IMG/VR virus record: IMGVR_UViG_3300030117_001005
Span: 1-54,687 of that record
Source of the DNA: a virus
Taxonomy: Duplodnaviria; Caudoviricetes
DNA length: 54,687 nucleotides
Reading direction: 5' to 3' (one strand)
The translations under genes and the position numbers were made by a program. The notes under the pieces are model-generated. The model was given only the letters and a program-made list of their open reading frames with translations, was not told where the DNA came from and made no database searches. How positions within the stretch are numbered: position 1 is the first letter of the stretch; every line of letters starts with the position of its first letter. This document shows, in pieces, positions 1 through 54,687 of this stretch.

Positions 1-1
1 C

Positions 2-1447
2 TGATTCAGGTTTATAGTTAAGGATAACTCTTTGCATGTGTTTTCTAACACCAGTATCTCCAAAACTTAAATCAGGACTTCTATATCTAGCTAGTATTGC
101 TGTACCATCAAAAGTATTACCTTTTTCTTGCCTGTGGATGTAACCTGAAAAATCACCGTGTAATACTATAACATCTCCATCAACAACTAAAGCATCTGTA
201 GTTGCAGGTTTTACTCCACGTATTTCAGAAAACTCAAACCTATCTGCTCTCCTAACACAGATAATACCTCTTGTTAAATTTTCCCCTTGTCCTGCTTTTG
301 AAAAAAATATTCTGTACTGTGTTTTATCTGGTATTACTACACTTTCAAATACTGTTGAGTCTTTAATGTTAGCATCAAATATAGACTGCACATTTTGTGT
401 AATAGCACCAAGAGCCGTATCACCAATTCTTTCAGTAGCAGCAACAGTTCTGAGTCCGTCAGGACCAAGGAATAGCAAGTCACCTGCAAACTCTTGGATA
501 GTGTCTTTGTTTACACATCCAATATCTCTAGTAACTGGTTGTATAGCAAAGTCACTGAGAGTAGATCCTGTCATTTTAAATATTCTGTTTTCACAAAATA
601 TAAATAAAGAATCCCTAAATACTTTTAGTCCGACAATATTATCATCTACTTTGATAGTTCCTGCACCGTCACCAGATTGAAAACCGTCTTCGTCAAAAGG
701 TTCACTAAATACTAATGTTTGTGGTGTAGTAGACTTACCTGCGTAAAACATGTGGTTTTTAAAAGCTACAACTATTGTAGATCCTGATACAGAGCTTTCA
801 CTAACATCTGTTGCTGATAAAGAAGAATTAAAAATAGTTGGAGCATTTGCACCATCAACAACTATGATCTTTTCGTTACCATCAAAGTTGTATCTTTCAA
901 AACTGTACTTACCTGCACTTGTTCTACCAGTGTCTCTTTCAGTCCAAGACTCTGAGACTACATCATCAACAGCATGATTAGCAGCAGTTGTACTTGTAGC
1001 AGCACGAGTTACTCCTGTAAAAGTAGTAGAAGTAACACCAGTATACGTAAATAACTCATCGTTAATCTGTAACGTTCCACTAGAAGAAAATCCTGTGGTA
1101 GAGTCTACAGTAATAGTTCCAGATCCTGTCATACCTGTAGTAGAAACAATTTTAACTGCAAGCTCAGTAGATGCAGAACTAAATATCTTCTCACCTCTAG
1201 CTGCTAATATTTTATCTGCAAAGTTAGCAACCATCAAAACTTTTTCACTAGCGTCAGATGTTTGAGGTAATTGTTGATTTACATATTTACGAAAACCATT
1301 TATTCTCCTGTAACCACCCTCAATGTCAGGCTCAAAGTTTTCTAACTCTAAAGCTTCTCCAGGTTGCATTAGAAACGTAGAACGATTTAAAACTAAACCA
1401 CCCTCACAGTTAAATGCTGCAGGTTGAGCTTGAGAATAGTCTGGCAT
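2..1447 (-). CDS. Tail tubular/nozzle protein (P22 gp10 / T7 gp12-like), truncated at the window start; missing from the ORF track
   Basis: ATG at 1447 overlaps the upstream stop (TAATG). The frame is open to the window edge: MPDYSQAQPAAFNCEGGLVLNRSTFLMQPGEALELENFEPDIEGGYRRINGF...DIGCVNKDTIQEFAGDLLFLGPDGLR. It is beta-rich and follows the adaptor. Confidence 0.8.
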   Translation of the reverse strand, partial: MPDYSQAQPAAFNCEGGLVLNRSTFLMQPGEALELENFEPDIEGGYRRINGFRKYVNQQLPQTSDASEKVLMVANFADKILAARGEKIFSSASTELAVKIVSTTGMTGSGTITVDSTTGFSSSGTLQINDELFTYTGVTSTTFTGVTRAATSTTAANHAVDDVVSESWTERDTGRTSAGKYSFERYNFDGNEKIIVVDGANAPTIFNSSLSATDVSESSVSGSTIVVAFKNHMFYAGKSTTPQTLVFSEPFDEDGFQSGDGAGTIKVDDNIVGLKVFRDSLFIFCENRIFKMTGSTLSDFAIQPVTRDIGCVNKDTIQEFAGDLLFLGPDGLRTVAATERIGDTALGAITQNVQSIFDANIKDSTVFESVVIPDKTQYRIFFSKAGQGENLTRGIICVRRADRFEFSEIRGVKPATTDALVVDGDVIVLHGDFSGYIHRQEKGNTFDGTAILARYRSPDLSFGDTGVRKHMQRVILNYKPES

Positions 1448-2385
1448 TAGGAAACTACTCCACCTGCAAAGTTAGCAGAACCTCTAGGGGCAAGTATAAC
1501 TGTAGATCGTATATATTCATACTTGTTAATAAGTAGGCTCTGCATGTTTTTAATACCTTGCTCAAACCTAGCAAAGTTTAATTGATATTGTTGTGTTTCA
1601 CCTCGATACTGATAAACAAAAGCAGCAGCCCCATCTACAATTACTGGTGCAAACCTATCTGGAATACTCGTAGTGTCTCCGTGTGCTGATAAATCAGATG
1701 GAAATGTAAAGTAATCAAATATAAGTGTGTATTGTTTATCTGGATAAGGGTACACTAAATAATTGTTATCAGGGGTTCTAACTATATTTCTAGGAACACC
1801 ACCACCATCAAACTGTGTTACCGTTGTGCCATCTGCATGTGTAGCTGCAGTTGTGCTACTAGCTCCTCTAGTGCAACCTGTAATATCGTTACCTGAAACA
1901 CCTGTATAAGTTATCTGCTCACCACCAATATAAACAGTTCCTGAAGATGAGAAGTCACTAGTAGACGTTAGAGTAAGAGTTGTTACAGAACTTGAGTGTG
2001 ATCCGTTAAGAGTTGTTGTTGCAACATCATCCTCTTCACTAGGATAACCTTTTTCTATGTACTCATTGTAATTAAGAACTGTTAAATTATTTCCTGCAGC
2101 GTTAACATCACTATCTTTTTTAATTCTAGCTGTGGCATAGTCTATTGATTTAGTGCTAGTTGGTACAGTGTATCTACACACACCTGGGGTTAGAGTAGAA
2201 GTATTCTGTGCATGGTTAAAAGAATACCCAAACTCTCTTTGATTTATATATCTGATAGCTTCATTAACAGCGTTTTGACACTGTACTTGAACACCTCTAG
2301 CATTAGCAAAAGTAGTAGAAGTAAGTGTTACTTCGTTCATTCTTGTAATTACATCGTTAGTTAACGAGAGAAATGTCAAAGCCAT
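1447..2385 (-). CDS. Head-tail adaptor / tail tubular protein A-like
   Basis: N-terminal TFLSLTNDVITRMNE and C-terminal YPYPDKQY...IPDRF pattern typical of podovirus adaptors; lies downstream of the capsid genes. Confidence 0.7.
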   Translation of the reverse strand: MALTFLSLTNDVITRMNEVTLTSTTFANARGVQVQCQNAVNEAIRYINQREFGYSFNHAQNTSTLTPGVCRYTVPTSTKSIDYATARIKKDSDVNAAGNNLTVLNYNEYIEKGYPSEEDDVATTTLNGSHSSSVTTLTLTSTSDFSSSGTVYIGGEQITYTGVSGNDITGCTRGASSTTAATHADGTTVTQFDGGGVPRNIVRTPDNNYLVYPYPDKQYTLIFDYFTFPSDLSAHGDTTSIPDRFAPVIVDGAAAFVYQYRGETQQYQLNFARFEQGIKNMQSLLINKYEYIRSTVILAPRGSANFAGGVVS

Positions 2386-2404
2386 ATTTTTTCCTTAGAT
2401 AAGC

Positions 2405-2430
2405 TAAAGGGGCAAGTCTCCCTGCCCCTA
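2405..2430 (-). terminator. Probable intrinsic terminator after the capsid operon
   Basis: Minus strand AGGGGCA-GGGAGACT-TGCCCCT followed by a short T run, just after the 2440 stop. Confidence 0.55.
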
Positions 2431-2439
2431 AAGTTTTAG

Positions 2440-2976
2440 TTATGCTAGTAGATCACGATCCACTTCAGTCGGAGCACGTCCACCTCTAGCACCTGTGTCA
2501 ATGCAACATGCAATAACACGTAGGATACCAGATGTAACATCTGCAGAGGAAGCAATTAACTTAACGTCAATTGTGTCTGTAGTTGTTACGTGTGCAGTAA
2601 ACGTATCCGCAGCAGCAGTATTTACGACCATAGTTTGACCGTTTGTACCACCTGCTAGGAATCCAGTTGAAGTAACATCACCACCATCAACAATATCATC
2701 ACCTGCTGCAAAATCAATATCTACAGTTGGAGATGATCCGTTAAAAGCAGTCTCAACTTCAGCACCTGCAAACAACACCATAGTGTTAGCAGGAATTTCT
2801 AGAAGTTGAAAGATATCCCCATTTGCACAGGAGTATCCGTCTTCTACCATCTTGGCAATGTCCAAACGTGCTTCACGCATGTACATTCCCATCGCTTGAT
2901 AACGTGAGGTAGCTGCTGCAATGCTGTTAGAATCAACACCTACAGTAGCTGAGGAAGTCATATCATAAGTAGCCAT
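2440..2976 (-). CDS. Putative capsid decoration / minor capsid protein
   Basis: Directly after the major capsid gene with a strong RBS (GGGAGGA); beta-rich, with a GD..QLLEIPANTMV...AEVETAF pattern. Confidence 0.55.
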   Translation of the reverse strand: MATYDMTSSATVGVDSNSIAAATSRYQAMGMYMREARLDIAKMVEDGYSCANGDIFQLLEIPANTMVLFAGAEVETAFNGSSPTVDIDFAAGDDIVDGGDVTSTGFLAGGTNGQTMVVNTAAADTFTAHVTTTDTIDVKLIASSADVTSGILRVIACCIDTGARGGRAPTEVDRDLLA

Positions 2977-2990
2977 AAGTCAATCCTCCC

Positions 2991-4064
2991 TTACGCTGCG
3001 TTGTATTTAGCAGTAACCAAGGCTTCTGGCCTTAGTATTTTTCTGCCGTATAGGTGCATACCACGAACAATGTCAGCAAAGCTGTCAGGGTCACGATATG
3101 TTTCAGTCTTACTGATCTGCTCTGCAGTTGCTACTGCTGAGTCATGACCTGCAACAATAACACCAAAGTTACTGTTTTGGTTTGCAGAACCTGTAGTTCC
3201 TGAACCTGTTCCTACTGAAGGAAGGTTTGAAGAAACATACATTCTGAAACCGTGCATGTTGTTCAGTACTAGACCATTACGTAGAGCACCTGATTCACCG
3301 TAATCAGCATTTAAGAACCTTGAGTCCTCATCTGCTAAGATTTCCATGAATACTGGATCTACAACTAACCATCTACCTTGTGAGTCAACTTGTTGTTGAT
3401 CTAACAAACGTTTCATACGTGATATAATCATCGCAGGAGAAACGGTTGCTGTTGGTAGTGCTGTTGCACCTGGTAGACGTGCTGCTACAGGAATTGAGTG
3501 ATCTCCTGCAGAAGACGTTGTGATGTTACCAAATGAAGACTTGATAAGTTTCATTGAAGATAACAACTCGTCAGAACCTGCTGTTGATACAGCTTTAGTT
3601 CCGTTTACTACGTCATTCGCTGTACCTGCAACTGAGTGTAGAGCAGACTGTTTAAAACCTGATAGATAGCCAAGAACTTCTTGGTCATGCTGATCAGCTA
3701 AACGATATGCTGCACGATCTGTTGCAAGCTGCATAAAATTCGCATGCGAATGCGCCTCTTCTATATCGTCAATTTTAAAAGCGTAGTAGTTTGCTTTATC
3801 AACAACAAGAGAGAAGTCTTCGTCATCAAGGTCTTGTGCTGAAACCTGTGTACCCCTTGCGTAGGCACTCACAGAAATTTCTGGCTCCTTGATGATTTTC
3901 ACTGTATCACCTTGGGCAGCAATCTCCCCAAAATAATCAGAGTTAGTTATGTCTCCTACTACAGTACTCTTGCGGAAAGCAAGCTGTACTTTTTTGGAGT
4001 AGATTACGCTAGAAAAATTCCCGTTGGGAAGATTTCCGTAACCCGATGCGGTTTGAAAAGCCAT
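2991..4064 (-). CDS. Major capsid protein (HK97 fold, HMO-2011/N4 gp56-like)
   Basis: GNFSSVIYSKKVQLAFRK, DYFGEIAAQGDTVKIIKEP, FADIVRGMHLYGRKILRPEAL; 357 aa, downstream of the scaffold gene. Confidence 0.93.
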   Translation of the reverse strand: MAFQTASGYGNLPNGNFSSVIYSKKVQLAFRKSTVVGDITNSDYFGEIAAQGDTVKIIKEPEISVSAYARGTQVSAQDLDDEDFSLVVDKANYYAFKIDDIEEAHSHANFMQLATDRAAYRLADQHDQEVLGYLSGFKQSALHSVAGTANDVVNGTKAVSTAGSDELLSSMKLIKSSFGNITTSSAGDHSIPVAARLPGATALPTATVSPAMIISRMKRLLDQQQVDSQGRWLVVDPVFMEILADEDSRFLNADYGESGALRNGLVLNNMHGFRMYVSSNLPSVGTGSGTTGSANQNSNFGVIVAGHDSAVATAEQISKTETYRDPDSFADIVRGMHLYGRKILRPEALVTAKYNAA

Positions 4065-4096
4065 GATTAAATCCTTCCATGATATTTGGCTTAATT

Positions 4097-4245
4097 GAGC
4101 TAAACACCTTGAAAGAGGCTGAACGTTCTAGGGTAACACATAAGTGGGCCTATACTTGCACAGGTAAGTCTTTTTTTGTAGTTTATGCTTTTATTTGAAA
4201 AGTATCTTTGAAGGTAGTCCATATAGGAGGCTTCAATAAAGATAC
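4097..4245 (-). ncRNA. Structured 5' leader of the capsid mRNA (cis-regulatory candidate)
   Basis: Stems GTATCT/AGATAC with TTGAAG/CTTCAA (4202-4245), AAAGA..CTG/CAG..TCTTT (4112-4173) and TAGG..CAC/GTG..CCTA (4129-4152), each with a YUAC/CC internal loop. Confidence 0.6.
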
Positions 4246-4249
4246 ACGT

Positions 4250-4278
4250 AGTTATATAGAAGACTCTTAAAGTGTCAA
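4250..4278 (-). promoter_or_regulatory. Sigma70-like promoter for the capsid gene
   Basis: TTGACA-N16-TATAACT on the minus strand. Confidence 0.7.
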
Positions 4279-5214
4279 CTAATTAGATACGTCATAGATA
4301 AATTTACCTTTTTTCATTGCTTCAGCAATTTCATCTTGACGCTCCTCAAACTCCTTTGTTGACATTTTAGCTACGTCAGACTCTTTTATTTGGCCTGAAG
4401 CACCCTTTGCGTCAATAGAAGTACGAGTTCCTTTGGTAACGGTAGAAGCTGCAGCCTTTTTGCTATCACGCTTGTCTGCTACACTAATACCCTTATCAAC
4501 TTTATAAAGATCAATAACACGAACAACTGAAGCAGGATCATCTGAGTTTTCGTACAGTGCATCCTTAACCCATTTGGGTTGTTCATCTACCCAGTTGTGA
4601 AACTCATCTGAAGCTTTTAATTCGTCAAAGTCATCGTGAGACTTACGTATGACGTTTTCAGCTTTTAATCTTAGAGCTTCGCTGTGTGCATCATCTAATT
4701 CTTTTAATCTTGATTCAGCTTTACTAAACATCTGTTTAGCTTTTTCTTCTGCTATCTTGTTAAAGATACCTGCTACATCAGGATATTGTTTTGCCCACTC
4801 ATCAATCTCTTCAGGAGTTTTTGGTGGTATTATTGTGTCTGATGCCTTACGCTTTTCAAGAGCTTGTATTCTTTCGTTCCACTCTTTTTCTTTTTCTTGC
4901 ATGTGTCTACGCAAGTCACCGTAACGTTTCTTAAAAGATTTTTCTTCAGCACTTAGTCCTGAATCATCTTCTTGTGTTTCGGTTTCCTCTGTGGCTTCTT
5001 CTTGTTTGGTATCGTCTGTTGCTTGAACTTCGGTGTCCTCAGTATTCTCGCCACTGGGTTTATCTTCAACAACTTCTTCACCTCGAGCCTCTGCTTCTAG
5101 CTTGGCAATCTCTTGCTCTTCTTCTTCCATACGCTTTTGTTTTTTTGCGTGGTTGTATCCACGATCTACAAAACCTGCTGTTTTAGGTTTTTCTACTTCT
5201 GTTAATTCAGGCAT
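4279..5214 (-). CDS. Capsid scaffolding protein
   Basis: Acidic and coiled-coil, EEKSFKKRYGDLRRH, C-terminal MSTKEFEERQDEIAEAMKKGKF; immediately upstream of the capsid gene. Confidence 0.8.
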   Translation of the reverse strand: MPELTEVEKPKTAGFVDRGYNHAKKQKRMEEEEQEIAKLEAEARGEEVVEDKPSGENTEDTEVQATDDTKQEEATEETETQEDDSGLSAEEKSFKKRYGDLRRHMQEKEKEWNERIQALEKRKASDTIIPPKTPEEIDEWAKQYPDVAGIFNKIAEEKAKQMFSKAESRLKELDDAHSEALRLKAENVIRKSHDDFDELKASDEFHNWVDEQPKWVKDALYENSDDPASVVRVIDLYKVDKGISVADKRDSKKAAASTVTKGTRTSIDAKGASGQIKESDVAKMSTKEFEERQDEIAEAMKKGKFIYDVSN

Positions 5215-5232
5215 ATTTTTTCCTTTTCTGTT

Positions 5233-5256
5233 GGGGTCAGCCGTAGCTGAGTAGCC
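5233..5256 (-). promoter_or_regulatory. Leader hairpin of the scaffold mRNA
   Basis: GG-CTAC-TCAGC-TACG-GCTGA-CC-CC with a C(UACG)G tetraloop, just 5' of the AAGGA RBS. Confidence 0.6.
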
Positions 5257-5262
5257 TTATAA

Positions 5263-8200
5263 TTATTTCTTTGCCTTTCTTTTTTTCCTTTGCATCAGTC
5301 CACCTTTGTTAAATGCTCCTGATCCAGAACCTGAGGGTCCAATACTTTCTTGTCCAGTTTCCTCTATTGTAGAAGCCTCTCCTGATCCGATAGATGTTGC
5401 ACCTGCTGCAGCAGCCTCAGCAGCAGCCGCAGGAGAAACACCTGCATTTACACCTGCAGCAGCAGCTTGAGAAGCTGCAATAGGATCAACTCCCTCAGAA
5501 GCATTAGAGTAAGCAAGTCCTGCAGCAGAAGAAGCGTCAGTTGCAGAAGAAAAATCAGGTGCAGGTTTAGGTGCAGAGACTGCTGAAGTTTCTGGATCTT
5601 TAGATGGAACTATCTCTTTATCTATACTAAAGATATTGTTTACTAAGTCTTTGTCTTTTTGAAGATCAGCAGCAATCTTGTCACCGTCAATCCAAGCATT
5701 AGGAAGAGAGTTAAGAACTGGATTCTTAGAAACAAAATCTTTTGCTTTATTTGATAAGGTATTGTACAAATCCATGTTACCTTGAGCTTTAGCAAGTTCT
5801 GCCATAGCGTTAACTCTTGCTACACTAGTGCCTAACTTAATGGTGTTGATTAGATTATTAGCTTTTCCTTGTAGGTTTTCTTCTGCCCACTCTTCAGGAT
5901 TTGTAATATTTTTTGCCCAAGCATTAGGGTCTTTTGGTTCTGGATCTGGTGTGCCACCACCTCCACCACCGCCTCCTCCTTTAGGAGCACCCTCAATGGC
6001 TTCTGCTAACGCAGGTGAACCCTGTAAATAATAAGGTGGTTGAGTAAACTTAACATCAGTAGGGGGTGTTACTACACCATTTACATATGTAACAATTTTT
6101 ATGTCAGAAGTATTAGTTGCGTTAACATATGTTTTAGTTGAGGTAACACTAACAGGTTTCTGAGTAGGCTGTTGATACTGACTGAACCCTACAGTTGAAA
6201 AATTCATGGGAGTAAACGTATTTTGTACAGGTTGTCCTGTTGTTGCTGTGTTAGTACCAGTTTGAGACTGTTGACCTAGCATAGCAGGACCAGTGTTAGC
6301 AGCTACAGGTTGTGCAGGTGGAGCATTGGTCATAGGTTGACCACTCATGTTCTGTTGTACTTGTTGAGGAGACATTGGATCACCACCAATCCTGCCTGTG
6401 TTTTCCATAGTCTGTAGACCAGACTTTGCTTGGTTACGTAAGTTCTCAAAGAAGTTTACTCCGTAGTACCTAAGAACATCAGCAGGAACAACATATTCAC
6501 CTTCGGATAACATGGCAGGAATATCATCTCTTACTTCTTTGGCTAACGAGCCTGGAGGTATATCATTACCTGAGACAGGATCTTTAGTCATGCCATCATC
6601 TTTAAACACCATTTGCATTTGATCTTTCATTGCTGTACCACCTTCATTAAACATTCTTAGTTTACCATCTCTTGTCCTTACAGCCATTTGCTTCATTTGA
6701 GAGATAGTGGGTTTCTTTACATTTTTAGCTAGTACAAGAGGACCAACTTGAATTACTTCATCTGCTTCAAATACAGGAGCACCAGTTTTTTTATTGTAAA
6801 AAGCACTTCCACGATAAGGATTCATTCCTATCTGTGTCCACTCTTCTGAACCTGAAGCTATTATCTCAGCAGCTTGTCGTTGTAAATCATAAGGATCTTC
6901 AGGTTGATACTCTCCAAAGATACGAGCAATAGTAGCTTTACCTTGAGGTTTAGGAGCATCTTCTCCTGTAGCTTGAACAAGTCTTTTGCCTCTAGCAATA
7001 TCAAGGGCTGTCTTAGGATCTGAACCAAAGTTAATATTTTTTAGTCTAATAGCTTGTCCGTATCCAACAACACTACCTGACTTTTGATTACCATCATGAA
7101 TAGAGACTACCCATGTATCATAGTCATCATAGGCAGGGATATCTAATCTAGAAGATACTACTTGCCCTTTATCTAAGTCTTTTCCTTTAACACCTATGAT
7201 AGGATACTTTTTAGCTTTTTTACCTAATGCTCCTGTTATCTGAGTAAGACTAGGCATCATGTCTAAGACTTGCTCTGCAGTAAACTCTTGTGGATCAGGT
7301 ATAAAATCTTTTATTCTTTGCCTAGCTTCTTTAGAAGTAATTTCACCTTCTAGTAAATCAGATGCTGCCTTTTTTGATCCTTCAGGATTCTTTTGTCTTT
7401 GTGACTCAGGTAGTTTATTTTCTTTACGCCACTGCTCTAGTGCTTCAGAATCTTTAATAAGTCTTTCTGCTTCTTTTGCATCTGCAGCTTTATCAACTAG
7501 TTTTGTACTAGTTTTTCGTATTATAGTTTTACCTACTTGACCTAAGCCAGGAATCATACCTACAGCTTCACTAGCAGCCAACATACCTATCTTAGCTAAA
7601 CTAGGATCTTCTTCTTGTAACTCTTCTTTAATATCTCTTATAGTTGTTGCAGTGCTAATGCCTGGAATACTTTCTAGGGCTGCTTTTCCTAAAGCTTTTA
7701 CAGTTTCACTTGTTTCTTCTGGGTCAACAACTGTCACACCGTAGGATCTAGCTAAGTCAAGCTTTTCCATTTGATCATCTTGAGTTAAACCACCTTCGGC
7801 AAATCCTAATTTTTTACGTAACCTACCCATAAAACTTAAATGACCATAAGGAGTAGCTCTAGGTGGTTCTACTTCTTTTAATATATCTTCGGCTGCTTGT
7901 ATTAAATAACCTACACCACCAAATTGTGGATTTTTTTTGCCAAGAACTCCTGATCCTTGACGTTGAAAATTTTCTATATTTTTTAATGAGTTTTGATCTA
8001 AAAACTTTTCTTTATTATCCCTACCCATATTTTCTAAATTAGGGTAATTCCAAGCATCATCTACAAAGTCAAAATATTCTGTATAAAACTCATCTTTATC
8101 TGGATCTTTAGCTATTTGCTCAAGAGTTTCTAAAGCTCGTCTACCATATTTCCTACGAAACTCTTCAGCACCTATTTGATTCTTATATTCAATAAGTCTA

Positions 8201-8772
8201 TCAAAACCTCTGTGAGTCATTTCATGCGCCCAAACTCTAGGGCTTCCTACATCTGTATCTACAAAAATATCATCTGGAAGTGCTTCGTCAGATTTATTTT
8301 TAGGAACAGCCATATCCCCTAAAAGTTTTGCTTGAGATGGAGTATTTCTAGAATAAATATAAAATGCATTATCAAATAATTCAGGAACTGCAGTTAATCC
8401 TTTACTATAATAATATAATAACTCGTCTTTTAACTCCTTATCATTAAATATTTGCAAATCATCACTGACTTTTGTTTTTAAAGTAGGTGTAGACATAATA
8501 TAATCTACATAACCTTCTACGTTATTAAAGTCTGTTACTTTATCTGTACCTGTTGTGTTTTCAAACCCCAACCTAGCAATAGGATTTTTTATTAGTTCTT
8601 TATCTAAACTCCACCTAAACTCTAAATCACCAAATTCTTTAGCAAGATCTCTAGGTCTTTTTTCTATAGTCTTTGGACGTATGGATTCTGTAACAGCACC
8701 ACTCTCTCTTTTAACATTTCCTACAGGAACATCATCTGGTCTTGGTTTAGGCTTGATCTGGTTTAGGTCCAT
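5263..8772 (-). CDS. Large multidomain head-associated protein (HExxH zincin-like region, pre-toxin-like segment, unknown domain, DDIPAMLSEGEYV domain)
   Basis: 1169 aa between portal and scaffold; contains AHEMTHRG, ESIPG..GMIPGLG, DPVSGN..DDIPAMLSEGEYVVPAD and three FxxGG motifs. Confidence 0.6.
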   Translation of the reverse strand: MDLNQIKPKPRPDDVPVGNVKRESGAVTESIRPKTIEKRPRDLAKEFGDLEFRWSLDKELIKNPIARLGFENTTGTDKVTDFNNVEGYVDYIMSTPTLKTKVSDDLQIFNDKELKDELLYYYSKGLTAVPELFDNAFYIYSRNTPSQAKLLGDMAVPKNKSDEALPDDIFVDTDVGSPRVWAHEMTHRGFDRLIEYKNQIGAEEFRRKYGRRALETLEQIAKDPDKDEFYTEYFDFVDDAWNYPNLENMGRDNKEKFLDQNSLKNIENFQRQGSGVLGKKNPQFGGVGYLIQAAEDILKEVEPPRATPYGHLSFMGRLRKKLGFAEGGLTQDDQMEKLDLARSYGVTVVDPEETSETVKALGKAALESIPGISTATTIRDIKEELQEEDPSLAKIGMLAASEAVGMIPGLGQVGKTIIRKTSTKLVDKAADAKEAERLIKDSEALEQWRKENKLPESQRQKNPEGSKKAASDLLEGEITSKEARQRIKDFIPDPQEFTAEQVLDMMPSLTQITGALGKKAKKYPIIGVKGKDLDKGQVVSSRLDIPAYDDYDTWVVSIHDGNQKSGSVVGYGQAIRLKNINFGSDPKTALDIARGKRLVQATGEDAPKPQGKATIARIFGEYQPEDPYDLQRQAAEIIASGSEEWTQIGMNPYRGSAFYNKKTGAPVFEADEVIQVGPLVLAKNVKKPTISQMKQMAVRTRDGKLRMFNEGGTAMKDQMQMVFKDDGMTKDPVSGNDIPPGSLAKEVRDDIPAMLSEGEYVVPADVLRYYGVNFFENLRNQAKSGLQTMENTGRIGGDPMSPQQVQQNMSGQPMTNAPPAQPVAANTGPAMLGQQSQTGTNTATTGQPVQNTFTPMNFSTVGFSQYQQPTQKPVSVTSTKTYVNATNTSDIKIVTYVNGVVTPPTDVKFTQPPYYLQGSPALAEAIEGAPKGGGGGGGGGTPDPEPKDPNAWAKNITNPEEWAEENLQGKANNLINTIKLGTSVARVNAMAELAKAQGNMDLYNTLSNKAKDFVSKNPVLNSLPNAWIDGDKIAADLQKDKDLVNNIFSIDKEIVPSKDPETSAVSAPKPAPDFSSATDASSAAGLAYSNASEGVDPIAASQAAAAGVNAGVSPAAAAEAAAAGATSIGSGEASTIEETGQESIGPSGSGSGAFNKGGLMQRKKRKAKK

Positions 8773-8956
8773 TTACTTCATCCCTTAAAAACTTTAATCT
8801 ACGGAATGCTCTTGCTTCACCCTGTAGTCTGAACAAGTCTTCTTGTTTTATAGTTTGTTCCATTTGAATATGAACGTGGTTAAGTCTTCGATCCAGTTCA
8901 TCATTAAACGAGTTCCATAGTTTGTTGTCATTCACTAAAGGTTTTAAATTATTCAT
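8747..8956 (-). CDS. Small helical portal-adjacent protein
   Basis: 69 aa with FRLQGEARAFRRL; ATGA-coupled to the portal stop. Confidence 0.6.
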   Translation of the reverse strand: MNNLKPLVNDNKLWNSFNDELDRRLNHVHIQMEQTIKQEDLFRLQGEARAFRRLKFLRDEVNGPKPDQA

Positions 8957-11064
8957 CCTTGTCCTTGTCCTGTGTTAGCAGGAAACCCAGGTTCACCAGG
9001 GGTAGGAACAGAGCCTGTACCTACTTGTCCACCACCAGATCCTTGAGTATCTTGTGCTTGTGCTCCTGCAGGTACTCCTTGTTGTGGTGGTGCTGCCTGT
9101 GGAGGTGGTGGATTTTCTGCTTGAAATTTCTTTAAGATCTCAGCTTGTATAGCTGCATCCGTCATTGAGTTTGCAACCTTATCAGGATCAAGATTCATAG
9201 AGTTTGCAATCTCCCTGATAATATAATCCATTTTTGCGAAAGGTGCAAGAGCAGGGTTCTGGACAACACCAAGAAACTGCATGAGCCTTTGACTACGAAC
9301 TTCGTTAGCCATAAGAGAGTTTGTGCCTTCTGCTTTTACTTCTAAGTCACCTTTTATCTCAGGATCAAAATCAAACTGCATGTTAAAACTAAAGAAAGCT
9401 TTTGCTAGTGGTGATAATAAATAATCGTCTATATTTTTAACAACAGTACGTATGCTACCGTTGGCAGCAGACATAAGCATAGAAATACCAGAAGCAGTAC
9501 GACCCACTCCTTGTATGCCTGTTTGACCATGAGCGAAAGATGGAAAGCCAGTTGACTCATCAGATAATACCCTTGCTTTATCAAACATCTGCATGTTTTC
9601 GTTACTGACATTAGGAAACTTAGTACCAAAGATAGCCTGTCCAGGAGCACCTCCTTGTCTACGAAACACTTTGCCAGGATACACAGATAAGTCTTGTCCT
9701 GGAACTAAGTTAGTTTCGTCTACTTCAATAAGCAAGTTGCCTGATAATGCAGCGTTATCCACACTCATTCTCATAAAACCATTCATAAGAGTTTGTGTGT
9801 CATCCATGTTTTCAGCAATACCCACACCAAAAAAGCTGTAAGGATTTACTTCGTAAGGCACAGCATAGTACGGAAGTATAGCAGGGTTAAAAGGGTTCAT
9901 TACAAGACGTATAACTTGTCCGTTACAAATCCAAATGTTTACTGATACTTGGTCTTGATCTTTTATTTCTTTTGGAATTTCTACGTCATGACCTTCTAAA
10001 ATATCTGTGTCTACGTAACCCCAGAACTCAAGAACGTTAAACCTTTCAGCTTTTGTTTCTTGATCTGCATCTTCCATGACTTGTTCCCACCATTCTTTAT
10101 TGTAGGACTCACCAATTCTAATTGCAGTATCTATGGCGTTAGATCTAAAGAAAGGTCTGTTTTTTAAACCTCTCATTTGTGACCTAGACATTTTATGTCG
10201 TTCAATAACGTACTCAGCCTCATCCATGTTATTAGCGTCAGGATCAGGATAAAAGTTCCATATACTTACAGAACCAGTTTGAGGAATAGTTTTGTACATT
10301 GGGGAGTAGTTGCCTTGATCATCCCAGTTAGGATATTCTTTATCAAGAGCAAATGGGCCTTTCATTATGCCTGTACCAAACAGAGCAGTTTCAAAGGCTG
10401 TGTTACGCAATTGTTTGCTTGCGTTGGATTCGTCTAGTTGATCATGGATTTTCTTTTCCATCTTTTTAGCTGCTACCATAGCAGGATGATAACTAGGTTG
10501 TGATGGTGTTTGTCCTTCACCTTCTCTAAGATCGTCAATGACAGGCTCTAGTTTATTACGTAAACCTCCTAGTCTTTCTCTTAGATCAATTATAGTTTCT
10601 CCAGGCTGTAACTTTGTATCATCAGGAGTAAGACCTTGTGAAGTAGCTTCTTTTATCTGAGGATTTGTTTCAAAGTGTACAGCTTCTGCTACACCGTCAG
10701 GGAGTTTAGTAGGGTTAATTGAGATAGGAAACTTGTGATTTCCAAATAAAACATCAACAATTTGACCGTAAGCTGCAAGAACTTTAGTCTTAGTTACTTT
10801 AACAAATACTCTAGATTTTTCTGTGGAAGTAAACTGTACGTCAGGACCATAGATACCTCTGTAATTCTGATAAGATTTAATCCATCTTTGTTCGTCAGAG
10901 TATCTAGCCTTTTCAGCTTTGGAATATCTTTCTTCTACAAAACCTAGAATAGTTCCTGTTGCAGGATCACTGCTTAATTTATCATCACTAGTATCTTCTA
11001 TATATGAAGAGTTATCTTCATCCATTGATAGTTCATCTGTGTCAAAAATATCGTCTTCTTCCAT
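8953..11064 (-). CDS. Portal protein (P22-like podovirus type)
   Basis: 703 aa after TerL; FVKVTKTKVLAAYGQI, LFGTGIMKGP, WNFYPDP, FFGVGIAENM, RTASGISMLM. Confidence 0.9.
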   Translation of the reverse strand: MEEDDIFDTDELSMDEDNSSYIEDTSDDKLSSDPATGTILGFVEERYSKAEKARYSDEQRWIKSYQNYRGIYGPDVQFTSTEKSRVFVKVTKTKVLAAYGQIVDVLFGNHKFPISINPTKLPDGVAEAVHFETNPQIKEATSQGLTPDDTKLQPGETIIDLRERLGGLRNKLEPVIDDLREGEGQTPSQPSYHPAMVAAKKMEKKIHDQLDESNASKQLRNTAFETALFGTGIMKGPFALDKEYPNWDDQGNYSPMYKTIPQTGSVSIWNFYPDPDANNMDEAEYVIERHKMSRSQMRGLKNRPFFRSNAIDTAIRIGESYNKEWWEQVMEDADQETKAERFNVLEFWGYVDTDILEGHDVEIPKEIKDQDQVSVNIWICNGQVIRLVMNPFNPAILPYYAVPYEVNPYSFFGVGIAENMDDTQTLMNGFMRMSVDNAALSGNLLIEVDETNLVPGQDLSVYPGKVFRRQGGAPGQAIFGTKFPNVSNENMQMFDKARVLSDESTGFPSFAHGQTGIQGVGRTASGISMLMSAANGSIRTVVKNIDDYLLSPLAKAFFSFNMQFDFDPEIKGDLEVKAEGTNSLMANEVRSQRLMQFLGVVQNPALAPFAKMDYIIREIANSMNLDPDKVANSMTDAAIQAEILKKFQAENPPPPQAAPPQQGVPAGAQAQDTQGSGGGQVGTGSVPTPGEPGFPANTGQGQG

Positions 11065-11073
11065 AGGAAATCC

Positions 11074-12660
11074 TTAATAACCAAAAGTGGGATCTGAAGC
11101 TTGAAAGCCTGATCTTTGAGAAGCAGGATCAAAATCAAATACGCTGCTTCTTGGACGTGTCATTACACCGTATCTAAGTGCGTCATACAAATGATCTTCT
11201 GCGTGAGTGTCTACATCTTCAGGATTTTTTTTATCTAAAGGTATAGACGGTAGTTGAGAGATAAGATTTGTGCAGTTATTAAATATAACAAGCCTTGGCT
11301 CTTCCGTAAATTCGTCCACTTGCAATCGTCTGTGTATCTCGTTTTTACCTGCTACCCTAGAACCTTTTGATCTGTCAGATGGCCTCCAACGGCAACCTTT
11401 CATAATCATTTGTTCTGCTAAACTAGGACCAGTGTCACCACGATTATGCCAAAGAGAAGAGTCTAATACTCCGTACCTTAGTTTCTCTCCGTCTTCAATG
11501 TCCAGGATCATGTCAGCCAAATCAGTAGCAATTACCTTAGAAACGTATAGCTCTCTGTAGACTATTAGCTGTTCAGATCCTGGAACAACTGCGAACCAGA
11601 CAACACCAGTATAAGATCCGTATCCGTAGTCACAAGCTCTAAATCGAGTCCAGTTACTAGGTACTTCATAAGGATCTACTACGTGGATACGCCTGTTAAA
11701 CTCTGGAAAAGCTGCACCTTCATTTATATCCCAATCCCCTTCAAGCAACTGTCTTCTTTGATGTTCTGGTAAAGACAAAAGATTTGCTTCGTACATACCA
11801 TCTTCAGACAGGTAGGGATTATCAAATAACGTAGCAGGAATAAACTTTCTTTTAAATAAAGGTTCACCTTCCCTGCTATGACCTTTAGGCCACTTTATTA
11901 TTTCTCCGTTTTCGTCTGTTGCCCAAAAAGATTTGTCTGGTTTACTTGGGTCAATAAATATTTTTTTTACCCATCTGTGTCCTGGCCCCCCAGGGTTGCT
12001 TGTGGCTCTCATGTAGAGAGGAAGTCCACTGGCTTTTGTAGCACGTAACCTTGAACGCATATATGTCCAAGCGTAGTCTGTAGGCCATTGGGTTAACTCG
12101 TCAAAGCCTATCCAGTTAAAAGCTTGTCCTTGGTATCTCATAACATCATCATCACGATCAAGGTATGACATCCAAAGTGTTGCACCGTTTGGTGCTACCC
12201 AAGTCTTATCTCTTTCCATAAACTTTATTCCTGGCACAGCCTTTGGATAAAGTTGTTTGCTTACAGAAATAAGTTCTCGTAGCTCTTCTGTACTCCTACG
12301 AACAAGTAGCATTCGTGCATGTGGATTCGTAAAATATCTAACTGGATCAGCCACCAACGAAAACGACTTACCCCCACCTGCTGCTCCTCCATATAGAACC
12401 TCTTGTTCTGTAGCTGCTAAGAACCTAGTCTGTGGTCCTTTATTCGGTTGGAATATTACCTCTTGTCTGTCCACAGAAGGGGCAACACTCCCCTCTTTCA
12501 AGTTTGATGTAGTCCTCATCTGTGGTGAGACTTCTGGTATTTCTACCACCAAGTCTTTCTTTTTCGATCTTCTGGCTTTTCCTTGCCGCTTCTTTGTATT
12601 TTTTGGCATACTGCTTGTAGTTTGAGGAAGCTCTACGCCTTTTTTCTTCCATTCTGACAC
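11074..12660 (-). CDS. terL: Terminase large subunit (true start uncertain, probably downstream of 12660)
   Basis: Walker A YGGAAGGGKS, Walker B IGFDELTQW, ATSNPGG, nuclease ACDYGY and DHLYDALRY. Confidence 0.93.
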   Translation of the reverse strand: MSEWKKKGVELPQTTSSMPKNTKKRQGKARRSKKKDLVVEIPEVSPQMRTTSNLKEGSVAPSVDRQEVIFQPNKGPQTRFLAATEQEVLYGGAAGGGKSFSLVADPVRYFTNPHARMLLVRRSTEELRELISVSKQLYPKAVPGIKFMERDKTWVAPNGATLWMSYLDRDDDVMRYQGQAFNWIGFDELTQWPTDYAWTYMRSRLRATKASGLPLYMRATSNPGGPGHRWVKKIFIDPSKPDKSFWATDENGEIIKWPKGHSREGEPLFKRKFIPATLFDNPYLSEDGMYEANLLSLPEHQRRQLLEGDWDINEGAAFPEFNRRIHVVDPYEVPSNWTRFRACDYGYGSYTGVVWFAVVPGSEQLIVYRELYVSKVIATDLADMILDIEDGEKLRYGVLDSSLWHNRGDTGPSLAEQMIMKGCRWRPSDRSKGSRVAGKNEIHRRLQVDEFTEEPRLVIFNNCTNLISQLPSIPLDKKNPEDVDTHAEDHLYDALRYGVMTRPRSSVFDFDPASQRSGFQASDPTFGY

Positions 12661-12946
12661 GTTTATATAACCCTACATGTGATATGTCTCTACCAGATTG
12701 GTCAGATAACCACTTGGCTACTTGCCTGACACTGTAATCTTGAAGAAACCTTTTTGCTTTTTCTAAAAGTTCTAATTCTTCAGGGATAGGAATAAGAAGC
12801 ATGTCATCTTCTTTGTCCTGTTTATAACCAAAGGGTACGTGTCTTCCTACTCTTATAATCGGATACCACTCTCCCAGTTTTCCTTGCAGCGGTATTTGCC
12901 AATCTACTTTGGTTGGATGGTCTGCTTCAGTCGCTCTTTTACTCAT
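12440..12946 (-). CDS. HTH protein resembling the recombinase DNA-binding domain, between TerS and TerL
   Basis: VPFGY...LIPIPEELE...SVRQVAKWL..GRDISHVGL; no catalytic serine-recombinase domain. Confidence 0.6.
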   Translation of the reverse strand: MSKRATEADHPTKVDWQIPLQGKLGEWYPIIRVGRHVPFGYKQDKEDDMLLIPIPEELELLEKAKRFLQDYSVRQVAKWLSDQSGRDISHVGLYKRVRMEEKRRRASSNYKQYAKKYKEAARKSQKIEKERLGGRNTRSLTTDEDYIKLERGECCPFCGQTRGNIPTE

Positions 12947-13301
12947 TATCTTTCGCAGGTAGAATAAACAAAGGTTCTGATGTTTTTACTTCTACTTTAT
13001 CTGTTTTAGTAAAACCTGCACGATCTAAAATATCTTTTGCTGCTAACATTTTTTCTTTTACACCTAGATCTGTAGGATCTTTCATAACAGAAAACATAGT
13101 ATACGCAGCTTTTGTTGATGATTGTGCTATAAATTTTTTTGTTAGTTCTGCTATCTCATCTGTGAGACTGTTTACTATTTGTGTAGAGGCAACACCGTCA
13201 GAGTAACCTGCTAGTTTTTTTGCTTTTACAGGATCTCCTTGAGCTTCTTCAAATAGAACGTCAAGGAACTTCTGTTGTTTCTCTGTTAGTTGTTTTGCCA
13301 T
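12939..13301 (-). CDS. terS: Terminase small subunit (start revised to MAKQLTEKQ)
   Basis: LTEKQQKFL...AKKLAGYS...AAKDILDRAG motif; TAATG coupling to the upstream gene. Confidence 0.75.
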   Translation of the reverse strand: MAKQLTEKQQKFLDVLFEEAQGDPVKAKKLAGYSDGVASTQIVNSLTDEIAELTKKFIAQSSTKAAYTMFSVMKDPTDLGVKEKMLAAKDILDRAGFTKTDKVEVKTSEPLFILPAKDNE

Positions 13302-13756
13302 TATGCCACCATGTAAAGTATAAATCCTAGAGTACTTGCACCAACTAAAAGAATAACACCTGATATACCCCAAGTAATTATTGCTTCAATCATTTCTGCT
13401 TTACGATACTCTTGTTCTTTCTTTTGTTTTCGTATCCTGCCCTCAGTCGCCACTAGCTCATCCCAAACCGATGGCCCATACGTAAAACTGATCCAGTCTT
13501 TTAGCTCCTGACGCATGGCCTCTGCTTTCTTTTTAGCAGTGAATATTTCTAAAGCTTCTGCTTCAACAGAACCTCCCATAGCTTTCCACCAAGGGGGGTT
13601 CTTATTCTTTTGTTCTAAGTAGGCTAGGTCACTCATGCTACTAGCCCACTGATTTAGTTGACCACCCATTTCTTGAAGATCTTTTCCGAACTGGAAGCCT
13701 TTCTTCAAAGCATTGAACGCTACGGTAGCTCCACCGATAATTGTTACTGGGTCCAC
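13301..13756 (-). CDS. Hypothetical protein with a C-terminal transmembrane helix
   Basis: GTG start after GGGAGGAGG; MDPVTII N-terminus, coiled coil, hydrophobic C-terminus. Confidence 0.65.
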   Translation of the reverse strand: MDPVTIIGGATVAFNALKKGFQFGKDLQEMGGQLNQWASSMSDLAYLEQKNKNPPWWKAMGGSVEAEALEIFTAKKKAEAMRQELKDWISFTYGPSVWDELVATEGRIRKQKKEQEYRKAEMIEAIITWGISGVILLVGASTLGFILYMVA

Positions 13757-13807
13757 GAGCCTCCTCCCAAAGTACTCCTAGTATCATTAAAGAACTGATT
13801 GTGTTTT

Positions 13808-13972
13808 TCAAAGAGGTTTACCTGTTAAGATAACCCTCTCTATATCACACCTGCCTATACCTAAGTCTCGTAGCTCTCTGTCAGTCATCTTGTAAAGCTG
13901 CATACGTGCAATCTTACGTCTGGCTGACTCTGCTCTTGCTTCTACTAATCTATTGAAAAACCTTTTAAACAT
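13808..13972 (-). CDS. DUF1127 (YjiS/CcaF1-like) small Arg-rich protein, 54 aa; missing from the ORF track
   Basis: MFKRFFNRLVEARAESARRKIARMQLYKMTDRELRDLGIGRCDIERVILTGKPL matches the L..[LM][ST]D..L.D[LI]G[LI].R.DI signature; GAGGA RBS. Confidence 0.85.
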   Translation of the reverse strand: MFKRFFNRLVEARAESARRKIARMQLYKMTDRELRDLGIGRCDIERVILTGKPL

Positions 13973-14013
13973 TTTCTATCCTCTGTGTGTGTTAGCCCTA
14001 ACTGGCTGAGGAT

Positions 14014-14057
14014 AGTTATATTCAAGTAGTTATATCAGAGTAGTGACAAATATGCAA
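14014..14057 (-). promoter_or_regulatory. Promoter for the DUF1127 gene with tandem TATAACT boxes
   Basis: TTGCAT-N17-TATAACT (14028-14057) plus a second TATAACT at 14014-14020. Confidence 0.55.
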
Positions 14058-14062
14058 CCCCG

Positions 14063-14296
14063 TTATGATTTGTTCTTTGGTTTTGTAGTCCAAGCTTCGT
14101 TAACATCAGGTGTAGAGGGATCATCTTTTATGTAGTGACCCTTCTCATTTCGAGCACGTACTTTTTCTGTTTCAGGTTTGTCTTGATTCATAATAAACTC
14201 TAATACAGCAGGATCTTTGGTGTGCCACTCTCCATGAATGTACTCAGCAAGAACAGCACCATATTGATCAACTACTTTTTCACCATCTAGTTTCAT
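14063..14296 (-). CDS. Hypothetical protein (RARNEKGHY..DDPSTPDVNEAW motif)
   Basis: 77-aa ORF coupled to the upstream gene. Confidence 0.6.
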   Translation of the reverse strand: MKLDGEKVVDQYGAVLAEYIHGEWHTKDPAVLEFIMNQDKPETEKVRARNEKGHYIKDDPSTPDVNEAWTTKPKNKS

Positions 14297-14913
14297 CTTT
14301 TACCTCTTCTAGTCATACCACCACCGTAAAACATTCCTTTCTTACGATAGTCAGTCATTCCACCTTTAGCATACCCTTTTTTCTTTTTTTGTAAGCTACC
14401 TTTAGAATTTCCGTACCTAGTGCTTTCTGTTCTGCCTGGACCCATCTTATAGGCTTCTAAAGCTCTTGCTCTATTTTTGTACTTGTCTTTGTTCTTTTTG
14501 TACCATTCATCAAACTTAGTAGCTTTTGCTAAACCTTCTTCAGCAACCTTTTTAACTTTAGCTACTTGCTTAGATTTAGCTTCTCGCTCTCCGATGCTTT
14601 GTTTAGGTTCTTTACCTTTAGTTGGGATAGTAAAAGCAGGAGGTAATTTTTCAACTGTAATAACATCCTTTGCTGAACCTGGACGTATTCTAGGTTTCAT
14701 TGAAGACTTAGGAGCACCACTAATATCTTTGCCTTTGTTGTTAGCCCAAGCTGTCAGAGCAGAACCTTTGTACTTACCCTTGTTTCTTTTTTTCCAAGCG
14801 TCTAAATCTTCTTTTGTTACAGCAAGCATCTTCTTGCCTTGCTTGTTCATGTAATACATTGATCCTGCTTTTTTAGCAGCAGCAATTGTTTTATAATCTT
14901 TATATGAGGCCAT
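14293..14913 (-). CDS. Lys-rich basic protein with GG motifs (start revised to MASYKDYK)
   Basis: AAGGA RBS before ATG 14913; ends KKKKGYAKGGMTDYRKKGMFYGGGMTRRGKR. Confidence 0.65.
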   Translation of the reverse strand: MASYKDYKTIAAAKKAGSMYYMNKQGKKMLAVTKEDLDAWKKRNKGKYKGSALTAWANNKGKDISGAPKSSMKPRIRPGSAKDVITVEKLPPAFTIPTKGKEPKQSIGEREAKSKQVAKVKKVAEEGLAKATKFDEWYKKNKDKYKNRARALEAYKMGPGRTESTRYGNSKGSLQKKKKGYAKGGMTDYRKKGMFYGGGMTRRGKR

Positions 14914-14917
14914 TGGA

Positions 14918-15355
14918 CTAATCCTTGTTATAAGTGTCAGGAGCTTTTTTGATCCCTGTGTTAAGAGGACCAGAAGACTTAACCATACCACCTACGTTGT
15001 AAGTAGCTACTGTACCGCCTTTAGCGTAAGCTTTCTTTTTCATGTTAGCTCCACCTTTAGCCATGCCTTTCTTTTTCATCATAGCACCGCCATTAGCCAT
15101 GCCCTTTTTCTTTTTGGGCATACCACCTTCGTTCATGTAACCCATCTTGTTACGAACTGATTCAGGTAGTTTTTTAAGACCAGTTTGGTTAGCACTAGGA
15201 GCTTTTAATCCTCCTGCTGCGTAACCCTTTTTCTTCATGTTGACACCGCCCTTAGCCATGCCTTTTTTCTTCATGTTGACACCACCCTTAGCCATGCCTT
15301 TCTTTTTCATCATAGCACCACCGTTAGCCATGCCTTTTTTCTTCATCTTTTTCAT
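14918..15355 (-). CDS. Repetitive Lys/Gly/Met-rich protein (KKKGMAKGG repeats)
   Basis: About nine [MY]-[AN]-x-GG units; 36-bp tandem DNA repeats at ~15225-15345 and ~15015-15115. Confidence 0.75.
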   Translation of the reverse strand: MKKMKKKGMANGGAMMKKKGMAKGGVNMKKKGMAKGGVNMKKKGYAAGGLKAPSANQTGLKKLPESVRNKMGYMNEGGMPKKKKGMANGGAMMKKKGMAKGGANMKKKAYAKGGTVATYNVGGMVKSSGPLNTGIKKAPDTYNKD

Positions 15356-16041
15356 TTATCTTCCTCACTATTAATACTATACAAATTATTAAAGACTCGT
15401 TGCGTATCCCATACGTAGTCCACGTTTTCTTTTGAGTTATAAATATTCTGGTTTGGTTTAAAGTCTGGTGCACCTTGACCTGTTTCAAACCAAGCAGGGT
15501 GAGTTACTCTCACTCTATTGTTGGGTAACGCAACAATGTTACCTGTGTACTCCCCTGCATCCAACAACTCAAGTACGTGAGATTGTTTGTGCTGTGCAGG
15601 ATCGTCTGCTACTTCATTGTCAGTATAATCAACAGTGAAGTAATACTTTGCAGGATAGAACTGCCCATCTACTTTTGCTATCCAAGGGGCAGGACTAGCT
15701 CTTTCTAATTTGTATACTGAGTGTGTATGCGACATACAATCCCAGGGTTGTGCTAAATACGGTGGTAATTCTTCAGGCCACTCTTCTAAAGGTGTGTCTG
15801 CTACGAGTGCTGTAAGAGGCATCCTTGCCCACATTGCACCACCGTGTACGTTCTCTGAGCCATCAAAGTCCGACTCACAACCAGTAAATAAAACTTGAAA
15901 ACTTAGAGTTCTGTTTGGCATGGTGGTTACACCTATAACCATACAATGTAAAAACTCTCCGTGATAGTCTTCAAAATTCTTTGTGTATTCTCTACGTACC
16001 CATGCTTTGAAGTACGGTATGCTACTTTGTAGATACGGCAT
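15352..16041 (-). CDS. Conserved hypothetical phage protein (start revised to MPYLQSSIPYF)
   Basis: Globular, HGGAMWARMP..AQPWDC..KYYFTVDY..QHKQSH..PNNRVR; no function recognised. Confidence 0.7.
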   Translation of the reverse strand: MPYLQSSIPYFKAWVRREYTKNFEDYHGEFLHCMVIGVTTMPNRTLSFQVLFTGCESDFDGSENVHGGAMWARMPLTALVADTPLEEWPEELPPYLAQPWDCMSHTHSVYKLERASPAPWIAKVDGQFYPAKYYFTVDYTDNEVADDPAQHKQSHVLELLDAGEYTGNIVALPNNRVRVTHPAWFETGQGAPDFKPNQNIYNSKENVDYVWDTQRVFNNLYSINSEEDK

Positions 16042-16327
16042 CTTTTTTGTGTTTCCTTCGCAATTCTGCTTTAGCTTGTTTAAAGACATTTGCTATTGCT
16101 GTCTTGCCCATAACCTTAGCACGTTGCTCTGCTACGGTCAATATTTGGATCTTTCTTGCGTAAGGCTTCTTTAACTTTTTTACTTTTGCTACTGTAGCTT
16201 TGGCATCAGCCATTGTAGCAAACTTGATCGATACCGTGTCTTTAGGGTTTTCATCCGTGTATAGTCTACGTCCAGACCCTTTAGGTTTTTTACCTGTTCC
16301 TACTTTTGGGTCTTTTTGCTTTGCCAT
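16022..16327 (-). CDS. Basic hypothetical protein (RLYTDENPKDT family)
   Basis: 101 aa, Lys-rich, within the operon. Confidence 0.65.
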   Translation of the reverse strand: MAKQKDPKVGTGKKPKGSGRRLYTDENPKDTVSIKFATMADAKATVAKVKKLKKPYARKIQILTVAEQRAKVMGKTAIANVFKQAKAELRRKHKKDAVSTK

Positions 16328-16583
16328 TACTTACTACCCCACCTTTAGCGGCTCTAAACTTTCTTGTCTTTTCCGCTATCTTTTTAGGTTGTGCCACAAA
16401 CTGTTTACCTGCAGCCTTTCCTTTTCTTTTAGCTTTTGTTGTGGCTGCATACTCACTGCTGCTAAGAGATTTAATAGCTGCACTAGGTAAATACCGTTCA
16501 CCAGTCTTAGAACTGGGCTTGCCACTCTTTGTGCGCCATTTTTGTTTAGTCCATTTCTTAAGAGACTTCTGTGGGGCTTTCAC
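16290..16583 (-). CDS. Basic protein, C-terminal half of a DUF5872-like domain
   Basis: QKSLKKWTKQKWRTKSG..GERYLP; GTGA-coupled to the upstream ORF. Confidence 0.6.
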   Translation of the reverse strand: MKAPQKSLKKWTKQKWRTKSGKPSSKTGERYLPSAAIKSLSSSEYAATTKAKRKGKAAGKQFVAQPKKIAEKTRKFRAAKGGVVSNGKAKRPKSRNR

Positions 16584-16873
16584 GACTTGTAGCCTCCACC
16601 TTTGGCTTTGTATTGTTTGGCTAACATTTGAGCTTTACGAGCAGACCATTGACCAGGGCTACCCCCTTTGCCACCTGCTTTGATCCTGTTGAATAGGTTT
16701 TTACGCATAGTTGGTTTAGTGTAATTACCTGCTTTGTTAACTGTACTACCACCGCTAGACATTCCAACTGCTTTTTTTAAAGTCTTTGCTTGACCTGCGT
16801 GTGTTTTTGAGGCTTTGCTTAAACCTTTAATTACTTTTTTTACTTTAGTTTTATTTTGTTTTGATAAAGCCAT
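16580..16873 (-). CDS. Basic protein, N-terminal half of a DUF5872-like domain
   Basis: YTKPTMR...KGGSPGQWSARKAQMLAKQYKAKGGGY. Confidence 0.6.
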   Translation of the reverse strand: MALSKQNKTKVKKVIKGLSKASKTHAGQAKTLKKAVGMSSGGSTVNKAGNYTKPTMRKNLFNRIKAGGKGGSPGQWSARKAQMLAKQYKAKGGGYKS

Positions 16874-16878
16874 TGTCT

Positions 16879-16974
16879 TTATGCCTTACAATTACAATCA
16901 GGCCCACAGTTCTTATTTAAAATAGCACACCCTATTCTTTTAAAATATCTCCAAAACCATTTTATTATTTTCAT
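16879..16974 (-). CDS. 31-aa cationic Cys-rich peptide; missing from the ORF track
   Basis: MKIIKWFWRYFKRIGCAILNKNCGPDCNCKA; AGGAG RBS, ATGA overlap with the upstream stop, fills the intergenic gap. Confidence 0.55.
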   Translation of the reverse strand: MKIIKWFWRYFKRIGCAILNKNCGPDCNCKA

Positions 16975-17165
16975 AGTGAAACTCCTATTTCAATCTTTTG
17001 ACAATCTGGTATAGCTAGGTATCCCTGTTGTTGAAAATATCTAGCTACTATCATTGCCTCTTGAGCACATGCTTCCTCTGTAGTAAATGTTGCAGTTTTT
17101 TTTACCATGATTTCGCAAGACAATGCTGCAGGTGTACTACAGAGGAGCATAAATGCTATCCACAT
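16971..17165 (-). CDS. Small Cys-pair protein (F-x-T-x-E-x-C family)
   Basis: Hydrophobic N-terminus, FTTEEAC, C-terminal PDC. Confidence 0.6.
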   Translation of the reverse strand: MWIAFMLLCSTPAALSCEIMVKKTATFTTEEACAQEAMIVARYFQQQGYLAIPDCQKIEIGVSL

Positions 17166-17554
17166 TAGAAACTGACCGTAGCCCCTACTGTTACGTCACC
17201 AAACTCTAAATCTGAATCTGTTGACACTTCGGTATACAGACTAATGTTTGTGCTAGGCACAGTGTAGTCTGCTGTAAAATCTAAGCCTTGAAAGATGTCT
17301 CCTTCGTCAAGAGTCAACATATCAATATCAGTAGACATTGTTAGGCCAATACCCATAGCAGATAAACCTGCTGATGGTGTCATTTCCCATTCCCAATCTT
17401 CTACCCCTGTTGTGTAGTTAAGATCTGAGGACGCACCAAACGATATAGTCTGACCTGCTACTGAGAAGTCTTTTGAGTAGGATGCAGTTGCCATTATAGC
17501 AGCCAATCCTACCCATGCTGCTACTACAGCTATTTCTTTTTTGTTTAACATCAT
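17165..17554 (-). CDS. Putative small outer-membrane beta-barrel protein (start revised)
   Basis: Signal-peptide-like N-terminus, amphipathic beta strands, C-terminal VTVGATVSF ending in Phe. Confidence 0.6.
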   Translation of the reverse strand: MMLNKKEIAVVAAWVGLAAIMATASYSKDFSVAGQTISFGASSDLNYTTGVEDWEWEMTPSAGLSAMGIGLTMSTDIDMLTLDEGDIFQGLDFTADYTVPSTNISLYTEVSTDSDLEFGDVTVGATVSF

Positions 17555-17561
17555 TTTATTT

Positions 17562-17879
17562 TTAAGATCCTTTAACCCATTTTTTAGAAGGAGATTTTGT
17601 TTTAGAAGCACTCCATTTAACTTTGTTTGCCCAATATGCTGCAGACATTTTACCTTTTGCTATGTTCTTTGCGTGTCTCGATTTAAAAGCTTCACGCTGT
17701 CCTGCAGTCTGGTTTGTCTTTACACCTTTTTGCCCGAACTTTATATATTTATATTTACCTCCTTCAGATGCCATTACGTGGTGGGATTTACCACTACTAT
17801 CATTTAACCTTTGCGGTTTGTTGACACCCTTGAGGCCAACAGCTTTCATTTTGTTTTTGACACGCTCAGGTACAGCCAT
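17562..17879 (-). CDS. Basic protein, DUF5754-like
   Basis: KYIKFGQKG...REAFKSRH...SAAYWANKVKW. Confidence 0.55.
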   Translation of the reverse strand: MAVPERVKNKMKAVGLKGVNKPQRLNDSSGKSHHVMASEGGKYKYIKFGQKGVKTNQTAGQREAFKSRHAKNIAKGKMSAAYWANKVKWSASKTKSPSKKWVKGS

Positions 17880-18242
17880 TTACTTGTACCTGTCGTACTT
17901 CGGATTATCTTTTCTTCCAAACAATCTCAAAACAAAATCTGTTATACCTCTAATCATTTCTGTCGGTGTTGGCAAGAGCCAACCTAAAATTAACAGCAAT
18001 ATAACCCAAGGAGGTATGTTGGTGTTGATAATGTCTAAGTTTTCCACAGTTCCTGTCTCTACTTCTTTTTTTATTACATCTCTTCCTGCTGTAGTGTTTT
18101 GTTCAACACTCATTACAGCTTGTCTATTCTCAGCACCTATCTGTGCGTTAGAATTTACTGTAGGACCTCCTGATCCTCCTAACGGAAGCAGAGTACTCAA
18201 ACCACAACCAGATAAGAATAGAACGAGTATTAACCATCTCAC
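17880..18242 (-). CDS. Putative unimolecular spanin (start revised to GTG 18242)
   Basis: GGAG RBS; MRWLILVLFLSGC lipobox, beta-rich middle, C-terminal TM PPWVILLLILGWLLP; near the endolysin. Confidence 0.7.
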   Translation of the reverse strand: MRWLILVLFLSGCGLSTLLPLGGSGGPTVNSNAQIGAENRQAVMSVEQNTTAGRDVIKKEVETGTVENLDIINTNIPPWVILLLILGWLLPTPTEMIRGITDFVLRLFGRKDNPKYDRYK

Positions 18243-18246
18243 TACA

Positions 18247-18453
18247 TTACTCCTGCTTATCATCTTTGTTAAAACAATCAAACTGTAAGCCTAAGTACTC
18301 GTTTTCTTCGTACTTTTCCCAGTTTGCTTTCTGAGCAATTATCTGACACTGATGCTCAGTGAACAGTTCTTGCATGATGTACTGATTACCTGTGTAGACC
18401 CACTCTTCACCAGTGTTTCCCCACAGACTTATAACTAGTACAAACTCTTTCAC
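18247..18453 (-). CDS. Small Cys-pair protein
   Basis: GTG start, hydrophobic N-terminal strand, LFTEHQC, C-terminal FDC. Confidence 0.55.
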   Translation of the reverse strand: MKEFVLVISLWGNTGEEWVYTGNQYIMQELFTEHQCQIIAQKANWEKYEENEYLGLQFDCFNKDDKQE

Positions 18454-18920
18454 TACATCAATTCAAAGTGGGGAGCATCGATGAAGGGTCTACGCCCCTG
18501 GCTTCGTCTTAGGTCTACGTATGCCATCATGGCATCTTCTGCGCTGCCTGGGTAAGATCTTATATCTCCTTCACTCCAAGCTGCTCCCCATTTGATGCTG
18601 CATCCAACCTCTTGGGCAGCCTTTTTAAAAGCGTCACAAATATTGTCGTACAAGTTTAGTTCCCAAGAAACATCAGAACCAACATAAGCTACTACGTCAA
18701 CTGCGTGACTAAAACCGTCATCTTGTAATAAATGTTTAGATCGCATAGTCTGAGATCTTCCTGCAGCTACGTTAGCCTTTTGCTCGTCTAAGGTTCTTAC
18801 ACCCTGCGTCACTCCAAAGTCTACATCTGTCAGTTGGATAGCTCTTTCAACTACTGCTGTCATATCTGGGTGTACACCCTCTAGTCTGTCTAAAGATCTT
18901 TGACTTAATCTAAAACTCAT
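18453..18920 (-). CDS. Endolysin, M15-family L-Ala-D-Glu peptidase
   Basis: LSQRSLDRLEGVHPD, GVRTLDEQ, SKHL, HAVD, KWG, DAPHFEL. Confidence 0.9.
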   Translation of the reverse strand: MSFRLSQRSLDRLEGVHPDMTAVVERAIQLTDVDFGVTQGVRTLDEQKANVAAGRSQTMRSKHLLQDDGFSHAVDVVAYVGSDVSWELNLYDNICDAFKKAAQEVGCSIKWGAAWSEGDIRSYPGSAEDAMMAYVDLRRSQGRRPFIDAPHFELM

Positions 18921-19246
18921 CTCATGTCCTTCTGCATTGCTACTCTGTTGCCCATTGGTTTACCTGCCATGTATGCTGTAGCTCCCATGTACGCTGCTAC
19001 GATACCAGTTTGAGCAATGTAAAATAGCCCAAGCAAATCTGCTAGGGCTGCTACTCTTGTGTCTGACATTAACGGTGTGAACAAAACGACTGTAAAACCA
19101 ATCATCATCACCATAGCTATCCAAGCCATCTTCTTTTGAGACTCAGCTTTTTCTTCTCGTAACTCAACCTCGAGCATACGTTCTTTCATTGCTACTTCTT
19201 CTGTTGTGATCTTACCATCACCATCAATGTCAAAGTCTACTACCAT
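18917..19246 (-). CDS. Putative holin with an N-terminal EF-hand-like loop
   Basis: DIDGDGKITTEE loop followed by two TM helices; directly upstream of the endolysin. Confidence 0.55.
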   Translation of the reverse strand: MVVDFDIDGDGKITTEEVAMKERMLEVELREEKAESQKKMAWIAMVMMIGFTVVLFTPLMSDTRVAALADLLGLFYIAQTGIVAAYMGATAYMAGKPMGNRVAMQKDMR

Positions 19247-19249
19247 CTA

Positions 19250-19516
19250 TTACTCCACAACTTCTTTAGTTCCACAGACACGTTCATACACCATGTCTCC
19301 AACATAAGCTTCAGCCCATTTGTTTTCAGTGAAGGTACAAAACGTCCACAGATCATTTACGTCTAGGTCTAACAGTTCTAGTTGTTGTTGTTGTTCTGAC
19401 ACTTTTATTTGTAAGTGTTCTATATCGTGAACTAAGTTACTGATATACCAGACTAAAGCGACTAACTGTACAGCCATTGCAAAGACAAGAGCTACTGGTA
19501 TTTTAAAACCGTCCAT
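19250..19516 (-). CDS. Membrane-anchored coiled-coil protein
   Basis: N-terminal TM (IPVALVFAMAVQLVALVWY) then heptads. Confidence 0.6.
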   Translation of the reverse strand: MDGFKIPVALVFAMAVQLVALVWYISNLVHDIEHLQIKVSEQQQQLELLDLDVNDLWTFCTFTENKWAEAYVGDMVYERVCGTKEVVE

Positions 19517-19519
19517 GTA

Positions 19520-19774
19520 TTATTCCCAATCTCGTTTTCTGTCAGGATCTAGAACGTCTTGTTTACGTAAAAAACCTTCGAGGTACATAGATCTTTCCAT
19601 TCTGTCCAAAGATACCCAGTGTCCTGTAGATTCGTAGTAAGCTCTTCTAACATAGAACACGTCAGATCGGGGAATGTGTACCCTTTTTAACTTGTTCTCG
19701 TTTTTTTCAGCTAAAGCTTTGTAGAACTCTTTGAGTACTGAGTCAGACTCGAAGTACTTTACTCTTTTGTTCAT
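19520..19774 (-). CDS. Hypothetical protein
   Basis: 84 aa, preceded by a promoter motif at 19795-19823. Confidence 0.6.
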   Translation of the reverse strand: MNKRVKYFESDSVLKEFYKALAEKNENKLKRVHIPRSDVFYVRRAYYESTGHWVSLDRMERSMYLEGFLRKQDVLDPDRKRDWE

Positions 19775-19794
19775 GATAATTACTTGTGTTGCGT

Positions 19795-19823
19795 AGTTTT
19801 ACGTAAAGTATCCCACAAGTCAA
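19795..19823 (-). promoter_or_regulatory. Sigma70-like late-arm promoter
   Basis: TTGACT-N16-TAAAACT. Confidence 0.55.
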
Positions 19824-19878
19824 CAGCATCGTTCCAATTTTCTTTCAGAAAATAGACAACAAAAAAAGGAATGTGGGG

Positions 19879-19961
19879 TACTATTAGTAATACTTTAAGT
19901 ATTATTGTTAATATTAATTAATTATCATTAATAATAAATACTAAAAGTATTACTTCTAGTA
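19879..19961. repeat. AT-rich element A with four TACT-N3-AGTA palindromes
   Basis: Boxes at 19879, 19891, 19939 and 19951 flank a 37-bp core that is almost purely A/T. Confidence 0.8.
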
Positions 19962-20028
19962 TTATATACTATTAGTTATACACGCTTCAAGTTTAAAACA
20001 AGGACAATACAGGCAAAGTGACAAGATG

Positions 20029-20142
20029 TCACACCTTTCTCTTCATCATACTTAAACATATACCCTTTGACCTAGTAATAATCAGCAGCTTTCCCTGGGA
20101 ATCAAACAGGTAATACTTGTTGTTTTTCTTAAACAGTTGCAT
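20029..20142 (-). CDS. 37-aa ORF, probably leaderless; missing from the ORF track
   Basis: MQLFKKNNKYYLFDSQGKLLIITRSKGICLSMMKRKV; ATG 6 nt after TATAACT, no RBS. Confidence 0.5.
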   Translation of the reverse strand: MQLFKKNNKYYLFDSQGKLLIITRSKGICLSMMKRKV

Positions 20143-20148
20143 ATCACT

Positions 20149-20177
20149 AGTTATACCCCCATTCAATTATTGTTCAA
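20149..20177 (-). promoter_or_regulatory. First promoter of the late arm
   Basis: TTGAAC-N16-TATAACT. Confidence 0.6.
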
Positions 20178-20293
20178 CTGTAAACCACATTAATTTAAAA
20201 GTGGTTAACAGACTAAAAATACCCATATCTGTCATTGAGCATGTACACGTAACGTATACCCCCTACGTGGCGCATGCCCGACCCCTCTATATA

Positions 20294-20404
20294 GTTTAAT
20301 ATTGAACTATTTTTATCTCATATCGTTTAAAACTGAACAAAATCCAGGTGAAAACTAGTTTAACATTAAACTATTTATTTATCGTTATTCGTTTAGTATT
20401 AAAC
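20294..20404. repeat. Four 14-bp imperfect palindromes (GTTTAA-NN-TTRAAC) near the probable genome end
   Basis: Starts at 20294, 20325, 20358 and 20391. Confidence 0.8.
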
Positions 20405-20611
20405 TTTTAGAAGCAAGCGCATTACAGCAAGTTTTATGCATACCCCTATCTTAAGCTTACACATTATATATATACCCCTCTAGAGAACGTGCACATTGCC
20501 GGACATTTCCTAGCAAATCACTTACTAATTTCCGGTGCTTTTTTAGGTAACCAACAAAAAATTATTTTCTTGATCGCTGCTAACCTATTGAATCGATTGA
20601 ATTTTATAATT

Positions 20612-20640
20612 TTGCAATTAACCTGGTTTTCAATTATTGT
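20612..20640 (+). promoter_or_regulatory. Early sigma70-like promoter
   Basis: TTGCAA-N17-TATTGT, about 50 nt upstream of the first early gene. Confidence 0.55.
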
Positions 20641-20691
20641 GCTTTTAAGCAGTCAAGCTGCGACCCATTTTAAAAGAAAGGTAAATTAAAA

Positions 20692-21303
20692 ATGTATAAA
20701 AGAGATACCAAAGCAATAATAGAAATATGTGAACAAAGACAATCAGTCTTACCAGTTGCATTATTTGTGCTTACAACTATTCAAGCAGGTTTAAGTACTT
20801 GCAAAAATCAAATAAAAGACTGCAATCAAGAGGGTTCAAACTCTAGATTTTTGTGGGGTAAAAAAGCCGAAGGATTAGAGTTTGTTAAAAAGCATGACGC
20901 TTTCCTATTCGGTAAAATCCAACACATTAAAGAAACGTTAGGTACTGAAAGTGTTGAAGCTTGCACCAAAGCAATAGAACTATTTTTACCAGTACCAAAT
21001 CTAGGTATGGTTAAATCAGCATTTGTTGCACAATGCTTAGGGTTTAACGTAGCTTGTATAGACAGCCACAATTTAAAAAGATTAGGTATGGCAGAAAGCA
21101 AGGTTAAACTTGGCAATGTTAAACCAGAAACCAAACGCAAAAAAATAGAAGCTTATGTAGCAATGACGCAAGAACAAGGTTCCGAATATTGGTGGAATAG
21201 TTGGTGCGATTATGTAGCAGGTAACCAAGCAAATAGATCCTTAGATAACGGGGATATAGTTTCTAGATATCATGTGGAATGTGTTGACCTAGTAAACGTG
21301 TAA
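20692..21303 (+). CDS. HhH-GPD DNA glycosylase-like protein
   Basis: LPVPNLGMVKSAF (HhH with Lys) followed by G-FNVACIDSHNL, as in the Ogg/EndoIII-type catalytic Asp-x-His region. Confidence 0.55.
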   Translation: MYKRDTKAIIEICEQRQSVLPVALFVLTTIQAGLSTCKNQIKDCNQEGSNSRFLWGKKAEGLEFVKKHDAFLFGKIQHIKETLGTESVEACTKAIELFLPVPNLGMVKSAFVAQCLGFNVACIDSHNLKRLGMAESKVKLGNVKPETKRKKIEAYVAMTQEQGSEYWWNSWCDYVAGNQANRSLDNGDIVSRYHVECVDLVNV

Positions 21304-21304
21304 C

Positions 21305-21356
21305 TTGTTATTTTATTGGTGGCATTCTTTTGGAGTGTCACTAAATAAGACAACAA
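21305..21356 (+). other. Long intergenic hairpin (possible RNase III site or attenuator)
   Basis: TGGTGGCATTC/GAGTGTCACTA stem with G-U pairs, extended by TTGTT/AACAA; no U tail. Confidence 0.45.
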
Positions 21357-21403
21357 CAGAAACGGAATAAATAATTATGGTTCAAATATTAAGGAAGGAT
21401 AAA

Positions 21404-21646
21404 ATGATACAGTTAACGGAAAGTATGCTTAAGAATTGGTTAGAGCAAGGCTTGTACACCTACGAAGGTTTAAAAGAAACTTTTGAACTAATGATAACTG
21501 ATAAGGAAAGCGAGATTGAAAAGCTTATTAATCAACATGGTGAAGGGGTACGTCCTAGCTTTGTATCAACAGATATAGTTTGTTTACATAGTAGCATTCA
21601 CAATTATACTGAAGCTTTAAAAATGTTAGAAAGGATTAAAAAATGA
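21404..21646 (+). CDS. Hypothetical early protein (start revised)
   Basis: GGAAGGAT RBS before ATG 21404. Confidence 0.6.
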   Translation: MIQLTESMLKNWLEQGLYTYEGLKETFELMITDKESEIEKLINQHGEGVRPSFVSTDIVCLHSSIHNYTEALKMLERIKK

Positions 21647-21861
21647 GTGTTGAATTTAACGTAAATGATTTGGTTTTAGATAAGCAAAAACTAATTAATT
21701 TTGCCAACCGAATTGAACAAGTACAAAGGGAAGCAGGTTCAAGCTTTTCTACTGAGCACCAAAAAGATACAGCATTATCACTATTATGTGATATCAATAA
21801 CAGGTTAGAAGAAATCTGTTCTGACTTAAATAAATGGTATTGGTATGGGAGGCATAAATAA
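21643..21861 (+). CDS. Hypothetical early protein
   Basis: AGAAAGGAT RBS, ATGA coupling. Confidence 0.6.
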   Translation: MSVEFNVNDLVLDKQKLINFANRIEQVQREAGSSFSTEHQKDTALSLLCDINNRLEEICSDLNKWYWYGRHK

Positions 21862-22091
21862 TGAGACTTACTTCAAGGGATTGTTACCCTAGTTGGGAAA
21901 CCCAGAACGTTAGCATCTGGATAAACCACGATCCTAATTTATACGAATTTACCTACAGGCTATTGTCTAAGCTTGGATTATATAGAGCATCCAAAGAATT
22001 AGATAAGAACTTACGAGGTACTTTAACCCCTGATGGTGCAAGGTTTACCTATCAGGCTATTCTATACACTTTGTCAAACATGGAGGTTTAA
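21861..22091 (+). CDS. Hypothetical early protein (WET.NVSIWI..D...TPDG.RF family)
   Basis: GGGAGG RBS, TAATG coupling. Confidence 0.6.
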   Translation: MRLTSRDCYPSWETQNVSIWINHDPNLYEFTYRLLSKLGLYRASKELDKNLRGTLTPDGARFTYQAILYTLSNMEV

Positions 22092-22093
22092 TT

Positions 22094-22486
22094 ATGACAA
22101 AATTTGATAGATCAACTCTAAGAGCTTTACGTTCTGACTTGGATGAATTGTTAGCAACATTCAATACCGATAAGCACGATATCAAAATAGAACTTGGTAA
22201 CTGTACTTATTCGGATGGTGAGGCAACCTTCAAGCTTAAGGTTACAAAGAACGGAGCTAAGACTAGGGTTCAAGAACTTACTGAGCAAATGGCTAGGCTA
22301 GAAGAATTAGATTTATCCAAAATAGCTAAACTAGGTGGGGATGACTACAGCATAGCTGAGTTTAGACCTAAAGCATCCAAGCGTCCTTGGTTAATCACCA
22401 AGCTTAAAACAGGTCAGCTATACACTGTGGATACCAACACAGTAAAGCGACACTTTAGCGTCAAGCCTAACGTGTTTAGCACCTAA
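22094..22486 (+). CDS. Hypothetical early protein
   Basis: GGAGG RBS; 130 aa. Confidence 0.65.
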   Translation: MTKFDRSTLRALRSDLDELLATFNTDKHDIKIELGNCTYSDGEATFKLKVTKNGAKTRVQELTEQMARLEELDLSKIAKLGGDDYSIAEFRPKASKRPWLITKLKTGQLYTVDTNTVKRHFSVKPNVFST

Positions 22487-22500
22487 ATAATTATTGTTGA

Positions 22501-22533
22501 TGGTGGGGCATATTTTTAGGCTCCACCACTTTT
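22501..22533 (+). terminator. Possible intrinsic terminator
   Basis: TGGTGGGGC-loop-GCTCCACCA followed by CTTTT. Confidence 0.45.
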
Positions 22534-22550
22534 AGAAAAGGATTATTGAT

Positions 22551-23774
22551 ATGAATGTACTAAGCTTATTTGATGGCATGTCCTGTGGACAGATAGCCCT
22601 AAAAAAATTAGGTATACCAGTTAAAAACTATTTTGCTTCTGAGATTGACAAGTTCGCAATTAAGGTAGCCGAAGCAAACTTTCCTGACATGATACATTTA
22701 GGTGATGTCCAGAATGTTAAGACTAGCGGTCAACATTTGTTAGATGAATTTGATTGCGGTCACAAAATTGATTTGCTTATTGGTGGTTCACCTTGCCAAG
22801 GGTTCAGCTTTGCAGGAAAGCAATTAAACTTTGACGATCCTAGGTCACAACTATTCTTTGAATACATACGATTGTTGAAAGCTTTAAAACCTAAATACTT
22901 TATGTTGGAGAATGTTAAAATGAATAAGCAATCCCAACAGATTATTACTGATTACTTAGGTGTAGAACCTATTGAAATAAACAGTAACCTAGTGTCTGCT
23001 CAAAACAGGCGTAGGTTATATTGGACAAACATACCAGTAGACGGATTGCCAGAAGATAAAGGGATAGTTCTAGCTGATATCCTAGAAGACGGATACACCG
23101 ACAGAGAAAAGTCTTATTGCTTGGATGCAAGTTACTACAAGGGTGGTGGTGCTAGTAATGTCAGACTGTATTTTGAAAAGAGTAGAAGACAGATTGTCTT
23201 TGGTTCTGGAATGAACGTAATAGGTACTGCTACTGATATCAAAGGCAGGGAAAGCATACGCAGGGTTTACGGTGTTGATGGTAAAGCACCAACATTATTA
23301 GCTACTACTGGTGGTAATACCCAACCAAAGGTAGCCGTGAAGGGTGCTAGGATAGTGAACCGTAGGCTAGACAAAGATGGTAAGCGTAAAGACTACGACA
23401 GAACTATTGAACCAGTAGCTAGGTTAGAACTACGCAAGGATGATAAGGGTGGTTGCCTGACTACTGTACAGAAAGACAGTGTACTTGCTTTTCCTAAGAT
23501 ACTTCAGAGAGCCAGAGGGTTTAACAAAGGTGGTCTGAAAGCTTTGGACGGTAAGACACCTACCATTAGCACAAGTGCATGGGAGCACAACAATCACCTG
23601 ACACTTGACGAGGGTACAACATGGCGAAAGCTTACCCCAGTGGAGTGTGAGAGACTTCAGACTGTGCCTGACGGATACACTAACCACGTTAGCAATACCC
23701 AAAGGTATAAGATGCTAGGCAATGGTTGGACTGTGGATGTAGTCAAGCACCTATTCAAAGGGTTGGTTCAATGA
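22551..23774 (+). CDS. DNA cytosine-C5 methyltransferase (orphan)
   Basis: LSLFDGMSCG (motif I), GGSPCQGFS (IV), LENV (VI), QNRRRLY (VIII), ECERLQ..YKMLGNGW (IX-X). Confidence 0.92.
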   Translation: MNVLSLFDGMSCGQIALKKLGIPVKNYFASEIDKFAIKVAEANFPDMIHLGDVQNVKTSGQHLLDEFDCGHKIDLLIGGSPCQGFSFAGKQLNFDDPRSQLFFEYIRLLKALKPKYFMLENVKMNKQSQQIITDYLGVEPIEINSNLVSAQNRRRLYWTNIPVDGLPEDKGIVLADILEDGYTDREKSYCLDASYYKGGGASNVRLYFEKSRRQIVFGSGMNVIGTATDIKGRESIRRVYGVDGKAPTLLATTGGNTQPKVAVKGARIVNRRLDKDGKRKDYDRTIEPVARLELRKDDKGGCLTTVQKDSVLAFPKILQRARGFNKGGLKALDGKTPTISTSAWEHNNHLTLDEGTTWRKLTPVECERLQTVPDGYTNHVSNTQRYKMLGNGWTVDVVKHLFKGLVQ

Positions 23775-23911
23775 AAAGATATTATGTAGAGTACCGTCTT
23801 TTTGAATGGGAAAAAGACACTTACCATTTTTATATGATGGCTTACAGCCCAGAACAAATTCGTGAAATGATGGATGTTTACGAACTGGTTTTTGTAGATC
23901 AAACAGATTAA
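23771..23911 (+). CDS. Hypothetical early protein (start revised)
   Basis: ATGA-coupled to the methyltransferase stop; MKRYYVEY. Confidence 0.5.
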   Translation: MKRYYVEYRLFEWEKDTYHFYMMAYSPEQIREMMDVYELVFVDQTD

Positions 23912-23925
23912 GGAAGGATCAACTA

Positions 23926-24123
23926 ATGAATGATGAAGACTTAGAAAGAGAAGCAAGAGAAGCTTTTGACGGAGCAAAGAGAGCCTTAATCTATGACTAC
24001 ATGTACATGGGTACTGAGATAGGAAGAGATAACCTAGAGTATATGGGGTTCAAACATATTGAGACTAGGGAATACATAAAGATACCCAAGTGTGGGATAG
24101 CATTTAGAAAGGATATAAAATGA
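23926..24123 (+). CDS. Hypothetical early protein
   Basis: GGAAGGAT RBS. Confidence 0.55.
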   Translation: MNDEDLEREAREAFDGAKRALIYDYMYMGTEIGRDNLEYMGFKHIETREYIKIPKCGIAFRKDIK

Positions 24124-24335
24124 TTAGGAAAGATGAAGTAGAAGCTTACAACAAACACTATAAACATCTGAGGGGGGCAAAGATACTAGAGTTTTATATG
24201 GAGCAATGTAAGTATAATCCAGAAGAATTTTGGCCTACCTTTAGGATGCAAAAAGGTAATGACGTGTTTAAGTTTGTACTCTCGCAAGACCCAGAGGGTA
24301 ACGGTGGTGGCTTTGCTTTCATAGAGGATTTATAA
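24120..24335 (+). CDS. Hypothetical early protein (SQDPEGNGGGF motif)
   Basis: AGAAAGGAT RBS, ATGA coupling. Confidence 0.6.
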   Translation: MIRKDEVEAYNKHYKHLRGAKILEFYMEQCKYNPEEFWPTFRMQKGNDVFKFVLSQDPEGNGGGFAFIEDL

Positions 24336-24336
24336 A

Positions 24337-24540
24337 ATGGGGTACAGAGAGACTGAATTGGTAAAGGCTGTTGATGTTTACTCTGATAGCTTGGATGAAA
24401 AGACTTTGAGGGAGTACGTCTACAATGACTTACTGGAAAAGTATGACAAGGTAGACTACGAAACAATAGATGCTTTCATTGCCATGACAAAAGAAATGGT
24501 AAGCCTCAAAGATATATTGGATGAAGAGTTAAACAAATGA
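24337..24540 (+). CDS. Hypothetical acidic protein
   Basis: GAGGA RBS, tight gene packing. Confidence 0.55.
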   Translation: MGYRETELVKAVDVYSDSLDEKTLREYVYNDLLEKYDKVDYETIDAFIAMTKEMVSLKDILDEELNK

Positions 24541-24911
24541 TGAGAGTTTATTTCTTAGGTAGGTTCTCAAAAGTAAAAGAGGATTTAATCTGTCAGCTAG
24601 TAAGCTTTTGTCAGGAGCAAATGTTTCCAGATATTGATGACGTACTCTTGAACTTTGAAGGGATACTTCCCAAGTATAACGACTATCACGGTGATTGTTT
24701 GTACGAGGAAGACAACGAGTTTACTATCAGGCTCAACAAGCGATTGACTATTCCGCAGCTTGAAATAACTTTATGTCATGAGATGGTACACGTTAATCAG
24801 TACCTGAGGGGAAAGGAGATGGATGATACCTCACCATACTTTGAGAGGTGGCAAGAGAAAGAAGCCCACCAAAAAGAATTAGAACTACAAACTATTTTTC
24901 ATTCGCAATAA
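24537..24911 (+). CDS. Small zincin-like metallopeptidase
   Basis: ITLCHEMVHVNQY (HExxH) with a downstream E..A. Confidence 0.7.
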   Translation: MMRVYFLGRFSKVKEDLICQLVSFCQEQMFPDIDDVLLNFEGILPKYNDYHGDCLYEEDNEFTIRLNKRLTIPQLEITLCHEMVHVNQYLRGKEMDDTSPYFERWQEKEAHQKELELQTIFHSQ

Positions 24912-24930
24912 AGAAAGGATTGATTGAGAA

Positions 24931-25248
24931 ATGATAGAAGACAAAACCTACAAAATCCAGGTGGGAGATTACAACGATGCAGTAATCTATGTTTACTCCC
25001 ACAGAAACAAGATCATTAACCCAAAGGATAGTGAAGACAAACACAAGTGGAAACACTGGAAAGAAGTTGAAACAGTAGTGCCTATCAACTGGGATATGTA
25101 CGGTGATGACAGAGAAGAACAAATAGATTTGCTTCATCAAAAAGTTAAAGCCGTTGCTAGTGCTTTAGCAGAACTTTATTCACGACATATAGACTACGAG
25201 ATAGGTGTTTGCTACACCATGAACACAGACCAGTATGTAACTATTTAA
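24931..25248 (+). CDS. Hypothetical protein
   Basis: AGAAAGGAT RBS; 105 aa. Confidence 0.6.
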   Translation: MIEDKTYKIQVGDYNDAVIYVYSHRNKIINPKDSEDKHKWKHWKEVETVVPINWDMYGDDREEQIDLLHQKVKAVASALAELYSRHIDYEIGVCYTMNTDQYVTI

Positions 25249-25269
25249 AAAAACAAGGAGAAACTAAAA

Positions 25270-25515
25270 ATGAAAACAAGAAACTTTTGGACGTTAAGAA
25301 TTAGTGATTGGTTGCCAGAAACAAAAGAGTACAAAGAAAGATACACAAGGTACTTTGGGTCTAGCCTCAAAGCTAGAAGGGCAGCAATTAAACACATCAC
25401 AATTATTAAGAACGAGAACAAGATTAACACTGTGGATTACAGTAAATCTTTCTATTCAATATCAGCAGACAGTGGGAGTGTACACTGCATCATTCAAAAG
25501 GAGATGATAGAATGA
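25270..25515 (+). CDS. Hypothetical protein
   Basis: AAGGAG RBS. Confidence 0.55.
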   Translation: MKTRNFWTLRISDWLPETKEYKERYTRYFGSSLKARRAAIKHITIIKNENKINTVDYSKSFYSISADSGSVHCIIQKEMIE

Positions 25516-25871
25516 GAGTAACATTAGAAAACGCAAAACGAGTAAGACTGGAAGCATTTGCGGCAGCCGTAGTAGCAACTCAAAAATATATTGACGAGGT
25601 GCTTAAAGGTGAAGATGCTTACACTTGTGGATTTGCTTGGGTCACAGTTGATCCTAAGCACAAGGGCAACACCAAGGAAGGAAGACAAGAAAGAAAAATC
25701 TTTGCTGCCCTGGATTTACAAAAAGATTGGACTGAGAAAAGATTTCAGTGGTGGAACCCAAGCAAGTGTTACTTCCAAAACATAGACTGTAAGGAACAGG
25801 GTGCTCTCGCTGCAGCCAAAGTTTTAAAGAGTTATGGTTTGGATGCTTGGATGGGGTCAAGGTTAGACTGA
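25512..25871 (+). CDS. Hypothetical protein (CGFAWV...SRLD family)
   Basis: AGGAG RBS, ATGA coupling. Confidence 0.65.
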   Translation: MRVTLENAKRVRLEAFAAAVVATQKYIDEVLKGEDAYTCGFAWVTVDPKHKGNTKEGRQERKIFAALDLQKDWTEKRFQWWNPSKCYFQNIDCKEQGALAAAKVLKSYGLDAWMGSRLD

Positions 25872-26023
25872 TGCCAAAGATATATCAGATCAACATCCAT
25901 GATAGAAGTGATAACCTCTTTGCTTTTTACTCTACTAAAAACAAGAACGAGGTTGATCGATTGGTCAAGAAATTTTTAAGAGTGAAAGGAGTATCAGTGG
26001 AGGTAAAGATAATAGGTGGGTGA
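25871..26023 (+). CDS. 50-aa hypothetical protein; missing from the ORF track
   Basis: TGATG coupling; MPKIYQINIHDRSDNLFAFYSTKNKNEVDRLVKKFLRVKGVSVEVKIIGG. Confidence 0.5.
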   Translation: MPKIYQINIHDRSDNLFAFYSTKNKNEVDRLVKKFLRVKGVSVEVKIIGG

Positions 26024-26130
26024 AGCTATAGCCTTAATAGCCTGGATTGCTTTTTTTGTCTGGGCTTACTATCAACTGTATGGGTGAGGCAATCTGCCAT
26101 ACTTGAAATGTAAATTACAACTTACAACTA

Positions 26131-26216
26131 TTACTTAAGGTATTACTTACAGTTAATTATAATTATGTTGTTATTAATATTATTATTAATATAACTTGTA
26201 GTATTACCTTAAGTAA
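26131..26216. repeat. AT-rich element B, same layout as element A (candidate origin or protein-binding site)
   Basis: Boxes at 26132, 26144, 26193 and 26205; perfect 12-bp terminal inverted repeat TTACTTAAGGTA/TACCTTAAGTAA; 38-bp AT core. Confidence 0.75.
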
Positions 26217-26219
26217 ATA

Positions 26220-26432
26220 ATGGAGGCCGTAGTGACAGAAGAAGAATTTAAGGTAGCATTAGCAACCATGAATGAAGAGACTGAAGAAGAAACTCTTCAA
26301 AGGGTGCTAGTAACAAATGTTGAATTGTTTGAAAGACTACTAGAACTCCACGAGTTCTTAGAAGAAAATGATTTAACTCAAAAGGATTTCCAGAAATGGA
26401 AAAAACAAAAGTATGAGAGGAACTACCATTGA
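26220..26432 (+). CDS. Hypothetical acidic protein
   Basis: 70-aa ORF; may instead start at the GTG after GGAGG. Confidence 0.55.
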   Translation: MEAVVTEEEFKVALATMNEETEEETLQRVLVTNVELFERLLELHEFLEENDLTQKDFQKWKKQKYERNYH

Positions 26433-26656
26433 CTATCTACATACCTGAGCCAACAACAATACTATTGATTGTGTTGTCTTTTCTCGCAGGGTTTCTGTAC
26501 AAAAGATACAGAGACAACGAGGATGTGGCTGATGCTTTTGATGAAGGGTTTGAGAAGGGGGCAGAAGCCGCAATCAACACTGTTAGTAGAGTAACAGGGA
26601 GGAATATTGCGGATGAATTATACGGAGAAGTTTTGGACAGACGATCCTCACGATGA
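26429..26656 (+). CDS. Small membrane protein
   Basis: N-terminal TM (ILLIVLSFLAGFLY), AFDEGFEKG. Confidence 0.55.
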   Translation: MTIYIPEPTTILLIVLSFLAGFLYKRYRDNEDVADAFDEGFEKGAEAAINTVSRVTGRNIADELYGEVLDRRSSR

Positions 26657-26685
26657 CGTATCTCATTGGATAGGAAGGATATAGA

Positions 26686-26871
26686 ATGAGACATTTAAAC
26701 TACGAGAAAGAAAAGGTTGTTGCTATACAACAATATATCATAGACCTACAAAAAGATATAAGTGACCTCGAATGGGAAGGAGAAAACAAGAAAGCAGACA
26801 ACCTCAAAAGAATATTGTCAGATGTTATAGAACAAAGAGACAAGGGGGAAGTATGGTATCCTATGTTTTAG
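26686..26871 (+). CDS. Hypothetical protein
   Basis: GGAAGGAT RBS. Confidence 0.55.
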   Translation: MRHLNYEKEKVVAIQQYIIDLQKDISDLEWEGENKKADNLKRILSDVIEQRDKGEVWYPMF

Positions 26872-26885
26872 ATGGAAGTAATGAC

Positions 26886-27056
26886 ATGGAAGTATATTTC
26901 CAGGATGAATTGCCACTTAATCACGAGCCTAGCTTAGACCATTGGGCAAAGATTATAGCAGAAGGTGAGATGGAGGACGGTGGTACTAACTGGGATTATG
27001 AATACGAAAGAGCATGGCACTCTTTGGATGCCGAATATAATTATAGTTATGTGTAA
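26886..27056 (+). CDS. Acidic hypothetical protein (start uncertain)
   Basis: In frame with track ORF 26772..27056; LPLNHEPSLDHWA...NWDYEYERAW. Confidence 0.5.
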   Translation: MEVYFQDELPLNHEPSLDHWAKIIAEGEMEDGGTNWDYEYERAWHSLDAEYNYSYV

Positions 27057-27067
27057 AGAAAGGACAA

Positions 27068-27325
27068 TTGATGCTTAAATTATTTTATACTCTACTCGTT
27101 ATTGAGTATGTTGTTGACGATCAAGATGTGTCAACCAGTGTTATTTTCCCAAGCGAACAAGGATGTTATGAGGCTATGGGTGATGGAGTAATGGATGATC
27201 TATATGATGTTATTGCTGATACTTACGGCAAAGAAATTATGATGTATTGTAAAAGAACACCGTTTACTTCTGGTGTGCAGTCCTACATAAAACCTAAGAT
27301 AAGACCTTACGAAAAAACAGATTAA
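27068..27325 (+). CDS. Small Cys-pair protein
   Basis: FYTLLVIEY, FPSEQGC, MMYC, KPKIRP. Confidence 0.6.
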   Translation: MMLKLFYTLLVIEYVVDDQDVSTSVIFPSEQGCYEAMGDGVMDDLYDVIADTYGKEIMMYCKRTPFTSGVQSYIKPKIRPYEKTD

Positions 27326-27337
27326 GGAAACAATGTA

Positions 27338-27511
27338 ATGATGTACATACTAATATGGATGCAGTTGTTTAGCACACAGTCGGTTGAGTACTACCAGTTA
27401 GGTAACTACGCCACACTGGAAGAGTGTCAGATTGAACTGAGCAAAGCAGCCAAGATGATAACACACAAGTCAGAGACAGTAGCTTGCCTAGAAGTAGAGG
27501 TACAACAATGA
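27338..27511 (+). CDS. Small Cys-pair protein; missing from the ORF track
   Basis: MMYILIWMQLFSTQSVEYYQLGNYATLEECQIELSKAAKMITHKSETVACLEVEVQQ; AAGGA RBS. Confidence 0.6.
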   Translation: MMYILIWMQLFSTQSVEYYQLGNYATLEECQIELSKAAKMITHKSETVACLEVEVQQ

Positions 27512-27711
27512 AGGGAAAAGCACCAAACGAATTGGCAGAGATAGAAGCCAAGAAAACTTTTGAAGGTTTCATCAAGTGGATGAAGACATCCTTCTACTGG
27601 ATCATGGCAATCTTAGTTATCCTAGCTTGGTGTAACTTTGGCACTGATACTGAGACAGGTAGCCAATACAACGGTGAAGTATACGCACCGATGAACATAG
27701 GGGAAAAATAA
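27508..27711 (+). CDS. aa3-type cytochrome c oxidase subunit IV-like membrane peptide (start revised)
   Basis: KKTFEGFIKWMKTSFYWIMAILVILAWCN aligns without gaps to the recalled Rhodobacter/Paracoccus subunit IV pattern TF.GF..(TM)..LA..N. Confidence 0.6.
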   Translation: MKGKAPNELAEIEAKKTFEGFIKWMKTSFYWIMAILVILAWCNFGTDTETGSQYNGEVYAPMNIGEK

Positions 27712-27714
27712 AAA

Positions 27715-27795
27715 ATGAAATTAACATTAACTGTTTTGTTTTTAATGTTTGTAGCAGCATCTCCATTTTTGTATATGCTCGTTGAGGGTATTTAA
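27715..27795 (+). CDS. 26-aa single-TM peptide
   Basis: MKLTLTVLFLMFVAASPFLYMLVEGI; AGGGG RBS. Confidence 0.45.
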   Translation: MKLTLTVLFLMFVAASPFLYMLVEGI

Positions 27796-27945
27796 ATGAG
27801 TGAGCAATACTGCACCACAAAAGGATTGGGGTGGGCATTTATTATCTGTTCGTTTTTAATCTTGGGTGTTCCTGTGCTGATGTGGTTAGCCTTGGAAGGG
27901 GCTGACTGGTATCAACGATTTGATTTAATGAACCCGATGTGGTGA
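27796..27945 (+). CDS. 49-aa single-TM protein
   Basis: MSEQYCTTKGLGWAFIICSFLILGVPVLMWLALEGADWYQRFDLMNPMW; GAGGG RBS. Confidence 0.55.
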   Translation: MSEQYCTTKGLGWAFIICSFLILGVPVLMWLALEGADWYQRFDLMNPMW

Positions 27946-28199
27946 AGTCAATGCAACCAAAGGGAGTACCTTGTCATATCCGTATCAAACATGCACCAAC
28001 AATAAAAAAACCAGGGAGGCAATGTAGATTATACGGAAAAACCTTTGACAGTATAGCTGAAGCTGCTAGATGTTTTAACATAAGTTATAGTTGGGCAGTG
28101 GAGCAAGTTAATAACGGATGGAATATGGAAGACTTCCCAAAGAAATCCAGAAGAAAGCTTTTAGAAAGGATTGATAATGAAAGCAGTAGTAAAGAATAA
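27939..28199 (+). CDS. NUMOD1-like / HTH DNA-binding protein
   Basis: GKTFDSIAEAARCFNIS. Confidence 0.55.
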   Translation: MVKSMQPKGVPCHIRIKHAPTIKKPGRQCRLYGKTFDSIAEAARCFNISYSWAVEQVNNGWNMEDFPKKSRRKLLERIDNESSSKE

Positions 28200-29775
28200 C
28201 GGAGAGATATCACATCAGCCGTGTCCGTATGAGGATTGTGCAAGCAGTGACGCATTTAGTTACAACATAAACCAGAAGGTTGGTCACTGTCATTCATGCG
28301 GTAGAGGCTACCCTGGATCACATAAAAAATTTGATTGGGCTGAAGCAACCTATCCACCGCCACCGCCAAAGGTGGACTTACACAAGACCAAGGTTATCAG
28401 TGGTAGGTTTGATGGTATACGAGGACTAAAAGAAAAGACTGCTAAACTTTTTAATATTCAAGTTCAGTACGGAGAAAATAACACCCCAGTAAGATACGCC
28501 TTTCAGTACCCTAATGGTGCTGTTAAGTATCGTGGTTATCACGAAAAACGTTTCTTCTGGAAGGGCAAAGGTCAGAACTCTTTATTTGGTCCTGATTTTA
28601 ACGCAGGATCTAGCAAACGTATTTACATAACTGAGGGTGAGTTTGATGCCGCCAGTTTGTACGAGGTTATGGACGGTGCTTACCCAGTTAAGTCTTTGCC
28701 AAGCGGATCGATGTCCGAAACTTTCATAAAAGAAAACCATAAATACTTAGACTCGTTTGAAACAGTGGTCTACGCAGGGGAATTGTCTGATGCAACAGGT
28801 AAAGCTGCAGCACAAAAACTTTATAACTTGATGCCAGAAAAGTTTTACTACGTTCCTATGTCCAAGTGGAAGGATGCCAACGAGTTCTTAATGAACGGTG
28901 ATGCTGAAGCTTTGAAGTGGGCAGCATTTAAACCCCAGAGATATTCCCCAGATAACTTTTTTGTTGGTGATCTAGCTATCAAAGAAGCAATAGAAACAGA
29001 GAACCCTTACGAGTACACCCCAACTGGACATACTGGCTTGGATGATAAGATGCGTGGTCTTGTTAAGGGTGGACTAACATTTATCAAAGCACTCAGAGGT
29101 CAAGGTAAGACTGAACTAGTCAGATACTTTGAAGTAGGATTGTTACGTCAAGGAACTAAGGTAGCAATGCTACACATGGAAGAGATGAAGGGTACAACCT
29201 ACAGAGGCATGGCAACCTACGAACTAGGTAAGAATGTCCGAACAAAAGAAGATGCTGAAGCAAACGGATTTACAGAACAACAAGTAATAGATGCCGCCCA
29301 AAAGTTAGGTGGTGGTGACAAGTCTGTTGTGTTCTACATGGAAGGTCATGACGATCCTATGATGGTTCTTGATTATGTAAGAACGTCAGCCACAGTTTAC
29401 GGTGCTGAGTACATCTTTATAGATCACGTTCAACGCCTAGCCTACCTGTCAAACTCTGGGGTGGATGCCGCCACTAGTACACTAACTACCATTGGTGCTA
29501 GGATGGCGCAGCTTGCAAAAGAGTTAAACATTGGTGTCGTATTTATCTCTCAAGTTAACGATGATGGACGAACTAAGTATGCATCTTCACTGGAAGAGGA
29601 AGCTATTATTTGTATCAAACTCAGTCGTAACGTTGAGTCAGAAGACGAAACTGAACGCAATACCACCCAGTTTATTATTGACAAGAACAGACCCTTTGCA
29701 AAGTTAGGTAACTCAGGTTCAGTATATTATGATCCAGATACTACAATACTTGAAGAGGTAGTATTCCAAGTATGA
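28177..29775 (+). CDS. Primase-helicase (T7 gp4-like)
   Basis: Zn finger CPYEDC..CHSC, TOPRIM ITEGEFDA, KDANE, Walker A RGQGKT, Walker B IFIDH, KNR. Confidence 0.92.
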   Translation: MKAVVKNNGEISHQPCPYEDCASSDAFSYNINQKVGHCHSCGRGYPGSHKKFDWAEATYPPPPPKVDLHKTKVISGRFDGIRGLKEKTAKLFNIQVQYGENNTPVRYAFQYPNGAVKYRGYHEKRFFWKGKGQNSLFGPDFNAGSSKRIYITEGEFDAASLYEVMDGAYPVKSLPSGSMSETFIKENHKYLDSFETVVYAGELSDATGKAAAQKLYNLMPEKFYYVPMSKWKDANEFLMNGDAEALKWAAFKPQRYSPDNFFVGDLAIKEAIETENPYEYTPTGHTGLDDKMRGLVKGGLTFIKALRGQGKTELVRYFEVGLLRQGTKVAMLHMEEMKGTTYRGMATYELGKNVRTKEDAEANGFTEQQVIDAAQKLGGGDKSVVFYMEGHDDPMMVLDYVRTSATVYGAEYIFIDHVQRLAYLSNSGVDAATSTLTTIGARMAQLAKELNIGVVFISQVNDDGRTKYASSLEEEAIICIKLSRNVESEDETERNTTQFIIDKNRPFAKLGNSGSVYYDPDTTILEEVVFQV

Positions 29776-31733
29776 GAATAGTTGTCAGTGATATAGAGAC
29801 TAACGGTCTTGAGGATAGTGACAAGCTATGGATTTGCGGTGGTAAAGATTTAAGCACTGGTAAAATAAAAAGGTTTGATAACTGCCATGAAGATCCAGTT
29901 GCTAAGGCTGAAGCTATTAAGTGGTATGAATCAGCAGACCTGATTGTTGGTCACAACTTTGTACAGTTTGATGCACCGATGCTAAACAAACTTTTAAAAC
30001 CAGGTATTATAGATCCAAGAAAGATTGTTGATACTGTTATTATAAGTAGGTTAGTTGATTACAACATAGCTATCCCAAAGGGTGCTCAGTATCCTCACAG
30101 CCTTAAGGCTTGGGGTATAAGATTAGGTAAACATAAAGGAGATTTTAATGATTTTTCTAGATACAGTGTTGAGATGGTTGACTACTGGTATCAAGACATC
30201 GAGGTTACAAGTTCTTTGTATGAGCATTTCCATGATATTATTTGGGATGCTGATTGGACTAAATCATTAAGAACAGAACACGATGTACAGATAGAACTGG
30301 TACGGACTCAGTACTACGGTTTTTGTTTTGACAAACCAAAGGCTGAGTTTCTTCTTAACTCAATACAAACAAAAATGAAAACTTTAGAAGAACAATTTCA
30401 AGTAGACTTCCCACCTAAACTTACGGAAGTAAACAGAATAAAGTACCGACTAAAGAAAGACGGAACTGAAATGTCTACCGTCACAAAAGCAAAACAAAAA
30501 TATGGTATGACACACATTGAAGGAGAAGATCTAATCTGTTCTGACTGGATTAGCTTCAACCCTGGATCAGTCAAAGATCGTATTGATGCACTGTGGGAAG
30601 CCAAGTGGAAACCAGTAGATAGAACAAAGACTGCTATAGAGTTTTCAAGAACTAAAGTTGGTGACCCTTGGAAGAAGTCAATTGCTTCTATGGATCAAGA
30701 ATTTTACGACAAAAAGAAAGCTCACTTGGATGTTTACGGATACACAGTTTCAGAGGCAAATCTTAGCACACTTCCTGACACAGCACCTACAGGAGCAAAA
30801 GCTCTAGCCCAGTGGTTGACACTTGAAGGTAGGCGTTCCTCACTGGTGGAGTGGCTAGGACAGTGTGGTGAAGATTTAAGGATACACGGTAGCATCAACA
30901 ACATTGGAGCATGGACAGGACGATGTTCTCACAAAGATCCTAACACTGCTAACATATCCTCTCCGTTTCATGGTGAAGCAAAGACTGCGGTAGAACAGGT
31001 AAAGAAACAATTTGATTTGCACTTACGTGCTTGTTGGACTGTACCATCAGGCTCTTGGTTAGTTGGTACGGATGCTGACGGTATTCAGCTGCGAGTGTTA
31101 GCAGATTATCTTTGGAGACATTTTGATGCCGATCAATATGCTCAAGCTATCATGACAGGAAAGAAAGAAAACGAAACAGATATCCATAACGTAAACAAGA
31201 AAGCTTTGAATGTTCCTAATGGTACAAGGGATATGGCAAAGACTTTTATTTATGCTTGGTTACTTGGAGCAGGGGTAGCAAAGACAGGACAGATACTTAA
31301 CGTAAGTATGATGGCGGCAACCCAAGCACGTACTCGTTTTGAAATGAGTATTGATGGTTTATATAATTTAAAGAACCAACTTGTACCCTACGTTGCAGAG
31401 CAAGGATATTTTACTGGGTATGATGGACGTAAAGTTCCAGTACCTAACGCACACAAAACCTTGGCAGGTATGCTACAAAATGGTGAAGCTTGTTTGATGA
31501 AGCACAGTCTACTCAAGTGGCACGACAAAGCTAGGAAAGAAGGTATTAACTTTAAGATGGTTGGTTTTATTCATGACGAATATCAAGTGGAGGTAACAGG
31601 AACAGAAGAAGAAGCTAAAAGGTTGGGTCAGATACAAGCTGACTGTATGTTAGAAACTGGGGAAGACTTAGGCTTTAAAATACCTACGCCAGGATCATAT
31701 GATATAGGAAAAAATTGGGCTGAAACCCATTGA
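29772..31733 (+). CDS. DNA polymerase family A (T7/Cobavirus-like)
   Basis: Exonuclease DIETNG, GHN..FD; motif A DADGIQLRVLA; motif B RDMAKTFIYAWLLG; motif C HDE. Confidence 0.95.
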   Translation: MRIVVSDIETNGLEDSDKLWICGGKDLSTGKIKRFDNCHEDPVAKAEAIKWYESADLIVGHNFVQFDAPMLNKLLKPGIIDPRKIVDTVIISRLVDYNIAIPKGAQYPHSLKAWGIRLGKHKGDFNDFSRYSVEMVDYWYQDIEVTSSLYEHFHDIIWDADWTKSLRTEHDVQIELVRTQYYGFCFDKPKAEFLLNSIQTKMKTLEEQFQVDFPPKLTEVNRIKYRLKKDGTEMSTVTKAKQKYGMTHIEGEDLICSDWISFNPGSVKDRIDALWEAKWKPVDRTKTAIEFSRTKVGDPWKKSIASMDQEFYDKKKAHLDVYGYTVSEANLSTLPDTAPTGAKALAQWLTLEGRRSSLVEWLGQCGEDLRIHGSINNIGAWTGRCSHKDPNTANISSPFHGEAKTAVEQVKKQFDLHLRACWTVPSGSWLVGTDADGIQLRVLADYLWRHFDADQYAQAIMTGKKENETDIHNVNKKALNVPNGTRDMAKTFIYAWLLGAGVAKTGQILNVSMMAATQARTRFEMSIDGLYNLKNQLVPYVAEQGYFTGYDGRKVPVPNAHKTLAGMLQNGEACLMKHSLLKWHDKARKEGINFKMVGFIHDEYQVEVTGTEEEAKRLGQIQADCMLETGEDLGFKIPTPGSYDIGKNWAETH

Positions 31734-31758
31734 CAACCTACTATCACAACACTATGTA
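31730..31758 (+). promoter_or_regulatory. Sigma70-like promoter for ssb
   Basis: TTGACA-N17-TATGTA. Confidence 0.55.
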
Positions 31759-31789
31759 TTACAGTATTAATGTTTAGAAGGAGGGCAAC

Positions 31790-32311
31790 ATGCCATCAAC
31801 ACAAATGGATATCAAGGGAACAATCGAGTGGGCAAAAGTATTTGAGTCCAACCGTGACCAAAACGAATGGAACACCGAAACAAACGGTGAATACAAAGTA
31901 ACTGTTATCACTGACAAGAAGACTGCTAAGGCTCTTGTTGATGCAGGGTGCAAGAAAAAGATTGAAGAAGTAGAAGGTGGTCACAAGATTACTGTGTCAC
32001 GTCCTCACACTGGCGCACAGGATTGGATGGGTGGATCACCTATCGTAGCCGATGTTACTGGTAAGTCTTGGGATCTTCAAGAAAAAGGTCTTATTGGTAA
32101 TGGTAGTAAGGGAATAGTTAAGGTTGAGGTGTACCCTACAAAGATGGGAACTGGTACACGACTAGTTGGACTTCAAGTCCTAGATCATGTGGTCTATGAA
32201 TCAGAAGGTGGTAACTCCCAACCACGTCAAATGTTTCAGGATCATTCAAAGAGTTCTGGAGGTTCTAAGTCTTCCTCCCAACAAGAACCACAGGACTCAA
32301 TACCCTTCTAG
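31790..32311 (+). CDS. ssb: Single-stranded DNA-binding protein (T7 gp2.5-like)
   Basis: WAKV, IGNGS...V.V, RLVGLQVLD, C-terminal DSIPF. Confidence 0.75.
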   Translation: MPSTQMDIKGTIEWAKVFESNRDQNEWNTETNGEYKVTVITDKKTAKALVDAGCKKKIEEVEGGHKITVSRPHTGAQDWMGGSPIVADVTGKSWDLQEKGLIGNGSKGIVKVEVYPTKMGTGTRLVGLQVLDHVVYESEGGNSQPRQMFQDHSKSSGGSKSSSQQEPQDSIPF

Positions 32312-32387
32312 GTTTTTCAATATCCTTTCTCCCTAGAAGAATTAGCCTCCACCCTTGTTTGTAAAGTTTCTTAGGGTGGGGGCTTTT
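32305..32387 (+). ncRNA. Two-hairpin 3' element of ssb: anti-SD loop hairpin plus terminator
   Basis: CTTCTAGG/CCTAGAAG stem with a loop containing ATATCCTTTCTC, then AGCCTCCACCCT/AGGGTGGGGGCT followed by T residues. Confidence 0.5.
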
Positions 32388-32407
32388 AAAAATAAAAAGG
32401 TAAGACT

Positions 32408-33274
32408 ATGAAAACTATAGACACACTCGTAAAAGACATGGAGGAAACCATCCAAGGATTAAACGGATGGGATCATATAATAAGTCTTAAGATGGGTGAT
32501 AGAATAGCTAAGGCAGCTACCCTAAGATTCAGAGCACCACAAAAACCAAGAAGATATTTGTCGTTCTCTTCTATCGGTAGTCCTTGCAAAAGAAAACTTT
32601 GGTATAAAATAAACGAACCTGCAGCGAGTAAACCTGCTTCTCCATCAGATTTACTTAAGTTCTTCTATGGCGATATGATTGAGGAATTAGTACTCTCTAT
32701 CGTTGAAGCGTCTGGTCACCGTGTTGAAGGACAACAGGATCGTTTAATCATCAATGACTTAGCAGGTCACAGGGATGCGGTTATTGATGGTATGACAGTG
32801 GATGTTAAGTCTGCCTCCCCTTACTCGTTCAAGAAGTTTGCTGAGGGTAGCTTAAGGGATAATGATCCTTTTGGTTATATCAGTCAGCTTAGTTCTTACG
32901 TGTATGCTGCTAGGACTGATCCACTGGTAAAGAACAAAACACACGGAGCTTTTCTTGTTGTTGATAAAGTAGGAGGAGACATATGCTTAGATGTGTATGA
33001 TTTTTCTGAAGAGATAGAACAAAAAGAAAAAGAAATAGAGCAAGCAAAGACAATGGTATCAGGTATTATTCCTGACAGGGGATACGAACCAGTTCCTCAA
33101 TCAGCAACAAGCCCCAACAAAAAACTTCATCCTTCTTGTGGGTGGTGTGAGTTTAATAAGAAGTGTTGGCCTGAGACAAGAAGGTTTGTTTATAAAACAG
33201 GTGATGTCTTGTTGGTTGACGTTGTTAAACCACCTAATGTTCCAGAAGACTTTACCTATCATGACCAAGAATAA
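32408..33274 (+). CDS. Cas4-like PD-(D/E)XK exonuclease
   Basis: SPCKRKLWY, GHRD..VDVKS, Y.SQL..Y, C-terminal CGWC..KKCW. Confidence 0.8.
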   Translation: MKTIDTLVKDMEETIQGLNGWDHIISLKMGDRIAKAATLRFRAPQKPRRYLSFSSIGSPCKRKLWYKINEPAASKPASPSDLLKFFYGDMIEELVLSIVEASGHRVEGQQDRLIINDLAGHRDAVIDGMTVDVKSASPYSFKKFAEGSLRDNDPFGYISQLSSYVYAARTDPLVKNKTHGAFLVVDKVGGDICLDVYDFSEEIEQKEKEIEQAKTMVSGIIPDRGYEPVPQSATSPNKKLHPSCGWCEFNKKCWPETRRFVYKTGDVLLVDVVKPPNVPEDFTYHDQE

Positions 33275-33656
33275 GTACAGAGCATCAGCAATAAAAGCAG
33301 GGTATCGCTCAGGTTTTGAGGATGATGTTGCCAGAGAACTACGCTCAAAAGATGTAGGGTTTGAATACGAAAAAAATAAGATCAAGTGGGTTGACATAAA
33401 GATCAGAACGTATACACCTGACTTCGTTTTAGACAACGGTATTATCATAGAAACAAAAGGACGTTTTGTTGCTAATGATAGACGTAAGCACAAAGAGATA
33501 GCAAAACAATTTCCTGAACTAGATATTCGTTTTGTTTTCCAGAACAGCAGAGCCAAACTTTATAAAGGTGCTAAGTCTTCCTACGGAGATTGGTGCAAGA
33601 AGTACGGCTTTCGATACGCAGAAAAATCTATTCCTGATGAATGGACAAAAGAATAG
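33261..33656 (+). CDS. Endonuclease I / Holliday junction resolvase (T7 gp3-like; start revised)
   Basis: YRSGFE, YTPDF, ETKGRF, DIRFVFQ, YGDWC. Confidence 0.9.
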   Translation: MTKNKYRASAIKAGYRSGFEDDVARELRSKDVGFEYEKNKIKWVDIKIRTYTPDFVLDNGIIIETKGRFVANDRRKHKEIAKQFPELDIRFVFQNSRAKLYKGAKSSYGDWCKKYGFRYAEKSIPDEWTKE

Positions 33657-33657
33657 A

Positions 33658-33686
33658 TTGACGTAAAAAATTTAGTCTATATAACT
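33658..33686 (+). promoter_or_regulatory. Sigma70-like promoter for the nucleotide-metabolism genes
   Basis: TTGACG-N16-TATAACT. Confidence 0.65.
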
Positions 33687-33697
33687 TGGAGGTTCTC

Positions 33698-33853
33698 GTG
33701 TTGTTTGAATTGACAATGCTATTGGATGTTGATCCTGAAGCAAACTTTATTGCTTCGGACAGTATAAAAAAGAGTCTTGAAGAAAGAATTCAGGACACCA
33801 TATATGATTTAGATGATGTTAAAATAATTGAGATAGATGCAAAGGAGAAGTAA
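33698..33853 (+). CDS. 51-aa acidic protein; missing from the ORF track
   Basis: GGAGG RBS plus GTG; MLFELTMLLDVDPEANFIASDSIKKSLEERIQDTIYDLDDVKIIEIDAKEK; TAATG coupling to the next gene. Confidence 0.55.
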   Translation: MLFELTMLLDVDPEANFIASDSIKKSLEERIQDTIYDLDDVKIIEIDAKEK

Positions 33854-34230
33854 TGTTAACACGACAAGACCTAGAAGACATGGGATATTTTGAAGCCTTT
33901 CAATCAACAGAACCAATTAAGTTAGAAGACTATGCTGAGTGGGTAGAAAATAAAATGATTACCACTGGTGATAAAAGATTCCTAGAAAATACAATGGGAT
34001 TGATAGGGGAGACAGGAGAGTTCTTTGAGAAGCTAAAGAAACATAAGAGAGATGACACACCCCTAGATAAACAAGGTGTCACACTGGAAGCAGGGGATAT
34101 GTTCTTTTATTTTATAGCTATACTAAATCTTTTAAATATAAAGCTTGATGATGTTGTAAAAGAAAATATGAAAAAGCTAGACAGCAGAGAGAAACGTGGA
34201 ACAATAAAAGGATCGGGAGATTACAGATGA
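33853..34230 (+). CDS. mazG: MazG-like nucleotide pyrophosphohydrolase
   Basis: GLIGETGE..EKLKK, EAGDMFFY, NMKKLDSR..RGTIKGSGD. Confidence 0.85.
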   Translation: MLTRQDLEDMGYFEAFQSTEPIKLEDYAEWVENKMITTGDKRFLENTMGLIGETGEFFEKLKKHKRDDTPLDKQGVTLEAGDMFFYFIAILNLLNIKLDDVVKENMKKLDSREKRGTIKGSGDYR

Positions 34231-35984
34231 ACATACCAAACGTAGAACAGGATTATGGACCAACCTTAGAAGTTTCAAAGTGGGTTCACGAAGAGAAATA
34301 CAGAGGCCAAGGAGAAACATTTAAAGATGCTATGACTCGTGTGGCAGAGGCTCTCAAAGATAATGAAGGTCACTTCAACAACTTCAGAACAATATTATAC
34401 AATCAACGTTTTCTTCCTGCAGGTCGTGTACAGTCAGCTATGGGAGCACCAAGACGTGTAACCCCTTACAACTGTTTTGTGTCTACAACTATTGAAGATA
34501 GTATGGACGGGATCATGGACGCTGCAAGACGTGCAGCAGAAACAATGAGATTAGGTGGTGGTATTGGATACGACTTCTCTACCCTACGTCCTCGTGGTGC
34601 AATGATTAAATCTTTGGAGTCAAAGTCCTCTGGTCCTTTATCTTTCATGGGGATCTTTGATGCAGTCTGTAAGACAATAGCTTCTGCAGGTCACAGACGT
34701 GGAGCACAGATGGGTGTGTTACGTGTTGACCATCCTGACATTGAAGAATTTGTTACAGCTAAGAACAACATGACTTCCCTCACAGATTTTAATATTAGTG
34801 TTGGTGTTACTGACAAGTTTATGACAGCAGTAAAAGAAGGTACTGACTTTGATCTAGTGTTCAACGGAGAGGTACGTAAGACAGTCGATGCTCGTGCTCT
34901 TTGGGATAAGATTATGAGGAGCACTTGGGATTGGGCAGAACCTGGTATTCTTTTTATTGATCGTATTAACAAAAAAAATAATCTACACTACTGTGAAACA
35001 ATAGCAGCAACAAACCCTTGTGGTGAACAGCCCTTACCTCCTAATGGTGCGTGTCTTCTTGGCTCGTTTAACTTGGTTAAGTACGTTGTAGATCATGATG
35101 GCAAGTACGTGTTCAACATGAACCAACTTCGCAATGACATACCTCATGTTGTCAGAGCAATGGACAACGTTGTAGACAGGGCAACCTATCCCTTAAAAGA
35201 ACAAGAGCTAGAAGCTAAAAGTAAAAGGCGCATGGGTCTTGGTATCACTGGTGTAGCCAACGCTATAGAAGCACTAGGATTTGAGTATGGAAGTGATCGT
35301 TTCTTACAAACCTTAGAAGAAATAATGGGTGTTATAAGAGATGTGGCTTACACAACTTCTGTTGAACTTGCTATGGAGAAAGGTGCATTTCCTCTTTTTA
35401 GAAGAGAGTATCTTGACTCTGAATTTGCAAAGACGCTGCCTGATCATATAAGAAATCTTATAAGTGAGTACGGTATTCGTAACAGTCACCTGTTATCTGT
35501 AGCTCCAACAGGAACTATAAGTTTGTCAGCAGACAACGTTTCATCTGGTATTGAACCACCTTACAATCTTTTCTACGACAGAAAGATTCAAGAGTTTGAC
35601 GGTGAAAGAACTGAGAGAGTAGAAGACTACGGCTATCGTGTCTTTAAAGTAGCAGGTAAAACAGCTAACGAACTGTCAGTGTTTGACCATGTTAAAGTTC
35701 TTAATGTTGCTTCAAAGTTTGTTGACTCTGCTTGTAGTAAGACTTGCAATGTTGGTGATGATGTAACCTGGGAAGACTTTAAAAAGATTTACATGGATGC
35801 TTATGATGGTGGTGCTTCTGGATGCACAACTTTCAGAGCATCAGGTAAACGTATGGGAATACTTAGCTCTTCTTCATCTGAAGAAATAGTAGAAAAAGAA
35901 GTAGTTGAAGAGACACAGGACTTTGTAGATGAAGGTGGTGCTTGCTACTTTGATCCTACAACAGGACTGCGTAAGTGTGAATGA
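34227..35984 (+). CDS. nrdJ: Class II (adenosylcobalamin-dependent) ribonucleotide reductase
   Basis: FLPAGR, NCFV, GGGIG, RRGAQM, TNPCGEQ, APTGTIS, CSKT; no beta subunit nearby. Confidence 0.88.
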   Translation: MNIPNVEQDYGPTLEVSKWVHEEKYRGQGETFKDAMTRVAEALKDNEGHFNNFRTILYNQRFLPAGRVQSAMGAPRRVTPYNCFVSTTIEDSMDGIMDAARRAAETMRLGGGIGYDFSTLRPRGAMIKSLESKSSGPLSFMGIFDAVCKTIASAGHRRGAQMGVLRVDHPDIEEFVTAKNNMTSLTDFNISVGVTDKFMTAVKEGTDFDLVFNGEVRKTVDARALWDKIMRSTWDWAEPGILFIDRINKKNNLHYCETIAATNPCGEQPLPPNGACLLGSFNLVKYVVDHDGKYVFNMNQLRNDIPHVVRAMDNVVDRATYPLKEQELEAKSKRRMGLGITGVANAIEALGFEYGSDRFLQTLEEIMGVIRDVAYTTSVELAMEKGAFPLFRREYLDSEFAKTLPDHIRNLISEYGIRNSHLLSVAPTGTISLSADNVSSGIEPPYNLFYDRKIQEFDGERTERVEDYGYRVFKVAGKTANELSVFDHVKVLNVASKFVDSACSKTCNVGDDVTWEDFKKIYMDAYDGGASGCTTFRASGKRMGILSSSSSEEIVEKEVVEETQDFVDEGGACYFDPTTGLRKCE

Positions 35985-36196
35985 GTATACCTCATGTACG
36001 CAGGGGGATTGCTCCTAGATATGGGAGCACTCCATCCCCTTGTGAAAAAGTCTGTGAAATAGGTGACGATGGCTTATGCCTAGCCTGTAAAAGAACTGTT
36101 GACGAAATAAGGAATTGGCCTATAATGTCGGACTATGAGCAGGAACTTCTACTATGCGAGCTAAAACGGAGGCAGTATGTACAGAAGGAAATTTAG
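35981..36196 (+). CDS. DUF1289 Cys-rich protein
   Basis: SPCEKVC..GLCLACKRTVDEIRNW. Confidence 0.8.
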   Translation: MSIPHVRRGIAPRYGSTPSPCEKVCEIGDDGLCLACKRTVDEIRNWPIMSDYEQELLLCELKRRQYVQKEI

Positions 36197-36686
36197 AGCA
36201 GATGTTTATAACGAGGTCAACGAACCTTCAAAGCAAGCCCTTATAAAATATTTAAAAGCAGAAGGGCATGAGATATTATCAACAGAAGAAGATTATAATG
36301 CTGATGTTGTTTCAATAAAAGATGGTAATACTTACTATCATGAGGTGGAACGTAAAGCACAGTGGGGTGAAGATTATTTAGGTAATCGAGGTTTTACTTT
36401 GTTACCAGATAGTCGGTGGCCTTCTGAATGGGAAGAAGTTAGAATCCCAGGAAGAAAACAAAGATTAGTTAAAAAGTATCAGGACGAGATAGACAACTTG
36501 TTTTTCTACGTTCTTAACTGCGAGTATACTAAAGCTTGGAAAATAAAAGGAAGTCAGATGACTGATGATGTTATTAAGAAACCTTCCTTTGCAAGAGTTG
36601 ACAGGCGAGAGACATTCTATCATATACCTTACACTGAAGCCGAACTAATTATTATAGACAAGGAGAGTCATGATAGACAAACGTAA
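36177..36686 (+). CDS. Hypothetical protein, possible PD-(D/E)XK nuclease fold
   Basis: ADVV...HEVERK. Confidence 0.5.
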   Translation: MYRRKFRADVYNEVNEPSKQALIKYLKAEGHEILSTEEDYNADVVSIKDGNTYYHEVERKAQWGEDYLGNRGFTLLPDSRWPSEWEEVRIPGRKQRLVKKYQDEIDNLFFYVLNCEYTKAWKIKGSQMTDDVIKKPSFARVDRRETFYHIPYTEAELIIIDKESHDRQT

Positions 36687-36885
36687 ACAGGTTGGTGGTA
36701 CACATTACCAAAACCTTGCAATAGAACCTATTGATTATATCCTAGCAAACGAATTAGATTTTTGTGAAGGTAATGTTGTGAAGTACGTGTCTCGTTGGAA
36801 AAGTAAAGGGGGTATACAAGACCTACGTAAAGCTGCTCAAAATATAGAGTTCTTAATAGAAAGAGCAGAAGAAGAAAATGAGTAA
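36670..36885 (+). CDS. DUF3310 (T7 gp1.7/SaV-like) protein
   Basis: QVGGTHY..IEPIDYI..FCEGNVVKYVSRW..KGG..DLRKA. Confidence 0.85.
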   Translation: MIDKRKQVGGTHYQNLAIEPIDYILANELDFCEGNVVKYVSRWKSKGGIQDLRKAAQNIEFLIERAEEENE

Positions 36886-37102
36886 AGATAATAAAAAAAC
36901 CCTTGAACAAGAAGCTCAAGAGTTTATGAAAGAAGAGATTCCTACTGGTGATATACCAAGTAGGGATTACTTTGCAGGTGCTGCACTGTCGGGTTTGCTA
37001 GGATCTGGAAAGTATCTACGATCAGAAGAGATTGTAAGCCAAGCATACAATTATTCAAAGCTTATGCTTGATTATAAAAAGAGTAGAGATAAATCTTCTT
37101 AA
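36878..37102 (+). CDS. Hypothetical protein (RDYFAGAAL family)
   Basis: RDYFAGAALSG..AY..S..M. Confidence 0.65.
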   Translation: MSKDNKKTLEQEAQEFMKEEIPTGDIPSRDYFAGAALSGLLGSGKYLRSEEIVSQAYNYSKLMLDYKKSRDKSS

Positions 37103-37105
37103 ACT

Positions 37106-37136
37106 AAAACCCTCAGTTAAGTCTGGGGGTTTTTTT
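37106..37136. terminator. Bidirectional terminator where the two arms converge
   Basis: AAAACCCTCAG-TTAAGT-CTGGGGGTTTTTTT. Confidence 0.8.
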
Positions 37137-40100
37137 ATTCTATCCCCAACCTTTTACCTGTTCCTCTAATATCTTTCTGGAATCTTTTTACCATGTCTTC
37201 AAGCATGTAAAGTTGGTTTACGTCCAGATCAAACAAATCTTTTTCAGAAACGTCAAAATATTTTAAAGCTTTTCTCAAACTTTGTTTTGAGCTTGCACCT
37301 TTTATAGAGAAGATAAGACTTGTTTTCTTTTCGTCTGGGTCTAAAGATTTTTTAAGTACTTCCTTAGTGTTTTTATTAGCTACTCTTAAAATAGCTTTAA
37401 CAGAGTTTTGCTTATCTTTTAAAGACATATTATCCCAATCATTATTATAAAGAACAATGTCAGCTAACATTTCTATTTGAGGTCTTACATACTTATTGTA
37501 ATGATTGATAGCTTCAGGAGATTTGTTTCTTATTCCTGTATCCCATTCAGGTCTACCAATATCGTTAAAAAGTTTTTGAATTGTTGAAGAAGGTTGAACC
37601 TCTCGATACCCTACAAGTTTTCCTATAGGTACAGGCATAGGTTCGTCTGACAAAGCTTTTTCCTTTTTGTCTTTATCTTCTTTTATACTAGAAAAAATTT
37701 CGTCTGTGTATCTTAATGAATCATTAATCCATTTAGTTCCTTGTTTCTTATCTACTACCTCGTAGTCCTCTCCCTTAAGCATGGCAATTGTTTGATTAAC
37801 TGGTTCAAGTCTTCTCGTAAAACCAGATACGTATTGAGATACAATCTCACCTAAAAACTGTCCTGTTAAATCAAGAAGTTCTTGATCTTCAAGATCTGCA
37901 GCTATCTGAAAACCTTTTATTACCGCACCATATGAGTCACCAAAGTCTCTTGTTAAAGCACGAGTACCAAAGTTGTCACCAAAAGCTTTGAGTAAATCTT
38001 GAGGAACTGCACCATCTCTGACTAAGTGTGCTCCCATTCTACCCATTAACATTGGTACATTTCTTGGATACTCATAAAGATAACTTCTTACAGAGCCATC
38101 TTCATCTCTATCTTCGTACCAAGCAAGACCCTCTTCTAGGTTCTGCATTTGTTTATAAGTTCCTATAGCAAGAGCACTGTATCCTACTGCTGATTTAGTT
38201 ATCAGATCTAAAGTGTCTCTCTTTTGTGCTGCTTCTCCACCTGCTCTTACTACATATTTATTAATTAAACTAATACCAGAATGATCAAACATAAAAGCTA
38301 CACTGTTATTCCAAAACTGACCAAAGGGAGCAAGAACCCCTATCCCTGGAACGTTTCTTACCTCTTCTATTCCGTTGGCTAACTTCTGTAAGTAACCATC
38401 ATTACCACCATACTTCTTTGAGAAGGTGTTACGTAAAGCATCTTGAACTGCTCTAGCTTCTATCTCTGCAAACTCTTTAAACATTTCTGTTCCAGGTTGT
38501 GATAAATACTTTACCAGTTCATCATCCTGTAAGAACTCCGCAAAAGTTTTTCCGTATTTTATTCTTACTTGTTTGTCTATTGCGTAAGCAAACTCTTGAG
38601 TCTTTGTAATAAAGTCCTGAGCTTTAACAGCGTACAAAGTTTCAAATAATTCATTAGTTTTTTGAACAAAGTTTTTATCTTTTATTTTGTCAGGGTTTAA
38701 CTCAAACTCGTCAAGTATACCTTTGACTTCAACACCACCGTTGAGATACCTAAATATTTCTCTTTGTGCCTCTGGTCTTACAGCCATGTAATCTAAAATT
38801 GTGTCCTTTGTTCCGTAAGGATCAACCATGTTTCTGACCTTCTGTCTTTGAAGATCCATCATGGACACAGCTAACTTTTTATATTTAGCAGCGTCCTCTG
38901 TATTACCTGCAACAGTTTTAATTAGGGCATTACCACTATACAGTGAGGCTCTAATCATATCAGAAATACTCTGGTTTATGGTAGCGGCTTTCCAACCAAG
39001 TATGTTTAATGCTGTTGTTCCTGGATGTGTAATAATAGATCTTATCAAAAGACTTTGAAAGTCTATTGCACCTTTCTTTACTTTTTCATAAGTAGTTTTA
39101 TTAACAGGATCTACTATAGCATCTGCTATTTGCTCAGGAGATGGATCTTCTAATCCAAGTTTAGTAAACAACTGCTTACCTTGTGACTTAACTTGAAGTA
39201 TTCTTCCACCTTCTGAAACAGCAGCAGCATCTAATTTTATAAACTCTTCAAAGTTAAAATCTTTTAGTTGATCTGATGACTGCTTTAAAATATCGTAAGC
39301 TTCAAGAACAATTTTTTTGTTTTCTTTTGACAGATCCTCAAAAGCGTTTCCTAAAAAATCTGTGAAGTTCATATCAAAAGGTTGTCTGTACCCTGCTTTT
39401 GCTAGTATCTGAACAAGACCTTCAAACCCTGCAGCGTCTGCTCTTTCTAGTTGAACATCTTTCTTACCATTAAAGAACATGACAGCAAACTCAGTATCAT
39501 AGTCAATAGAAGCTTTGGGATCGTCAGAAACTTTAGCTAACTCTTTACCGTCTGCAACTTTCTGCGCCCACCTACTAGTACTTTCCTTAAGCTTAAGTAA
39601 TGCTTGAGTTACGTCACCACTAGCAAGTATTTCTTTTCTTCGTTTCTTTGATACACTGTTAAGAGTGTTATCTAAATCTTTTTGAATCTCTGAGGATCGA
39701 TGTAACTCAATTGAGGCAAGAGGTATATTCTTTTTCTTACTTATAGCAATAAGACCTAACTGCAATCCACCACCAAGAGCACCAGTTGCTGTTGATAAAC
39801 CCGCTTGAAAAAAATCTAGATCATCTTTAAATCCTGAAGTAACCTCAGCTTGTTGTTGTGTAAGATCAACACCACCTGCAGCAGCCATGTCAAAGCCAAG
39901 GCTACCATAGATAGCTTTTCTGTCTGCTTTATCTAGTATTACTTTTCTTTTAGATTTTTGAAGAGCCTGTTGTAAAGCTCTCTGTGTTGCTTCTCTTTGA
40001 ACTCTTTCAACAGCAGTTTTCTTTAATCCTTGTTTAGCAGCATTGTTAGCAGCTAGTTTACCTGCTCTAAAAGCTACTCGCTTTGCACCTTCTATTGCTG

Positions 40101-40596
40101 CTCTAGAACCACCTGCAGCAAACAACTTACCTACACCAAGAGACACTAAGTTTACTGGGTCAACAACAATAGCTCTTGCGTAATCACCTACAGCATCTAG
40201 CTTCTCTCCTAATGTCCTGTCCTTACTGAAAGCACCACCAAGACTGTCAAACAACTTGTAAGCTTGAGCAGCCTTTGCACGTCTAGCATCAAGCTCGTCA
40301 CCTTCCCCTGAGTTAAGATGTGTCAACTCAGTAAGAGCAACAACAGATTGACCTGCGTTAAACTTCCTCATTTGATTTATGTAAGAGTCAATAATCTTTC
40401 TTTTGTCGTACTCAGTTTCTTCCATACCGAATCGATCAGACATATAATCTTTAATGACGTTGTAGTTATCATCAAGTGATAACGTTTCAATAAGAGAAAG
40501 ACCCTCCTGCTTTTCTATTTCAGGGGGTCTTTCCGTACCTCCACCTCCCTGGAAATACTCATCTATTTGTTTTTGACGTTCTTGGTAAGTGCTCAT
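37135..40596 (-). CDS. Large internal virion (ejection) protein
   Basis: 1153 aa, helical, last gene of the late arm as in podovirus ejectosome modules. Confidence 0.6.
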   Translation of the reverse strand: MSTYQERQKQIDEYFQGGGGTERPPEIEKQEGLSLIETLSLDDNYNVIKDYMSDRFGMEETEYDKRKIIDSYINQMRKFNAGQSVVALTELTHLNSGEGDELDARRAKAAQAYKLFDSLGGAFSKDRTLGEKLDAVGDYARAIVVDPVNLVSLGVGKLFAAGGSRAAIEGAKRVAFRAGKLAANNAAKQGLKKTAVERVQREATQRALQQALQKSKRKVILDKADRKAIYGSLGFDMAAAGGVDLTQQQAEVTSGFKDDLDFFQAGLSTATGALGGGLQLGLIAISKKKNIPLASIELHRSSEIQKDLDNTLNSVSKKRRKEILASGDVTQALLKLKESTSRWAQKVADGKELAKVSDDPKASIDYDTEFAVMFFNGKKDVQLERADAAGFEGLVQILAKAGYRQPFDMNFTDFLGNAFEDLSKENKKIVLEAYDILKQSSDQLKDFNFEEFIKLDAAAVSEGGRILQVKSQGKQLFTKLGLEDPSPEQIADAIVDPVNKTTYEKVKKGAIDFQSLLIRSIITHPGTTALNILGWKAATINQSISDMIRASLYSGNALIKTVAGNTEDAAKYKKLAVSMMDLQRQKVRNMVDPYGTKDTILDYMAVRPEAQREIFRYLNGGVEVKGILDEFELNPDKIKDKNFVQKTNELFETLYAVKAQDFITKTQEFAYAIDKQVRIKYGKTFAEFLQDDELVKYLSQPGTEMFKEFAEIEARAVQDALRNTFSKKYGGNDGYLQKLANGIEEVRNVPGIGVLAPFGQFWNNSVAFMFDHSGISLINKYVVRAGGEAAQKRDTLDLITKSAVGYSALAIGTYKQMQNLEEGLAWYEDRDEDGSVRSYLYEYPRNVPMLMGRMGAHLVRDGAVPQDLLKAFGDNFGTRALTRDFGDSYGAVIKGFQIAADLEDQELLDLTGQFLGEIVSQYVSGFTRRLEPVNQTIAMLKGEDYEVVDKKQGTKWINDSLRYTDEIFSSIKEDKDKKEKALSDEPMPVPIGKLVGYREVQPSSTIQKLFNDIGRPEWDTGIRNKSPEAINHYNKYVRPQIEMLADIVLYNNDWDNMSLKDKQNSVKAILRVANKNTKEVLKKSLDPDEKKTSLIFSIKGASSKQSLRKALKYFDVSEKDLFDLDVNQLYMLEDMVKRFQKDIRGTGKRLGIE

Positions 40597-41549
40597 TCTT
40601 GTTCGTCACCTTGAAAAAGTTCAGCAGTTCCGTCTGGAAAGTAAGCCGTGTTTGATAGAGCCGCCCTGTAAGTTGGTCTGGTATTAAACCAGTTCTGAGC
40701 AATGTCTGGATGTACTAACATTAGTTGGTAATAATATTGATAAGGATCACTGCTGTATTCTCTTTGTATTTTTAAAAGCTCTTGATAATTTTGATCAATT
40801 TGATTTTCTATTTCTTCATTTGAAGCATCTGCTTTTTTAGCAAGCAAGTCCTGCATTTCATTTTCTATCCAAGTATCATACGACTTGTATATTTGATCTC
40901 TTGCATCAGTAAGTAATTCTCTGTCACCTCCTGACAAAAGACCTAGATCAACCTTAGTTCTTGAATCTTCTTTTCTTCCCTTTACAGGTGAAGCAGACAT
41001 ACTAGCAAAAACATCAGCACCAGTTATGTCACCAAAGATACTCTCAGAATATGCATCATACATAATATCTTGTGATGATTTTTCCCCAAACATTTTTTGT
41101 AGTAAGTTCTGCTCAACCTGCTCTGGCCTTTCTCCCATATCTCCTTTAACAAAGTAAGGAGTAGCTTTCTTAATTAACTCTGACGGATTTATATCTCCCC
41201 CTTCAAAATCTGAAGCCACCTCAACAGCTTGTTTAAGAATATTTGATGTAAGTCTACCCTCTTCCTCTGCTGTTTGTGCAGCTTTAGCAAGCCTAAGAAC
41301 TTCTCTTGGGTTGTCAATAAGCAAAGCATTAATAGACCTGTCATCTAGATCTTTAGACTGTAAGTAATCAACAGATCTCTCAAGTAAATCACGAAACTTA
41401 TTTACTTCTTGCCTACGTTCAATGCCACGTTGGGTGAGGTACTCTTTTATCTTATCCTTTTTTTCTCTCGTGTACTTCCTATTCTCTTTCATGTCCTCAG
41501 CTAAACCGCCAAGGAAAGCACCTGCAGTAACCCTACCAAAAAAACCCAT
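40593..41549 (-). CDS. Putative internal virion protein
   Basis: N-terminal GAFLGGLA, helical. Confidence 0.5.
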   Translation of the reverse strand: MGFFGRVTAGAFLGGLAEDMKENRKYTREKKDKIKEYLTQRGIERRQEVNKFRDLLERSVDYLQSKDLDDRSINALLIDNPREVLRLAKAAQTAEEEGRLTSNILKQAVEVASDFEGGDINPSELIKKATPYFVKGDMGERPEQVEQNLLQKMFGEKSSQDIMYDAYSESIFGDITGADVFASMSASPVKGRKEDSRTKVDLGLLSGGDRELLTDARDQIYKSYDTWIENEMQDLLAKKADASNEEIENQIDQNYQELLKIQREYSSDPYQYYYQLMLVHPDIAQNWFNTRPTYRAALSNTAYFPDGTAELFQGDEQE

Positions 41550-41553
41550 CTTA

Positions 41554-42090
41554 TTACCTCGCCATCAGACCTTTAGGTGTATCTTCAACAACATCATCAT
41601 CCATCATATCAGATTCTTCACTGGGTTCTGCTTCTGATGTTGCTGTTTCACTTATCTCTTTTAAAAGTTCAAAACCCTTATCACGTTCTTCTTCAGGAGT
41701 TTTGTCAACAGCCCTCACCAACATAGCAGCTTTTTCTGTTGCTGATAATTCTTCTTTATCAAAAGTTTCTTTGTATTCTACACCTGCAGCGTCAGCCATT
41801 TTCATTACTGCTTTACGGACTACACGTTCAATTAACAAACTCTTGTCAATATCGTGTACACCTTTTCCTACAGCACCTGTCATCATTGAATCAGTAAGAA
41901 CCTTTACTGGTATACCCATATCAAGAGCAAAGAAAATATTATCTATTACTTCTGGATCAGAGATCCTATCAAGATGGTATCTTACTGCTTCATTAGGTTC
42001 TGTTATTTCTGGGGGTCTTTCCCAAGGATAATTCTTTGGTTCATCTGTTAGGGCTTGCCCTGGAATAGGTCTGTTAAATACTTCAGACAT
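41554..42090 (-). CDS. Conserved virion protein (PIPGQALT.EP..YPWERPP), ends in KGLMAR
   Basis: Motif typical of internal-protein modules of marine podoviruses. Confidence 0.55.
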   Translation of the reverse strand: MSEVFNRPIPGQALTDEPKNYPWERPPEITEPNEAVRYHLDRISDPEVIDNIFFALDMGIPVKVLTDSMMTGAVGKGVHDIDKSLLIERVVRKAVMKMADAAGVEYKETFDKEELSATEKAAMLVRAVDKTPEEERDKGFELLKEISETATSEAEPSEESDMMDDDVVEDTPKGLMAR

Positions 42091-42908
42091 TATACTTCAC
42101 CTCTGTAAAATTTAATAATACTTCCTACCGTAGCATTTCCATCTTCACCTGCCCATTTAGGATTTGCTTTTAGTTCTTTACTTCCTTTTCTGTAGACTAC
42201 AAAATCTTTGTCTTTGTCTCTTGCTGAAGGTGCAGCAATCAACAGACCTAAAGGAACTGACCCATTGTAGTCTGCATAATTCCATCGATCTAAATATTTT
42301 TCTAGAGCGTTTAGCTGATCTACTGGATTTTTAGAACTATTTAATTTTTTAATGTTAATTCCTGCTTCTTTAGCAGGTGTTGCTAATATTTGAAACATGT
42401 TCTTTGCAGCAGGGTTAGTCATAAGACTACTTTCTTTAGCACCAACCATAAGTATTTCACGTTCAGGTATACCATACTTTTCTGATAGCTCTGTCAACTT
42501 AGCAGAAAATCTTTCGTCTTCTTTTAACTCTTTTATGGTGTCAGAAAAATCGTCTAGGTCTTTATCAAAAAAATACTCTGCTCCTTTAGGACGGTTAGGA
42601 ATACTTTCTTCCATGTCATCTGTGTCCATGTCACTAAAATCAAAATCTTTTTCAAGATCGTCATCCCAAGTTCCGTAGAACTCAGACAAAGCTTCGTCTG
42701 CTTTAGAATCATCAACAGAAGCACTAGTTTTTAAAGCGTTTCTTACACCCCTTCTAGCCTCTTCCATTTTTGCTTTAGTCTCGTTTCTTCCCATAAGACT
42801 TCGTTGGGTAGTCTCAGCTTTGTTAGCTTGTGCTGCTCCTTTCCAATTCTCTAAAATCGCAGCATGTATTGAAGCTGCTTGTGGTTCTTTATCTGGAGGT
42901 AAACTCAT
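42090..42908 (-). CDS. Putative virion lytic transglycosylase-like protein
   Basis: LSEKYGIP..ILMVGAKESS..NP..NMFQI..QLNALEKYL resembles a degenerate SLT core. Confidence 0.5.
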   Translation of the reverse strand: MSLPPDKEPQAASIHAAILENWKGAAQANKAETTQRSLMGRNETKAKMEEARRGVRNALKTSASVDDSKADEALSEFYGTWDDDLEKDFDFSDMDTDDMEESIPNRPKGAEYFFDKDLDDFSDTIKELKEDERFSAKLTELSEKYGIPEREILMVGAKESSLMTNPAAKNMFQILATPAKEAGINIKKLNSSKNPVDQLNALEKYLDRWNYADYNGSVPLGLLIAAPSARDKDKDFVVYRKGSKELKANPKWAGEDGNATVGSIIKFYRGEV

Positions 42909-45900
42909 TATCCTATCCCTACTATACTTTTAAATACTTCTTTTAAGAAATTACCTGAGTTTGCTGCTGCTTGTATATCAGCTTCTAACTTTGCTGCTTC
43001 TTTGACACCTTCTATCTGTAACTTTTCAAGGACAACAGCATTAGCTCTTTGAGCGTTGTTCTCTGAGATCTGAAAGGCCATTGAAAGAATGTCTCTTTCT
43101 CTCATCCATATCTCATCTAACGCCCTCATAGTCAACCCATTTACGCTCTGAGCATAAGCCATGTTAGCCTCGTTTGCTGCAGCAGAATTTATGGTTGCAA
43201 TGTTCTGTCTCCACTGAGCATTTGCTTGTGCCACAGCAAGATAGTTCTGAGCGTTAAACCTTTCTCTTACATCCTGTAACTCAGCATTAAACTCTAGCAA
43301 CGTGTTTATTTCGTCAGCGTTAAACTGTTGCATTGCGTTGAGTTGGGCAGCATTGAACTGATTGACTGAAGCTTTGAGGTTAGCAAAGAACTGGTTTGCT
43401 TGGTTTTCAGAAGTAGCATTAAACTGATTTACTGCGTTCTCAGCAGCACTATCAGACAATATTGAATTAATTAGTGATTGTTGTTTAAACAAAGCTGATT
43501 GTTGATCGTTAGACAAGTTAGCCATGTCAACTTGTAAAAAGTTCTGAGCGTTTTGTACTTGTGCTTGCTGTCTGTTGTTAAGGTTAGATATGTCAAGCTG
43601 AGATATGGCAGCAGCCTCAGCCATAACTACAGCTTGTCTGTTAGACAGATTCTGAAGTTGCATGGTGTTAGCAGCCCTAGAGTTTTCTAAGGCTATCTGT
43701 TGATCTGCAGTAAACTGCAGGTTAGCAATCTCAGACACAGTAGTAGCATTTTTTACTTTAGCTTGGAAAGCTTGATCAAACTCAATACCTAAGAACTTAG
43801 CACGTTGTTCAGCTTTAAACAAAGCCATCTGCTGTTTGTTACCTGCGTCTATTTGAGCAATAGGCAATGCGGCTTCCATAGCAGCCTGTACAATAGCTTG
43901 TCCTGCAAGAGATGAAGCACCAAGACCACGTTCTGCTAAGACTGCTGTAGCTCTTCTCATAGATCCTGCAGCCCAAGCAGGTGTGTTACCACCTTCAAAC
44001 TGTTGCATCAAAGAAGCTAGTTCATCTTGAACTGTAGCAGCCTGTACTTCACCAGTTCCAAATGTTGCTGATACTTTTCCTTGATCAACACCAGTACCAA
44101 CAACAAGCTCTCCGTTTGGACCGGTGCGTAGTTCACGAGTAGGAGCATTCTCAACGTTAAGAGCAGAACTCGTTACCCCTGCTAATCCAGAAACACCAGA
44201 AGTATTTTGTTGTTGAGCAGTGATAGTGCTAGAGGGTTGATCCAGATTAGCAGCACTCATTGTTGAAGTTGCTGACTTTATAGCAGTCTGTGTTTTGTCA
44301 GCACTAATGTCTGCTGCTCTTTTTTCTGTGGGTGCATCAGCTACCACACCAGTACCCATTTGAGCTATTTCATCTCTGCGTACAATAGGAGCTACACCTA
44401 GTGACTGACCTGCAGTAGCTTCTATTACAGATCCGTAAGTATTAGGATCTATGTAAGTAGTTGGTGATGCAGCTATTGCACCTTGAGGTGCTCCATAAGC
44501 TTGAGCAACAAGATTTCTTTGAAACTGACCTAAATCTTCTTTTGTTACTTGTTGCTGAGTATTTATTCCACTCTGATTTATGTCTGCTGTCTGTGGGGGC
44601 ATAGGAAAAGTATCAACAATTGGGCTTGTATCTACATTTGCTGCATATGCTGCTGCATTTGCTGCCGCATTTGCCGTAAGTTGGTCTACGTCTGCTGCAT
44701 TTTTGGCTGCGTTAGCTTCTGCTAGTGTTGCAAATAACTGTGAGAATCTACCGTCAGGATACTGTATCTTAAACTGTGTACCATCTTGAACAACAAAACC
44801 ACCTGGAGCATAACTCTGTACCATACCACCTTGGGAAAAATATCCCTGTTGTTCCATTTCATCTCGCAATTGGTCAGCTTGCTGTTGTTGTGTAGATTGT
44901 GTAGTCTGTGTGTTGGCCTGAGTTTTAGGAACTAAATAGTATCCTGCAGGAATAGGTTGAGATGGTTTACCGTTGATATGTTGAATATACATAGTCATAC
45001 CAAAACTATTTCTGTATAGCCTCATTTCAAAAGTAGGTGCTAGATTTTGATTAAACTGTTCTTGTGGAGTTTGGGGTTGATAGAATTGTTGTTGTTGATT
45101 AGCTCTAGCAATAAAACTATCTTCTTGGTTTTCTAGCCCTTGTTGAAACGTAGGTATTTGTTGTTGAGTTACACCTGTCATAGCAGGAGTTGAAGTTCCT
45201 ACATTGCTTGTTCCTGCTAGTGGTGTTGAGATGTAACCAGTAGTGTTTGGAGTAAAGAAGCTACCAGTCTGCCCTGTGGCTGCTGTAGGATCTTGAGCAA
45301 TATCTATCTGAGCAGTTGGATTAAGAGATGTGGCAACACCATCAGCACCTAAAAGTTTAGCATCATCTTCTTCTAATATTTTTAATTTCTTTAATATTTC
45401 AACCCACTGTAAAGAGTTGTACAAATCACCAGTAGCATCAACTTGATATTGTTGATTTATAGCTTGTTCTTGATCTAAATATTTTTTATCGTAGATACCG
45501 TCAAAATCACCTACTGGTTTTAAAGCTATACTTTCTTTACCTGAATCTTTTAAAAGGTTTTGAATAAGAACTTGGTTAGCAAGGTTATCGTTAACCATAA
45601 ACCTGTATTCTTCACCAGTTTCTTCATCGATCTGACCTGCGTATGATTGTAAATTCTCAGAAGTACTTTCTAAATACCCGTAGTCTTGAGCGACTTCATA
45701 AGCGTTAAGATAAGCGACTGCTCCTGCATCCCTAGGACCACCTAAAGTAGAGTTATCATAAAATGTTTCATTATTTCCTACCTCGTATCCGTATTCTCTA
45801 AGTAAACCCTCAACACTATCTATTTCTCCTGCTTCCCCTGTTCCAGGAGAATTTAAAGGTGTATCTTCAGTTAAACCTGCAGCTACTTTTAACTCGTTAA

Positions 45901-46327
45901 GAGTCTCTGTTGCAACACCAGTAACACCAGAGAGATATACTGCATCAGCTAAGTTTGCTACTGCGTCATCAGCAGAAGTTTCTTCTTCTGTTGGTGTTTC
46001 TTCTGCCTCTGCCTCTGCTGCCGCTGCGGCTGCTGCTGCTGCTGCTGCTTCTGCGGCTGCTTTTCTACGTGCTCTTTTCTTACGTCTTTTTTTAGCTCTT
46101 CTAGAAGCTGCTGCTGCATATTCTCTTGCAGCACTCGCATTGCTAGATGAACTACTTGACTCAACAGGATCTTGATTTTGCCCTGTTACATTTCCTTCAC
46201 TATCTGTAGTAAAAACAACAGGGTTAGTAGGGTTGTTTAATACAGTACCTGTTGCTAATGTTGCCCCTGTAGGTATTTGTGTTACTGAAGAATTTGCATT
46301 ACTTGGATTTACATTTTGTTCAGGCAT
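42908..46327 (-). CDS. Large Gln/Asn/Ala-rich virion (ejection) protein
   Basis: 1139 aa; low-complexity N-half, PAWAAG..RGLGASSLAG, NAQ/QFNA heptads. Confidence 0.6.
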   Translation of the reverse strand: MPEQNVNPSNANSSVTQIPTGATLATGTVLNNPTNPVVFTTDSEGNVTGQNQDPVESSSSSSNASAAREYAAAASRRAKKRRKKRARRKAAAEAAAAAAAAAAAEAEAEETPTEEETSADDAVANLADAVYLSGVTGVATETLNELKVAAGLTEDTPLNSPGTGEAGEIDSVEGLLREYGYEVGNNETFYDNSTLGGPRDAGAVAYLNAYEVAQDYGYLESTSENLQSYAGQIDEETGEEYRFMVNDNLANQVLIQNLLKDSGKESIALKPVGDFDGIYDKKYLDQEQAINQQYQVDATGDLYNSLQWVEILKKLKILEEDDAKLLGADGVATSLNPTAQIDIAQDPTAATGQTGSFFTPNTTGYISTPLAGTSNVGTSTPAMTGVTQQQIPTFQQGLENQEDSFIARANQQQQFYQPQTPQEQFNQNLAPTFEMRLYRNSFGMTMYIQHINGKPSQPIPAGYYLVPKTQANTQTTQSTQQQQADQLRDEMEQQGYFSQGGMVQSYAPGGFVVQDGTQFKIQYPDGRFSQLFATLAEANAAKNAADVDQLTANAAANAAAYAANVDTSPIVDTFPMPPQTADINQSGINTQQQVTKEDLGQFQRNLVAQAYGAPQGAIAASPTTYIDPNTYGSVIEATAGQSLGVAPIVRRDEIAQMGTGVVADAPTEKRAADISADKTQTAIKSATSTMSAANLDQPSSTITAQQQNTSGVSGLAGVTSSALNVENAPTRELRTGPNGELVVGTGVDQGKVSATFGTGEVQAATVQDELASLMQQFEGGNTPAWAAGSMRRATAVLAERGLGASSLAGQAIVQAAMEAALPIAQIDAGNKQQMALFKAEQRAKFLGIEFDQAFQAKVKNATTVSEIANLQFTADQQIALENSRAANTMQLQNLSNRQAVVMAEAAAISQLDISNLNNRQQAQVQNAQNFLQVDMANLSNDQQSALFKQQSLINSILSDSAAENAVNQFNATSENQANQFFANLKASVNQFNAAQLNAMQQFNADEINTLLEFNAELQDVRERFNAQNYLAVAQANAQWRQNIATINSAAANEANMAYAQSVNGLTMRALDEIWMRERDILSMAFQISENNAQRANAVVLEKLQIEGVKEAAKLEADIQAAANSGNFLKEVFKSIVGIG

Positions 46328-46338
46328 ACTTTAATTCC

Positions 46339-46593
46339 TTATTTTCCCATTGTCATCCATACCGCACCTGCAATAAATGTCAGGACTCCAACGGTAGTCA
46401 TTTTTACTACTGTAGATCTTATAGATCTGCGTGTATCTCTCCACGCTTCTATGAGATTACGCATCTCTATTATATCTTTTGCAGCATCATCATCAAGTAG
46501 CCCAATAGAACGCAGTGCTTCTTTAGCACCACGACTAGCTGCGTTGTCTAGCATCTCTTCTAGTTCTTCTGGGGTAAGTTTGATGTCACTCAT
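46339..46593 (-). CDS. DUF6127-like membrane protein
   Basis: ELEEMLD.AA.RGAKEAL..IGL.D..A..DI.E.R.L..AWR, C-terminal TM. Confidence 0.6.
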   Translation of the reverse strand: MSDIKLTPEELEEMLDNAASRGAKEALRSIGLLDDDAAKDIIEMRNLIEAWRDTRRSIRSTVVKMTTVGVLTFIAGAVWMTMGK

Positions 46594-46795
46594 TTACATT
46601 CTCTAGTGATTTAGATAGCATACTTATAAATGCTTCTCGTCCTACGTTAAGTTGATCAACATTAAACTTAGCACTTTTTAATTTACGGTCTAAGTCTTGT
46701 ATATGGTTCAACATACTCTTCTGTTGATCTGTTAAGTCTTCTGCAAAATATTCTTTGTTGTTGATAATAACTGGGGTTTTTTTATCTTTTCCCAT
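46586..46795 (-). CDS. Small coiled-coil protein of the tail-fibre module
   Basis: INNKEYFAEDLTDQQK..IQDL. Confidence 0.55.
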   Translation of the reverse strand: MGKDKKTPVIINNKEYFAEDLTDQQKSMLNHIQDLDRKLKSAKFNVDQLNVGREAFISMLSKSLENVNE

Positions 46796-46796
46796 T

Positions 46797-47663
46797 TTAT
46801 TTCTCCTTTGTTTTATCCTCCAACTGAGGCGTGTTTGTTAAAGATGTTTTATCTAATATGTTAAAACCACGACTGTTAGCAAAGTCACCTGGACAGTGCG
46901 CCCACTTGTCTGCACAAGCCTCTAGCCACTGTACTGTGTGGTGATGCTCTGGTGCTTTACCTTCTTGCACTAATTTGTTCTCCCACTCTAGGTAAGCAAA
47001 CACTTCAGCCTGTGCCTGTGCTGCATTGATACCAAGGTCAAACAAATAGATCATGTTACCTTCATCAATGACACCCTGTCGTGGTCTTGCACTGTTAAGT
47101 GCTTGCTTCATGCAGGTCATAATATGGTACTTGATTTCTTCTAACTCGTAGTCTTCTTCTGTTAGTTCTTCTTTACCTATCTTTTCCATCAGGTTGTCGT
47201 ATTGGTTTGTAAAAAAGTTTAGCTTACGTACTGCACCTTCAACATAACCACGAGAGCTTGCAGCCTGTGCTTGCTTCTCTGTTATCTTAATCTCTAGCAT
47301 CTCTTGCTCTAGTGGGTCAGTTTCCTTTAGTAACTTACGTTCTAGCTTTTTTAGTTTTACTTCGTCTTTTTTCATCTTGAAGTAAGACTCTTGTAGTGCA
47401 GACTTAGTTTTTTCTATCTCAGCTAGACTGTGCTTAATAGAACGTATCGGTGTAATAGCTGTAACATCTAGTGTTACACTCATCATCTGCGAGTGAGACT
47501 TATAGAAGTTGCTTGATGCCTGTCGTATAGCAGGAGCGTGTTCTTTTATGTTAGCCAACATAGATTTGTATTCAGGCTTTGACATTGGTAGCTGAATGTC
47601 TATGTCTTGTGTGACCAGTTGTGTCTGATCCTCGTTATAAGTTTTTGATAAGTCTTTTAACAT
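46797..47663 (-). CDS. Coiled-coil protein downstream of the receptor-binding genes (possible assembly chaperone)
   Basis: 288 aa with heptads; AAGGA RBS. Confidence 0.55.
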   Translation of the reverse strand: MLKDLSKTYNEDQTQLVTQDIDIQLPMSKPEYKSMLANIKEHAPAIRQASSNFYKSHSQMMSVTLDVTAITPIRSIKHSLAEIEKTKSALQESYFKMKKDEVKLKKLERKLLKETDPLEQEMLEIKITEKQAQAASSRGYVEGAVRKLNFFTNQYDNLMEKIGKEELTEEDYELEEIKYHIMTCMKQALNSARPRQGVIDEGNMIYLFDLGINAAQAQAEVFAYLEWENKLVQEGKAPEHHHTVQWLEACADKWAHCPGDFANSRGFNILDKTSLTNTPQLEDKTKEK

Positions 47664-47678
47664 TTTAATCCTTTTGTG

Positions 47679-49835
47679 TTATGCGATTGCGTAGAAGATA
47701 TATGTTTCACCAGATTCATTTAAAACTACCCCTCCAGTTTGATTAATTGTAAAACCACTTTCAAGAGGATCTATAAAATCATATCCACCACCTTGAGCAT
47801 TCATTGCATTTAATTGTAAATAATTATCATTACCTGCAACAAGCCCACGAGTTGTATCAAAAATTACCCAACTACCTGTAGCATCTACATTTTTGATTAA
47901 AACAAACCTAGCACCAGTACCGCCACTAAAACCACAGTCTATGTTTTGACTAGAGCCGTTTCCAGTATAGCTTCCCAACTTGGATACACCTGCTGCAGTA
48001 GCAAAAAGGTAGGCTATGTAGGTTTCTGAAGATTTATTTACTGCATTTCCAGTACCTACAGTAAAAACTGATGACGTTGGTGCAGTATCATTAAAATAAG
48101 TTGCGGTATCAAATTCTGCAGAATTGCTGTTTAACTCTAAACCGTAATCTTCTGGATCAGTGCCACCGTTTGCACCTTTATGATACACAGCCCAATTTTG
48201 CGTAGAGCTTCGCATTTTTATCCACATCATTTCTGGTGCTACACCAAGGTTGTGGGTCACCGTTCTTGCACTTCCTGTGCCTGTGTATGCAACAACGTCA
48301 AAATAACCTCTGGCTCTTTTCCACATCCATGAAAAATTATTTACATCTGAATTAGTACTTGAACCAATCCCTTGCATTTGGTCAAACGCATAAGCACTTC
48401 CACCATAAGCTTGCTCATCTGTATTAGCATCTAAAAAAAGAGTTTCTACTTTACCACGCAGTCTATCGTAAGTGTACCATTGTGTACTTGCTGTAACGTC
48501 TGATCTATTAGTAAACATATCTACTGTAAATCCTGCTTGATATGCAGGGGGTGGACTATTTTGACCCCGTTCACCAATAGCAAACACATCAGACGCTGTA
48601 GTTGGGGTTTGCATACCACCACGTCTTATTGCTATATAGATGTAGGTGTTGCCATTTCCATTTACATTATCGTTTGCTCTTTTAAGTTGAAACCCACTTG
48701 CGTTAAATTCTACTAAGTCAGAACTTGTTTGCTCATCATTTGCTGAGTTAGGTGATAGAGAGTTATCATTTCCACCAGTAAGCACGCCTCTCATATTATC
48801 AAGTATAAATGATGAGTTTCCACTTGCATCTGTGTGTTTTATAAAAAGCCATTGAGGTTCAAATCCTAAATCAATAACTGGTCCTGTAGTTGAATTATTT
48901 CCAGTATAACTTCCACACTTAATAATGTCCTGATCTCCAGGTTCACCAAAGCCCCCATCATCGTTGTTGTGTGCGAATAAATAGGCTACATAGGTTGCTC
49001 CATTAATATTGCTTAAAACTGCGGCAGGACTGTTAAGACCATTAGTATGATCACCTGCATTTAAATAAAAATGAGTAGCGTCAGAAACACCACTACCGTT
49101 TCTAAATATAGGAAGATAGTTAGATCCTGATGGGGATGCATCCTGATATTCTGAATCAGTTGAGTTAAGTTTAGTTAAATAATTAGTTCTATCTTTGTGT
49201 TTTATCCACCAATCACTTGAATCATCTGTACGTTTAATAATAATTACATGAGGAGCAACACCAAGATTATGAGGAATAGCTTTTGAATATAAATTACCAT
49301 CATTGTAATTTCCATCCCCAGTATACGTCACAACATCAAAAAACTTAGGCTGCTTTCTAAAAGTCCAAGAAACATATTCTGCACTATTAGTATTTATACT
49401 TGCATCAGCCCCAATACTAAAACCATTATTATTAAATGCAGTTACAGCATCTGAAGGACTATAAGCTCGTTGGTTATTATTTGATCTAAGCCTCCCTCCA
49501 GTACCTGTTCCTCTTTCAGTATCATACAAAGTGTGATCACCATTTGTACTGCTATCACGTCTTTTAGTCCAAACTAAGCCACCACTACCACTAAGGTTAA
49601 TATTATTAGTTATTGTTTGTGTGCCACCATTTCCATCATATAAATGAGTGCTAAACAAACCATCAACAAAAGCAGCAGGGTCAATGTTAGCTGCGTTAGG
49701 CCAGTTACCACCTTTGATAAGATCTAGTGCTTCATTAATATCCCACACACCTGACGCTTTACTAGTTTTAAAGTTACCATCAGGTACTACTTTACTAGCA
49801 GATATAACGTTAGCTGTGAAGTCTCTAGTTGTCAT
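47679..49835 (-). CDS. Tail fibre / receptor-binding protein 3
   Basis: Repeated FDVV.YTG.G..I.H.LG..P and CGSYTG..LGFEPQW domains; N-terminal SGVW..WP. Confidence 0.7.
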   Translation of the reverse strand: MTTRDFTANVISASKVVPDGNFKTSKASGVWDINEALDLIKGGNWPNAANIDPAAFVDGLFSTHLYDGNGGTQTITNNINLSGSGGLVWTKRRDSSTNGDHTLYDTERGTGTGGRLRSNNNQRAYSPSDAVTAFNNNGFSIGADASINTNSAEYVSWTFRKQPKFFDVVTYTGDGNYNDGNLYSKAIPHNLGVAPHVIIIKRTDDSSDWWIKHKDRTNYLTKLNSTDSEYQDASPSGSNYLPIFRNGSGVSDATHFYLNAGDHTNGLNSPAAVLSNINGATYVAYLFAHNNDDGGFGEPGDQDIIKCGSYTGNNSTTGPVIDLGFEPQWLFIKHTDASGNSSFILDNMRGVLTGGNDNSLSPNSANDEQTSSDLVEFNASGFQLKRANDNVNGNGNTYIYIAIRRGGMQTPTTASDVFAIGERGQNSPPPAYQAGFTVDMFTNRSDVTASTQWYTYDRLRGKVETLFLDANTDEQAYGGSAYAFDQMQGIGSSTNSDVNNFSWMWKRARGYFDVVAYTGTGSARTVTHNLGVAPEMMWIKMRSSTQNWAVYHKGANGGTDPEDYGLELNSNSAEFDTATYFNDTAPTSSVFTVGTGNAVNKSSETYIAYLFATAAGVSKLGSYTGNGSSQNIDCGFSGGTGARFVLIKNVDATGSWVIFDTTRGLVAGNDNYLQLNAMNAQGGGYDFIDPLESGFTINQTGGVVLNESGETYIFYAIA

Positions 49836-50770
49836 TATTGAAGTCCTCCATGAGCAGAACTAAACCCACTATTACAGCTATCTGTAGTTGCTAATAAATT
49901 ACCAAAACTAGCAGAGTTACCTGCACTAGCTATTGTTATAAACTCTATTGATGAACGCAAACCAGAACTGTCACCTCCTCCCATAACTCCACGAGTTGCA
50001 TTAGAAGTAGATGCAAGCCTACGTGTAGCTGCTGAAAGATCACCAAAATCAGTAACGTTACCAGTAGTGTCTGTAGTAACAAACTCTAGTACATTAGAGT
50101 TATAACCCCCTGTAAAAACAGTTCTAGTTGCATTAGAAAGAGCATCACCTTGTTGTCTAGCAGAACTCAAGTCACCAAAGTCTGTGGAGTTACCTGTGGA
50201 ACTTATAGTAAAATATTGAATACGGTCAGTAGCACTTGATTCAATACCACCACCTACTAACATACGGACACTACTTCCTGCTCCTGAAGGAGAGGTATTT
50301 GCTGCTGCAAGATCACCGAAGTCTGTAGCATTACCTGCACTAGCTATTGTTACGTAATCTACCACATCTGATTTACTACCTGTATCACCACCTGCAACCA
50401 TACCTCTAGTAGAACTTGAGTGACCTGCACACTCTTCTCTAGCCACTGTTAAATCACCGAAGTCTGTAGCATCTCCTGTAGTTACAAAAGTTATAAAATC
50501 TATTATGTTTACTGGGCCACCATCACCGCCTCCAACTACACCTCTGGTTGTACTACCAAAACCTGCACCTTTACCTCTTTGAGTTGTAAAATCACCGAAG
50601 TCTGTAGCATTACCTGCTGTAGCTACACTAAATGTTTGTAGCCCACTAGCGTTACTAATAATAGCAATACCATTTGCAGCACGAGTTGCAGGACTTATAT
50701 TATCTGCACTCCAATCTGAAGAGTACTGTATTTGTGTTGTGAGTGACCACACGCCATTATAGTTAGGCAT
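49835..50770 (-). CDS. Repeat (probable beta-propeller) tail-associated protein
   Basis: About six GNATDFGDL..S.TR.V.GGG repeats at roughly 43-aa period. Confidence 0.65.
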   Translation of the reverse strand: MPNYNGVWSLTTQIQYSSDWSADNISPATRAANGIAIISNASGLQTFSVATAGNATDFGDFTTQRGKGAGFGSTTRGVVGGGDGGPVNIIDFITFVTTGDATDFGDLTVAREECAGHSSSTRGMVAGGDTGSKSDVVDYVTIASAGNATDFGDLAAANTSPSGAGSSVRMLVGGGIESSATDRIQYFTISSTGNSTDFGDLSSARQQGDALSNATRTVFTGGYNSNVLEFVTTDTTGNVTDFGDLSAATRRLASTSNATRGVMGGGDSSGLRSSIEFITIASAGNSASFGNLLATTDSCNSGFSSAHGGLQ

Positions 50771-50789
50771 TATTTATTAATCCTTTGTG

Positions 50790-53036
50790 TTATGATGGGT
50801 CATTAGCTATTGCATAAAAAATATAAGTTATACTATTGGCATTTACCTGTAGAGCAGAAGTATGATTTAATTTAAACCCACTAGAATCAGGTTCAATTAA
50901 ATTATGATAATCTTGAGAAGGTGAACCATCTGGTATTTGAGCATTAGTTAGGTTTAATCGTAAAAGTTCTGCTTTAGTAGACGTAAGACCTCTAGCGGTA
51001 TCAAAAATTTGCCAGTTAGTGCCATTTGAATTTGCATCTTTAATCAATACAAACTTAGCTCCATTAGTAAATCCACAGTCTATAACACGATCAGATGCTG
51101 CATTTCCAGTATAGCTTCCCACCTTGCTTACACCTGCTACGGTAGCAAAAAGATAGGCTATGTAGGTCCTACTAGAATCATTTACTGAATCATCAGTGCC
51201 TAAAGTAAACACTGAAGATGTGGGTGTTGTGTCGTTCCATCGTGCAGAGTTTGTTGAAACTGGAGTGTCATTATTTAACTCCATATATTTAGTATTTCCT
51301 AATGCTGAATGATAAACTTGCCAATGACTAGCATTACTTCTGCTTTTTACCCACATCATTTCAGGCACTGCATCTAAATTATGAGTTATAGTTCTATTGC
51401 TTCCGTTACCTGAGTAAGCAACCACATCAAAATAACCTCTGGCTCTTTTCCACATCCAACTGTGGGCATCTGTACCACCCCAATCAGAATCAATGTGACC
51501 ATCCATAAAGTCAAAACCTGCCTCACTTGCATTAGCTTCAGCAGCCGTTGAATTTGTTGCTAAATACTTCTCACCCATATGTCTTGCGTAGTTATACCAA
51601 TCGCCAGTAGCACCTGCTGATTTTACAAGAGCCATATCCACAATGTGATTGCTATCAAAGTAAGGAGCACTGCTACCTTTTGTATCAATAGAAAATACAC
51701 TAGACGCTACAGTAGGAGTTGACATACCAGGTCTACGTATTGCCACGTATATGTAGCTGTCACCATTGCCGTTTACATTTGTGTTAGAGTTTGTAAGATC
51801 AAATCCTGTTGCTGTAGGGTTTATCCAGTTTTGAGAACTCATTTCTGCGTTAGATGAATTAGGAATTAAACCAAAATCGGCATCGCCCATTGCCATCCCT
51901 CTCATAACGTCAAAAATATACCATGAAGCTGAAGAATTTGTTCTTTTAATCATTACCCATTGAGGCTCAAACCCAAGACTAACACTATTTAGTGAAGAAC
52001 CATCACCAGTGTAACTTCCACACTTAATGATATCTTCACTATCTGGACCAAACCCACCGTCACCGTCATTGTGTGCAAATAGGTAGGCTACATAAGTAGA
52101 ATTATTTTCATTATGATAAGTTATATTGTCTGGACCACCTAATTGAAATTGTGTAGTGGTAAAACCAGATGCTTGACCAAAAACTCCACCATTACTACCG
52201 CCACTATAAGTAGCTTCTTGAGTATTTATAAATACTGATTGATAGTCACTAAAAGTTCTATGCCAATTTATCCAACCTGCTACCGAACCACCGCTTGTTT
52301 TCTTTACCATAACGTGTCCTGGAACAGATCCTAAATTGTGACTTATGTTTCTATAATTAGTTCCATCTCCAGTGTATGTTACAATATCAAAAAACTTAGG
52401 CTGCTCCCTAAAGGTCCACCCAACATATTCGTAAGTATTGCCATTAACAGCAGTTGAGCTACCTAAAGCAAAACCATTTGAGTTAAATGCACTTAATCCA
52501 TCAGCTAGTTCAGATTGTGCATTTGTATCATCAGACAATATTCTATAAGCAAAACTCGATCCTTTTCCTCTTACAGTATCAAAAAGACCGTTAACAAGTG
52601 CTTGATCTCGTGATTTAATCCAAACTAAACCACCTTTATTAGATAGATCAATATTATTTGTAATTGTTTGAGTTGAACCATTACCATCCCATAGGGTAGT
52701 CTGAAACAAACCACTAATAACTTCTGCAAGAGGAGTAAAACTAGCACTAGCTGCACTGGCAGCAGATGTACCATAAGCATTTCTTGCGTAAACTCTAGCT
52801 GTGTAAGATGTGTTGTTAGTTAAACCAGTAATAGTTATAGGTGATGAACTACCTGTAGCTCCAATACCATCGTTAGTTGTTGCAACATATTCTGTAATAG
52901 CAGACGTGCCTACATCAGTAGGTGCAGTAAATGCTATATCTGCTTGTGTTGAACCTGCACTAGGTGTACCGATAGTTGGTTCATCAGGTGCATCTAATCC
53001 ATCAGTGCCTATAAAACCACCGTTGTATCTGGGCAT
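50790..53036 (-). CDS. Tail fibre / receptor-binding protein 2 with an FN3-like domain
   Basis: APDEPT..ITITGLTNNTSYTARVYARNAYGTS (FN3), then the same repeat domains as 47679..49835. Confidence 0.7.
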   Translation of the reverse strand: MPRYNGGFIGTDGLDAPDEPTIGTPSAGSTQADIAFTAPTDVGTSAITEYVATTNDGIGATGSSSPITITGLTNNTSYTARVYARNAYGTSAASAASASFTPLAEVISGLFQTTLWDGNGSTQTITNNIDLSNKGGLVWIKSRDQALVNGLFDTVRGKGSSFAYRILSDDTNAQSELADGLSAFNSNGFALGSSTAVNGNTYEYVGWTFREQPKFFDIVTYTGDGTNYRNISHNLGSVPGHVMVKKTSGGSVAGWINWHRTFSDYQSVFINTQEATYSGGSNGGVFGQASGFTTTQFQLGGPDNITYHNENNSTYVAYLFAHNDGDGGFGPDSEDIIKCGSYTGDGSSLNSVSLGFEPQWVMIKRTNSSASWYIFDVMRGMAMGDADFGLIPNSSNAEMSSQNWINPTATGFDLTNSNTNVNGNGDSYIYVAIRRPGMSTPTVASSVFSIDTKGSSAPYFDSNHIVDMALVKSAGATGDWYNYARHMGEKYLATNSTAAEANASEAGFDFMDGHIDSDWGGTDAHSWMWKRARGYFDVVAYSGNGSNRTITHNLDAVPEMMWVKSRSNASHWQVYHSALGNTKYMELNNDTPVSTNSARWNDTTPTSSVFTLGTDDSVNDSSRTYIAYLFATVAGVSKVGSYTGNAASDRVIDCGFTNGAKFVLIKDANSNGTNWQIFDTARGLTSTKAELLRLNLTNAQIPDGSPSQDYHNLIEPDSSGFKLNHTSALQVNANSITYIFYAIANDPS

Positions 53037-53048
53037 TATTAATTACCT

Positions 53049-53411
53049 TTAGTCTACTAGAAGTTCGTAACTAACCAAGTATGTTAGATCACTGTTAGCA
53101 GAAGCTGTAACAGCGAGTAAATCTGTTTCATCTAAATAAAATCCGTTATCTTTACCTACAACAACTAAAGTTGCATCAGCAGGTACAGATATTGTGTTAG
53201 CTATCTTAACATAGTTTGATCCGTTATCTACACTTACCTCAACGGTAATGTCAGCAGCATTTGTACCATCTATGTTTGATATCATTAACGTGTTTATCTT
53301 TGCACAGTTTTCTGCAGGTACATCAACGATGTCTGCTCTACTTGTTGTTACCGCACCAACTGCTACTTTTGGAGTAATAGTCGCTACATTAATTATATTT
53401 GGGGTTGCCAT
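53049..53411 (-). CDS. Small beta-rich tail protein
   Basis: ISNIDGTNAADITV..ISVPADATL..YLDETD..SYE. Confidence 0.6.
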   Translation of the reverse strand: MATPNIINVATITPKVAVGAVTTSRADIVDVPAENCAKINTLMISNIDGTNAADITVEVSVDNGSNYVKIANTISVPADATLVVVGKDNGFYLDETDLLAVTASANSDLTYLVSYELLVD

Positions 53412-53426
53412 TTACTTTTACCTTTC

Positions 53427-54686
53427 CTATCCAAATACTATTGCCATAGCAATGGCAAATCCTTTAGTGGCAGCACTACCTGCAGCATACGTTTTTATAT
53501 CTGATGCAGGAATAGTTTTCATTGTTCCACCGTCATTAACTACAAAACCGTCAGCATCTGCTAATGTTATTGAACCACCAACAGAAGTATCACCATCTAG
53601 TAAGTTTAGTTCTGACGCTGTTGCTGTAACACCATCGAGTATGTTTAGTTCTGCTGTTGTAGAAGTCACACCGTCAAGTATGTTTAATTCAGCAGTAGTT
53701 GCTGTAACACCGTCAAGTATATTTAGTTCTGCTGCTGTTGAAGTTATAGCAGTTCCGTTTATTGCTAGTTTATCTGTGACAACGTTAAACGTACCATTGT
53801 CTTCTATCCTAGCTACCTCTGTTCCATCTCTTTGTTGAAAAATAATATCTTTAGCATCTACAACAGGTCTAATAATTACGTCACTAGATGAGTTAGTAAT
53901 CCTAAGTATCTCTGTGCCATCATCTTGAAACTTAAAGTCACCACCGTCTGCGTCAAGGATAATATCTCCTGCTACATCTACTGTCAAGTCTCCAGAACTG
54001 AGATCAATCTCTGTTCCGTCAATAGTAATATTATCTGCAACTAAACCACCATTAGCAGTTAATTTATCTACTTGTAAATCTTCGTGGCTAGAACCTAGTT
54101 TTAACTCAAACTTTGGACCTGTAGTATTATAAGTAAACGTAGCATCATCACCACTACCACCTTCTATTGTAATACCTGCACCGTTGATTACAGCAGATGT
54201 GCTGTTACCACTATCAAGAACAATGTTGTGATCGTTAAGATTTACTGTTGTAGAGTTTACCGTTGTAGTTGTACCCGATACAGTTAAATCACCTGTAACT
54301 GTAAGGTTGTCTGCTACTGTAACCTCTGAGGTGCTGTGACCTAGTGTAATAGCTGTACCAGATATACCTGTGCCGATAGAAACAGACTCACTGCTGTTAG
54401 CTGTGTCAATTATAAGATAGGCATCTGAGCCTTGTTTAATTGTAAACGCAGTGGCTGAGTTATCAGATACAGCGACATTAATATCCGTACCATCAGCACT
54501 GATAGAATCTAGAGCAATATCACCAACGTTGGTAATGTCGTTATCACCAAAACTAGTAGCACCCATTGTTTTATTTGTAAGTGTTTGTGTTGCTGTCGTA
54601 CCAACTATCTCTTGATCACCACCTGCAGGAAGAGTTAATACGTTAGTAACAGAAGCTGAGTGTGGTTGTGACTTAACTGTTTGACC
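53427..54686 (-). CDS. Tail fibre protein, 5'-truncated (frame open to the window end)
   Basis: Upstream of 54566 the frame reads GQTVKSQPHSASVTNVLTLPAGGDQEIVGTTATQTLTNKTM; contains GDLTVSGTTTTVNST, DIILDADG and C-terminal ATKGFAIAMAIVFG. Confidence 0.75.
   Translation of the reverse strand, partial: GQTVKSQPHSASVTNVLTLPAGGDQEIVGTTATQTLTNKTMGATSFGDNDITNVGDIALDSISADGTDINVAVSDNSATAFTIKQGSDAYLIIDTANSSESVSIGTGISGTAITLGHSTSEVTVADNLTVTGDLTVSGTTTTVNSTTVNLNDHNIVLDSGNSTSAVINGAGITIEGGSGDDATFTYNTTGPKFELKLGSSHEDLQVDKLTANGGLVADNITIDGTEIDLSSGDLTVDVAGDIILDADGGDFKFQDDGTEILRITNSSSDVIIRPVVDAKDIIFQQRDGTEVARIEDNGTFNVVTDKLAINGTAITSTAAELNILDGVTATTAELNILDGVTSTTAELNILDGVTATASELNLLDGDTSVGGSITLADADGFVVNDGGTMKTIPASDIKTYAAGSAATKGFAIAMAIVFG
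53590..53745 (-). repeat. 39-bp coding tandem repeat (T-x-x-ELNILDGVT, four units)
   Basis: TAAELNILDGVTA TTAELNILDGVTS TTAELNILDGVTA TASELNLLDG. Confidence 0.8.
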
Positions 54687-54687
54687 A

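What the first reader, a model, noticed from the sequence alone, without database searches (positions are those of the whole stretch)
5299..44842. Genome-wide [FYM]-x-x-G-G peptide motif punctuating late proteins: candidate processing or virion-targeting system
Seen: the motif occurs as FAEGG (~7789-7803), FNEGG (~6637-6651) and FNKGG (~5299-5313) in the 1169-aa protein, where it falls at apparent domain boundaries, twice followed by DQM. It also occurs as FSQGG and YAPGG (~44798-44842) between the variable and conserved-looking halves of the 1139-aa protein, as YAKGG/FYGGG in 14293..14913, AAKGG in 16290..16583, MSSGG in 16580..16873, and about nine times in 14918..15355. I did not notice a comparable pattern in the replication enzymes. 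Known: Gly-Gly marks cleavage sites in double-glycine leader peptides and ubiquitin-like proteins. Inference: a shared signal for proteolytic maturation or head loading of cargo. No standard prohead protease is recognisable, so the DDIPAMLSEGEYV domain, the HExxH domain or orphan 15352..16041 are candidate readers.
Basis: partly seen in the sequence, partly recalled or inferred. Interest (0 to 1): 0.82.

Follow-up and report, generated by a model that had tools for sequence, protein, structure and literature searches.

The report
Shared glycine-pair motif in phage cargo proteins
A short peptide signal (bulky residue, small residue, any residue, two glycines, bulky residue) really does recur at domain joints and ends of a few probable head-internal proteins of an abundant type of marine phage, but what reads it is still unknown.

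Summary
The window is an HMO-2011/CRP-9-like marine podophage. The motif is enriched: 18 copies in late proteins without the tandem-repeat protein, against 7.5 in shuffles (0/2000).

It is not genome-wide. The extended form G-[FYM]-[AN]-x-G-G-[LMV]-[VA] sits in the protein encoded after the portal gene, the 1139-aa protein and small lysine-rich proteins. It is absent from TerL, capsid and scaffold-like proteins and nearly absent from portal.

Positions are conserved. One site is present in 66/66 homologues. Copies sit at domain junctions and bracket inserted domains, and minimal homologues begin at the motif. Glycine codons vary, so the ribosome-binding-site reading fails.

No protease was found. 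HExxH occurs in only 5/66 homologues. The orphan 15352..16041 is a "PurM-like" gene adjacent to lysine-rich repeat genes in 50 of 80 loci, but it is missing from cultured relatives.

Lambda gpH and T5 pb2, both cleaved near such sequences, share the syntax but not provable homology. Processing and docking remain unresolved.

The parts
5263..8772 (-). 1169-aa multidomain protein encoded directly after the portal gene. It has a variable N-terminal domain with HExxH, a conserved central domain, an invariant GEYV segment, low-complexity regions and a basic tail.
   Evidence: (1487 homologues at E<=0.001)
7789..7803 (-). Motif copy FAEGG (residues 324-328), at the junction between the variable N-terminal domain and the conserved part.
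   Evidence: A motif aligns here in 40 of 66 homologues, even where the N-terminal domain is different or short.
6637..6651 (-). Motif copy FNEGG (residues 708-712), at the end of the folded central domain.
   Evidence: Present in 66 of 66 homologues; G711 and G712 are invariant. In the AF2 model F708 follows the last strand and confidence drops after it.
6376..6582 (-). Invariant segment, residues 731-799 (DPVSGN..DDIPAMLSEGEYVVPADV..).
   Evidence: About 40 invariant columns in 66 and in 96 sequences. Mean pLDDT is about 40-67, with parts under 50. Minimal homologues of 430-442 aa start with a motif copy followed by this segment.
5299..5313 (-). C-terminal motif copy FNKGG, followed by LMQRKKRKAKK and the end of the protein.
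   Evidence: NKGGLM plus a basic tail is found in 55 of 66 homologues, but [FYM] at position 0 in only 15 of 66.
8212..8226 (-). HEMTH (an HExxH match, residues 183-187) in the variable N-terminal domain.
   Evidence: HExxH in 5 of 66 homologues; no Pfam family.
42908..46327 (-). 1139-aa protein with a variable N-terminal half and a conserved Q/N/A-rich C-terminal half.
44798..44839 (-). Motif pair FSQGG (497) and YAPGG (506), just before the conserved half.
   Evidence: 58 of 65 homologues carry at least one motif. It sits just N-terminal of the conserved half, at about residue 53 in the short 590-640-aa forms. It is absent from the distant homologues in CHOED and MQM1, with one YTSGG in phiM6.
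14918..15355 (-). 145-aa lysine-rich protein with nine motif copies, mostly in a 12-residue tandem repeat (KKKG[MY]AxGGxx).
   Evidence: 24 of 24 homologues carry the motif, 5.1 copies per protein. The repeat number varies between orthologues.
15352..16041 (-). 229-aa 'PurM-like' protein; its stop codon overlaps the start of the lysine-rich gene.
14293..14913 (-). 206-aa basic protein with YAKGG and MFYGGG near its basic C-terminus.
   Evidence: The motif is in 38% of 26 homologues. CRP-9 gp65 has YTKGG at the same place.
16290..16583 (-). 97-aa basic protein (phrog_14910) with AAKGG.
   Evidence: The strict motif is in 42% of 40 homologues.
16580..16873 (-). 97-aa basic protein (phrog_17747) with MSSGG.
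   Evidence: The motif is in 31% of 32 homologues.
8953..11064 (-). Portal protein (context; nearly motif-free).
   Evidence: Pfam SU10_portal, E=3.4e-24. 6% of 81 homologues have a motif.
11074..12660 (-). Large terminase (context; motif-free).
   Evidence: 0 of 81 homologues carry the motif.
2991..4064 (-). Major capsid protein (context; motif-free).
   Evidence: phrog_267, E=2.9e-61. 0 of 19 homologues carry the motif.
4279..5214 (-). 311-aa protein in the scaffold position between the giant protein and the capsid gene (context; motif-free).
   Evidence: phrog_13678, function unknown. 0 of 28 homologues carry the motif. The scaffold role is inferred from position only.

Best explanation
The motif is a real, lineage-specific short linear motif with consensus G-[FYM]-[AN]-x-G-G-[LMV]-[VA]. 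It marks the probable head-internal or ejected ('cargo') proteins of HMO-2011-like marine podophages: the multidomain protein encoded after the portal gene, the 1139-aa protein and a cluster of small lysine-rich proteins.

It lies in flexible stretches at domain junctions and near termini. I think one common partner reads it during head assembly or ejection.

My preferred mechanism is junction-specific proteolytic processing. The multidomain protein would be cut into its domains, basic C-terminal tails would be trimmed, and the lysine-rich repeat proteins would be cut into short basic peptides. The protease would be one not recognisable by sequence, either host-encoded or an unrecognised phage one.

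Shown: the motif, its enrichment, its positional conservation, its restriction to a few families, and selection at the protein level. Inferred: that these proteins are virion cargo (from gene position and domain content only), that a single reader exists, and that reading means cleavage.
For: 1. Family restriction among distinct homologues, observed against shuffled: giant protein 138 vs 27.1; 1139-aa family 90 vs 21.5; lysine-rich repeat 103 vs 12.5; three small basic families 20 vs 2.5, 28 vs 2.7 and 12 vs 3.8. In each case 0/200 shuffles reach the observed count. Portal has 5, and TerL, MCP, TerS and the scaffold-like protein have 0.
2. Positional conservation in 66 aligned giant proteins: 66/66 at site 708, 57/66 at 723, 40/66 at the N-domain junction even when that domain differs, and 55/66 with C-terminal NKGGLM plus a basic tail.
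3. Junction behaviour. In 5 of 66 proteins (P0015, P0047 with LysM, P0065, P0067, P0069) an inserted block is flanked by duplicated motif copies. Stand-alone minimal homologues of 430-442 aa begin at a motif copy, which is where the extra domains of the giant forms are joined on. In the 1139-aa family the motif sits at the variable/conserved boundary in 58/65.
4. In the AF2 model the 708 copy ends the confidently folded central domain and leads into a low-confidence stretch.
5. Protein-level selection: 15 different Gly-Gly codon pairs in 304 distinct DNA contexts, and only 32 with a Shine-Dalgarno-like core.
6. Precedent. T5 tape measure protein pb2 is cut after R1127 (PMC10038345, passage read). 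In the T5 record this lies immediately before AEGGMM, followed about 15 residues later by a GE..EVV stretch. Lambda gpH loses a ~14-kDa C-terminal piece from its glycine-rich region, with site and catalyst unknown (PMC12617516, passages). That region holds FATGG, PAGIVHRGEFVF, YATGG and a C-terminal MRDGGL: 4 motif matches against 0.71 in shuffles (17/5000).
Against: - No protease was found. No peptidase family passed the Pfam cut-off in 30 window proteins. HExxH is in only 5/66 homologues. The conserved central domain has no conserved Ser, His or Cys and no fold match.
- Both sides of the Gly-Gly are conserved, and the copies often come in pairs 9, 12 or 16 residues apart. That fits a binding element at least as well as a cut site.
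- Minimal homologues keep the motif at their very N-terminus, fused to the invariant segment. This suggests it is a working part of that segment, not just a cut site.
- The lambda/T5 likeness is syntax only. hhalign probability is under 1%, no better than shuffled controls. The T5 residue before the cut is Arg, not F/Y/M.
- HK97, Mu, T7 and P22 tape measure or ejection proteins lack the syntax.
- No virion proteomics of any HMO-2011-type phage was found, so even virion residence of these proteins is unproven.
- Homologues are related, so counts across them are not independent events.
Confidence: 0.38

Rival explanations
1. Docking or cargo-loading motif. The motif is a short binding peptide that plugs its two hydrophobic anchors (positions 0 and +5) into a pocket on a repeated head component: the scaffold-like protein, the capsid inner face or the portal. 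Cargo proteins would thereby be enclosed in the procapsid. This would work like capsid-targeting sequences or encapsulin cargo-loading peptides. Multiple and paired copies would give avidity.
For: Both flanks of the Gly-Gly are conserved, including G at -1 and L/M/V at +5. Copies come in pairs and arrays spaced 9, 12 or 16 residues apart. They occur in proteins of opposite charge, acidic flanks in the giant protein and basic in the small ones, which argues for one external reader. Copies lie at termini after low-complexity linkers. Minimal post-portal proteins start with the motif joined to an invariant, apparently unfolded segment that looks like a binding peptide. The shell and packaging proteins themselves lack it.
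Against: No receptor is identified and none was tested. A loading signal does not explain why inserted domains are bracketed by motif copies. It also does not explain why the motif marks the variable/conserved junction of the 1139-aa family. Relatives with the same portal family (Rhizobium phage RHph_N3_13, Vibrio phage CHOED) have neither the motif system nor the GEYV segment, so a portal or capsid pocket would have to be lineage-specific too.
Confidence: 0.3
2. Intrinsic structural or nucleic-acid-binding repeat with no dedicated reader. The Gly-Gly turn with flanking hydrophobic residues would be a hinge or beta-turn unit that keeps ejected proteins flexible. In the lysine-rich proteins it would be part of a histone-H1-like DNA- or envelope-binding repeat. 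Its presence in several families would reflect convergence or exchange of linker sequence.
For: The small proteins are 20-45% Lys+Arg and have tandem 12-residue units whose number varies between orthologues. Some relatives carry a LysM domain or an EF-hand-like loop. These features point to binding of DNA or cell-envelope polymers rather than to processing. Glycine hinges between domains are plausible for proteins that must pass a narrow channel.
Against: A plain hinge does not need G at -1, [FYM] at 0, [AN] at +1 and [LMV] at +5, all kept across unrelated families. The copies in the giant protein have acidic flanks, unsuited to DNA binding. One copy is kept in 66/66 homologues while its surroundings vary.
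Confidence: 0.22
3. Not a protein feature. The pattern would come from chance and glycine-rich composition, or from GGTGG/GGAGG nucleotides acting as ribosome-binding sites for internal starts.
For: The motif was defined after inspection. The early block also has 5 copies. 105 of 304 DNA contexts have an ATG 5-11 nt downstream.
Against: Shuffles that keep each protein's composition never reach the observed counts. Positions are conserved across homologues of roughly 30-80% identity. Gly codons vary over 15 pairs and follow background usage, and only 32 of 304 contexts are Shine-Dalgarno-like. In the window copies printed, the ATGs within about 12 nt after the motif are in-frame Met codons of the repeat itself.
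Confidence: 0.03

Closest known systems
C-terminal processed regions of the tape measure proteins of lambda (gpH to gpH* + gpHC) and T5 (pb2 to pb2* + pb2C)
   Same: The short-motif syntax in the same order. Lambda gpH has FATGG, then PAGIVHRGEFVF, then YATGG, then a C-terminal MRDGGL. The window has FNEGG, then DDIPAMLSEGEYVVPADV, then further copies in relatives, then a C-terminal NKGGLM. T5 pb2 is cut after R1127, directly before AEGGMM. Both are proteins that leave the virion ahead of the DNA, and both are cut by an unknown catalyst (PMC12617516, passages).
   Different: No demonstrable homology: hhalign probability is under 1%, equal to shuffled controls. These are siphovirus tail proteins, whereas here the proteins belong to a podovirus and are encoded next to the portal gene. 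The lambda cut site is unmapped. The T5 P1 residue is Arg. Other tape measure proteins (HK97, Mu) lack the syntax.
Polyvalent proteins of phages and conjugative elements (Iyer et al. 2017, PMC5512222; passages read)
   Same: A large virion-module protein with a changing set of domains. Among homologues I found LysM above Pfam's cut-off, below-cut-off matches to methyltransferase and amidase families, and an HExxH match in a few. The paper proposes processing of such proteins by zincin-like peptidases.
   Different: The passages returned by my term search of that paper name no glycine-pair junction motif ('glycine' 0 occurrences). Most homologues here have no peptidase-like domain (5/66 with HExxH). 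Membership of their defined families was not shown.
Capsid-targeting sequence plus prohead protease of T4-like and phiKZ-like phages, and the adenovirus protease sites (M/I/L)XGG-X (all recalled, not from a call)
   Same: The idea of one short signal shared by internal head proteins, including basic DNA-associated ones, that is used for loading and/or cut during maturation. The adenovirus sites also end in Gly-Gly preceded by a hydrophobic residue.
   Different: No prohead protease or adenain-like family was detected. The hydrophobic residue here is one position further from the Gly-Gly, with A/N in between. The T4 and phiKZ sites end in Glu, not Gly-Gly.
Encapsulin cargo-loading peptides (recalled)
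   Same: Short Gly-rich peptides with spaced hydrophobic anchors, on flexible extensions of cargo proteins, sometimes in several copies. They bind the inner face of an HK97-fold shell.
   Different: The consensus is different, binding to the capsid protein was not tested here, and the motif is also internal at domain junctions.

Membership tests
Double-glycine leader peptides (cut by C39 peptidase domains of ABC exporters) | An N-terminal leader of about 15-30 residues ending in Gly-Gly | tested here: not met
   Copies are internal, C-terminal or in tandem arrays.
Double-glycine leader peptides (cut by C39 peptidase domains of ABC exporters) | A C39 peptidase / ABC exporter encoded nearby | tested here: not met
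   No such Pfam family in the 30 window proteins scanned. About 45 small ORFs were not scanned.
Ubiquitin-like proteins ending in Gly-Gly | A beta-grasp domain of about 70 residues directly before the Gly-Gly | tested here: not met
   Copies lie 9-16 residues apart in arrays, which leaves no room for such a domain. The domain before the 708 copy has no match to any solved fold.
Adenovirus-protease-type maturation | Hydrophobic residue at P4 of (M/I/L)XGG-X (consensus recalled) | tested here: not met
   The hydrophobic residue is five positions before the residue that follows the Gly-Gly, and A/N occupies the next position.
Adenovirus-protease-type maturation | A clan CE cysteine protease gene | tested here: not met
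   None among the 30 proteins scanned with Pfam.
Prohead protease systems (HK97 gp4 / T4 gp21 / lambda gpC types) | A protease gene between the portal and capsid genes | tested here: inconclusive
   The gene in that position is the 1169-aa protein. It has no protease family in Pfam or PHROGs, and its central domain has no conserved Ser, His or Cys. Fold searches found nothing, which does not exclude a diverged protease.
MuF / SPP1 gp7 minor head proteins | Gene directly after the portal gene | tested here: met
   Gene order TerL, portal, a 69-aa ORF, then the 1169-aa protein. The order is the same in CRP-9 and HTVC103P.
MuF / SPP1 gp7 minor head proteins | Phage_Mu_F domain | tested here: not met
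   No Pfam hit at E<=0.01 for the whole protein, nor at E<=10 for residues 690-830.
Polyvalent proteins (Iyer et al. 2017) | Several unrelated effector domains in one polypeptide within a virion gene module, with variable architecture between relatives | tested here: inconclusive
   The N-terminal part and the inserts vary. LysM passes Pfam's cut-off in P0047 (51.9 against 20.9 bits). Methyltransf_23 (25.6 against 27) and Amidase_6 (17.2 against 23.2) in P0097 fall below their cut-offs, as does Phage_L5_gp82 in 2 of the 3 proteins it matched. Most domains have no family, so the 'effector' nature is unshown.
Lambda-type tape measure C-terminal region | Sequence homology to the gpH C-terminal 150 residues | tested here: not met
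   hhalign probability 0.7%, the same as shuffled gpH. Pfam has no model for gpH 702-853.
PurM (AIR synthetase), for the orphan 15352..16041 | AIRS / AIRS_C domains | tested here: not met
   No Pfam family in the window protein or in 42 family members. The 'PurM' and 'ferredoxin' labels come from cyanophage records and an automatic cluster name.
Encapsulin-type cargo-loading peptide | Binding of the peptide to the inner face of the HK97-fold shell protein | not tested

The most novel reading that the evidence does not exclude
HMO-2011-like phages may mature their head contents somewhat as adenoviruses do. Lysine-rich DNA-associated precursor proteins and a multidomain cargo polyprotein would be cut at [FYM]-[AN]-x-G-G sites by a protease that sequence methods do not recognise. 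The same class of site would be the long-unmapped cut in lambda gpH, and it would match the mapped cut in T5 pb2. That would define a widespread, unrecognised processing system for proteins that leave the virion with the DNA.
Probability: 0.15. Interest if true: 0.85.

Novelty: new variant of a known kind. Interest (0 to 1): 0.6.

Why it matters
The abstract of PMC9038755 describes the HMO-2011-type group as dominant and broadly distributed in the ocean. How these phages load and deliver internal proteins is unknown.

A single short signal shared by the post-portal multidomain protein, a second large internal-type protein and a family of lysine-rich proteins gives a concrete handle. It predicts which proteins are cargo and where they may be cut or docked, and it can be tested with one proteomics experiment on a cultured relative.

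The same syntax in lambda gpH suggests specific candidate positions for a cleavage whose site and catalyst that paper states are unknown (PMC12617516, passages).

The tight gene pair of a 'PurM-like' protein with lysine-rich repeat proteins also puts a functional context on a gene that cyanophage records label PurM or ferredoxin without support.

Tried and rejected
- Ribosome-binding-site reading: rejected.
- HExxH domain as general reader: rejected, 5/66.
- PurM-like orphan as general reader: rejected. tblastn found 105 phage records, all under 60% identity and all from cyanophages, pelagiphages and a few others, none from Roseobacter or Puniceispirillum phages. In HTVC027P and a cyanomyophage the homologue has no lysine-rich neighbour.
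- AF2 of the PurM-like protein failed with a shallow alignment of 37 sequences (mean pLDDT 38.9), so no fold search was run on it. A profile search against PDB sequences found nothing. Pfam on 42 members found nothing useful.
- Complex prediction of the PurM-like protein with the lysine-rich protein: 'no answer', score 0.00 against a mark of 0.32, controls not run. This is no evidence either way.
- Central domain of the giant protein: Foldseek against PDB gave no match at E<=0.001. VIA wide gave a best Z of 3.5, on a helical stretch only.
- PDB sequence searches with the GEYV stretch and with the whole protein gave only chance-level rows (E = 0.72 and 0.4).
- Homology of the GEYV segment to lambda gpH or T5 pb2: not supported.
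- The idea that the syntax is general to tape measure or ejection proteins: rejected for HK97, Mu, T7 and P22.
- Apparent 'avoidance' of the motif in portal and TerL (5 against 36 and 0 against 16 expected): I do not claim it. The homologues are close relatives and the ancestor may simply have had none.
- Literature. A search for six motif pentapeptides gave 429 papers. None of the 20 listed titles concerned phages, and the other 409 were not looked at. No proteomics or protease passages were found in two HMO-2011/CRP papers or in a further search. This is the only basis for saying I found no prior description.
- Material not seen. The original HMO-2011 paper was not found in the library and was not read. 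S5G was not seen.

Selections made before counts:
- A1 used 66 of the 120 listed hits (1487 found).
- A2 used 95 of the 120.
- A3 used 36 of 52 distinct homologues.
- In one search, 273 ORFs with no blastp match to window proteins were set aside (45 motifs in 33,330 aa).

Full report
**What the window is.** The 54,687-base window is a marine podophage of the HMO-2011/CRP-9 kind. Its portal-terminase region is 79.5% identical at the DNA level to Roseobacter phage CRP-9. Pfam recognises an SU10-type portal (8953..11064), a large terminase (11074..12660) and an SU10-type adaptor (1447..2385). PHROGs recognises the major capsid protein (2991..4064). Genes run on the minus strand from about 19.8 kb to 1 and from 54.7 to 37.1 kb (structure, packaging, lysis). 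They run on the plus strand from 20 to 36.9 kb (replication and modification).

**Check of the observation.** Shuffling residues within each protein gives 8.4 +/- 2.8 copies of [FYM]xxGG in the late proteins, against 27 observed. Without the tandem-repeat protein the figures are 7.5 +/- 2.7 against 18. In both cases 0 of 2000 shuffles reach the observed value. The motif was chosen after looking, so these numbers alone would not convince me. The relatives do.

**Relatives.** I fetched 80 viral contig loci through the portal protein and 68 through the 1139-aa protein, and sorted their ORFs by best match to window proteins.

Families that carry the motif:
- 35/35 homologues of the protein encoded after the portal, 4.3 copies each
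- 24/24 homologues of the lysine-rich repeat protein, 5.1 copies each
- 58/65 homologues of the 1139-aa protein
- 31-42% of three small basic protein families
- 4/6 homologues of a 133-aa protein

Families that do not: 0/81 terminases, 0/68 small terminases, 0/28 scaffold-position proteins, 0/19 capsid proteins and 6% of 81 portals.

On distinct sequences, enrichment over shuffles is 3- to 23-fold in the seven carrier families, with 0/200 shuffles reaching the observed count. Homologues are related, so these counts are not independent. I therefore make no claim from the apparent depletion in portal and terminase.

The extended consensus from 287 distinct instances is G-[FYM]-[AN]-x-G-G-[LMV]-[VA]. 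Flanks are acidic in the large protein and lysine-rich in the small ones.

**Positions.** In an alignment of 66 homologues of the post-portal protein (66 of the 120 listed; 1487 found):
- The copy at residue 708 is present in 66/66, with both glycines invariant.
- A second copy 15 residues later is present in 57/66; the window protein has lost it.
- A copy at the junction between the variable N-terminal domain and the conserved part is present in 40/66, whatever that N-terminal domain is.
- Further copies after the invariant segment are present in 32/66.
- A C-terminal NKGGLM with a basic tail is present in 55/66, although only 15/66 have F/Y/M at position 0 there.
- In five proteins an inserted block is flanked by duplicated motif copies; in one the insert includes a LysM domain.

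Short stand-alone homologues of 430-442 aa begin with a motif copy joined to the invariant segment DPVSGN..DDIPA.LS.GEYVVPADV and end with a ..KGG[LF]I-type copy and a basic tail. The giant forms therefore look like extra domains added upstream, each joint carrying a motif copy.

In the 1139-aa family the motif lies just before the conserved C-terminal half, at about residue 53 in the short forms and about 500 in the long ones.

**Nucleotide alternative.** In 304 distinct DNA contexts the two glycines use 15 codon pairs, in proportions close to the background. Only 32 contexts contain a Shine-Dalgarno-like core. In the window copies printed, the ATGs within about 12 nt after the motif are in-frame Met codons of the repeat. 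Selection is on the peptide.

**Structure.** An AF2 model of residues 460-830 (96-sequence alignment, mean pLDDT 73.9) folds residues 460-709 with confidence. F708 follows the last strand, and confidence drops immediately after the motif. The invariant 731-799 stretch has mean pLDDT of about 40-67, with one longer helix. The folded domain has no match among solved structures and no conserved Ser, His or Cys. The invariant stretch behaves like a segment that folds on a partner rather than like an enzyme. This is inference.

**Candidate readers.**
- HExxH occurs in 5/66 homologues.
- No peptidase family passed the Pfam cut-off in 30 window proteins. About 45 small ORFs were not scanned.
- The orphan 15352..16041 gave the one new lead. 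I scanned viral contigs for a back-translated motif peptide and obtained 80 loci. Of these, 56 held a homologue of the orphan. In 50 of the 56 it lay directly beside the motif-bearing lysine-rich ORF on the same strand, mostly 0-7 bases apart. That includes 31 loci with no match to the five other head and packaging proteins I checked.
- Occasional predicted fusions of the two genes exist.
- The orphan's family is large (565 representatives) and has no Pfam family.
- Its distant cyanophage and pelagiphage members are labelled 'PurM' or 'ferredoxin' in records.
- It is missing from cultured HMO-2011 and CRP phages, although CRP-9 carries the motif in its post-portal protein and small basic proteins. 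It cannot be the general reader.

**Lineage limits.** More distant phages with the same portal family behave differently.
- Rhizobium phage RHph_N3_13 (portal 51% identical) has a post-portal protein with one loose copy and no GEYV segment.
- Vibrio phage CHOED has no such protein.
- The 1139-aa homologues in CHOED and MQM1 lack the motif, and phiM6 has one loose copy.
- Pelagiphage HTVC103P has the motif three times, plus a ..SDSIPALLSDGEFVF.. segment, in its 431-aa post-portal protein, but no copy in its 1139-aa homologue.

The motif and the GE[FY]V segment therefore travel together in one lineage, imperfectly.

**Link to known biology.** Lambda tape measure protein gpH has the same elements in the same order in its last 150 residues. 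It has 4 motif matches against 0.71 in shuffles (17/5000).

[quoted passage not shown] A cut next to FATGG at 733-737 would release about 120 residues. This is my arithmetic, not a finding.

T5 pb2 is cut after R1127 (PMC10038345, passage). In the record, that position is directly before AEGGMM.

Against over-reading this: profile comparison shows no homology, and HK97, Mu, T7 and P22 proteins lack the syntax. P22 gp7 is annotated as trimmed by the host protease OpdA (record note), so host-catalysed trimming of ejection proteins has precedent.

**Judgement.** I am confident (about 0.8) that this is a real, selected, lineage-specific short linear motif, restricted to a set of non-shell late proteins and read by something they have in common.

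On what the reading is, I give processing 0.38, docking or loading 0.30, and a reader-less structural or polymer-binding repeat 0.22. Junction bracketing, the match between motif positions and gene-fusion boundaries, and the T5 and lambda precedents tip me towards processing. The missing protease, conservation on both sides of the Gly-Gly, the paired copies, and the motif's retention at the N-terminus of minimal proteins pull the other way. That these proteins are in the virion at all rests on gene position and domain content only.

Noticed in passing
window 14918-16041 (minus strand); loci L150-L229: A conserved two-gene unit: a 229-aa protein of the family that cyanophage records call PurM or ferredoxin, followed (stop overlapping start) by a lysine-rich Gly-Gly repeat protein. 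It is found in 50 of 80 loci fetched by a motif-peptide pattern, including loci with no match to the other head and packaging proteins checked. Rare predicted fusions exist (P0138, P0188).
   Followed up: partly
L186, L229 (motif ORFs), P0047: Some lysine-rich motif proteins (by eye) and one post-portal homologue (P0047, Pfam) carry a LysM-like peptidoglycan-binding stretch. This hints that these proteins act at the cell wall.
   Followed up: no
L151, L216 (motif ORFs); L281:26674-27969 (HTVC103P gp79): An EF-hand- or dockerin-like loop (FPD.x.DG.(V/I)TQxDIL) recurs next to motif copies in lysine-rich proteins and in a pelagiphage post-portal protein.
   Followed up: no
loci L003, L018, L037, L067, L153, L160, L175, L178, L205, L227: Other recurrent short elements in the small basic proteins of relatives: ..NCGAS..P.., C-terminal DGCA.RGKT.GK.. 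and KVRGAGIARKGVRPAKMR, GLKKLP..VRNKMGY, and KVPFYAADGKGKMNKGG. None has a known meaning.
   Followed up: no
window 5965-5991 (residues 932-940 of the 1169-aa protein): A run of nine glycines inside a long low-complexity region rich in Q, P, T, A and S.
   Followed up: no
window 46000-46130 (N-terminal part of the 1139-aa protein): An arginine/lysine cluster followed by a polyalanine and alternating Ala-Glu run (..RRAKKRRKKRARRKAAAEAAAAAAAAAAAAEAEAEE..).
   Followed up: no
window 47679-49835 and 50790-53036: Two paralogous large proteins that both end in Pfam DUF7483 (E about 1e-90); the second also has an fn3 domain. They are probably tail fibres.
   Followed up: no
window 22551-23774: A C-5 cytosine DNA methylase in the early block. 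It holds two of the five chance-level motif copies there.
   Followed up: no
window ends (1-1447 and 53427-54687): ORFs run off both ends on the minus strand, but they do not join in one frame across the ends, and there is no terminal overlap of 10-200 bases. The window is therefore not a cleanly circularised genome.
   Followed up: partly
L274:13834-14442 (HK97 homologue of lambda gpI): The HK97 tail-tip protein I carries FAAGGL and YAFGGV, while the HK97 tape measure protein does not carry the motif syntax.
   Followed up: no
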